Notes under the pieces: generated by a model
The model's input: only the letters and a program-made list of their open reading frames with translations
What the model was told of the DNA's origin: nothing
The model's database searches: none
NCBI GenBank assembly: GCA_035568735.1
Contig: DATMNS010000208.1
Span: 1 to 40,662 of the forward strand
Direction: 5' to 3'
DNA from: Chthoniobacterales bacterium
GTDB lineage: Bacteria; Verrucomicrobiota; Verrucomicrobiia; Chthoniobacterales; UBA10450
Length of the DNA stretch: 40,662 nucleotides
Shown: piece by piece, positions 1 to 40,662 of the stretch
How positions within the stretch are numbered: position 1 is the first letter of the stretch
How the letters are laid out: the number at the start of each line of letters is the position of its first letter
Translations under genes and position numbers: made by a program

Positions 1-2031
1 AGCCCAGTCGGCACGGACCGAATCCTGGTGCAAATCCCCGGGCTGGATCCGGCCAAGATCATCGAAGCGCGCCAGCAACTCTCCCGGGTCGCGAAGCTCG
101 AGTTCCGGCTGGTTTATCCGGATAATGGCGAACGCCTGCGCGCGATCGACGCCGGAACGGAAGTTATCCCGCCGGAATACCGGATTGAGACTTACAAGAT
201 GCAACAGGCCGAAGGCCAGAAGCCGGTCGAAGAGCGCCTTCTGGTGAAGAAAAAGGCCGACCTCGGCGGCGACCGCGTGACCGAATCCAACGCCTACTAC
301 GGGAACGAAGGGTGGACCGTGCAGTTGAAGTTTGACAGCGAAGGCGCGAAGAAATTCGGCCAGATCACGGAGGCGAATGTCGGGCACCGCTTCGCCATTG
401 TGCTCGATGGCGTGATCCAATCGGCGCCGAGTATTCGGACCGCCATCTATGGTGGTGACGCCATCATCACCGGCCATTTCGGCGAGCAGGAAGCGCGCGG
501 TCTTGCCAGCGTGCTCGAGAATCCACTCCAGACGCCGGTCAGCGTGGAGGAAGAGCGCAGCGTCTCGCCGACGCTCGGGCTCGATTCGATTCGGGCTAGT
601 ATTTTTGCCGGTCTCGTCGGCCTCGCGATCACGCTCGTGCTCGTGATGGCTTACTACAAATTCGCCGGCCTGATCGCGAACCTCGTTTTGATCGTGAACA
701 TCATCCTCCTGATGGGCGCGCTGACGATGTTCAACTTCGTCCTCACTCTTCCCGGCATCGCCGGCATCATCCTGACGATCGGCCTCGCGGTCGACGCGAG
801 CGTGCTGATTTATGAGCGATTGCGGGAAGAACTGGCCCTCGGCAAGTCGCTCAAGATCGCGGTCCAGACGGCTTACGAGAAGGCATTCTCGTCCATTCTC
901 GACGCCAACGTCACGACCCTAATCACGGCCGCGATTCTCTTCTGGAAAGCGAGCGGCCCGGTCAAGGGTTTCGCGATCTCGCTGACGCTCGGCATTCTCG
1001 CCTCGCTCTTCACGGCGCTGATCGTCGGCCGGAATCTTTTCAGCTGGTTTGTCGACACCGGAAAAGTGAAGCGCGTTTCGATGCTTCACCTCATCTCGTC
1101 GAAGAATATCAACTTTCTCGGCAAAGGTTTCATTGCCACGATGTGCTCGCTCGCCATGCTGATCGCGGGCGGGACCGCTTTCGTCATACGCGGCGATCGC
1201 AACTTCGGGGTCGACTTCAGGGGCGGCGACCTGCTCTCGCTGAGCGCGGCCAAGACGGTGCAGGTCGCCCAGATTCGCGAGGCACTGAAACCGATCCACC
1301 TCGACAACGAACCGATTCAGCAATCGCTCGAGGGCAACCGCAACTTCATCACGATTCGGAGCCCGATTAATACCAGCGACCAGGTTGCCAAAGCGATTAA
1401 GGAATACATCCCGAACGGGGAATTCAAGGTGGAGCGCGAGGAACGCGTCGGCGCCCTGGTCGGTGGCGAGCTGGCGAGAAATTCGCTTTGGGCGCTGGGC
1501 CTCGGCATTTTTGGGATCCTCATTTACGTCACTTTCCGGTTCGAGCTTTCCTTCGCTGTGGGTGCCATCGTCGCGCTGCTCCACGACGTCCTGATGACGG
1601 TGGGAGTCTTTTCGCTGATGGGCCGGGAGTTGACTTTGACGATGGTCGGCGCCGTCCTCACGATCGCCGGTTATTCGATTAACGATACGATCGTCGTTTA
1701 CGATCGAATTCGCGAAGGCTTGGCCAGTGGGCGACGCGGCTCGATCGAGCAAATCATGAACGAGAGCATCAACCAGACGCTCAGTCGCACCATCCTTACA
1801 AGCACCGTGACGCTAATCCCGATCCTGTGTCTCTTCTTATTTGGCGGCGCGGTGCTACGCGACTTTTCGCTCGCGATCATCATCGGCGTGGCGGTCGGAA
1901 CCTACTCGTCGGTTTTCATCGCTTCGCCGATCGTCCTTTGGTGGACGCGCGCCCGCGGCGGCAGTGCGAGCAGTTTGCGCCGCGAAGTGACTCAAAAAAG
2001 CGCGGTCACCAGTCCCTCGTCGGCCTCCTAA
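1..2031 (+). CDS. secDF: Protein translocase subunit SecDF (fused SecD-SecF); 5' end lies outside the window
   Basis: Frame 1 is open from base 1, so the listed GTG at 28 is internal. ...DRILVQIPGL matches the conserved SecD head motif. Two consecutive blocks of about 6 TM helices correspond to a SecD half and a SecF half. Stop TAA at 2029-2031. Confidence 0.9.
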   Translation, partial: SPVGTDRILVQIPGLDPAKIIEARQQLSRVAKLEFRLVYPDNGERLRAIDAGTEVIPPEYRIETYKMQQAEGQKPVEERLLVKKKADLGGDRVTESNAYYGNEGWTVQLKFDSEGAKKFGQITEANVGHRFAIVLDGVIQSAPSIRTAIYGGDAIITGHFGEQEARGLASVLENPLQTPVSVEEERSVSPTLGLDSIRASIFAGLVGLAITLVLVMAYYKFAGLIANLVLIVNIILLMGALTMFNFVLTLPGIAGIILTIGLAVDASVLIYERLREELALGKSLKIAVQTAYEKAFSSILDANVTTLITAAILFWKASGPVKGFAISLTLGILASLFTALIVGRNLFSWFVDTGKVKRVSMLHLISSKNINFLGKGFIATMCSLAMLIAGGTAFVIRGDRNFGVDFRGGDLLSLSAAKTVQVAQIREALKPIHLDNEPIQQSLEGNRNFITIRSPINTSDQVAKAIKEYIPNGEFKVEREERVGALVGGELARNSLWALGLGIFGILIYVTFRFELSFAVGAIVALLHDVLMTVGVFSLMGRELTLTMVGAVLTIAGYSINDTIVVYDRIREGLASGRRGSIEQIMNESINQTLSRTILTSTVTLIPILCLFLFGGAVLRDFSLAIIIGVAVGTYSSVFIASPIVLWWTRARGGSASSLRREVTQKSAVTSPSSAS

Positions 2032-2039
2032 ACCCGGAG

Positions 2040-2068
2040 TTGACGCTGCGGGAACCGAGCCTTAGGAT
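2040..2068 (+). promoter_or_regulatory. Sigma70-like promoter candidate for rpsU (TTGACG - 17 nt - TAGGAT)
   Basis: TTGACG at 2040-2045, a 17-nt spacer, then TAGGAT at 2063-2068. AGGAG Shine-Dalgarno at 2110-2114, 10 nt before the ATG at 2125. Confidence 0.4.
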
Positions 2069-2124
2069 CGCACGCCAATCAGCGGGGAAGCTTTGGATTT
2101 AACAGGATTAGGAGAAATAATCGC

Positions 2125-2322
2125 ATGCCAGAAGTGATCGTTCGTAAGGGTGAGCCGGTGGACCGAGCCTTGAAGCGGCTTAAGAACAAGCTGGACGCGG
2201 AAGGCATTTTGGAAGAAGTGCGCCGGCTGCGCGCCTTCGAAACGCCCTCACAAAAGACCCGTCGCAAGGCGAAAGCCAATGCCAAGCGCGGGCGCGCCAA
2301 GTTCCGTTTCAATCCATCGTAA
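2125..2322 (+). CDS. rpsU: 30S ribosomal protein S21
   Basis: 65 aa, MPEVIVRKGEPVDRALKRLKNKL...RRKAKANAKRGRAKF, typical S21 sequence and size. Strong SD upstream. Confidence 0.95.
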   Translation: MPEVIVRKGEPVDRALKRLKNKLDAEGILEEVRRLRAFETPSQKTRRKAKANAKRGRAKFRFNPS

Positions 2323-2489
2323 ACAGCTCGCCGATAGACTTCTAGACGCTTCGATCTGCGAAGCGCAAGGGTGGCCGTCGCTGCTCTTGTTGGCCCCGTC
2401 CATTCGACGCTTACTCGCGGCAGTCCTCGAGCGATTGGGGTCGGGTCGGCAATCGAACGTTTTCCCCCTAGTTTCGCAGCGCGAAACGT

Positions 2490-4076
2490 CTACATATCGC
2501 ACTCGCAGACAATCCGAAAGCCCAGGTCGTTGCACGAGTAATTGGGGGCGTTGGCACCCCGCGTGGTCGCGCGCAGGCTGTGGAAGCGTGATTTCCAGCT
2601 TCCGCCCCGGTAAATCCGCTTTGAACCTGAGACCGCTCCCCGGGGATTGATTTTTGGAGTTCCGCGATAGCCTTCCATGAAATCGAGGCACCATTCCCAG
2701 ACGTTCCCAGCCATGTCCTCTATCCCGAAAGGACTCGAACCCAAGGGATAGGCCCCGACTGGCGAGGTCTCGGCGTGGCCGTCGTCGATCTCGCGGTCGC
2801 TCCAGGCGAAAGTGGTGTTGCGATCGGCGAAATTCGCCAAGTTGCCCCTCCCTTCGTGGTTGCCCCATGGATATTTGCGACCGTCGCTGCCGCGAGCAGC
2901 GTATTCCCATTCAGCTTCCGTCGGCAGCCGGTAGCGGCGACGTTCCCGCACGCTAAGCCATTGGCAAAATTTCATCGCGTCGCCGCTGCTCACATAAACC
3001 ACCGGATGCCGGTCACCTGTGCGGGCCATACGTTTGCGCGCGTGACTCGGATCAAACATCTCGTATTGCGCGTTGGTGATGAGATGCCGGGAGAGATAAT
3101 AGCGGGTCAGCGTCACCTGCGTTATCGGGCGCTCGTTAGGCGCAGCATCGGCGGCTTCGCTGCCCATTTTGAAGACACCCGACGGCACAAGGAATATTTC
3201 AGCGCCGATCGTGTTAACGAAATTGGAATATTTGGCCCGCTCCGCGTTCGGATCGATGACGGCTGGCGCGGACAGAGTCGGCGCCGTTGAGGCCGGGACT
3301 GGCTCCGGTTTCGGAGCGACGACTCCCGGGACCGCCTTGGTCGCTGGCAAAGCGGCCTGCCCTTCGATTTCCTCGAGGTAACGATCGACCATGTCCTCGG
3401 CGTCGCCTGGTTCGATGCCGAGATTTTCCGCCATGTTCACGAAGGCGTCGCGTTGATCGTCCGTCATCTCATCGGAGCCCAGACCACTGAGCCGGAGCAT
3501 CCGCATAAAATCGTCTTCCGGATTGAGCGCCGGTCGATTGTTCCCTGCGGCCGCTGTTTCCTCCACCGAGGGCCGGCTGAGGCGCGCCCCACCGCAGGCG
3601 AGCAGCTCAGCCTCGATCAACTCCATCATGCGCTCGTCCGCCAGGTCCTGCTCCCGACCAAACTCCAACAAGGTTTGCTCTTCCTGCGGAGTGAGGGTCT
3701 TGTCATTCAGGGCAAAAGCCAAGTACTTGTTGAATTCGGTGATCGCCTGCTCTTGCGCCTGGGCAGCCAGTTCGTCATCCACCTTTTGCCGGCGCTCGGG
3801 GTTGAGCAACTCGACGCGGGCTTCCGTGAGGAAGCGCGATGAGTCTTCGAGCCCGGAGCGCAATAACTGCGCGAGCGGGTTGCTCGGTTGATTCTTAAGC
3901 GGCAGCTTCTTTTGCCACCACAGAACCAGATGGCGAAAGCGCTCTTCGATCAGCTCGTTGCTCGGATTGGTGCTCGGATCGAGGCAGAGCCGCTCGTACA
4001 AATCTGGCGAATCGTAACGGCTCCAGCCGTCCCACTTCCTCGGGTCATCCGGTAAAGGAATCGGGAAGCTGACCAT
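2490..4076 (-). CDS. J-domain-like (no HPD) N-terminus fused to a C-terminal FGE-sulfatase (SUMF1/EgtB/PvdO-type) domain
   Basis: 528 aa with ATG at 4076, 12 nt after the Hsp70 stop. The N-terminus DLYERLCLDPSTNPSNELIEERFRHLVLWWQKK resembles J-domain helices I-II but has no HPD. The C-terminus ...YRLPTEAEWEYAARG...WGN...NVWEWC...RGGSW...DLGFRIV is a typical FGE-sulfatase fold signature. Confidence 0.85.
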   Translation of the reverse strand: MVSFPIPLPDDPRKWDGWSRYDSPDLYERLCLDPSTNPSNELIEERFRHLVLWWQKKLPLKNQPSNPLAQLLRSGLEDSSRFLTEARVELLNPERRQKVDDELAAQAQEQAITEFNKYLAFALNDKTLTPQEEQTLLEFGREQDLADERMMELIEAELLACGGARLSRPSVEETAAAGNNRPALNPEDDFMRMLRLSGLGSDEMTDDQRDAFVNMAENLGIEPGDAEDMVDRYLEEIEGQAALPATKAVPGVVAPKPEPVPASTAPTLSAPAVIDPNAERAKYSNFVNTIGAEIFLVPSGVFKMGSEAADAAPNERPITQVTLTRYYLSRHLITNAQYEMFDPSHARKRMARTGDRHPVVYVSSGDAMKFCQWLSVRERRRYRLPTEAEWEYAARGSDGRKYPWGNHEGRGNLANFADRNTTFAWSDREIDDGHAETSPVGAYPLGSSPFGIEDMAGNVWEWCLDFMEGYRGTPKINPRGAVSGSKRIYRGGSWKSRFHSLRATTRGANAPNYSCNDLGFRIVCECDM

Positions 4077-4088
4077 CCGCGTGATCGC

Positions 4089-5651
4089 TTAAGCGACGAT
4101 TAATTGGCCGAGCGCGACCGTCGCACGATCCAATTCTTCCGCGGTCAGACCGGTCTTCCGTTCGATCGAGACCGAGGCACAGTTGCCGGCCGCCTCGACT
4201 TCGACCTCGAGCACCTGATTGGCGTTGTATTCGTAGGTCAACTCTACCGGCGAGCCCTTGGGCAGGAAGGGCGGGAGCGCGACGTCACAAATCCCGAGCG
4301 GCGTGCATTCCGCCGGCAATGTGCTTTCGCCTTCCACAATCCGAACGATCGCCCGCTGCATGTTGGCCGTGGCGGTACCGAACGAATTCTTCGCCTCGGC
4401 CGGCATCGGAGTCATCTTCTTGATCATCGGGAAAACGTATTCCTCCAGTTGGGTCTCATCCCAAAGAACGACCCCGAGGGTGTGCGAAGTAATGTTGCGC
4501 ACTTGGATAAGCCCGCCGTCACGCGAAGAGAATTGCTGGCGGGTTTCCGCCGGCAGCATTTTTTCGCCGGTCGCATCTTCTTCGTTCAGGAGTGACAGGA
4601 CCGCTTGGATGGCCGCGCCGACCGCGACGGCTTCGTCCGGATTCACATCCTCGGCCAGCGGAACGGAAGAGAGTCCGGCGATCATCGCCCGCACCATCGG
4701 CATGCGCGTCATGCCACCGACGAGCAGAATCTTGTTCATTTCAGTCCATTGCATCTCCGCCTCGGCCATCACGATTTCGCAGATCGCCTTGCACTTCTCG
4801 ACGAGGTGTCGGGTGATCTCTTCGAATTTTTCCCGGGTCAATTCCAGCCGGATGCTCTTGCCATTATGGGTGTGCACGATCGTTGTTCGTTCGCGGCTGG
4901 AGAGCTGAATTTTCGCGGATAAGGCCCGGCTTTGAAGGTCCTGATAGCTTTGCAGGTCGAGCAACGGGTTCTCACCATGTGCGCGATCGAATTCTTCCGC
5001 GACGTAGTTGACGATGACATCGTCCCAATCCTTGCCACCGAGCCGATGGTCGCCATTGGTGGCCACCATCTCGAGGCGATGTCCCTCGATCCGCATGACC
5101 GTGACGTCGAAGGTGCCGCCGCCAAGATCGAAGACGAAAACGGTTTGGTCCTCGTCCAGTTTGTCGAGACCGTAAGCGAGCGCCGCGGCGGTTGGCTCGT
5201 TGATGATTTGCAAGACGTTGAGGCCGGCCAGTCGACCGGCCGTGATTGTCGCGGTGCGCTCGGCATCGTTGAAATAGGCCGGCACGGTGATGACCGCATC
5301 GGTCACCGGAGTCTTGAGGTATTTCTCGGCATCCGATTTGAGCTTTTTCAGGATGAGCGCCGAGAGTTCTTCGGCCGAATAAGCAACCCCGCTGAACTCG
5401 CGACGAAATTGTTCCTTCGCTTTGCCGATCTCGCGCTTCACGAAATCGACTATTTTCTCCGGCTCCGCGACGGTGTTATTTTTCGCAATCGTCCCCACAA
5501 TCGCATTGCTCCCGTCGAACAGGACGACGGAAGGAGTGATTCGTTCGCTTTCGGAGTTGGGAATGATCTGCGGTTTTCCGTAGGCGTCGATGTGCGCCAC
5601 GGCCGAGAAGGTGGTGCCGAGATCGATGCCAACTGCTTTGCGATTACTCAT
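4089..5651 (-). CDS. Hsp70 family protein (short, non-canonical DnaK paralogue lacking the long C-terminal lid)
   Basis: GIDLGTTFSAVA and VFDLGGGTFDVTVM are Hsp70 ATPase motifs. I prefer the ATG at 5651 (MSNRKAVGIDLGTT) with AAGAGG upstream over the longer ORF start at 5702. About 520 aa versus about 640 for DnaK. Confidence 0.9.
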   Translation of the reverse strand: MSNRKAVGIDLGTTFSAVAHIDAYGKPQIIPNSESERITPSVVLFDGSNAIVGTIAKNNTVAEPEKIVDFVKREIGKAKEQFRREFSGVAYSAEELSALILKKLKSDAEKYLKTPVTDAVITVPAYFNDAERTATITAGRLAGLNVLQIINEPTAAALAYGLDKLDEDQTVFVFDLGGGTFDVTVMRIEGHRLEMVATNGDHRLGGKDWDDVIVNYVAEEFDRAHGENPLLDLQSYQDLQSRALSAKIQLSSRERTTIVHTHNGKSIRLELTREKFEEITRHLVEKCKAICEIVMAEAEMQWTEMNKILLVGGMTRMPMVRAMIAGLSSVPLAEDVNPDEAVAVGAAIQAVLSLLNEEDATGEKMLPAETRQQFSSRDGGLIQVRNITSHTLGVVLWDETQLEEYVFPMIKKMTPMPAEAKNSFGTATANMQRAIVRIVEGESTLPAECTPLGICDVALPPFLPKGSPVELTYEYNANQVLEVEVEAAGNCASVSIERKTGLTAEELDRATVALGQLIVA

Positions 5652-5774
5652 ATTTTGAAAGCCTCTTTTGCGCTCTTTTGACTGGAATAGCCACTCCCCC
5701 AAATGCAGTTTTCATGCCTCAGCCGCTGGTTATCGCAGAGGGTTTCGCTCCGCGGGCGCCCATCGCGCCCGCTG

Positions 5775-6458
5775 CTACTGGAATCGCTTGGCGATCACTT
5801 CCTCCGGACGAAGGATCCGATCGTGCCAGGTGAAGCCGGTCCTCACCCGCCTAACGATACGCCCATCTTCCTCAGGGCTTTCCGCCGCCTCATAACTGGT
5901 GACCCGATGGAGGGTCCGATCGACCGTCTCTTTTTGCTCGATTTCATTCACCTCGAGGCGATGCAGGATTTCGAGCAGAAAATGAAGGGTGTTTTTCAGG
6001 TTGTCATGTGACTGCCCGCTCCCGCCGCGCGCGTCGGTGCCCGGAGGACAGTCCCCGAACTGCCCGACGATCGCGCTGAGGTCATCGAACAAAATAAGGA
6101 GATCGCGAATGAACGGCTTCTGGAGGGATTCGCGGACGAAATTATCGCGGTAGCTGATAAGCTCTTTGTGCAGCGAATCGAACAACTTTTGATTAACCGT
6201 CTCGGTGTCCCGAATCGCGGCGAGCTGTTCCTCGAGTTTCTGGAATTGTAGCGCCTCCAATTTCCGCGAAAACGAGCCTTCCAGCACTTCGATCCGCCGA
6301 CTCAGGAATTGCACCGCGCGGGTCAGCTCCGAAATCTCGCCACCGGATGCGCTGGGGACCCGCGCGTCCTCCTGGGCCGACGGGGAGGTCGCGGCCTGCG
6401 CGCTCAACTGCTGCATCACGACCGCGAAGTCAGCCTCGATCTCAAATGCCTGGCTCAT
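5775..6458 (-). CDS. GrpE-like nucleotide exchange factor
   Basis: 227 aa with a coiled-coil N-half and a C-terminus ...HRVTSYEAAE..EDGRIVRRVRTGFTWHDRILRPEEVIAK that resembles the GrpE beta-domain. ATG at 6458 lies 7 nt after the cobA/hemD stop. Adjacent to the Hsp70 gene. Confidence 0.75.
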   Translation of the reverse strand: MSQAFEIEADFAVVMQQLSAQAATSPSAQEDARVPSASGGEISELTRAVQFLSRRIEVLEGSFSRKLEALQFQKLEEQLAAIRDTETVNQKLFDSLHKELISYRDNFVRESLQKPFIRDLLILFDDLSAIVGQFGDCPPGTDARGGSGQSHDNLKNTLHFLLEILHRLEVNEIEQKETVDRTLHRVTSYEAAESPEEDGRIVRRVRTGFTWHDRILRPEEVIAKRFQ

Positions 6459-6465
6459 TCCCGGG

Positions 6466-7989
6466 TCAGTGCTTTTTGAAATAGCGGCAGATCGCCTCGG
6501 TCAGCCCGGGAATATCGTGGCGAGCGGCCTCCACCTCGACGGTCAGTCCGTGGTCGCTGGCGGTTTGCGATGTGATTGGACCGATGCTCGCAACCTGCAT
6601 CCCCTGTGGCCAGGGCAAACCAAGGGCGAGAAAGTTTTCGACCGTCGATGAGCTTGTAAAGGTGATCATATCCGCGCCTTCCGCCGCCAACCGCGATCGC
6701 GCTGCCGTCCGATCGCTCGTCTCCGGCACCGTTTTGTAGGTAAATGCAACATCGACGATGGCCCCCAGGGCGACGAGCTTCTTTGGTAGCAGGTCCCGCG
6801 CCTCTTCCGCCCGCGCGATCAGAATCCGAAAGTTTTCCATGTCGCCCTCCTTCTTGAATGCGGCCACCACCGCCTCGGCCACAAACTCCTCCGGTTGCAA
6901 ATCCACTTTCAAGTGAAACTCGCGCACCCGCTGTGCCGTTGCCGGCCCGATGGCCGCGATCCGCGCACCTCCGATTTCGCGCGCGTCGTCGTAGAGCTTG
7001 TAAAACATCTCGAAAAATGCGCTCACCCCATTCGCGCTCGTAAAGACGATCCAATCGTAGGAATGCGCATCCTGCACCAGTTCGGCGAAGCCGCGGAGGT
7101 CGCTCGGCGGATCGATGCGGATGGTCGGCAATTCGATCACCTCGGCCCCAAGATTGCGCAGACCCTTGCTCAACGCGCCGGCCTGTTTCCGGGTGCGCGT
7201 CACCACGATACGCTTCCCGGAAAGCGGCCGCTCCTCCTGCCACCGCAACTCTTTGCCCAACGAGACGACTTCGCCGAAAACGGCCACCCCTGGAGGCGCA
7301 AAGCCTTCCTCCGCCACCCGCTGGGCGATATTTTGCAGCGTACCGCGGACCACTTGCTGCCGGCCGGTTGTTCCCCAGCGCACGAGCGCGACCGGCATAT
7401 CCGGGCGAACACCGTGACTCATCATTTGTTGCGCGATACCTTCGATCCTCTCCACCCCCATCAGCATCACCTGGGTACCGCCGAGTTGCGCCAGCGCCGC
7501 GAAATCGATCGAGCTCTCCGATTTCTCCGGGTCTTCGTGGCCGGTGAAAAACGTCACGTGCGAAGCGAGCCCGCGATGCGTTACCGGGATGCCCGCGTAG
7601 GCCGGCGCCGCGATGGCGGAGGTGACTCCCGGGACGACTTCGAAAGGAATCGAGGCCGCCGCGAGGGCCTGCGCCTCTTCGCCGCCGCGGCCGAACAAGA
7701 AAGGATCGCCGCCTTTCAGCCTAACGACCTGCTTCCCGGCCCGCGCTTTTTCGACCAGCAGTTGGTTGATTTCATCCTGCTCCAGGGTGTGCGCGCCGGC
7801 CTGTTTTCCGGCGTAAATTATTTCCACCGCTTCCGGCGCCCACTGCAGCATCTCCGGGTTGCAGAGGTAATCGTAAACCACCACTTCCGCCCGCTCGATC
7901 ACTTCCCTGGCGCGCAAGGTGACCAGTCCCAGATCGCCCGGTCCCGCGCCGACCAGATAACACCGTCCCAGTTTTTTCTTATCCGCCAT
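6466..7989 (-). CDS. cobA/hemD: Uroporphyrinogen-III C-methyltransferase / uroporphyrinogen-III synthase fusion
   Basis: N-terminal YLVGAGPGDLGLVTLRA...VVRLKGGDPFLFGRGGEE is the SUMT signature. The C-terminal ~250 aa are HemD-like (RIVVTR...). 507 aa. Sits in a haem operon context. Confidence 0.9.
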   Translation of the reverse strand: MADKKKLGRCYLVGAGPGDLGLVTLRAREVIERAEVVVYDYLCNPEMLQWAPEAVEIIYAGKQAGAHTLEQDEINQLLVEKARAGKQVVRLKGGDPFLFGRGGEEAQALAAASIPFEVVPGVTSAIAAPAYAGIPVTHRGLASHVTFFTGHEDPEKSESSIDFAALAQLGGTQVMLMGVERIEGIAQQMMSHGVRPDMPVALVRWGTTGRQQVVRGTLQNIAQRVAEEGFAPPGVAVFGEVVSLGKELRWQEERPLSGKRIVVTRTRKQAGALSKGLRNLGAEVIELPTIRIDPPSDLRGFAELVQDAHSYDWIVFTSANGVSAFFEMFYKLYDDAREIGGARIAAIGPATAQRVREFHLKVDLQPEEFVAEAVVAAFKKEGDMENFRILIARAEEARDLLPKKLVALGAIVDVAFTYKTVPETSDRTAARSRLAAEGADMITFTSSSTVENFLALGLPWPQGMQVASIGPITSQTASDHGLTVEVEAARHDIPGLTEAICRYFKKH

Positions 7990-8884
7990 AAAGTTGCTTC
8001 ATTAGTTGGGCCGCGATCGCTTCCGGATCTGCGGCCGAACCGGTTGTCGTGCCAACGCGCGGCGCGGCCGTTTGCCCCTCAAAAATCTGCGCCCGCAATA
8101 CCAGTTCACCTTCGTTTAACAGCGCCTGAACACCCACCGGCGAATCGCAGTCGCCCCCGAGCAGGCGCAGGAATTCTCGCTCGGCCCGCAGGCAAGTGAG
8201 CGTCGCTCGATCGTTCACCGGGTCAATCCAACGCCGCGTCTTCGCATCGGCGCGCCGCACTTGCAGCGCGATCACGCCCTGACCGCCCGCCGGGACAAAA
8301 TCGTCCGGTGACAGAATTTCGCCCTGCACCGCGAGCCCGAGCCGCTCCAGACCGACCCGCGCCAGAATAACTCCGCTCCAGCTCTCGTTCTCGCGCAACT
8401 TGCGCAACCGGGTCGGTACGTTGCCGCGTAAATCGGCGGTTTGCAGGTCGGGCCGTTTCCAGACCAGTTGATGCTGACGCCGGACGCTGCCCGTGGCAAT
8501 CACGCTGCCCGCCGGAATGGTCGCCAGGCCATCTCCGGTTTTCGTGATCAGGACATCTTCCGCTGCGCCGCGGGGTGGCGTCGCCCCCAGTTCCAACTCC
8601 TCGCGCGGTTCGCTTGGCAAATCTTTCGCGCTATGCACCGCGACGTCGATTCGCCTAACGAGAAGGGCCTGCTCGATCTCACGCGTAAACATTCCTTTGC
8701 GCCCGGCTTTGCGGTCCGCCAACAATTCGGTTTTCGGCTCCTCGTCGCCTCTGGTCCGGATCACCTCGATCGCTACTTCCAGTTCGGGCCAGGCGGCCTG
8801 CAATGCCCGCTCCACCAGACGCGTTTGCGCCAGCGCGAGATCGCTGCCGCGCGACCCGAGGATTATCCTGCCCGGCGCGCCCAC
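7979..8884 (-). CDS. hemC: Hydroxymethylbilane synthase (porphobilinogen deaminase)
   Basis: ILGSRGSDLALAQT...RGNVPTRLRKL... are typical HemC motifs. GTG start immediately follows the hemA stop (TGAGTG). 11-nt overlap with the cobA/hemD start. Confidence 0.9.
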   Translation of the reverse strand: MGAPGRIILGSRGSDLALAQTRLVERALQAAWPELEVAIEVIRTRGDEEPKTELLADRKAGRKGMFTREIEQALLVRRIDVAVHSAKDLPSEPREELELGATPPRGAAEDVLITKTGDGLATIPAGSVIATGSVRRQHQLVWKRPDLQTADLRGNVPTRLRKLRENESWSGVILARVGLERLGLAVQGEILSPDDFVPAGGQGVIALQVRRADAKTRRWIDPVNDRATLTCLRAEREFLRLLGGDCDSPVGVQALLNEGELVLRAQIFEGQTAAPRVGTTTGSAADPEAIAAQLMKQLYGG

Positions 8885-9952
8885 TCAGCTTTCGGAAGGG
8901 CGGAGCGAAGCTTCCGGCAACTCGGCCGCGCGCCTCATTCGCTCCCCCGCCGAAACGAACCAGCCGCTAAAATCGTCGACGTGCCCCGCAATGATCTCCT
9001 CCCCGGCAGCCACCTGCTCCCGTCGCAGCGCGAGTGACTGCTGTGCGATCGATTGCAGCGAATCAATGTCGTATAAAAACACGCCTTCCATCTCGTTCAC
9101 GTCCGGCGCGACGTCGCGCGGGACCGCGATGTCGATGATGAACAACGGCCGGTCGAGGCGGTCGTGCAGGAGCGGCGCAAGATTTTCTCGGGTCACGATT
9201 GGCGTTCCCGCCGCCGTCGAGGAAATCAAAATATCCACCTCGCGGCAGTGCGTTTCCCACTCCTCCATCGCGACCGCCCGGCCGCAGATCAGCGCCGCGA
9301 GCGACTCGGCCCGGTCCAGCGAGCGATTCGTGACCCGGATGTCGCGCACGCCCCGCTTCAACAAAGCCCGCGCGGTTCGTTCGCTCGCTGCGCCAGCGCC
9401 CAGCAACAGCACCTTCCGGGTCTCGAAGTTGCCGAAGATCTGTTCCGCCAAATCGACCGCAACCGAGCCAACCGAAACCGCGCCGCGAGTGATATCCGTC
9501 CGAGTGCGCACTTGCTTCGCGACACGAAACGCGGACTGAAAAAGCCGGTGCAAGTAGGGACCTGCGGCACCGGATTCACGCGCGGCAGCGTAGGCTTTTT
9601 TTGCCTGGCCGAGGATTTCGGTCTCGCCGATAACCATCGAATCGAGCCCGGAAGCGACGCGAAACAGGTGCTGCACACATTGCTGCGCTTCGTGTCGGTA
9701 GAAAAACTCCGTTTCGTCCTGCGCCGGAGTCATGCCGGGGCCGAGCAGACAACGCACGATGCGCTCGGTCGCCACCGGTACCTCCGCCGCGGCATAAACT
9801 TCCACCCGATTGCAGGTCGTGAGCAAAAGCGCCTCGGTGCAGCCGGCTTCCTCGCGCAGCTTCCGATCGACCGCAGCGTGCCCGACGAAGCGCTCGCGCG
9901 TCTCGACGGTTGCCGTGTGATGACTGAGGCCGACGCAGAAAAGTTTTTTCAC
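8885..9952 (-). CDS. hemA: Glutamyl-tRNA reductase
   Basis: VKKLFCVGLSHHTATVETRERF...TCNRVEVY... are HemA N-terminal motifs, followed by an NADPH Rossmann segment VLLLGAGAASE. GTG at 9952 overlaps the upstream gene's stop (ctGTGA). The longer listed ORF, to 10096, runs antisense-free through the upstream gene and is unlikely. Confidence 0.85.
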   Translation of the reverse strand: MKKLFCVGLSHHTATVETRERFVGHAAVDRKLREEAGCTEALLLTTCNRVEVYAAAEVPVATERIVRCLLGPGMTPAQDETEFFYRHEAQQCVQHLFRVASGLDSMVIGETEILGQAKKAYAAARESGAAGPYLHRLFQSAFRVAKQVRTRTDITRGAVSVGSVAVDLAEQIFGNFETRKVLLLGAGAASERTARALLKRGVRDIRVTNRSLDRAESLAALICGRAVAMEEWETHCREVDILISSTAAGTPIVTRENLAPLLHDRLDRPLFIIDIAVPRDVAPDVNEMEGVFLYDIDSLQSIAQQSLALRREQVAAGEEIIAGHVDDFSGWFVSAGERMRRAAELPEASLRPSES

Positions 9953-10740
9953 AGTGTATGGGTTGACGAAAGGAACGTAATACCCCAGAGCAACGTCAGC
10001 GCGGCGCTGAAGGCCACGACGCAGAGCGCCGCGATCCGGCGCGGGGCGGTCGTGCCCAAGTGGCGCGCGAGCAGGATGGCGGCGTAAAAAATCCACACGC
10101 CTAACGACCAGGCGATCTTGACGTAAGGCAATGGCTGACCGGTGAAGAATCCGGCCGCGATGCCCACCGTCAGCAAAATGAACCCGAGCCAGAGAAGCCG
10201 GGTGATCGCGGCGAAGAGATCAGTGAGCGGCGGGAAATGATAAAACATCGAATGGAGCTGACGCGTCTTGAGCTGACGCTCTTGCAGCAAATACATCAGC
10301 CCCGCAACGCAGGCGAGCGCGAACGCGCCGTAGGCGATGAGAGAAACCGAGGCATGCAATTCCAGGCACGGCGTGGGCGCGACCGGCATTGGATGCGGGC
10401 GGTCAATCGGCACGAGGAGAGCAAACGCTTGCAAGCCGAAGACCAGCGGCGCGGTGAAAGCGCCCATCAGCGAAAGCCGGTAAGCCGGCCCGATGAGCAG
10501 GTAAATGACTGAAACGGACCAGGCCAGAAAGACGAAAACCTCGAAGAGATTGGTCAATGGACAGCGCCCGAGAGCGTGTCCGCGCACCGAAAGAAAAGCC
10601 GTCTGAAAGACGAAGCCGAGCGCGATCGCGAAGAAGTTGAAACCGACCGCGTGATAGGTCCGCGCTTTGATCGCGACCGCGGTCCGCACCATTGCGAAAA
10701 AGAAACACAGGGTTGAGACGATGAGCAGAGTGCGATCCAT
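9949..10740 (-). CDS. CcsA-like cytochrome c assembly family membrane protein (HemX-type, as in hemAXCD operons)
   Basis: Only the last 263 codons of the 573-aa ORF look real. They start at MDRTLLIVSTLCFFF (ATG 10740) and contain about 8 TM helices. Position directly upstream of hemA matches the HemX/CcsA-like gene of hemAXCD operons. Confidence 0.8.
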   Translation of the reverse strand: MDRTLLIVSTLCFFFAMVRTAVAIKARTYHAVGFNFFAIALGFVFQTAFLSVRGHALGRCPLTNLFEVFVFLAWSVSVIYLLIGPAYRLSLMGAFTAPLVFGLQAFALLVPIDRPHPMPVAPTPCLELHASVSLIAYGAFALACVAGLMYLLQERQLKTRQLHSMFYHFPPLTDLFAAITRLLWLGFILLTVGIAAGFFTGQPLPYVKIAWSLGVWIFYAAILLARHLGTTAPRRIAALCVVAFSAALTLLWGITFLSSTHTL

Positions 10741-10830
10741 CGCCCCGGAGTGTAAAAGGCCGGGCGACGCTTGGCAATCAGCCTTCCGTTTCCTGTCTCG
10801 GCGCGATTCCTGCTTTCCAATAGGCTGTCG

Positions 10831-11034
10831 ATGAAAACGTTGGCGCGCAGATCCAGCGGGAACAAGAACACGGCAGACGAAGTCGAGGGCCTCCGCCGAG
10901 TGCTTGACCAAAGTTACGCGCAATTGCGCGAACGAGCGCGTGCGGAATGGCAACGCAAACACTCCGATCTCGACCCGAGCGATGCCTGTGTCCGCGTCTG
11001 TATCCGGGGCAACGGACAGTCGGTCCTGACGTAA
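10831..11034 (+). CDS. Possible small hypothetical protein (67 aa, coiled-coil-like)
   Basis: MKTLARRSSGNKNTADEVEGLRRVLDQSYAQLRERARAEWQRKH... GC3 is about 70% by my hand count, similar to neighbouring genes. A hairpin plus T-tract lies about 90 nt downstream. No clear SD and no family recognised. Confidence 0.25.
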   Translation: MKTLARRSSGNKNTADEVEGLRRVLDQSYAQLRERARAEWQRKHSDLDPSDACVRVCIRGNGQSVLT

Positions 11035-11123
11035 TCGACACGCCCGGGCTGGGTCTACTTGCCACCGGTGGGAATGTTCACCGCGACCGTTTCGAAATTC
11101 TCCGAAACAGCGACGCGACGCAT

Positions 11124-11147
11124 GCCGTTGAGGAAACGGCTGATTTT
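11124..11147 (+). terminator. Candidate intrinsic terminator (GCCGTT-gagga-AACGGC + TGATTTT)
   Basis: 6-bp perfect stem at 11124-11129 / 11135-11140, a 5-nt loop, followed by tgatttt. Confidence 0.3.
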
Positions 11148-11213
11148 CCACCCCCTGAAACTGAGCGGAGGCTATGCCCGGGAAGATCGGCCGAAAGACG
11201 CTGCGAGTGCCCG

Positions 11214-11241
11214 TTGACCTTTTAACTCGAACCGGTAGCCT
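11214..11241 (+). promoter_or_regulatory. Candidate apt promoter (TTGACC - 16 nt - TAGCCT), placing the TSS at or near the apt ATG (leaderless?)
   Basis: TTGACC at 11214-11219 and TAGCCT at 11236-11241. ATG at 11248 is 7 nt after the -10 element. No SD precedes the ATG. Confidence 0.25.
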
Positions 11242-11247
11242 GCCGAG

Positions 11248-11778
11248 ATGGTTGCTGATTCGATCGCTCGTTTGCGTGCGGGCATTCGCGACGTGCCAAA
11301 TTTTCCGAAGCATGGCATCGTCTTCAAGGACATCACGCCGATCTTGGTAAACGCCCGGCTTTTCCAGGAATCGATCGATGTTTTTCTCGAACGCTGCCGC
11401 ACCCTGCCAATCGACAAAGTGGTCGGGATCGACGCGCGCGGTTTTCTCTTCGGCTCCGCCGTCGCCTATGCGCTCGGGGTCGGCTTCGTGCCGATCCGCA
11501 AAAAAGGCAAGCTCCCGTTCAAGACGGCGAGCGCGGCTTATTCGCTCGAATACGGCGACGCCGAGATGGAAATGCATGTGGATAGCATCGAGCCCGGCGA
11601 GAAGATCGTCCTCATCGATGACCTGCTTGCGACCGGGGGAACGTCGGCGGCAGCCGCGGCGCTGATCCAAAAAGCCGGCGGGGAGTTGCTCGAGGCGCAG
11701 TTCTTGATCGAGCTGGAATTTCTACATGGCCGCGTCAAGCTCGACCCGACACCGGTCGTGACGTTTCTCAAGTTTTGA
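11248..11778 (+). CDS. apt: Adenine phosphoribosyltransferase
   Basis: 176 aa. ...FPKHGIVFKDITPIL... and the PRPP-binding motif IVLIDDLLATGGT are both present. Confidence 0.95.
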   Translation: MVADSIARLRAGIRDVPNFPKHGIVFKDITPILVNARLFQESIDVFLERCRTLPIDKVVGIDARGFLFGSAVAYALGVGFVPIRKKGKLPFKTASAAYSLEYGDAEMEMHVDSIEPGEKIVLIDDLLATGGTSAAAAALIQKAGGELLEAQFLIELEFLHGRVKLDPTPVVTFLKF

Positions 11779-11794
11779 CCGTGGTTAAACCAAA

Positions 11795-12226
11795 TCAGCC
11801 GCAGGCGCAGCCGGCGCCGCAGCGGCCGCTGCGATCTTCCACGATCACTTCCACCTGGATCTCCTGCAGCGCGAGCTGATCGTGGATCGCGTTGAGCAGG
11901 TCGAGCGCGCGGCCTAACGGCATCTCCGCGCAGCGCAGCTCGATCCGCGCATTCTTGTCCGACAGCTCGGGGTGCGCTTCGGCCAGTTCGCCGTCGAGCA
12001 AGAACGAAACGTAGGCGTTGAACTTTTCCTGGAGCTGAAAAAGCTGCTCATCGGAGCCATCCCACGGGCGCGGCTCGAACATCACGAGGAGCACTTCGTC
12101 GGTCTTCGCCTCGTGCGCGAAGAAATCGATGACCCCGGTCTGCTCGAGGCCGCCAGGTGGAGCGGCGGCCGGGTCGGCCGCAGGCCCGGAAGACATCTCA
12201 GGCTCCGTTTCAGATTTCTCTCCCAT
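11795..12226 (-). CDS. Hypothetical acidic protein with a Cys/Gly C-terminal tail (…RSGRCGAGCACG)
   Basis: The ORF is open to a TTG at 12265. ATG candidates are at 12226 (MGEKSE…) and 12196 (MSSGPAADP…). The latter has GGAG 6 nt upstream. No family confidently recognised. Confidence 0.6.
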   Translation of the reverse strand: MGEKSETEPEMSSGPAADPAAAPPGGLEQTGVIDFFAHEAKTDEVLLVMFEPRPWDGSDEQLFQLQEKFNAYVSFLLDGELAEAHPELSDKNARIELRCAEMPLGRALDLLNAIHDQLALQEIQVEVIVEDRSGRCGAGCACG

Positions 12227-12289
12227 CGGGAGCGCGACCTTACGGAAAGCTTGGTGATTTCGCAACGACCCGCTAGGATAAATTGTGCC

Positions 12290-13153
12290 ATGCGAAAATC
12301 ACCTCTCGCGCTCGTCGCACTCGCGATAGCCGGGACGCTGCCCGCTTCCGGGCAGTTCACTCCCGGGTTCGTCACCAACAGCGGCTACTGGAACGACGGC
12401 AAGGCCGAGTTCAACATCTACGACGCGCGGATCGTTCGAGACGGCCAGCCGCGCCAGACCGAGGTGCTCCACATCCTGGTGCGCGAGCCCTTCGACCTGA
12501 GGCAGATGGTCAAACCAGACAACTGGCAACGCCCCAACGTCATCCAGGTGCTGAAGATGAATCAGATTCTGCACATCCCGACGGGCCTCTACGTCTTTCA
12601 ACAGATGCATTCCAACTTTTGGCGCGCCGATAACGCGCGGCTGGCCAAGTTTTCCCTCACCAGCAACGACAGTTGCGGCAACACCTACAAGGAAGCGCGG
12701 CGTGGCGGCGAGGTTTTCACCTGCCAATGGCACACTTACTGGGATGGAATGGCCGAGGGCCGGGAAAAAGTGCGGCTTCCGCCTAACGGATTCTTTTACG
12801 ATGAGTTGCCGCTTCGAGTGCGGACGATCGATTTCTCGAAAGGAAGCGGCGACTTTGCGATCCAGCTCGCCCCGACCATCATCAACTCGAAGAAGGACAA
12901 CCTCGTCTGGAAACCGGCCAAGGTGCACTTCGAATCCACCAACCGGGCGATCTACGTCAGCGTCGAGCACGCGGCGGGGACCGACCGCTTCATGCTCGGC
13001 CGCGGGTTCCCGCATCTCCTGCGTGAGTGGGCGGCGGCCGATGGCAGCCGCCTGACCTTAAAACGAAGTCTGAAGATCGATTACTGGAACTACCACAACC
13101 TCGGCGACCGCAAGCGCGCGCTCCTCAATTCGCTCCCGGCACGTCCGGACTAA
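12290..13153 (+). CDS. Hypothetical secreted protein
   Basis: The in-frame ATG at 12290 gives [22 protein letters not shown]…, a signal-peptide-like N-terminus. The upstream part of the 393-aa ORF is antisense to the previous gene. 287 aa. No family recognised. Confidence 0.7.
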   Translation: MRKSPLALVALAIAGTLPASGQFTPGFVTNSGYWNDGKAEFNIYDARIVRDGQPRQTEVLHILVREPFDLRQMVKPDNWQRPNVIQVLKMNQILHIPTGLYVFQQMHSNFWRADNARLAKFSLTSNDSCGNTYKEARRGGEVFTCQWHTYWDGMAEGREKVRLPPNGFFYDELPLRVRTIDFSKGSGDFAIQLAPTIINSKKDNLVWKPAKVHFESTNRAIYVSVEHAAGTDRFMLGRGFPHLLREWAAADGSRLTLKRSLKIDYWNYHNLGDRKRALLNSLPARPD

Positions 13154-13216
13154 CGAAGGGCGAACTTTCGCTTCAACTTCGGATTGAAGCGCGGTTAACG
13201 AACTGTAGCTTTCCCG

Positions 13217-13639
13217 GTGGCGAAGAAGACGGTTAACAAACGACTCACCCTCCTCGGTCGGAGCGAGACCCGGATCCCGGCTGCTCCTTCCGCCGCAACC
13301 CTCGAGACCTTTGCGAATCCCGCGCGCCGGCCCTATTGGATCCGGTTTCACTCCGCGGATTTCACCTCGCTCTGTCCCATCACCGGTCAGGCGGATTTCG
13401 CGACGATCACGATCGACTACCTGCCCGGCGCCCGCTGCCTCGAAACCAAATCGCTTAAGTTCTATCTTGCCTCCTATCGCAACGAGCGGGCTTTCAACGA
13501 AAGCGTCGCGAACCGCATTCTGGACGATCTCGTTAGGGCGTGCGCGCCGCGGAAGATGACCATCGAAGCCGAATTCGCCGCCCGCGGCGGCATCACGCTC
13601 ACCATCACCGCCAGTCACCCGGACGTGTCCGCGCGATGA
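13217..13639 (+). CDS. queF: NADPH-dependent 7-cyano-7-deazaguanine (preQ0) reductase
   Basis: …LETFANP…[20 protein letters not shown]…[14 protein letters not shown]… are QueF type I motifs, including the catalytic Cys. GTG start. Confidence 0.9.
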
Positions 13640-14319
13640 AGCGCGCCGTCGTGCTGCTTAGCGGCGGCCTCGACTCGGCCACCGTGCTCGCGCTTTGCCG
13701 CGCCGAAAACTACGCGGCCTACGCGCTTTCTTTTCGCTATGGCCAGCGCCACGAGCGCGAAATCGCGGCCGCCAGGCGCATCGCAAAATCGTTAGGCACA
13801 ACGGAGCATCGCATCGCCGAGATCGATCTGCGGCTGTTCGGCGGATCCGCCCTGACGGCTGACCTGGCCGTGCCGAAAGCGCGCTCCGAAGTAGAAATGG
13901 CCGCGGGCGTCCCAATCACCTACGTGCCGGCCCGGAACACCATCTTCCTCTCCTACGCGCTGGCCTGGGCCGAAGTGCTCGGCGCGACGGATATTTATCT
14001 CGGCGTGAACGCAGTCGATTACAGCGGGTATCCCGATTGCCGGCCGGAGTTCATCCGCGCGTTTGAACGACTGGCGAATCTTGCCACCCGCGCCGGCGTC
14101 GAGGGCGCGCGCTTCGAGATTCACGCCCCGCTCCTCGCTCTTTCCAAGGCGCAGATCATTCAACGCGGGTCGGAACTCGGGGTCGACTTTTCTCTCACGC
14201 ATAGCTGTTACGACCCGACTCCGGACGGTCTCGCCTGCGGGGAATGCGATTCCTGCCAGCTCCGGCGCCGAGGCTTTCGCGAAGCCGGCCGGGAAGATTC
14301 GATTCGTTACGCACGATGA
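13636..14319 (+). CDS. queC: 7-cyano-7-deazaguanine synthase
   Basis: [17 protein letters not shown] is a PP-loop. The C-terminal Zn cysteines are present (SCYD…CGECDSC). The ATG overlaps the queF stop (ATGA). Confidence 0.95.
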
Positions 14320-14516
14320 ACCTGCGCGCCAGGCTCGGCATGTTCGTCCTCACCCGCCAGGAACAGCGCGCGATTGCATTCATCGTGCTCATGCTGGTGC
14401 TCGGCCTGGCGACCAGGCATTATCGTCACAGGCATCCGAAATCCGCGAACTCGCCTAACGAAACAGTCCGGGCGGTGCCGACGCCGACGCTGGCGCCGGC
14501 CAAAAACCCGCCGTAA
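14316..14516 (+). CDS. Small hypothetical membrane protein (66 aa)
   Basis: The ATG overlaps the queC stop (ATGA), suggesting translational coupling. One TM helix, [15 protein letters not shown]. No family recognised. Confidence 0.45.
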
Positions 14517-14552
14517 CCCTCTCTGTCCCCTCGCGCCGAGTCGAAGCCGGCG

Positions 14553-15653
14553 CTACAGCCCGGGGATGCGGCCGTAGCCGACGAATCGCGGCTGGCCCTG
14601 AGAGGAAGGCCCATCTTTCGAGGGCGCCGTTTTGAAATCGAACACGCTCACACCAAAACGCTCTTTCCCGTGAAAGGTCCGACCATCGCTCGCTCCGATC
14701 ATGATTGGTTTTCCCGATTCCTTTTCCCTGCCGAGGTAAATCATGGTGTGCGTGACTGGCGGATCGCGCTCCACGCTGTAGGTGCCGGTCCAGAAAAGCA
14801 GATCGCCCGGCTTGAGTTCGTCGAGTTCGAAGGAATCGAGATCACGGCTCAGAACGGCGCGGAAATTCCCCGCTTTGCGGACCCAGACATATTGTTCGCT
14901 GGCATCCCGCGGGACGTCGGGCACACCGTTTTCGCGCAAGAGGTAGTAGATGAATCCGGAGCAATCCATCCCGCCGCCCGCGGGATCGGCGGAGCCGTAG
15001 AGGTAGCCGAGGTTGCGCTTCGTTAGGTCGAGCGCGTCCCCGAGTAGTTTCTGCACGGCTGCAGGATTCTTGTCGTAACCTTCAATCTCGTCCGGCGAGA
15101 CCGCGGCGACCCGCTTCTCCGGGCTGGGTGATTCTTCGGGTTTTGGCGTGGGTGTTTTTCTCGGACTGGGCGAGGCGCTCGGGGACGGACTCGGCGAGGG
15201 TTTTTTGCGTTTCGGTTTGGGCGTTTCCTCTTCGTCGGGAGTGGGCGTGGGTGTTTTTCTCGGACTGGGTGAAGCGCTCGGGGACGGACTCGGCGAGGGG
15301 TTTTTTCGTTTTGGTTTGGGCGTTTCCTCTTCTTCGGGAGTGGGCGTGGGAAAACTCTTGTGTAGGCGCTTCGCGGTCGATTTTGGAGCAGCGCTGGGGG
15401 ACGGCGACGGTGTCGGACTGCTCTTCTTGGTCACGCGCTTGTGCGGCCGATGGCTCGGCGTCGGGGTCGGCGTCGCGAGGAATTTCCTAATCTTCGCGCC
15501 TAACGAAGGTTCTTCCGCGCCCACCCCTTGCGTCGGCCCGAGAGAGATAAGAAGAAGGAGGGTGATCGCTCCGACGTCCAGCCGATTCGTTAGGCGAAGA
15601 ATCACGCGCCGATTGTTCCTTGTCATGCCGGGCGAAGTAGAGGGATTTCGCAT
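14553..15653 (-). CDS. NlpC/P60 (C40) family cell-wall peptidase with a Pro/Ser/Thr/Lys-rich repeat linker
   Basis: The C-terminal domain has …GGMDCSGFIYYLL…HTMIYLG… (Cys/His catalytic motifs). There is an N-terminal signal/TM segment. An alternative ATG lies at 15626. Confidence 0.85.
   Translation of the reverse strand: MRNPSTSPGMTRNNRRVILRLTNRLDVGAITLLLLISLGPTQGVGAEEPSLGAKIRKFLATPTPTPSHRPHKRVTKKSSPTPSPSPSAAPKSTAKRLHKSFPTPTPEEEETPKPKRKNPSPSPSPSASPSPRKTPTPTPDEEETPKPKRKKPSPSPSPSASPSPRKTPTPKPEESPSPEKRVAAVSPDEIEGYDKNPAAVQKLLGDALDLTKRNLGYLYGSADPAGGGMDCSGFIYYLLRENGVPDVPRDASEQYVWVRKAGNFRAVLSRDLDSFELDELKPGDLLFWTGTYSVERDPPVTHTMIYLGREKESGKPIMIGASDGRTFHGKERFGVSVFDFKTAPSKDGPSSQGQPRFVGYGRIPGL
15145..15352. 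repeat. Tandem 99-bp direct repeat (about 2.1 copies) inside the NlpC/P60 gene
   Basis: Unit ggcgtgggtgtttttctcggactggg… starts at 15145 and again at 15244, with a partial third copy from 15343. The few mismatches are in-frame (33 aa: TPTP.EEETPKPKRK.PSPSPSPSASPSPRK). Confidence 0.85.
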
Positions 15654-15715
15654 CCAGAGAGATCGGTCCCGATCCTGCCGGTGGACGCGTTTCCGGGGAG
15701 CGCGCGCTCCCTCGC

Positions 15716-17059
15716 CTACCGCCCGCCCGTCCCGATCTCCTGCAGGATCGCCTTGTTCATCTTGATCCCCGCCTCCAAATTCTCGAGCGGGAAGTTTTCG
15801 TTAGGCGAGTGCGCCCGGCAGTTGGGCAGCGCGAGCCCGAGAAGCAGCGTCTCGACCCCGAGAATGTCGCGAAACTGCGAAACGATCGGGATGCTGCCGC
15901 CTTCGCGGATGAGCGCGACTTCAGCCTTGAAGGCCTCCTTTAGGGCGTATTGCGCGGCTTGGCCAAACTGCGAATGCGGGTCGGTCAGATACCAGGGGCC
16001 GCTGTGCCCGTCGGTGATCTCCATCGTCACTCCGGGCGGCAGATGTTTTTCCAAATGCTGGTGCGCCAATTTCAAAATCGCATCGCCATTTTGGTTGGGC
16101 ACGAGGCGAAAAGTCAGCTTGACCATCGCGTGACTCGCGATCACCGTTTTCGTTCCCTTCCCCTGATAGCCGCCGCCGATGCCGTTGATCTCCGCCGTCG
16201 GCCGCGCCCAAAGCCGCTCCAGGGTACTGAAGCCGTTCTCGCCGAAGAGCGCCGGCGCGCCGGTCTCAGCGAGAATTTCCTTGTCGGCATTGATCGGCAG
16301 CTTGCGCCAGGCTTCCCGCTCCCATTCTTCGAGCGGCTTCACGTCGTCATAAAAGCCATTGATCGCGACATGGCCGCTATCGTCGTGCAGGGTGGCGAGC
16401 AGTCGCGCCAGGGCGGTGACCGAATTGGCCACCGCGCCGCCGAAAACTCCCGAATGCAAATCCATCTTCGCGCCCGTCACTTTCACTTCGCACGCCGTCA
16501 CGCCGCGCAGTCCGTAGCTCAGCGTCGGCACGCCGCGCGCGATCATGCCCGTGTCGGAAACCACCGCCACGTCACACTTCAACGCGGCGCGATGCTCCTG
16601 CAAGAAACCGGGAAGATTGTTGCTCCCGATCTCTTCTTCGCCCTCGATGATCAGGTGCAGGTTGACCGGCAGGTCGCCGTGTTCGGCCATCACTTCCTCG
16701 ATGCCAAGAATGTGGGCTAGAATCTGGCCTTTGTTGTCCGTCGCGCCCCGCGCATAGACGTAGCCGTCTTTCAGCACGGGATCGAACGGCGGCGACTCCC
16801 AAAGCTCGAGCGGATCGGGCGGTTGCACGTCATAGTGTCCGTAAAGCATGACGGTTTTGCGGCCCGGTTGATGTTTGTTCTTCGCCCAGACCACCGGGTG
16901 ACCCGGGGTGGAAACGAGCTGCGCCTCGAGGCCGATACCGTTTAGCTTTTCGACGAGCCAACGGGCGCACTCGCCGAGCTTCTCGGCATATGCGTCGTCG
17001 GTCGAGACACTGGGAAACCGCAGGAAGGCATAAAAATCTTGGAGATGAGAATCGCGCAT
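15716..17059 (-). CDS. M20 family metallopeptidase (dipeptidase / ArgE-DapE-CPG2 type)
   Basis: …LRFPSVSTD…YGHYDVQPP…GATDNKG…EGEEEIGS… are M20 signatures. I prefer the ATG at 17059 (MRDSHLQDF…) to the TTG at 17092. Confidence 0.85.
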   Translation of the reverse strand: MRDSHLQDFYAFLRFPSVSTDDAYAEKLGECARWLVEKLNGIGLEAQLVSTPGHPVVWAKNKHQPGRKTVMLYGHYDVQPPDPLELWESPPFDPVLKDGYVYARGATDNKGQILAHILGIEEVMAEHGDLPVNLHLIIEGEEEIGSNNLPGFLQEHRAALKCDVAVVSDTGMIARGVPTLSYGLRGVTACEVKVTGAKMDLHSGVFGGAVANSVTALARLLATLHDDSGHVAINGFYDDVKPLEEWEREAWRKLPINADKEILAETGAPALFGENGFSTLERLWARPTAEINGIGGGYQGKGTKTVIASHAMVKLTFRLVPNQNGDAILKLAHQHLEKHLPPGVTMEITDGHSGPWYLTDPHSQFGQAAQYALKEAFKAEVALIREGGSIPIVSQFRDILGVETLLLGLALPNCRAHSPNENFPLENLEAGIKMNKAILQEIGTGGR

Positions 17060-17136
17060 CACGAAGAGTAGAACAGCTTGGCGCGACGACAACTAACGAC
17101 TTGCCGGAGCGACGCGGCTCGCGCAGCCTGCGGCCC

Positions 17137-18453
17137 ATGAGTGCGCCCGTCGAGCCTGCGGTGGAGAAGCAATTGATCCGTGCGCTCGGTGTCCCGACCC
17201 TGGCGGCGAACATCGTGAACTCGACGGTTGGGGCGGGGATTTTCGCGCTGCCGGCACTGATCGCGGCACAACTCGGCACGGCCGCGCCGCTCGCCTTTCT
17301 CGCCTGTGCGCTGGCGATGGTCGTCTTCGTCACTTCGTTCGCCCTCGCCGGCAGCCGCGTCTCGCTAACCGGCGGCATGTACGCCTACGTGGAGGTCGCC
17401 TTTGGCCGCTTCGGCGGATTTATCGCCGGGGTGCTCTATTTCCTCACCGCGATCCTTGCGACCTCCGGCATCGTGAGTCTGCTGGCCGACACGGTCGGTA
17501 CCATTTCTCCGCTCTTCGCCAACAAGCCCGCGCAATTTCTGGTCGTCCTCTCGGTCCTCGGATCGCTCGCCTGGATTAATGTTCGCGGCGTGCAATCGGG
17601 CGCCCGCGCGGTCTGGATAGTCACGATCGTGAAGCTGATCCCGCTCTTCATCTTTGTCGGTGCGGGAATATTTTTCGTTAGGCAGGCCGATGTCCTGACC
17701 ATGTCCTGGCCGGGTGCTTCCGCCCTGGGCCGCAGTGTGCTGATTCTGCTCTTCGCTTTCGTCGGGATTGAAGTTGCGCTCATTCCGAGCGGCGAGGTGA
17801 AGAATCCGACCCGCACCGTGCCGCGTGCGATCTACCTTGCTCTCGCCGTCACGACCGCGCTTTACCTCCTCATCCAATTGGTCGCGCAGGGAATCCTGGG
17901 AGGCAGCCTCGGGAAGTTTTCCGCCGCTCCCCTCGCCGAAGCGGCCGCGCGTTTTCTCGGCGGCCCGGGACGCAGCCTGCTGCTCACCGGCGCAAGTATT
18001 TCGGCTTTTGGTTTCATCACCAGCGATATCCTCAGTTCGCCCCGAATTCTCTTCGCCTTTGGACGCGATCGCTTTCTTCCGCAGGCTTTCGCGCATGTCC
18101 ATCGGCGTTTCCATACGCCCGACGTCGCGATCATCGTCTATTGTACAATCTGCGCGATCCTCTCCCTCAGCTCCTCTTTTCAGCAGCTTGCCATTCTTTC
18201 GAACGTCGCCGTGTTGGCGCTCTATTTCCTCAGCTGCGCTGCGGCCGTCCAGTTGATCCGCCGCGATGTCCGAGCCGATGGACCACCGTTCGCCTTTCGG
18301 GGCGCGTGGATCATGCCATGCGTCGGAGTCGTCATTAGCCTTTTGATCCTCGCCCAGGCGAAAAGAGAGGAACTGACACTGACCGCCGTGGTGGTGGTGG
18401 TGGCGGCGATTGTTTTTGCGGTCCAACGCACAGTCAGGAAGCCAGCCTGTTAG
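17137..18453 (+). CDS. APC family amino acid permease
   Basis: ATG at 17137 (MSAPVEPAVEKQL…). …NIVNSTVGAGIFALPA… plus about 12 TM helices. The upstream 49 codons of the listed ORF overlap the divergent gene region. Confidence 0.85.
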   Translation: MSAPVEPAVEKQLIRALGVPTLAANIVNSTVGAGIFALPALIAAQLGTAAPLAFLACALAMVVFVTSFALAGSRVSLTGGMYAYVEVAFGRFGGFIAGVLYFLTAILATSGIVSLLADTVGTISPLFANKPAQFLVVLSVLGSLAWINVRGVQSGARAVWIVTIVKLIPLFIFVGAGIFFVRQADVLTMSWPGASALGRSVLILLFAFVGIEVALIPSGEVKNPTRTVPRAIYLALAVTTALYLLIQLVAQGILGGSLGKFSAAPLAEAAARFLGGPGRSLLLTGASISAFGFITSDILSSPRILFAFGRDRFLPQAFAHVHRRFHTPDVAIIVYCTICAILSLSSSFQQLAILSNVAVLALYFLSCAAAVQLIRRDVRADGPPFAFRGAWIMPCVGVVISLLILAQAKREELTLTAVVVVVAAIVFAVQRTVRKPAC

Positions 18454-18564
18454 CCACCCCGATACCATATCTTGTGCCCGGACTGTCGCCCGCCCCAAGA
18501 TAGCGTTTATTTTCCTTGTCACCGCCGGGAGCGGGTAGTATGCACCTCCTAGTTTTCCTACCGC

Positions 18565-21500
18565 ATGCACCTTCAATCGCTCGAGCTTTTTGGGTTTAAA
18601 TCCTTTGCCGATAAGACCGTTTTCAATTTCCACGAGGGCGTGACCGCCGTCGTCGGGCCTAACGGATGCGGCAAATCGAACGTCCTCGACGCCGTCCGCT
18701 GGGTCCTCGGCGAGCAATCAGCCAAGGCGTTGCGTGGCGGCGAAATGGCCGACGTGATTTTCAGTGGCACCGATTCGCGCAAGCCCTTCGGCTACGCGGA
18801 AGTGTCCCTCACGTTTACCGACTGCGCTACCGAGCTCGGCGTCGATTGGCACGACGTGCGCGTCACGCGCCGCGTTTATCGCGACGGAATATCAGAATAC
18901 CTGCTCAACAAAACCGTCTGCCGGCTGAAAGATATCCAGAGCCTTTTTGCCGACACCGGCGTGGGGCGGAGCGCCTATTCGATCATGGAGCAGGGCCGGA
19001 TCGATCAAATCCTCAGCTCGCGTCCGGAAGATCGGCGCGCGGTCTTTGAAGAAGCCGCCGGGATCACGAAATATAAAGCGCAAAAGCGCGAGGCGCTGCG
19101 CAAGCTCGAGGCGACGGAAGCGAATCTGCTCCGGCTCGGCGACATCATCAAAGAGGTTAAACGCCAGATCGGCTCGCTCCAGCGGCAGGCGGGAAAAGCA
19201 CGGCGCTACCAGGCGGTGCTGGGCGATCTCCAGGTGCTCGATACGCATCACTCGCGCCGGCAACTTGATTCGCTCGAAGCCGAACTTGAACGTTCGCGCG
19301 AAGCGATCGGACGCTTCGAGGAACAGCAACACACGACCGAGCGCGCGATCGAGGAACACGAAAACGAAGTCGAGGCGCAACGCGGCCGGCTGGAGGAAGT
19401 CGACGCGCGGATCAACGACGCGCGGGCGGCGGTGCAGGGTCTGCAGAACCAGCTTACGGCGCATCGCAACCGGATCGATTTCAATCGCGAACGTGCGCAA
19501 GAATTGAGCGCGTTAATCGAGCGCTACGAGCTCGATGTGCAAACCGCGGAAACCAAGCGGGCGCAACAGGAGACGGAAATCCACGATACCGATGTGCTGC
19601 TCGCGGAAACCGAACGCCTGCTCGCGGCGAAACAAACCGAACTGGAGCAGTTGAGCGCGCGCGCGGGTGAGGTGCGACGGCAGCGGGAAGGGCGCGAGCG
19701 CGAACTGCAAACGCTCGAGCTGGCCATCTTGAAGGCGGAAAACCGACTGGCCGATCTGGAAACGGAAATCTCCGGAACGATCGACCGTCGCACCGCCACC
19801 GAGCCACGCGTCGCGGAGCTTGCGGCATCGTTAGGCGAACTTGGTGGGGCGCGCGATCTGGTCGCAACGCAACTCGCCGCCACCCGGGCCCGCGCTGATG
19901 AGCAACAGGAGGCGTTCCAGGATTTGGCCGCGCAAGTTCCCGCCGCAGAAGAAGAGCTTGGCCGCCAGCAACAACGGCTGCGGGAGGCGGAAACGGCGCT
20001 CATGGCGAGCGACCGCGCGCTCGCGGAACGGCAGTCACGTCTTGAGATCCTGCAGCAGCTCAACGCCGAGGGCGAAGGCCTGACGGAAGGCTCCCAGGCG
20101 GTCCTGCGCGGGCTCGACGATCCAGCCCGCATTCTGCCGGCGCTGAACGGCGCCCTCGCCTCGCTTATCGAGGTCGAAGAGAAATTTATTCCCGCGGTCG
20201 AAGCGGCGCTCGGGCGTAACCTGCACGCCATCGTCCTGCAAAATAGCGCGCTCGCGACTGAAATCATCGCCGCCGTCACGGCCCGGAAGCTCGGGCAAAC
20301 CGCGCTCATCGCCCCCGAGTTGAGCGTGGGTACGCCGGTCGACGCCCGCATCCTGCCCCCGGGCGCGCTCGCCTGGGCGACCGAAAAAATTCACGCTTCA
20401 GACCATCTCATACCACTCGTTAGGCACTTATTAGGCGAGGTCGCGCTCGTGGCCGATCTCGAGCAGGCGCAAAAGTTGAAGAAGAAATTCCCGGCCCTCG
20501 CCTTCGCCACCCTCGCCGGCGAACTCGTTTCCACCCAAGGCGTCATCTTCGGCGGAAGCGTCGACGGAGAAAACAGTTCGCTCTTTGCGCGCAAGGCGCA
20601 GATTGCCGCCCTCGCCGCGGAGCATCGCGCGCTCCTCGAAGAACAACAAAATCTCCGTGCGCAGCACGACGAAATTCAGCGTGAACTCGACGCCGCGGCC
20701 GAGCGCCTGGACGAAATCCGCGAGCAGCATCAAGCCGCGCGCGGGGATCATTCCGCGACCGCGCTGCAAGTTAGCGCGCTCGAGCGCGAGTGGCACGAAG
20801 CCGGTCGCAAGGTGGACGCGCTCGGTTGGGAAAAGACGACGCTTCATCAGCAACTCACCAGCGCCAGCGAGCGGGTCGCGCAATTGGAAAGCGAAGCGAC
20901 CGGCCAGAGGGAATTCCTCGTGGCCGGCCGCGAACGCCAGGTCGCGCTGCAAACCGCCGCCGAGGCGGCGCGGTTGCGCGACGAGCAACTGGTCGAGCAA
21001 TTGAGTGAATTGCGGCTCGCGGGCGCGACCGAGCGCCAGCGGCACGAAGGACTGCGCAGCCAGCGCCAGCCGATGGCCGTCCGCCAGGCCGAACTCGCCG
21101 AGTTGATCGCGGCGCGGCGCGCGGACATCGCAAATTATCAGGCCCGGCGCGAGCAGCAGAGCACCGAGAGCGCCGCCGCCGAGCGCGGAATCGAGGAAAA
21201 CAGCGCGCAACTTTCAGGCGCCGAATCCGCGGTAGCGGAAATCGCCGAAACGCGGGCGGCGCGCCTCCTGGAAGTGAATACGCTGGAGACCGATTTGCGG
21301 GCGCGCCGGAAAGCGCTCAGCGATCTGCACGACGCGCGCGGCAAGGAAGAGGTCCGCCAGACGCAAATGCAGCTCAAGATCGAAAGCATCGCCGAGCATG
21401 TCATGCGACGTTACCAAGTCGACCTGCGCGAGTTTGCGCCCGACAGCTACGCATTCACGAAAACTTTCCGTGCGCAGCTCAAACAGCGTGGGAAATCCGA

Positions 21501-22278
21501 GCCGGACGACACGGAAGCCTTCGATGAAGCGCCGCTCCGCGAAATCATCGACCAACTTACCCGCCAGCTCGACGCGATGGGGCCGGTGAACCTCGATGCG
21601 GTGCACGAATACGATGCGCTGGAGGAACGCCATGCCTTCCTCGAAACGCAAAACAACGATCTCACGGCGGCGCGCCGCGAACTGCTCGATGTCATCACGC
21701 GCATCAACCAGACGACCGAGAAACTCTTCGCCGAAACTTTCGCCCAGGTGCGGATCAACTTCCGCGAAATGTTTGCCGAGCTCTTCGGCGGCGGTCGCGC
21801 GGACCTGACGCTGCTTGACGAGAACGACGCGCTCAACTGCGGCATCGACATCATCGCCAAGCCACCGGGCAAACAATTGCAAAGCGTCTCGCTCCTCTCC
21901 GGCGGCGAGCGCACGATGACCGCGGTCGCGCTCCTCTTTGCCATCTACATGGTGCGTCCAAGTCCCTTCTGCATTCTCGACGAAATGGACGCGCCGCTTG
22001 ACGAGTCGAACATCAATCGCTTCATCCGCGTGCTCGAGCGCTTCGTCGCCCAAAGCCAGTTCATCATCATCACCCACAACAAGCGCACGATCGCGAAGGC
22101 CGACATTCTTTACGGCGTGACGATGGAAGAACGTGGGATCAGTAAACTGGTAGGCATGCGGTTGACGGGGGGAAACCCGGAGGAAGAAACGCGACCAATG
22201 CGCGCCGAACCACGGACCGAACAAAGGGCCCTCGAACTCGACGACGCGCCAGCGGAAAATGTCGCTCTCACTCGTTAG
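18565..22278 (+). CDS. smc: Chromosome partition protein Smc
   Basis: 1237 aa. Walker A GPNGCGKSN, long coiled coils, a central hinge, the signature LSGGERTMTAV and Walker B FCILDEMDAPLD. Confidence 0.95.
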   Translation: MHLQSLELFGFKSFADKTVFNFHEGVTAVVGPNGCGKSNVLDAVRWVLGEQSAKALRGGEMADVIFSGTDSRKPFGYAEVSLTFTDCATELGVDWHDVRVTRRVYRDGISEYLLNKTVCRLKDIQSLFADTGVGRSAYSIMEQGRIDQILSSRPEDRRAVFEEAAGITKYKAQKREALRKLEATEANLLRLGDIIKEVKRQIGSLQRQAGKARRYQAVLGDLQVLDTHHSRRQLDSLEAELERSREAIGRFEEQQHTTERAIEEHENEVEAQRGRLEEVDARINDARAAVQGLQNQLTAHRNRIDFNRERAQELSALIERYELDVQTAETKRAQQETEIHDTDVLLAETERLLAAKQTELEQLSARAGEVRRQREGRERELQTLELAILKAENRLADLETEISGTIDRRTATEPRVAELAASLGELGGARDLVATQLAATRARADEQQEAFQDLAAQVPAAEEELGRQQQRLREAETALMASDRALAERQSRLEILQQLNAEGEGLTEGSQAVLRGLDDPARILPALNGALASLIEVEEKFIPAVEAALGRNLHAIVLQNSALATEIIAAVTARKLGQTALIAPELSVGTPVDARILPPGALAWATEKIHASDHLIPLVRHLLGEVALVADLEQAQKLKKKFPALAFATLAGELVSTQGVIFGGSVDGENSSLFARKAQIAALAAEHRALLEEQQNLRAQHDEIQRELDAAAERLDEIREQHQAARGDHSATALQVSALEREWHEAGRKVDALGWEKTTLHQQLTSASERVAQLESEATGQREFLVAGRERQVALQTAAEAARLRDEQLVEQLSELRLAGATERQRHEGLRSQRQPMAVRQAELAELIAARRADIANYQARREQQSTESAAAERGIEENSAQLSGAESAVAEIAETRAARLLEVNTLETDLRARRKALSDLHDARGKEEVRQTQMQLKIESIAEHVMRRYQVDLREFAPDSYAFTKTFRAQLKQRGKSEPDDTEAFDEAPLREIIDQLTRQLDAMGPVNLDAVHEYDALEERHAFLETQNNDLTAARRELLDVITRINQTTEKLFAETFAQVRINFREMFAELFGGGRADLTLLDENDALNCGIDIIAKPPGKQLQSVSLLSGGERTMTAVALLFAIYMVRPSPFCILDEMDAPLDESNINRFIRVLERFVAQSQFIIITHNKRTIAKADILYGVTMEERGISKLVGMRLTGGNPEEETRPMRAEPRTEQRALELDDAPAENVALTR

Positions 22279-22328
22279 GCAGGTAGCTCTGCGGCACACG
22301 GGATATGCAGAATGCCGGTCCGCCGGAG

Positions 22329-22348
22329 GGACGCGCTGCCGCGCGTCC
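22329..22348 (+). terminator. Perfect 8-bp GC hairpin (GGACGCGC-tgcc-GCGCGTCC) downstream of smc
   Basis: Stem at 22329-22336 / 22341-22348 with a 4-nt loop, 50 nt after the smc stop. No T-tract follows, so its function as a terminator is uncertain. Confidence 0.3.
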
Positions 22349-22473
22349 GGTTCGCAAGAGTTCGCATTAAATTAAACGGTCGAGCAAATGAGAAAGCGTT
22401 TCCTTGGCCTGTTTCTCTTAACCGCCGCCATTGTCTTTGACCCCGGGTCACCGACCCCGGTGCAAGCGGCGCC

Positions 22474-23790
22474 CTAACGAGCAGTCGAAAGCGCCGCTCC
22501 CGCGTCGCCCGCCGGCAGATTTGCCGCCTTCCAATCCATCGCCATCCGGATGCGGGCGCGGCCGCTCGGGTGATCGAAGAAGATGAATTCCTCGACCGGA
22601 CCCGGATCGAGCTTGCGATAGACGCCCAGCTTGAGCGCCGCCTTCGCCATGCCATCGGCTTCGCGCGCGGTGTTGATGCCGAAGGCATCGGCCTCGCGCT
22701 CGGTCACTCGCCCCGCCGTGTTGGTGAGCGGGGTGGCAAGAAAAAAGAAGGTCGAAAAAATCAAGACGAGCAGTGGAAAGCCCGCCGGGTCCGCGATGTC
22801 CCGTACGCCCCAGCGCCCGCCCCACCGACGCACCGCCCGCTCGAAAATTGCGCGCGCAACGGCGAAACCACCAAAAATAAAAAGAGCAAAATAAAGGATG
22901 AGCTTGAACGAGTGATTGAGCACGTAATGGCCCATTTCATGCGCCATCACGGCGCGGATCTCCGGCAGGGTGCATTGCTTGAGCAGGTTGTCGTTCAGCG
23001 AAATGCGCGCGGTCCCGAAGAGTCCGGAGACATTCGCACTCACGCGATTGCTCTGACGGGACGCATCGACCTCGAACACCTGTCGCACGGGGATTTCGTT
23101 AGCGCTGGCCATCGCCAGGATCGGCTGGCTGATCTTCGGGTCGGAGATCGGTTTGTAGGTATTAAAGAGCGGGGCGACGAAAACCGGCGCGATCAGCGTG
23201 GCGATGGCAAGAAAAAGAACCCCCGCCCCGGTGCCCCATAACCACCACGTCCGCCGGGCGCACCGGAAAACGGCGTAGAGAACGAGCAAAGCGATCGTGG
23301 TTGCAATGATCGCGATCGCCAGATCGATGAGCTGTTCGCGAAACCAGGGCCCGAAGGTTTGCGTCGCCAGCCCGTAAGCATGTTCCCGGAAATACTCGGA
23401 GTAAACGCCTAACGGAAAGGAAAAAACGAAAACGAGCAGGACGTAGGGAACGGCATAAAGCGCGATCTGGAGCGACCGGAAGCGGGTAGCACGCTCCGCG
23501 AACGCACGCAAGCGCGCGGAAAGACCACTGCTTAATAGGAAAACGGAGATCGCCGCTCCGAGCAGGAAATTCCAGAGGATCAGCCAGTAGCCTCCCTCGA
23601 AGTAGGCATCCGACCGGGCTCGTTTCTCGGCCGGGACGGTGGCCAGCCAGGCGCGGGTAGCCGCGGCCGGATCGAGGGGTTTCTGCGTTTCCGGCGCGGT
23701 CGTTAGGGAGATGGAGGTGGGTTGCGCGATAACGATCAGCGGGGCGGAGCTCAAAAAACAAGCGGTCAGCAGCAAGAAAACGATTTTCAT
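22474..23790 (-). CDS. M48 family metallopeptidase (Ste24/HtpX-like, multi-TM)
   Basis: HEMGHYVLNH zinc motif, several TM helices, N-terminal signal MKIVFLLLTACFL. 438 aa. Confidence 0.9.
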   Translation of the reverse strand: MKIVFLLLTACFLSSAPLIVIAQPTSISLTTAPETQKPLDPAAATRAWLATVPAEKRARSDAYFEGGYWLILWNFLLGAAISVFLLSSGLSARLRAFAERATRFRSLQIALYAVPYVLLVFVFSFPLGVYSEYFREHAYGLATQTFGPWFREQLIDLAIAIIATTIALLVLYAVFRCARRTWWLWGTGAGVLFLAIATLIAPVFVAPLFNTYKPISDPKISQPILAMASANEIPVRQVFEVDASRQSNRVSANVSGLFGTARISLNDNLLKQCTLPEIRAVMAHEMGHYVLNHSFKLILYFALFIFGGFAVARAIFERAVRRWGGRWGVRDIADPAGFPLLVLIFSTFFFLATPLTNTAGRVTEREADAFGINTAREADGMAKAALKLGVYRKLDPGPVEEFIFFDHPSGRARIRMAMDWKAANLPAGDAGAALSTAR

Positions 23791-23879
23791 GAAGCCGGAG
23801 GAATAAACGAATTCGCCCCGAAACAGAAGCTTGTTCCCCCACGGTCTCGACTTCCGCAGGCTCGCAGTTATCTTGTTAG

Positions 23880-24251
23880 GTGAATCGGGTGGGCAGAGTT
23901 TTTCTGGCTTGGGTGGCGCTGGCGGCGTTTTGGCCCGTGACCGACGGCGTCGCGGCTAATCCGCCGCCGGCCAATGCGGTTTACGGTGCCTACCCGACCA
24001 ACTATCAGGACATTGTGACGAATTGGTTAAACGCCGCCCTGGTCGACCCGAAGAGTGTCAAAGTGAAATGGCTGGGCGAACCGAGACCGGGGGAATTGCC
24101 GGTCGGCAAGGGCCAGAAAGTAACCGGATTCCTGGTCGATTTCTCGGTCAATGCGCGAAACATTTTCGGCGCCTACACCGGTTCGCAAAAGCATACCGCG
24201 CTGATTCGCGACGGCCAGGTGGTCACCGCCACCGGTTTTGTCTATCACTAA
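23880..24251 (+). CDS. Hypothetical secreted protein
   Basis: GTG start and a signal-like VFLAWVALAAFWPVTDGVAA. 123 aa. Stop lies 3 nt before the next ATG. No family recognised. Confidence 0.6.
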   Translation: MNRVGRVFLAWVALAAFWPVTDGVAANPPPANAVYGAYPTNYQDIVTNWLNAALVDPKSVKVKWLGEPRPGELPVGKGQKVTGFLVDFSVNARNIFGAYTGSQKHTALIRDGQVVTATGFVYH

Positions 24252-24254
24252 GAA

Positions 24255-24557
24255 ATGGAGCCTAACGAAAAACGCGGATACGTCATCGTCGAGATAGAAG
24301 TGACCGATCCTGCGCGCTACGAAGAATATCGGCGCCAGGCCGAGGCCACCGTGGTTTCCCAAGGCGGAAAATATGTCGTCCGCGGCGGCGGCCTGCAGAC
24401 ATTGGAGGGCGACTGGCAGCCGAAACGACTGGTCGTGCTCGAGTTTCCGAGTGTCGCGCAAGCGCGCGCCTGGTGGAGTTGCGAAGAATACCGCGCGCCC
24501 AAGAAGATCCGGCAACAGTCGGCCGTCACTCGGATGATTCTGGTGGAAGGCGTCTGA
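24255..24557 (+). CDS. DUF1330 domain protein
   Basis: 100 aa. YVIVEIEVTDPARYEEYRRQA…GGKYVVRGG…LEGDW.P.RLVVLEFPS…A..WW.S.EY matches my recollection of the DUF1330 pattern. Confidence 0.8.
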   Translation: MEPNEKRGYVIVEIEVTDPARYEEYRRQAEATVVSQGGKYVVRGGGLQTLEGDWQPKRLVVLEFPSVAQARAWWSCEEYRAPKKIRQQSAVTRMILVEGV

Positions 24558-24558
24558 G

Positions 24559-27384
24559 CTACGGCTTGGGCGCCGCCAACTGGAGAACGGTTGGGGGCCC
24601 GGGCGACACCATTCGGAGGAGCAAGGGGCGCGCATCCGGCGCCCGGGGATGGACGTAGAAAGTCGCTTGGGAGACCGCATCATCCGAGGCCGGTCCTTCC
24701 GATGTTATCGTCAGGCTGAGGGCCCCGGAGCCGATCCCTCCCCTAACGAAAGCCTCCCGTAAAGACGGCAAATCTTCGCTCGTTCCCTTTCCCAGGAGTT
24801 GCACGGTCGAGAGATTGGCGCCGCCGCCGGGCAGGCCCACCAACTGCAGCGCGTCGTCGACCGGGGTCAGCGTCAGTCCAAAGGCCACTGGAGTAGTTGT
24901 GAGGCGCCCCCGCAGCCCAATTGGAGTCGAGTTGATTTCGAACCGCAAAGGTGCAATCACCGCCTCAGTGTTTTTGAACTGGAGTTGAGCCTCGAGGCCG
25001 GTCAGTTCCGGCCATGGCGCCGGCGGTTTGAAGCGCGCCTCCAGGATCTGAGCAGCGCCGTTGATCGAGGGAAGCTCGAGCGTATTGAAAAACGCGATGC
25101 CACCGGTCACTAGCCCGCTCTCGGCGCCAAACCGCAATTCGTTAGGCAAGGTGTCGAGAAAAAGCGCGGGGCAATCGATGGCAACCGAGAATTGACCTGC
25201 CGGCTCGATCACCGTCCCGGCGGCGAGGCGGTCTTTTCCCAGCTGCAAGGGCAGCCAGGCGCGGAGCATCACCGGGTCGGACACGCCAAAAATCGCTGTT
25301 GTTTTCACTTCGGCCCGACCATCGGCATAATGCCCCTCAAGATCGATTGAGTTGCTCGACGTGGCCGGGCCGAGATTCTCGAGCCGCCAGCTGGTCGTTA
25401 CCTGGAGAGAGCGCAGCGGACCGAAGGCGGCGAGTTTGCCGTCGACGACGCCGGTCGCGGCCGAATCCTCCCCAAGCACACTCGCGAGCTTGGCCACGTC
25501 GAGGTGATTAATCGCCAGATCGACGTCGAATTTCTGGCCTTCATCCAGGGCTGCGAGCAGGCTGCCCGAGGTGCGCCAGCGCTCGAAACTGAGGGGCAGA
25601 AAGAGCGTCCCGCTGACCCGCGGCATCCCGTCGAGGGTCAATTCCAGCGCCTGCAACTCAACGAAATTGCTCCCAAGCATGAGGAAACTGCCTAACGACA
25701 CACGGGCACTGGCCAGCTTGAAGGTGCGAAAAAAAACATCCTGCGGCGAGTAGGTGCCGACCAGGGTCACATCGAGCGGCAGACGCAACGGCGCGACCGG
25801 GAGCTGCAGCCCGTGGGCAAAGAATTGCATCGTTCCAGAATGCGCGGCCAGCGTTCCGTCGCCGCTCCAGTCGAAGGTCACGCCTCCGCCGATTTTCGAC
25901 GACCGCCACGCTGCCGGCAGAAGGGGCGCGTAGGCGCCCAAATCGTTGATCGCACCAGTCAGACGCCCGGAAAAACGATGGGGGGAAGCGAGATCGATCG
26001 CGCCTTGCGCGCGGGTGAAATCTTCCGCATGTCGCACCTCCAGATTTTCCAGGGTCGCCTCCGTGCCCCTCAGCTGGAGCGCGGCGCCTAACGAATCGAG
26101 CGCGACCCCACGAAACGTCACTCCCTCCCCGTGCAGTGCCAGCCGCCCATGCGCCTCCGGAGCGAGCGAATCGAGTTCCCCTTCCGCTGAAAGCGCCCCG
26201 GTAAAATCGCCCGTCGTCGCCCCGAGAAACTGCGCAAAGCCGTTGAGGTCGGGGATGAAGGCGTTCAACTGCCCGCGGAACGGCAACCGCGCCCAATCGC
26301 TCGCCCGCTTCGGCCAGGGCAGTTCGCCATTCACCGTCAATTCGTTCCGCCGCTGGCGCACGTAGAGTTGATCGACTTCCAGGCGCCGATCGTAGAAGGT
26401 CGCGCCGAGCATGACATTGTCGGCCCGTCGCGCCCGCCAGGCGAAGTCGGTCAGCTCGATCCAGAGCGACGCGGTCGCATCGAGAAACTCGCCTGGATTT
26501 CCGCGAAAGGTGAACTTCGAGGCGCGCACCGCGCCGGTGATCGGCTCCAGAAAACCCATTCCCTTGGAAATCTGCGCCAGCGAAAGATTGGCAGCCGAGC
26601 CCGCGACATCGACCTCAAACGTGGCGTTCGCCCGACCCTGAAAACTGGCGCGCAGGGTCCCGCCATAGGTATCGAGATGGAGATCGAGTCCGAGGCGTCT
26701 CCTGCCCAGATGCGACAGGTCGATGGTCAACCCCTCAAGATCGAGTCCCTCCACCAGCGGGATGCCAGCGATCGTTAGGCGGTCCCCTTCCCAGGAAGTC
26801 GCGCCGCGGAGATTGCCGAATGTCTGGCGCAAAACCGGCGAACTCACCGTGACCTGGCGCGCCAGAAATTTTCCGGATTCAATCGCGCTCGCCGTCAGGA
26901 AGACATCGCGCAAACTCAGGGCCGTCTCCCCGACGGCAAGATCGAAATCCAGGTGCTCGATCCGAAAGTTGTTCGGAAGCAGCCGCGCCAGCGTCCGCCA
27001 ATCCAGTTTCCTAGCCGAAACCGCCCCGGCCGGCAGACGAATGCCTGCCGTGGGACGATCCAGATTGATCGATCGAAGCAGGCGCGCCCGGCGGGAAAAG
27101 ATCCAACCGCGGAAATTGAGATCGACGACCACACGGGCGGCCCGGAAAGAAACCTCGCGCGAGGCATCGCCGGCGCGCGCGACGCGCAGATTGCGAATGG
27201 TGACCTCGCGCAGGAAAGGTGCGTCCACCTCGCCCAGCTCGACGGAGAGCTTCTGGGTCCTGGCGACCCACCAAAACCAAAGCCTGACGCCATGCGCGAC
27301 GACGACGGGCGCGAAGAGAGCGTCGAGCGCGCCGCAGAGCAGCACGACGAGAAGGAAGACGAACAAACGCTTGCGAAACGACAT
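24559..27384 (-). CDS. Large N-terminally anchored beta-rich envelope protein, TamB/AsmA-like
   Basis: 941 aa. N-terminal TM MSFRKRLFVFLLVVLLCGAL, then a long repetitive beta-strand-like sequence without cysteines or enzymatic motifs. The family assignment is by resemblance only. Confidence 0.6.
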   Translation of the reverse strand: MSFRKRLFVFLLVVLLCGALDALFAPVVVAHGVRLWFWWVARTQKLSVELGEVDAPFLREVTIRNLRVARAGDASREVSFRAARVVVDLNFRGWIFSRRARLLRSINLDRPTAGIRLPAGAVSARKLDWRTLARLLPNNFRIEHLDFDLAVGETALSLRDVFLTASAIESGKFLARQVTVSSPVLRQTFGNLRGATSWEGDRLTIAGIPLVEGLDLEGLTIDLSHLGRRRLGLDLHLDTYGGTLRASFQGRANATFEVDVAGSAANLSLAQISKGMGFLEPITGAVRASKFTFRGNPGEFLDATASLWIELTDFAWRARRADNVMLGATFYDRRLEVDQLYVRQRRNELTVNGELPWPKRASDWARLPFRGQLNAFIPDLNGFAQFLGATTGDFTGALSAEGELDSLAPEAHGRLALHGEGVTFRGVALDSLGAALQLRGTEATLENLEVRHAEDFTRAQGAIDLASPHRFSGRLTGAINDLGAYAPLLPAAWRSSKIGGGVTFDWSGDGTLAAHSGTMQFFAHGLQLPVAPLRLPLDVTLVGTYSPQDVFFRTFKLASARVSLGSFLMLGSNFVELQALELTLDGMPRVSGTLFLPLSFERWRTSGSLLAALDEGQKFDVDLAINHLDVAKLASVLGEDSAATGVVDGKLAAFGPLRSLQVTTSWRLENLGPATSSNSIDLEGHYADGRAEVKTTAIFGVSDPVMLRAWLPLQLGKDRLAAGTVIEPAGQFSVAIDCPALFLDTLPNELRFGAESGLVTGGIAFFNTLELPSINGAAQILEARFKPPAPWPELTGLEAQLQFKNTEAVIAPLRFEINSTPIGLRGRLTTTPVAFGLTLTPVDDALQLVGLPGGGANLSTVQLLGKGTSEDLPSLREAFVRGGIGSGALSLTITSEGPASDDAVSQATFYVHPRAPDARPLLLRMVSPGPPTVLQLAAPKP

Positions 27385-27412
27385 CAGCCTGGCAGCCTAA
27401 CGACGAACGCCC

Positions 27413-28108
27413 CTACCCGCCAGGGGACGGCGCCGGAAAGATTGCACGCACTGGTTGCGGAGGGTGAAATTTTTCTCGCAGCTCCCGGGTGAAAACCTGC
27501 TCGGCTTCCGCGGGCAGCGCCGCCGACTTTTCGCGGGCCAGTTGGGGCAGAAGAGCGAGCTCGGTCTGGATGTCATCCGGCACGATCCGGTTCCAGAGCC
27601 CGTTCTCGAGAGCGAGGACCTCGATCTGCTGCTCCTCAACGGAGAGAATCTGGGCATGGGGCAATTCGATCAAGATTTCCTCAGGGCGGAGGTTGACGCT
27701 AAATTTTTTCCTCAAATCGAATCCTGCTTTGACCACGAACGTGCCGTGCAACTTGATCCGTTTGGTGCTGCCGGCCCATGAATGTAACATTTCGTGCTCA
27801 ACTTCCACCCGGCGGGCGAGGACCGACAGTTCGGCGACCGTGGTCGTCTGTTCGAGGTAGACGCGATTGTTCACGATCACGCGTGGCTGCAGGTGCGCGA
27901 GCGTGACGAAGGTGTCGCGCGCGTCGCGCCCGAGACGCTCGAGCTCGACCACGCTCTGACCCACCGCTCGTGCGGGCCATTTCTGCACCCTGGAAAAGAG
28001 CCAGGCGGCGAGCAGCGCAAGGACGAAAACGATGAGGACGGCCGCGCCGGGGCAACCCAGCCGCCGCGGTAACTTTTCGGCCGCGGGGCGGCTCGTTTGT
28101 AACTCCAT
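27413..28108 (-). CDS. DUF4230-like membrane-anchored protein
   Basis: Only the last 231 codons are plausible. They start at the ATG at 28108 (MELQTSRPAAEKL…) and have one TM (AAVLIVFVLALLAAWLF). …KLHGTFVVKAGFDL… resembles DUF4230. Confidence 0.7.
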   Translation of the reverse strand: MELQTSRPAAEKLPRRLGCPGAAVLIVFVLALLAAWLFSRVQKWPARAVGQSVVELERLGRDARDTFVTLAHLQPRVIVNNRVYLEQTTTVAELSVLARRVEVEHEMLHSWAGSTKRIKLHGTFVVKAGFDLRKKFSVNLRPEEILIELPHAQILSVEEQQIEVLALENGLWNRIVPDDIQTELALLPQLAREKSAALPAEAEQVFTRELREKFHPPQPVRAIFPAPSPGG

Positions 28109-28273
28109 CAGCCCAAAAAAGTACCGCCCCCACGCCCGAAGGACATGAGGGCGGCTGTTCCCCCCAGAACAATCTTTCAAATCTGAAGCGGAGATAGCCG
28201 ACCTAACTCCGGCATGCAAGAAAATTTTTCTCCCCGGGTGGGAAAAAGTTCCAGCCTGTCCTAATCTTGTTCC

Positions 28274-29125
28274 GTGAAAATCGGCGTGCGCTACGAAACT
28301 GCCTACCGCTATACCGCCCCGGTCAGTTTTATGACCCACGAAATCCGGCTTTTCCCCCGCATCGACGTCTTCACCCGGATGCACCGAATGAAGTTTGAGA
28401 CGAACGCTGGTGCGGATGTGCGTTTTGGGCGCGACGTTTTCGACAATTGCGTCGCCGCCTGTTCCTTTGCCGCGCCAGCGACGGAGCTGCGTTTTCAACT
28501 TGAGCTCGATTTGGAGTTGTTGGAAAAAAATCCGTTCGATTTCCTGCTCACGACCGACGCCCTCACTCTGCCTTTCTCCTACCCATCCGAGTTGCATAGG
28601 GTACTCGCTCCCTTCCGGGAAAGCGACGCCGGTCGGTTGCTCGAAATTCCGCGCTGGGAGCGGCCGCAGACTGGCGCACCCCGGCCGACCGTCGCGACCC
28701 TCGTCGAGCTGAATGAAAGGCTGCACGAAGGTGTCGGCTACGAGCGGCGCGAAGAAGGACCGGCGCGTCTTCCGGCAGAGACCCTGCGCATCGGGCGCGG
28801 CGCCTGCCGCGATGTCGCGCTTCTGCTCGCCGCGATCCTTCGTCAATGCGGGCTGGCCGCTCGCCTAACGAGCGGATATTTACGTGAAGCGGAATCGGAT
28901 TTGCGCCGCGCGGAAGGGTCCCTGCATGCCTGGACCGAAGTTTACCTGCCTGGGGCGGGCTGGGTGGGGATGGATCCGACCAACGGTGTTTTCGCCAACC
29001 ATAATTTCATCCCGGCCGCGGTTGGAATCACCCCCGGCGACGTTACGCCGATCGACGGCAGCTTTTTCCCGCGACAGGCAGGCAGTGCGCAAATGACGAG
29101 CCGGCTGGAACTGCTCAGCCTCTAA
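28274..29125 (+). CDS. Transglutaminase-like cysteine protease family protein (Bact_transglu_N + core)
   Basis: MKIGVRYETAYRYTAPV… is the N-terminal domain. The catalytic triad context is present: GACRDVA…, HAWTEVY…, GMDPTNG. Confidence 0.85.
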   Translation: MKIGVRYETAYRYTAPVSFMTHEIRLFPRIDVFTRMHRMKFETNAGADVRFGRDVFDNCVAACSFAAPATELRFQLELDLELLEKNPFDFLLTTDALTLPFSYPSELHRVLAPFRESDAGRLLEIPRWERPQTGAPRPTVATLVELNERLHEGVGYERREEGPARLPAETLRIGRGACRDVALLLAAILRQCGLAARLTSGYLREAESDLRRAEGSLHAWTEVYLPGAGWVGMDPTNGVFANHNFIPAAVGITPGDVTPIDGSFFPRQAGSAQMTSRLELLSL

Positions 29126-29136
29126 GCGCGCGCGTC

Positions 29137-30192
29137 ATGCTTCGCGATCTGCAACTGCGCGATTTCCGCTGCTTCGCGGCGATCGCCGTTGAATTCTCTC
29201 CAGGCTTCAATTTCATTGTGGGCGCGAACGGCCAGGGGAAAACGACATTGCTCGAGGCCGCCTGCGTCCTCCTGCGTTTGCAATCGCAACGCTCCTCGAG
29301 CCTCGCGCCCACGGTGCGGGCCGGAGGGCGCTCGTTTATTGTCTCCGGCCACGCCGGGGAACACCTATTGCAATTTTATTACAGCGCGCTGCGGCGGAAA
29401 GTGGCCTTCGATGGCGTCGAACAGCACGATCAGGCGGAGTATTTGCGCCTTTTCAGGGTGGTTTCCTTCGCCAGTCACGACCTCGAATTGATCCGCGGCC
29501 CGGGCGAAATGCGACGACGCTATCTGGACTTTATCGGAACGCAGACGGAAGCACGTTACCGGCCGGTTTTGCGCGCCTACGAGCGGGCGCTCCGATCGCG
29601 GAATGTGCTCTTGAAATCGCCGCACGCGCGACCGCGAGAACTGGCGGCCTATACCGAGCCCCTGGTGCGGGCAGGAACCTCGTTGCGCGAGATGCGGGCG
29701 ACACTCGTTAGGCGGTTGGCCCCTTGCGCGGAAATCAGCCACCGCGCGATCAGTGGCGGCCACGAAAACCTCTCGCTCGAATACGCGCCGGGCAGCGAAG
29801 AGGATTTCGCCGCGCAACTCGCGCGAACGCGGACGGAGGAAGGGCGCCTCCGGCTCACGATCGTCGGGCCACATCGCGACGATTTGCGCCTGCAGGTCGA
29901 AGCCATGCCTGCCGCGCACTTTGCTTCCGAGGGTCAACAGCGCACCATCGCGCTCGCCTTGAAGCTGGCCCAGGCGCAGGTTTTCGCCGAGGACGCAGCC
30001 ACCCCGCCGCTCCTCCTGGTCGACGACATCTTTGGCGAGCTGGATGCCGCGCGGCGCAACGCTCTGCTCGCCCATTTGCCTAACGAGTCGCAAAAATTAG
30101 TGACGGCGACCGCGCTCGATTGGCGCGCGGGCGATTGGGCGGGACCGGTTTTGGAACTGGCCGACGGCCAGATTCGCCGGCGCGACAAGTAA
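29137..30192 (+). CDS. recF: DNA replication and repair protein RecF
   Basis: MLRDLQLRDFRCF… with Walker A GANGQGKTTLLEA, …SEGQQRT.ALALKLA… and LLLVDDIFGELD. Confidence 0.95.
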   Translation: MLRDLQLRDFRCFAAIAVEFSPGFNFIVGANGQGKTTLLEAACVLLRLQSQRSSSLAPTVRAGGRSFIVSGHAGEHLLQFYYSALRRKVAFDGVEQHDQAEYLRLFRVVSFASHDLELIRGPGEMRRRYLDFIGTQTEARYRPVLRAYERALRSRNVLLKSPHARPRELAAYTEPLVRAGTSLREMRATLVRRLAPCAEISHRAISGGHENLSLEYAPGSEEDFAAQLARTRTEEGRLRLTIVGPHRDDLRLQVEAMPAAHFASEGQQRTIALALKLAQAQVFAEDAATPPLLLVDDIFGELDAARRNALLAHLPNESQKLVTATALDWRAGDWAGPVLELADGQIRRRDK

Positions 30193-30277
30193 TCAGGACC
30201 GCTGCCCCGCGACGGTTTCATCGAACCCCCTCTCAGCTGGGGCTTGCGAACGGGCTTCCCACGCCTTCTATTTTCCT

Positions 30278-30835
30278 ATGCGCCGCCAGGCGGGGAAGCC
30301 GCAGAACTTCACGGGGCAGTTGCTCGTCGCTCATCCCAGCATGCTCGACCCGAACTTCCGGCGCTGCGTGCTCTTCATCTCCGCGCACGACGAAAACGAA
30401 GGCGCGGTCGGTGTAATCATCAACCGTCCTTTGGATAAACATGTCTCCGAGCTGGTGACCGATCCGACGCCCGCCGCGCTCGCCGACGTGCCCGTGTTCC
30501 TCGGCGGCCCGGTGGCGACGAACCAGCTGATGTTCGCCGCGTTCGACTGGAAGGGACGCGATTCGCTTAGCTTGGATCAGAACGTCGCCCTCGAGGAAGC
30601 GCATCAACTTGCGGAGCGGGATCGCAGTGCGGTGCGGGCCTTTGTCGGCTATGCGGGCTGGACTGCGGGCCAGCTGGAGAACGAATTGCGCCAAAATGCG
30701 TGGGTGCTGCAAGCGCCGAATCGTGCGGCCCTCACACCGGAGCGATTACCCAAGCTATGGTTCGAAATCATGCGGGGTCTCGGACCCTGGTTCAAGATGC
30801 TGTCGGCGGCGCCGGATGATCCTTCTTTGAACTAG
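30278..30835 (+). CDS. YqgE/AlgH family (UPF0301) protein
   Basis: GQLLVAHPSMLDPNFRRCVLFISAHDENEGAVGVIINRPL…GGPV… is the family signature. Confidence 0.9.
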   Translation: MRRQAGKPQNFTGQLLVAHPSMLDPNFRRCVLFISAHDENEGAVGVIINRPLDKHVSELVTDPTPAALADVPVFLGGPVATNQLMFAAFDWKGRDSLSLDQNVALEEAHQLAERDRSAVRAFVGYAGWTAGQLENELRQNAWVLQAPNRAALTPERLPKLWFEIMRGLGPWFKMLSAAPDDPSLN

Positions 30836-30871
30836 CTTCACGCGGTTTTCGATGCGAAGCAGTGCGGATAT

Positions 30872-31999
30872 ATGATCATCGGCATCCCGAAAGAGATTAA
30901 GCAGCAGGAAAACCGCGTCAGCCTGTTGCCTTCCGCGGCTTATCAGCTGACCAAGCGCGGCCACACTGTGTTGGTGGAGAAAAGCGCCGGCGTGGGCACG
31001 GGTTATCCCGACTCCGATTACGCGGCATCGGGTGCGACGATTATCGATCAGGCGCGCGACCTTTTTCAGCAAGCCGAAATGATCGTGAAAGTGAAGGAAC
31101 CGCTCCCGGCCGAATACGGGCTTCTGCGCAAGGGACAGATTCTCTTCACTTACCTGCATCTGGCGGCGAGTCGGCCGCTGACCGAAGCGCTCTTGAAATC
31201 TGGCGTGACGGGCGTGGCCTACGAGACGATCCAGGTGGGCAACCGCCTGCCACTGCTCGAACCGATGAGCGAGATCGCCGGACGCATGTCGGTCGTGATG
31301 GGCGCCTATTTCCTCGCGAAACACAACGGCGGCAACGGCGTGCTGCTCGGCGGCGTGCCGGGCGTGCTCCCGGGAAAAGTGGCCGTGCTTGGCGGTGGCA
31401 CATCGGGCGTCAACGCCGCACGAATGGCGACTGGCCTGGGCGCCGATGTCACTATTCTGGAAGTGGATCTCGAACGGATGCGTTTCCTCGACATGACGAT
31501 GCACTCGGCCAACACGCTTTACTCGAGCGAGGCGCATTTGCAGGAATTGATGCCGGCGGTCGATCTCTTGATCGGGGCGGTGCTCGTCCCGGGAGCAAAA
31601 GCGCCGAAGCTGATCACGCGCGACATGTTGCGCGAGATGCGCCCGGGCAGCGTGGTTGTCGATATCGCGATCGACCAGGGCGGCTGTGTGGAAACCTCGC
31701 GACCGACGACCCATCTCAACCCGGTTTATGTCGAGGAAGGCGTAATTCATTACTGCGTGGCCAACATGCCCGCCGCCTACGCAAGGACCGCGACTCAGGC
31801 GCTCACGAATATTACTTACCGTTACGTCGAATTGCTCGCTGATCTCGGTCTGAAGGAAGCGTGTGAACGCCAACCGGCCCTGACCGGCGGAATCAACACG
31901 ATGGATGGCCGCCTGACGCACCGCGCCGTGGCCGAAGCGCACGGGATGGAGTACGAGCCGCCTTTCCAACCCGCTCCCGGAGGCGCGTTTCCCTCCTAG
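30872..31999 (+). CDS. ald: Alanine dehydrogenase
   Basis: [20 protein letters not shown]…, NAD motif [14 protein letters not shown], and …[17 protein letters not shown]. Confidence 0.95.
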
Positions 32000-32114
32000 G
32001 CGCAGATTCTGGCCGAGAGGAAAGTTCCATCCGAAAATAAAAATGCCACAGAGCCGAAAACTTCGCTTGCTCCGAACCAATAGTTACCCCAACATGGCCC
32101 TTCATCCACATCCT

Positions 32115-32378
32115 ATGAAGAAATATATCTGCATTCTGGCTAGCGCCGCGCTTCTCGTAGCGTGCGAACAAAAAACCGAAACCGCGGCTCCGGCTGCATC
32201 TCCCGCCGAGACCACCTCGTCGGAGACGACAACGACTACGACTACGACCACGACGAGCCCCGCTGAATCTCCGATGGCAACCACGGCTCCGATGGAATCA
32301 TCGAGTCCAATGGAAGCTGCCAGCCCGGCTGCGACCGAGGGCAGCACCACGGAGACGACCCCGGCGCCGACTCCTTAG
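32115..32378 (+). CDS. Small lipoprotein, Thr/Ser/Pro/Ala-rich low complexity
   Basis: MKKYICILASAALLVAC has a lipobox (LVAC) and is followed by a run of 10 Thr. I prefer the ATG at 32115 to the longer ORF start at 32043. Confidence 0.6.
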   Translation: MKKYICILASAALLVACEQKTETAAPAASPAETTSSETTTTTTTTTTSPAESPMATTAPMESSSPMEAASPAATEGSTTETTPAPTP

Positions 32379-32916
32379 CCCCGGCCTAGCTTCAAAGGCA
32401 GAATCTTTCTGCGGGCCTTTGCCCGGAGGAAGATTTTTGCGGTACGCGAGATGCGCTGGTCGGCCAATCTGAGTGGCTGCCGGGACCGCTCCCATGTTTC
32501 GCCACGGAAGAGGCTGGCGGCAATCTCATCCGAAATGACCGGTTTGCTCAACAAAGCCTTGGCTACTAGCCACGCCATTTCAGACTGAAGGGTTGAGGTT
32601 AAACCATTCGCTAGTTCACAGCATAAGCGATCGTGCTGAGGAGCGCTGCTCCGTCGGCGAGGTCGAGGCGTGTGTCTCGCACGACCCGTGTCGCGTGGGA
32701 TCTCAAACGAGCGCGAAAATCCAAACCGCCCAGATAATTTCTGGGAACCGCTCGACGCCGAGTAGGATCACGATGCGCACGGACCCTTCGATCCGCCCGC
32801 GCGCCAGCGGAGTCCGCAGTTGTGGCGCCACGACCCATCGGCGCTGGCTTGCCGCCGGGTTGCTCGCCGGCGTGGTGCCCGCACTTTTTGGCCGGTGCGC
32901 TTTTCGTTAGGCCGTC

Positions 32917-34773
32917 TCAGAGACGCGATTCGCCCTCACGACAAAGGCGGAGCGCGCTGTTCACGAGGGCAACGTGCGAAAAAGCTTGCGGAAAATTTCC
33001 CAGCAGCCGTTTTTTGCGGGGCGTGTATTCCTCGGAGAGGAGCCCGAGGTCATTCCGCAAATCAAGCAGGCGCTCGAAGAGCAGGCGCGCGTCTTTGCCG
33101 CGCCCGGTGAGGTAATAGCAATCGACCAGCCAGAAAGAACAGGGAAGAAAAACACCCTCCGGGCCGGGTAAGCCGTCGACTTTCTCTTCGCCCGGCCGAT
33201 AGCGCAGGACGAGTCCGTTCTCGAGCAGCTCGCGCTCGACCGCCACGATGGTTCCAAGCACCCGCTCATCGTTAGGCGGAAGAAAGCCGACCAACGGAAG
33301 CATGAGGATGCTCGCGTCCATCACGTCGGCCCCGTAGGACTGCGTGAACGCGTTCTTTTTCTTGTTGTAACCGAAGCGGCAAACCGAACGATGGATTTTA
33401 TCGCGCAATTTCCTCCAGCGTTCGAGGCTCTGGCCAGGCGCGCAGTGATACTGCTCGACGAGTTTCACCGCGCGATCGAATGCGACCCAGGCCATGACTT
33501 TGGAATGGGTGAATTGCCGGCGCGGGCCGCGCACTTCCCAAATGCCTTCATCGGGCTCGTGCCACTTTGTTTCGAGAAAGCGCAGCAGTGCCACCTGTAA
33601 GCGCCAGTCGGCCTCGTTCATCTCCAGCCCACAGCGGTGCGCTTGAAACATCGCGTCGACGACTTCGCCAAAAACGTCGAGCTGAAATTGGCCCGAAGCC
33701 GCGTTGCCAACGCGGACGGGCCGGGATTTTTCGTAGCCGTCCAGCCACGGCAGTTCGTATTCGTCGAGCCGCCGCTCTCCGCGCACCCCGTACATGATTT
33801 GTAACTGGGCGGGACTGCCAGCGATGGCGCGCAGAAGCCATTCGCGCCATGCTTTTGCTTCTTCTTCGTAGCCAGCGCCGAGCAGTGCGGTGAGGGTAAA
33901 AGTCGCGTCCCGCAGCCAACAATAGCGGTAGTCCCAATTGCGCACGCCGCCGATTTTTTCCGGCAACGAGGTAGTAAGCGCGGCGACAATGCCGCCCGTC
34001 GGCGCGTAGGTGAGACCTTTCAGCGTAATGAGCGAGCGCATGACTGCGTCTCGCCACCGACCGGATCGCCCGTAGCGCTCGGCCCATTGCAGCCAGTAGA
34101 TTTCCGTTTCCTGAAGGGCATGCCCTGGATCCACTTCCTTGGGCGGAAGTTCGTGGGACGCATACCAGGTAAGGACAAACGGCACGCAGTCGCCTTGCGC
34201 GACGGTGAATTTTGCCACCGTCTTGAGGTCTTGGCCACGCGTCGGGATGGGCGTGCGCAAAATCAGCGCATCAGGCCCCGCGACCGCTTCGAGGCCGCCA
34301 TGCCGCTGCCGCACCCAGGGTACGATGGAGCCATAGTCGAAACGAATGATCAACTCCATGTTAATCGTCACTCTCCCCTTCAGCCCCTCGATGATGCGGA
34401 CGATGTCGGGATTCGTCCCGCGCGGCGGCATGAAATCGATGAAACGGACCGCGCCTTCCGCTGTCTCCACCTCGGTCTCCAGAATCAAACTGTCCCCACG
34501 ATAACGCCGTGCGCACTTCTTGATTCTGCCCTTCGGCTTGAATTGCCAGCAGCCGTTTTCTTTTTTGCCTAACAAAGCCGCAAAACAGGCGCCGGAATCA
34601 AAACGGGGCAGGCAAAGCCAGTCGACCGAGCCGTCGCGACTAACGAGTGCGCCACTCTGTGTATCGCTAAGGAAAGCGTAGTCCTCGATCGACGGGTTGA
34701 TCTTTCTTTTCCTCCTCTTCATCGAGGGTGCGATCGGGAAGTTTTGAACGGCGCTCCCCAAAACACGCGTCAT
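32917..34773 (-). CDS. Glycoside hydrolase family 15 (glucoamylase/trehalase-like)
   Basis: …IEDYAFLSDTQSGALVSRDGSVDWLCLPRFDS… and …NWDYRYCWLRDA… are GH15 signatures. The start may be the ATG at 34773 or at 34722 (MKRRKRK…). Confidence 0.85.
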   Translation of the reverse strand: MTRVLGSAVQNFPIAPSMKRRKRKINPSIEDYAFLSDTQSGALVSRDGSVDWLCLPRFDSGACFAALLGKKENGCWQFKPKGRIKKCARRYRGDSLILETEVETAEGAVRFIDFMPPRGTNPDIVRIIEGLKGRVTINMELIIRFDYGSIVPWVRQRHGGLEAVAGPDALILRTPIPTRGQDLKTVAKFTVAQGDCVPFVLTWYASHELPPKEVDPGHALQETEIYWLQWAERYGRSGRWRDAVMRSLITLKGLTYAPTGGIVAALTTSLPEKIGGVRNWDYRYCWLRDATFTLTALLGAGYEEEAKAWREWLLRAIAGSPAQLQIMYGVRGERRLDEYELPWLDGYEKSRPVRVGNAASGQFQLDVFGEVVDAMFQAHRCGLEMNEADWRLQVALLRFLETKWHEPDEGIWEVRGPRRQFTHSKVMAWVAFDRAVKLVEQYHCAPGQSLERWRKLRDKIHRSVCRFGYNKKKNAFTQSYGADVMDASILMLPLVGFLPPNDERVLGTIVAVERELLENGLVLRYRPGEEKVDGLPGPEGVFLPCSFWLVDCYYLTGRGKDARLLFERLLDLRNDLGLLSEEYTPRKKRLLGNFPQAFSHVALVNSALRLCREGESRL

Positions 34774-34799
34774 TAATTAACAGCTCATGAAAACACAAA

Positions 34800-35318
34800 T
34801 CACTCGCAAACTACGCCGCCCGGCTCCTGCGCGAGCTGCGCGATTCCGTCGCGCGTGAGACGAAAAATCGTCCACTCCTCGTTCGGCCTGGCCCCCAGCT
34901 TGCGGTAAAACTGGATGGCCGGCTCATTCCAATCGAGCACCGCCCATTCCATTCGCCCGCACCCGCGCTCGCGGGCGATTCGCGCGAGGCGCACCAGCAG
35001 GGCGCGGCCGTAACCTCTGCCACGGACTTCCGGCCTAACGAAAAGATCCTCGAGATAAAGTCCGCGTCGCCCCAGCCAGGTGGAGAAATTGTGAAAGAAA
35101 AGCGCGAAGCACACCGGCACGCCGCCCTCCTCACCAAGTAACACTTCCGCCGCCGGATGCGCGCCGAAGAGCGCTTCCTCCAGGGCCGCTTCCGTCGCCA
35201 CCACATCCTGCGGCGCGCGCTCGTATTCGGCCAGCTCGCGGATCAGGGCCAGGATGGCCGGCACGTCCGCGCGCGCGGAAAGGCGAATCGAGAAATCGGA
35301 TTTCTTGATCCCAGACAC
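34800..35318 (-). CDS. GNAT family N-acetyltransferase
   Basis: …LFVRPEVRGRGYGRALL… is the acetyl-CoA motif. The long ORF start (35453) overlaps the topoisomerase gene, so I chose the in-frame GTG at 35318 (VSGIKKSDFSIRLSARADV…). That start is uncertain. Confidence 0.7.
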   Translation of the reverse strand: MSGIKKSDFSIRLSARADVPAILALIRELAEYERAPQDVVATEAALEEALFGAHPAAEVLLGEEGGVPVCFALFFHNFSTWLGRRGLYLEDLFVRPEVRGRGYGRALLVRLARIARERGCGRMEWAVLDWNEPAIQFYRKLGARPNEEWTIFRLTRDGIAQLAQEPGGVVCE

Positions 35319-35370
35319 CGGATACGAGTTAGCTCTTCGGCCGCAAAGCGCAACCGGGCGTTCTCGCCGA

Positions 35371-36495
35371 TCACGGCCAGGCTTCAGCTTTTTTCGCCAG
35401 CTTCTCCTGGAGAAAGGCGAGCACTGCGGCCTCCTCCGCCCGCAAGTCGCCAAACGAATCTGCGAGCGTCTCCTCGCGGCGTTTCCGCAGGCCCGCGATC
35501 AAGTTACCGTCCAGATAGGTTTCCAACACCGCGGGGTGAACGTAACACTTGCGGCAGACCGCCGGGGTGTTGCCGAGCACCCTCGCGACCGCCCCGATCG
35601 CATTCTTGATGTTTTTCTTCGCTTGCGATTTGTTCTCGAAGGGCTCCTGGGCCTGCAGAACCGTCGCGGCCATGATCGTGCCGGCCCACGTGCGAAAATC
35701 CTTCGCGGTAAACTCTTCGCCGGTCGTCTCGCGCAGGTATTGGTTCACTTCGTCGGAGGTCACCTGATGCTGTCCCCCCTTGGCGTCGAGACACTGGAAG
35801 ATTTCCTGGCCGGGCAATTCCTGCAGTTTTTTGATGATCCGGGCCACGCGCCGGTCTTCAGTGTCGATGTCGTGCGCCTGGCCGCTCTTGCCGCGGAACC
35901 GAAAGCGGACCTTCGCTCCCTTCACCTCGACATGGCGATTCCGCATTGTCGTTAGGCCAAACGATTTGTTTTCCTTTGCGTATGCTTCATTCCCAATACG
36001 GATCAGGCTCCTTTCGAGGAGCTGGACCACGGTCGCGAGGACTTTTTCCCGCGGGAGTCCGCGTCGCTTCAGGTCGCGATTGATTCGTCGCCGGATCCCG
36101 GGCAGCGCCTGACCGAAAACGATCATCTTTTCGTATTTGTTCTCGTCGCGCTCTTCGCGCCAACGGTCGTGATAACGGTATTGTTTGCGCCCGCGCTCGT
36201 CGCGGCCGGTCGCCTGGAGGTGGCCATTCGGCGATGGACATATCCAGACGTCCGTGTAGGCGGGCGGAATCGCGAGTCGATTCAGACGCATGACGCGCGC
36301 TTCGTCGTGGATCTCTCTTCCCTCGGTATCGAAGTAGAGAAACGTCCGGCCCCGGCGTCGCCGCGTGTAACCGGGACTTTCATCGCTCACGTAACGCAGC
36401 CCGGCCTCCTCCGCCGCTTCTTGCGGGTCGGTGATAATCTCGAGGCTGGCGATTTTTTTCCTTTCCTGGGACAGCTTGCGAGCAGTGGTGGACAC
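35371..36495 (-). CDS. DNA topoisomerase IB (bacterial, poxvirus-like)
   Basis: …LRYVSDESPGYTRRR…IPPAYTDVWI…GRD.RGRKQYRYH..W……FRF.GKSG………KDFRTW.GT……CRKCYVHP (candidate catalytic Tyr). GTG start. 374 aa. Confidence 0.9.
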   Translation of the reverse strand: MSTTARKLSQERKKIASLEIITDPQEAAEEAGLRYVSDESPGYTRRRRGRTFLYFDTEGREIHDEARVMRLNRLAIPPAYTDVWICPSPNGHLQATGRDERGRKQYRYHDRWREERDENKYEKMIVFGQALPGIRRRINRDLKRRGLPREKVLATVVQLLERSLIRIGNEAYAKENKSFGLTTMRNRHVEVKGAKVRFRFRGKSGQAHDIDTEDRRVARIIKKLQELPGQEIFQCLDAKGGQHQVTSDEVNQYLRETTGEEFTAKDFRTWAGTIMAATVLQAQEPFENKSQAKKNIKNAIGAVARVLGNTPAVCRKCYVHPAVLETYLDGNLIAGLRKRREETLADSFGDLRAEEAAVLAFLQEKLAKKAEAWP

Positions 36496-36542
36496 GCTTG
36501 CAATACGCGTGTTGCATCGGCAAAGGTCGCCTCGGCACGGGC

Positions 36543-37043
36543 ATGAAGATTCTTGAAACCGAAAGATTGCTCCTCTACCCGCTGACGACGAAGGACGCCG
36601 ACTTCATGCTCATGCTCATGAATGAACCCGGCTTCATCAAATACGTCGCGGACCGCGGTCTGCGGACAAGCGCGGATGCCGCGGATTACATTTCCCAAAA
36701 GATTATTCCGAGCTACGCGCGATTCGGATTCGGACTTTATCGAGTGGACTTGAAGGAATCCAAGACGGCGATCGGGATCTGCGGATTGGTGAAGAGGGAC
36801 ACGCTCGAGGAGGTGGACATCGGATTTTCCATTCTCCAGCGATTTTGCGGTAAGGGTTACGCCTACGAGGCGGCGGCGGCGGTAATGCGATACGGGCGCA
36901 ACGTCCTTGGATTGCCTCGCATCGTCGGTGTCACCGCGCCAGACAACCGGGCTTCGATTCATTTGCTGGAAAAACTCGGCCTGAAGCGGCAGCGAAAAAT
37001 CCATTTGCCTGGATACGGGCCGGAAAGCTTGCTCTTCGGCTAA
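36543..37043 (+). CDS. GNAT family N-acetyltransferase (RimJ/RimL-like)
   Basis: MKILETERLLLYPLT..D… is a typical N-terminus for this family, together with …QRFCGKGYAYEAA… ATG at 36543. Confidence 0.85.
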   Translation: MKILETERLLLYPLTTKDADFMLMLMNEPGFIKYVADRGLRTSADAADYISQKIIPSYARFGFGLYRVDLKESKTAIGICGLVKRDTLEEVDIGFSILQRFCGKGYAYEAAAAVMRYGRNVLGLPRIVGVTAPDNRASIHLLEKLGLKRQRKIHLPGYGPESLLFG

Positions 37044-37152
37044 TCGCCATCGGCGCCTCGACGGCAATCCCACGGGACGACTGCGGGGACCACTGGCGAA
37101 ACGAGGCCGCAGCGCGAATTCGATCATCCGTCGCGGAGCGCGGCATGGGCAT

Positions 37153-37161
37153 TGCTATAAT
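37153..37161 (+). promoter_or_regulatory. Extended -10 element (TGcTATAAT) in an AT-rich patch upstream of the hydrolase gene
   Basis: TG at 37153-37154 and a perfect TATAAT at 37156-37161. ATG codons at 37166 and 37178 follow within 5-17 nt without an SD, so the leader is short or absent. Confidence 0.3.
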
Positions 37162-37177
37162 TGTCATGATTATCATA

Positions 37178-38977
37178 ATGAACCATCAAGCCTTTTTCCC
37201 GTTTGCCAAACTCAATCTCGCTCTGATTGCTTCTCTTTTCTTCCTCGCCCCGGTCCCCCGAGCGGTCCGCGCCGAAACTGCATCGCAAGAATCCGAGCCC
37301 ACGGAGGTCTACGCCACCGCGTCCGACGGAACCATACTCCACTGGGTCGTTTACACGCCAGCGGGTGCCGGCCCCTGGCCTGCGGTCCTCGTCATTCACG
37401 GCGGCGGCTTCAAAGGCGGAACCCCAACCAGTTCGCCCGAATCGGTCAGCTGCGGACGCGATTTGGCCGCCGCTGGATTCATCGCTTTTTCGATCGAATA
37501 CCGGCTGGCGCCGCCAGGATCATTGCTCGGCCAGGTGACCGACGGACGTTTCCCCGACCAACCGGATGACGTCAAACTCGCTGTGTTGGCAGCGCGCAAC
37601 GACGCCCGCTGCAACGGTCAGGTCGGTTCCGTTGGCGGTTCGGCCGGCGGCTACGAGACAGCCTTTGTCGCGGGCGCGGGAACGATCGGGCAGGACCGGA
37701 TCGACGTCGGTGTCAGCCTTTCCGGAGCCTACGATTTGTCAGACTTTAGCCCGGATCCTGACATTCAAGTCTTTGCGGACGACGTGACGAATTACGTCGG
37801 ATGCACAACGCTTGATACCGGGTTGTTGCGCGCCGCATCTCCCGCCTATCTCGCCGACAGCAATACCGCACCGCTCTTCATCGTCCACACCGAGCAGGAC
37901 CCGATGCCCTTTAGTCAGGTCGCTGATATGACGACCCAGCTCGATGCCCTGGGTGTGACAAATTACCAGGCTCTTACACTGGCCGGGAACCAGCATTCGT
38001 TTTCCTACTGGCCTACGGTGAAAGATCAGGCGATTGGATTTCTGGGGTCCTGGTTCGCGGGCGTCCCTCCCCCTCCGCTCCCCACTCCCACGCCAACTGC
38101 GACGCCGACCGCAACGCCGACGCCAACGCCGTCGCCTTCTCCGACCGCCACGCCAGATCAAACGGCTTCGCCCGCACCGCCGCCGGTGATCGCCCCTACT
38201 CCGACCAAAATGCTGCTTAACGTCTCAACTCGGGTGCGCGTCGAGAGCGGGAGCAGCGTCATGATCGGGGGCTTCATCATCACCGGCGACGTGGCCAAGA
38301 AAGTGGCCATGCGAGCGATCGGGCCATCTCTGGCTGACGCTGGCGTGAGCGGCGTGCTCGCCGACCCGGTGCTGGAGTTATATGACTCCACCGGAAGCCT
38401 GATCGCACAAAATGACAATTGCTCTTCGCTGCCGCCGGACAGCATCCCTGCGGATTTGAAACCGACCGACGGGCACGAATCCTTCATCGCCGTCACCCTG
38501 CCTCCAGGGAGTTACACGGGAGTCCTGCGCGGAGCAAACGGCGCTTCCGGGATAGGCCTCTTCGAGCTTTACGATCTGGATCCTGCCAGCTCGCGTATTA
38601 GCAATATTTCCACCCGCGGCGACGTCGGAACCGGCAGCGACGTAATGATCGGAGGCTTTATCATCGGCGGCGCCGAGCCGACGAAAGTAATTGTGCGAGC
38701 GATCGGTCCCTCGCTCGTCGCCGAGAATATTTCGGATGCGCTGCCCGATCCACTCCTCGAACTATACGACAGCAACGGCTCGCTCATCTTCACGAATGAC
38801 AACTGGCGGACCACTCAGGAACAGCAAATCATCGATTCAGGCGTCCCACCCAGCGATGACCGTGAATCGGCGATCGTGGCCACGCTGCTTCCGGGAAGTT
38901 ACACGGCGACGGTTCGTGACGCTGGGCTGGCCACTGGCATAGCCCTGATCGAAGTCTACAACCAGGAGTCAAACTAA
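37178..38977 (+). CDS. Secreted alpha/beta hydrolase (esterase/lipase-type, HGGGF + GGSAG) with a PT-linker and two tandem C-terminal beta-sandwich-like modules
   Basis: Signal MNHQAFFPFAKLNLALIASLFFLAPVPRAVRA, oxyanion VIHGGGF and nucleophile elbow GGSAG. PT-rich linker at 38066-38209. Duplicated ~125-aa modules at 38216-38581 and 38597-38974. Alternative starts at 37145 and 37166. Confidence 0.8.
   Translation: MNHQAFFPFAKLNLALIASLFFLAPVPRAVRAETASQESEPTEVYATASDGTILHWVVYTPAGAGPWPAVLVIHGGGFKGGTPTSSPESVSCGRDLAAAGFIAFSIEYRLAPPGSLLGQVTDGRFPDQPDDVKLAVLAARNDARCNGQVGSVGGSAGGYETAFVAGAGTIGQDRIDVGVSLSGAYDLSDFSPDPDIQVFADDVTNYVGCTTLDTGLLRAASPAYLADSNTAPLFIVHTEQDPMPFSQVADMTTQLDALGVTNYQALTLAGNQHSFSYWPTVKDQAIGFLGSWFAGVPPPPLPTPTPTATPTATPTPTPSPSPTATPDQTASPAPPPVIAPTPTKMLLNVSTRVRVESGSSVMIGGFIITGDVAKKVAMRAIGPSLADAGVSGVLADPVLELYDSTGSLIAQNDNCSSLPPDSIPADLKPTDGHESFIAVTLPPGSYTGVLRGANGASGIGLFELYDLDPASSRISNISTRGDVGTGSDVMIGGFIIGGAEPTKVIVRAIGPSLVAENISDALPDPLLELYDSNGSLIFTNDNWRTTQEQQIIDSGVPPSDDRESAIVATLLPGSYTATVRDAGLATGIALIEVYNQESN
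38216..38974 (+). repeat. Internal duplication: two diverged copies of a ~125-aa module (NxSTR…V.IGGFII.G…K.V..RAIGPSL…L.DP.LELYDS.GSLI..NDN…PGSYT…)
   Basis: The two protein segments (aa 358-479 and 485-610 of the 610-aa ORF) align by eye with many identical positions. The ending (L.PGSYT..V…G.GL.E.Y) is reminiscent of pre-peptidase C-terminal (PPC) type domains. Confidence 0.7.
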
Positions 38978-38984
38978 AGTTCTT

Positions 38985-39020
38985 GAGCGCCGGCGGAACG
39001 CAGGTGTCCCGTCCGCGCTC
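38985..39020. terminator. Possible bidirectional hairpin between convergent genes
   Basis: GAGCGC…GGAACG-caggtgtc-CCGTCC-GCGCTC is an imperfect stem-loop between the hydrolase stop (38977) and the DUF1844 stop (39048). No clear T-tract. Confidence 0.25.
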
Positions 39021-39047
39021 CCAGGAAAATGGCACACCCGCGCCAGC

Positions 39048-39488
39048 CTAGGCACCGTAGGTCTTGGTGAACTTCTTTTTCGACTCTGTCTCGGGTTCGG
39101 TAACGGCGGACGGTGGCGCCTCGCCCGGCGGCGAGCCAGCTGCGGGAGCGCCGGGTTCAACGTCGGGCGCTGCTCCCGAAGCGGGCGCCGGCGTCCGTCC
39201 CGGCCTCCCGCTCTGCGATGCCTCCACAAAAGCCATCTGCAGGCTCGAGAGTGCATTGCGCAGCACGGTTGATTCTTCGCTCGTTAGGTTGCCGCGGGTC
39301 TTTTCCTGAATCATCGCCAATTGGTCGATGAAGAGGCGAGCGACCTCCAGGTTGACCTCCGCCTGGCCGGTCTGCGGGTTGGGAATCTGGCCGAGAAAAA
39401 GTGCGGCATTTTGCGCCTGCATCATGACGAACTCGATGAAGCGCTGAGTCAATTCTCCGGACTGGGTGGTGGTTTGGACTTCGGCCAT
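39048..39488 (-). CDS. DUF1844 domain protein
   Basis: …FIEFVMMQAQNAALFLGQIPNPQTGQAEVNLEVARLFIDQLAMIQEKTRGNLTSEE… matches my recollection of DUF1844. 146 aa. Confidence 0.8.
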   Translation of the reverse strand: MAEVQTTTQSGELTQRFIEFVMMQAQNAALFLGQIPNPQTGQAEVNLEVARLFIDQLAMIQEKTRGNLTSEESTVLRNALSSLQMAFVEASQSGRPGRTPAPASGAAPDVEPGAPAAGSPPGEAPPSAVTEPETESKKKFTKTYGA

Positions 39489-39525
39489 AATGAGTAGTGA
39501 GGTTGAGGAGTTAGGTTAGCAACGG

Positions 39526-40662
39526 TTAAATGTGGGACGCTGGCCTCACCGTAGCGAGAGCGTAAGGTTGTTGAAAATATTTTGCTGCCACCCTTTGCAC
39601 GTCGTCTGGCGTGACCAGCCCGACCTCGTCTTCCAGCTTCCGGTAGTGGTCAAAACCGAGGCCATAGAGCTCGTCGAGCGCCACCATGTAAGCGAAGGAG
39701 TCGTTGCTTTGGTTGGCAATTCGTTGCTGGCCGATGAGCTTTTTCTTCGCCCGCGTCAACTCTTCGTTCGTTAGGCCGGCAGCGGCCAGCTTTCCAATCT
39801 CATCGAGAAGCGCGGCCGTGACCGGCTTGAGCTTGGCGGGGTCCGTCCCGAGATAAAAGGCGAACAACCCCGGAACCAGTCCCTGCATCTGGCTTGTGCC
39901 CACGTAATAGGCCAGCCCCATCTCCTCGCGGATGCGGACGAAAAAGCGCGATCCGAGATCGCTGCTCGCTTCGTCGATCAGCTCCAGCGCGTAGCGATCC
40001 GGGCTAAACAGGCCGGCGCCACGGTACCCGACCATCAGGACGCCCTGAGCCTTCTCTTTCACTTCCTCGACCGCGATCGTCTTCGCGAGCCGGGGCGGTG
40101 ACGGCGCGTCGGTCAGGGCGAGTTCACCCGCAGGCATCGCGCTGAGTATTTGCTCGAAAAGTTGCTTCACCTCAGCGGCCTTCACACTGCCGAAAACAGA
40201 GATGACGCCATTCTTCGCCACGAGATAACGCGTGCGGAAAGCGAGCAGATCCTTCTGCGTAAGCTGTGCGACTGCTTCCGGTGTCCCTTTCGCCCGCAGG
40301 GCGTAGGGATGCTGGCCGAAAAGCGCGGCCCGCAGGATGTTGCGCGCGACCGTTGTCAGCTGTTCTTCGTCATCGCGGAGACCGGCGAGCTGCACTTCCT
40401 TTTCCCGGGCGACGGCTTTTTCGGGCATCGTGGCGTTGAGCAAAATGTCGCCAAGCACCTCCGCGCCGAGTCGCAGATCGGGTTTGGTGACCTCAAGCGA
40501 AATGTTGAAGCTGTTATTGCCCGCATCGCTCCCGAGGGTGCCGCCGACGGCCTCGATCGTGTCGGCAATCTGCTCGGCGGTGCGGGTTTTGGTTCCCTTC
40601 ACCAACACCTTGGCCATCAAGCGGGTCAGGCCGCTGGTCGCCCGCGTCTCGGCGAGCAAACC
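39526..40662 (-). CDS. M16 family (insulinase/pitrilysin-like) peptidase; N-terminus outside the window
   Basis: The frame is open to the window edge, so the listed TTG start is internal. This is the typical M16 C-terminal inactive-half architecture (…LGSRFFVRIREEMGLAYYVG…). The HxxEH region would lie beyond 40662. Confidence 0.85.
   Translation of the reverse strand, partial: GLLAETRATSGLTRLMAKVLVKGTKTRTAEQIADTIEAVGGTLGSDAGNNSFNISLEVTKPDLRLGAEVLGDILLNATMPEKAVAREKEVQLAGLRDDEEQLTTVARNILRAALFGQHPYALRAKGTPEAVAQLTQKDLLAFRTRYLVAKNGVISVFGSVKAAEVKQLFEQILSAMPAGELALTDAPSPPRLAKTIAVEEVKEKAQGVLMVGYRGAGLFSPDRYALELIDEASSDLGSRFFVRIREEMGLAYYVGTSQMQGLVPGLFAFYLGTDPAKLKPVTAALLDEIGKLAAAGLTNEELTRAKKKLIGQQRIANQSNDSFAYMVALDELYGLGFDHYRKLEDEVGLVTPDDVQRVAAKYFQQPYALATVRPASHI

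Follow-up and report, generated by a model that had tools for sequence, protein, structure and literature searches.

What keeps one short word recurring along the genome of an uncultured soil bacterium? The DNA analyzed here, a stretch of 40,662 nucleotides from a Chthoniobacterales bacterium (hereafter, the window), contains 28 exact copies of GCCTAACGA, of which 13 read along the plus strand and the other 15 appear there as TCGTTAGGC, the reverse complement. Count and coordinates are identical to those of the original prediction, which had proposed a genome-wide, orientation-independent DNA signal with uptake of DNA as its candidate function. Sequence-specific self-recognition in DNA uptake has been described for two proteobacterial families only (bioRxiv 10.1101/2025.10.24.684340). 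In soil Verrucomicrobia, recombination is known to be frequent (PMC7305173). We encountered no earlier description in literature searches that covered GCCTAACGA in either orientation as well as uptake sequences in combination with Verrucomicrobia, Chthoniobacter, Udaeobacter, or Spartobacteria.

Results

Abundance in the window

Dinucleotide-preserving shuffles of the window yielded 0.29 ± 0.54 copies (maximum, 2), which matches the expectation of about 0.3 given originally, and Markov models of order 1 to 3 predicted 0.2 to 0.5. The excess also withstood the codon-aware null that had been proposed as a check: synonymous-codon shuffling of 32 genes, gene by gene, produced 0.51 ± 0.67 copies (maximum, 4) versus 24 observed in those genes. 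Enrichment therefore amounts to ~100-fold over shuffles and ~47-fold over the codon-aware null. GCCTAACGA is the commonest 9-mer of the window, of which it occupies 0.6%, and two of the three top 8-mers are its sub-words. One-mismatch variants total 19 against ~7.3 expected, and all those listed in the original prediction were recovered in place. As had been claimed, there is no conserved extended flank; the positions around the 28 copies are almost uninformative (14 copies have C at -1, and positions +1 to +3 are A-rich).

In our gene map, 24 copies fall within 18 genes that are Pfam-supported or long; the others lie in a 90-aa open reading frame (ORF) without a family match, across the SMC stop codon, and in two spacers. 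The earlier count of 19 genes plus two spacers, with 14 versus 12 copies by coding strand, was thus near but inexact; we obtained 12 sense and 13 antisense copies. The copies are as follows (coordinates and strand of the exact copy; location; peptide spelled).

3133..3141 (-): FGE-sulfatase-like gene (2490-4076, -), sense; A-P-N-E
5849..5857 (+): grpE (5775-6458, -), coding strand reads TCGTTAGGC; I-V-R-R
7719..7727 (+): cobA/hemD (6466-7989, -), coding strand reads TCGTTAGGC; V-V-R-L
8653..8661 (+): hemC (7979-8884, -); L-V-R-R
10099..10107 (+): cytochrome c assembly (CcsA-like) gene (9949-11670, -); S-L-G
13789..13797 (-): queC (13540-14319, +); S-L-G
14453..14461 (+): 90-aa ORF (14244-14516) without family match; may instead be queC-nlpC spacer
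15498..15506 (+): NlpC/P60 gene (14553-15653, -); S-L-G
15587..15595 (-): same NlpC/P60 gene, sense; R-L-T-N
15798..15806 (-): M20 peptidase gene (15716-17092, -), sense; S-P-N-E
17675..17683 (-): amino-acid permease gene (16990-18453, +); F-V-R-Q
19828..19836 (-): smc (18565-22278, +); S-L-G
20417..20425 (-): smc; L-V-R-H
22272..22280 (-): across the smc stop (TAG, 22276-22278, then noncoding GC)
24260..24268 (+): DUF1330 gene (24255-24557, +), codons 2-5; E-P-N-E
25139..25147 (-): 941-aa gene without family match (24559-27384, -), sense; L-P-N-E
25690..25698 (+): 941-aa gene; S-L-G
26086..26094 (+): 941-aa gene; S-L-G
26772..26780 (-): 941-aa gene, sense; R-L-T-I
27395..27403 (+): 28-bp spacer between the 941-aa gene start and the DUF4230 gene stop
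28863..28871 (+): transglutaminase-like gene (28274-29125, +); R-L-T-S
29705..29713 (-): recF (29137-30192, +); L-V-R-R
30078..30086 (+): recF; L-P-N-E
32904..32912 (-): noncoding, directly downstream of the GH15 gene stop
33269..33277 (-): GH15 glucoamylase-like gene (32917-34773, -), sense; P-P-N-D
35033..35041 (+): GNAT acetyltransferase gene (34800-35453, -); F-V-R-P
35949..35957 (-): topoisomerase IB gene (35371-36495, -), sense; G-L-T-T
39768..39776 (-): M16 peptidase gene (39526-40662, -), sense; G-L-T-N
13530..13538 (-): variant CCCTAACGA; also at 22472 (+), 23700 (-), and 24741 (+)
11912..11920 (+): variant GCCTAACGG; also at 12781, 18657, and 23407, all +

Reading frames, orientation, and spacing

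Within genes, the word occupies all four stop-free frames on both strands, spelling SLG, VR, PN[E/D], or LT; for the window's genes, the peptides spelled by the motif number 6/9 for SLG and 5/6 for PN[E/D], despite the rare codons TTA, CTA, and AGG. This four-frame, two-strand use, together with the synonymous-codon shuffle, rules out a codon or peptide artifact. Between 81 and 86% of copies are intragenic, and the multi-locus set contains 234 sense and 253 antisense copies. A tally of copies supplying stop codons was dropped, as antisense ORFs in GC-rich DNA inflate it.

Orientation is balanced. Over 35 loci of 13 to 41 kb, the two orientations total 404:460 (per-locus heterogeneity, P = 0.47), and none of these loci shows a strand skew, which the original prediction had said would point to a Chi- or KOPS-type signal instead. 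The 13:15 ratio in the window was recorded within one replichore, since GC skew is monotonic there. Spacing is Poisson-like (index of dispersion, 1.02), with no regular intervals and no bias to promoters, gene ends, or particular loci. Neither inverted pairs nor terminator structures were seen among neighboring copies (direct:convergent:divergent, 394:197:196, with no preferred spacing).

Spread across Chthoniobacterales and soil metagenomes

The word reaches well beyond the window. When 80 related Chthoniobacterales species were pooled into four groups for 9-mer ranking, GCCTAACGA came first by over-representation in every group. The window's clade holds 598 exact copies in 638 kb versus 3.3 expected (~180-fold), at densities of 0.3 to 2.2 per kb, and the other groups show 35 to 75 times the expected number. 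A frequency of ~1 per 1 to 1.5 kb is typical of this uncultured soil group; related species nonetheless differ about tenfold or more in density, from zero copies in four sampled loci (L045, L053, L057, and L058) to 1.9% of the DNA in locus L035.

Metagenome loci were found through pairs of the motif, and that pair was excluded from density estimates. Thirty-three of the 38 motif-rich loci are unrelated to the window or to SMC loci and carry diverse genes; they contain 0.74 extra copies per kb, the search pair not being counted. Motif-bearing metagenome-assembled genomes (MAGs) and contigs come from many laboratories and several assemblers. Judged from the 33 unrelated loci, GCCTAACGA is spread genome-wide rather than regionally. 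Enrichment restricted to the window, which the original prediction had named as a refutation, is thus not what we observe. Its central claim of a genome-wide signal independent of orientation has been strengthened by the pooled groups of 80 species, the unrelated loci, the overriding of codon preference, and the conservation of orthologous sites described below.

Relatives also carry variants. The perfect copies of the window's clade are accompanied by 447 one-off copies over 27 variants, the commonest being CCCTAACGA (105 copies, 60 times expectation), with GCCTAACGG at 51 copies (19 times expectation). No near-match variant falls below expectation, the lowest lying approximately at it. A variant with C at position 1 is on par with the G form in locus L008, sister clades use the GCCTAACGAGT extension (GAGT), and weak flank preferences of the form yTC...(G)T are lineage specific. 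GCCTAACGA is still the top word in motif-poor sister lineages. Three alternative dialect words were rejected: TCATCCCGA, from motif-poor sisters, belongs to a ~155-bp inverted-repeat MITE, AATGACGAA to a local tandem array, and AAGATCGACA consists mostly of K-I-D codons in a single frame. The genuine MITE and tandem repeats of the sister lineages look quite unlike GCCTAACGA.

Origin and conservation of copies

Every gain of the motif is a substitution. No indels accompany the 18 aligned gain sites in SMC, some gains replace conserved residues, and new copies in L035 were made by clustered multi-base changes. The lack of indels and of conserved flanks rules out an origin from mobile elements or insertions, which upholds the earlier statement that the word is no mobile element, REP/MITE, or CRISPR repeat; such repeats are extended, palindromic or arrayed, mainly intergenic, and inserted, a description that GCCTAACGA does not fit.

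Once gained, copies persist. Orthologous copies were conserved in 18/19, 13/17, and 10/17 cases in three comparisons in which random 9-mers were conserved at 44%, 12%, and 11%, respectively. In smc, the copy at 19828..19836 is old (24 of 34 aligned species), and that at 20417..20425 is the oldest found (27 of 34 species, other clades included); at this latter V-R site, motif-rich lineages keep GTT-AGG, whereas motif-poor ones encode V-R by common codons. The copy spanning the stop codon (22272..22280) is kept in 22 of 27 clade-A species, including the two noncoding bases 3' of the stop, while the DNA beyond has diverged. These alignments indicate active preservation of GCCTAACGA as a DNA sequence.

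Phage and competence machinery

On a contig of a Mu-like temperate phage, we counted 17 copies in 18 kb (0.94 per kb), equal to host density, with an orientation that switches between the two arms of the contig. Scanning IMG/VR for motif pairs and for terminase relatives returned one motif-rich Mu-like phage and otherwise chance-level matches.

The check for competence machinery suggested originally gave thin evidence. A type IVa pilus ATPase (PilT/PilU) is encoded on the motif-rich contig L198 and a prepilin in locus L017; in ~2 Mb of sequence, a small sample of loci rather than whole genomes, regular-expression searches and Pfam scans of the long and membrane ORFs of motif-rich loci revealed no ComEC, ComEA, or secretin. 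We know of no naturally transformable member of the phylum. Populations of soil Verrucomicrobia that show recombination are reported to have ComEC (PMC7305173).

Discussion

A candidate uptake sequence

Our preferred reading, in which we place about even confidence, is that GCCTAACGA is a word, specific to this lineage, by which uncultured Chthoniobacterales recognize their own DNA for uptake, akin to the DNA uptake sequence (DUS) of Neisseriaceae and the uptake signal sequence (USS) of Pasteurellaceae. The word shows the statistical traits of this class: it is abundant, spread genome-wide, shared with variants among relatives, and unpolar, it lies in stop-avoiding frames, arises by substitution, and is conserved at orthologous positions. 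The uptake function favored by the original prediction accordingly fits all the statistical features that could be tested; against it stand the lack of ComEC, ComEA, and secretin in the small sample searched and the host-level density in a Mu-like phage. To our knowledge, DNA uptake is the only mechanism that generates such a pattern for a nonpalindromic word. We infer that these bacteria are competent, read the word as they take up DNA, and have a receptor for it. The receptor, probably a component of a type IV pilus, would belong to the transformation machinery at the cell surface or in the periplasm and would bind double-stranded DNA bearing the word in either orientation. Motif-bearing fragments would be preferentially taken up and then recombined into the chromosome. 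Such a bias would amount to a molecular drive: point substitutions would create copies where the protein tolerates them, and these would then be retained.

Likeness to USS (core AAGTGCGGT) is extensive. Both are nonpalindromic cores of 9 nt found about once per kb in both orientations, mostly intragenic, in stop-avoiding frames, and with few recurrent peptides; both are shared at family level with variants, originate by substitution, and keep their positions between species. Sequence and phylum are, however, unrelated, and the AT-rich, helically phased flank of USS contrasts with the weak yTC...(G)T flanks of GCCTAACGA. The minor pilin ComN is the predicted USS receptor in Pasteurellaceae (PMC12616744). 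With the DUS (GCCGTCTGAA and its dialects, with ComP as the receptor), GCCTAACGA has in common extreme enrichment, lack of strand polarity, dialect-like variation, positions conserved in core genes, and the share of DNA occupied: the motif loads of the window and L035 match the "up to ~2%" reported for DUS and USS (bioRxiv 10.1101/2025.10.24.684340). DUS are reported to be absent from recently acquired genes in Neisseria (bioRxiv 10.1101/2025.10.24.684340), which makes the Mu-like phage atypical. DUS also frequently lie between genes as inverted repeats in terminators, and inverted pairs in terminators are common for USS as well, whereas GCCTAACGA is mainly intragenic and forms none that we saw. 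Being unrelated in sequence to GCCGTCTGAA or AAGTGCGGT, GCCTAACGA would belong to the functional class independently, outside both sequence families.

Alternative explanations

Enrichment and conservation by themselves fit an uptake drive and selection for another DNA-binding function alike. We consider it possible, if unlikely, that the motif is bound by some abundant chromosomal protein with sequence specificity but no part in uptake, for example a nucleoid protein or one that reads an orientation-independent self mark in recombination, repair, or defense; selection for site density would then keep the word frequent. Strong conservation at the DNA level together with turnover would suit any selected binding site, and host-level density in a resident Mu-like phage is expected if DNA of any kind living in the cell gains protection or another benefit from the mark. 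Known nucleoid-protein sites are nevertheless degenerate and known self marks such as Chi polar, and the random spacing of GCCTAACGA shows no attraction to promoters, gene ends, or particular loci. The density swings between related species, down to zero copies in four sampled loci, are easier to explain as a drive than as an essential architectural function. In another reading, which we put forward tentatively and with comparable reserve, the word would be the read-out of an orientation-independent, genome-wide process acting as a self mark or conversion target on any resident DNA, Mu-like phage included, with density dialed between sister species; it would then represent a new class of chromosome signal.

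Rather improbable is a by-product of sequence-specific modification or repair bias, in which short-patch repair linked to a methyltransferase or nickase would perfect near-matches. A precedent of this kind is suspected for the cyanobacterial HIP1 (GCGATCGC), a short exact word dispersed in genes at ~1 per kb, lineage-wide and of unproven function, which is palindromic and linked to methyltransferase sites. The nearly all-or-none ratio of perfect to one-off copies, the motif in resident phage, and the clustered changes in L035 would all be accommodated. GCCTAACGA, however, is asymmetric, differing from its reverse complement; a fully specified nonpalindromic 9-mer is unlike the known methylase sites linked to short-patch repair, and the enrichment in the window's clade far exceeds the known effects of very-short-patch repair. 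Near-match variants, which as repair substrates should be depleted, are not.

A polar chromosome signal read by RecBCD/AddAB (Chi type) or FtsK (KOPS/AIMS type) is essentially refuted. These octamers, which DNA-processing machines recognize, resemble GCCTAACGA in being short and over-represented in chromosomes, an FtsK with a gamma domain is encoded on one motif-rich contig, and the orientation switch between the phage arms would be in keeping with polarity; they are, however, strongly skewed to the leading strand and few-fold enriched, whereas GCCTAACGA is unskewed in all 35 loci and more than 50-fold enriched. The remaining explanation, that there is no signal but a codon or peptide bias, a REP/MITE footprint, or an assembly artifact, has nothing beyond the repetition itself in its favor and is refuted by the codon shuffle (0.5 versus 24), the use of four frames on both strands, unconserved flanks, gain sites without indels, recovery from many laboratories and several assemblers, and the different look of a true MITE.

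Significance

Even without a role in uptake, some mechanism is needed to explain a 9-mer that makes up as much as 2% of the DNA in the face of codon preference and, at some sites, of protein conservation. The motif is an inexpensive barcode by which contigs, prophages, and extracellular DNA can be traced to this lineage; it also provides bait for finding the receptor and a candidate handle for transformation of its members. If the uptake reading is true, Verrucomicrobiota would provide a third, unrelated example of an uptake sequence, implying that the strategy has evolved repeatedly, and self-recognition would operate in a group of soil bacteria that is among the most abundant and least cultivated.

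RESULTS

The 40,662-bp window contains 28 copies of the nonpalindromic 9-mer GCCTAACGA, 13 on the + strand and 15 on the - strand, exactly in the number and at the coordinates originally predicted. Dinucleotide-preserving shuffles (n = 100) yielded 0.29 +/- 0.54 copies (maximum, 2), and Markov models of orders 1 to 3 predict 0.2 to 0.5. GCCTAACGA is the most frequent 9-mer of the window, and its subwords account for two of the three top 8-mers. All the one-mismatch variants listed in the original prediction were found, and such variants total 19 versus ~7.3 expected. The flanks of the 28 copies are nearly uninformative, with C at position -1 in half of them and a weakly A-rich 3' side.

Pfam scans depict the window as an ordinary housekeeping region specifying SecDF, an Hsp70/GrpE pair, HemA/C/D, QueF/QueC, SMC, RecF, alanine dehydrogenase, topoisomerase IB and peptidases, among others.

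Location of the copies in the window
Inside 18 genes: 24
Inside a 90-aa ORF without support: 1
Across the SMC stop codon: 1
Within spacers: 2

With respect to the coding strand, 12 copies are sense and 13 antisense. The word contains stop codons, TAA on one strand and TAG on the other, and all four stop-avoiding frames are used about equally (PN[E/D], 7; LT, 5; SLG, 6; VR, 7). Synonymous-codon shuffling within each gene left 0.51 +/- 0.67 copies versus 24 observed. Six of the nine SLG peptides and five of the six PN[E/D] peptides in the window are written with the motif; TTA, CTA and AGG are rare codons there, yet the motif-spelled peptides use them. The shuffle and this rare-codon spelling therefore identify the enrichment as a DNA-level signal, attributable neither to proteins nor to codon usage.

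A scan of the window SMC protein against species-representative genomes retrieved 80 loci, all from MAGs labelled Chthoniobacterales, Spartobacteria or Verrucomicrobiota, with SMC identities to the window from 93% down to 55%; the window RecF protein is also encoded on soil-metagenome contigs. Nearly all loci of the window's clade have GCCTAACGA as their top 9-mer, at 0.27 to 2.15 copies per kb, and the motif occupies 1.9% of the DNA of the related locus L035. Motif-rich MAGs include OZ244652.1, CBDCJE010000002.1 and those of L035 (DASXEB01), L021 and L019; the MAGs of L045, L053 and L060 are motif poor, and the locus sampled from OY969715.1 has zero copies. When the loci were pooled into four groups and 9-mers were scored against an order-3 Markov model, it was the most over-represented 9-mer in all four; masking the motif during model training lowers the expectation for the window's clade to 3.3.

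Observed and expected copies of GCCTAACGA in the pooled groups
Window's clade: 598 observed, 10 expected
Intermediate clades: 169 observed, 2.2 expected
Motif-poor clade: 51 observed, 1.4 expected
Udaeobacter-like clade: 46 observed, 1.1 expected

When metagenomes were scanned for pairs of direct copies lying 61 to 91 bp apart, at least 120 loci were returned. Among the matches listed, 38 loci (204 kb, many soil samples) are motif rich, and 33 of these resemble neither the window nor any SMC locus and, with the finding pair excluded, have 0.74 copies per kb. Gene content of the motif-rich loci is diverse (MacB/FtsX, FtsK, Ser/Thr kinases, PilT). Enrichment in four groups and in unrelated loci thus extends genome-wide and lineage-wide, well beyond the window, which was the point on which the original prediction chiefly depended.

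The claimed orientation independence also holds across loci. Orientation is 404:460 over about 863 copies, with no per-locus departure from 1:1 beyond chance (chi-square 34.9, 35 degrees of freedom, p = 0.47) and no replichore-type skew. The GC skew of the window is monotonic, which places it within one replichore; its copies are nevertheless split 13:15. In the window's clade, sense and antisense copies number 234:253. Adjacent pairs are direct, convergent and divergent in the ratio 394:197:196, without a preferred hairpin spacing, and counts in 2-kb bins are Poisson-like (dispersion index, 1.02 versus 1.00 under random placement). The lack of strand skew rules out a Chi/KOPS-type signal, and the Poisson-like spacing rules out periodic architectural sites.

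The 27 one-off variants together account for 447 copies in the pooled clade versus 112 expected, the enrichment being concentrated in CCCTAACGA (the commonest; 105 copies, 60-fold), GCCTAACGG, GCCTGACGA, GCCTAACAA, ACCTAACGA and GACTAACGA. At positions 4, 6 and 7 (T, A, C), variants occur only about as often as expected; the center of the word is therefore strict and its ends are looser. C-first copies equal G-first copies in locus L008, sister clades prefer the 3' extension GCCTAACGA-G-T-(G), and a weak 5' yTC appears in all clades. These variant and flank differences are reminiscent of dialect variation.

Other words recur in relatives. Three motif-poor sister species (L043, L047, L053) harbor a MITE-like element, with inverted TGTCATCCCGAGCCGCGCAGACG copies ~155 bp apart, 4 to 6 times per 24 kb. 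Three species carry local arrays of the heptamers AATGACG/AATGTCG, in both orientations, at comparable positions downstream of smc; these are no dispersed motif and may be binding-site arrays.

Repeated elements in relatives
L043 2795/2952, 6942/7097 and 13859/14015: inverted TGTCATCCCGAGCCGCGCAGACG copies
L036 9591-9760: AATGACG/AATGTCG array
L066 14994-15111: AATGACG/AATGTCG array
L082 9131-9258: AATGACG/AATGTCG array

AAGATCGACA is ~17-fold over-represented (63 versus 3.7 expected) in L064, L070, L072, L075 and other Udaeobacter-like loci; K-I-D codons in a single sense frame account for 34 of its 45 coding copies, which looks more like a peptide/codon effect than a DNA-level signal. In the pooled motif-poor clade (L039-L077 subset), TGTGGGTGA (29 versus 1.0 expected, 18 of 20 loci) and GAGGTCCCT/AGGGACCTC (~36 versus 1.5) are also over-represented.

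The origin of the copies was traced by aligning the SMC codons of 34 species. The motif is present in at least one species at 18 columns, two of them old (24 and 27 of the 34 species) and the rest lineage specific. Gains are without exception sets of substitutions, with no insertion among these 18 columns, and some override otherwise invariant residues (e.g., KTVCRLKD to KTVVRLKD in L035). Window copies are kept at orthologous positions far more often than random 9-mers of the same alignments.

Conservation of window copies in related loci
L003: 18/19 motif copies, 44% of random 9-mers
L005: 13/17 motif copies, 12% of random 9-mers
L014: 10/17 motif copies, 11% of random 9-mers

Retention of the peptide L-V-R is nearly universal at the oldest SMC site; motif-rich lineages keep CTC-GTT-AGG-C, and motif-poor lineages write V-R as GTC/GTG-CGG/CGT. 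The copy spanning the SMC stop codon, with two noncoding bases after the stop, is kept in 22 of 27 clade species despite an unalignable spacer beyond it. The word is maintained as DNA in some lineages, and its maintenance is relaxed in others. Directly 3' of the old smc copy, the window reads CAC TTA TTA (20426-20434) and relatives CAC/CAT TTG TTA, codons nearly invariant in nucleotides across the window's clade despite rare Leu codons, which suggests that the conserved element at this site may exceed 9 nt.

DISCUSSION

GCCTAACGA shares with DNA uptake sequences a nonpalindromic, exact and unskewed 9-mer at ~1 per kb, a mostly intragenic location in stop-free frames, an origin by substitution, conservation between species, small variants and occurrence throughout a family-to-order-level group. 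On this match, there is about an even chance that it is an uptake-type self-recognition sequence, which uptake-biased recombination would spread through genomes. The original prediction had put the word forward as a candidate of this kind, with other genome-wide DNA signals as alternatives; its statistical features match the Neisseria DUS and Pasteurellaceae USS, which supports this putative role in part. That conserved residues are replaced in the densest lineage is easier to reconcile with such drive than with selection for organismal function.

The search for uptake machinery turned up just two items, a pilus ATPase and a prepilin-type protein. A metagenome contig (L198) with 7 copies in 5.8 kb includes the following:

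L198 1561-2712 (-): PilT/PilU-family type IVa pilus retraction ATPase (TIGR01420, 346 bits, cutoff 319)
L198 2823-4702: 1.9 kb beside this gene, 76% identical to the SMC neighborhood of the related locus L065

Locus L017 encodes a prepilin-type protein, and ComEC has been tabulated for soil Verrucomicrobia populations showing recombination (PMC7305173). No ComEC, ComEA or secretin was found in our limited DNA sample, roughly 2 Mb. For the pilin ComN, in silico modelling has been applied to the analogous question of motif binding (PMC12616744).

The placement of the copies and a phage contig also weaken the uptake reading. About half of DUS/USS lie within predicted terminators, whereas copies of GCCTAACGA are 81 to 86% intragenic and form no inverted pairs. 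Neisseria DUS is also missing from recently acquired DNA; in contrast, the contig of a Mu-like, transposable temperate phage is motif rich.

L224 1-18081 (IMGVR_UViG_3300037261_000237; also L085): 17 copies in 18 kb (0.94 per kb), with genes for a TniB/MuB-like ATPase, Mu Gp27, terminase, portal, holin and repressor

Orientation flips near 7 kb (left arm, 6/7 on -; right arm, 9/10 on +), a pattern absent from host loci. Zero copies occur in a phage whose terminase is 38% identical, and the remaining IMG/VR matches are at chance level only. Two unrelated viral contigs (L090 43-136 and L101 495-588) repeat the 9-mer six times, strictly every 17 bp; as tandem repeats they hold the word by chance and are distinct from the dispersed motif. 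Either the Mu-like phage has long resided in its hosts, or its copies hint that whatever DNA resides in these cells comes to accumulate the word. Such accumulation would favor orientation-independent binding or a self mark, a reading that we consider unlikely, and likewise repair- or modification-driven conversion, as suspected for the HIP1 palindrome of cyanobacteria, which seems slightly less probable still.

Full-text literature searches for GCCTAACGA on either strand retrieved only primers and unrelated constructs, and those on uptake sequences or competence in Verrucomicrobia, Chthoniobacter, Udaeobacter and Spartobacteria found no description. Judged by its features, the word has as good a chance as not of belonging functionally with the uptake-type genomic words, outside both known sequence families. 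Specialists in transformation and genome evolution would be surprised by a DUS-like word among the dominant Verrucomicrobia of soil, and it opens to direct test both how recombination proceeds in soil bacteria and whether such systems exist outside two proteobacterial families.
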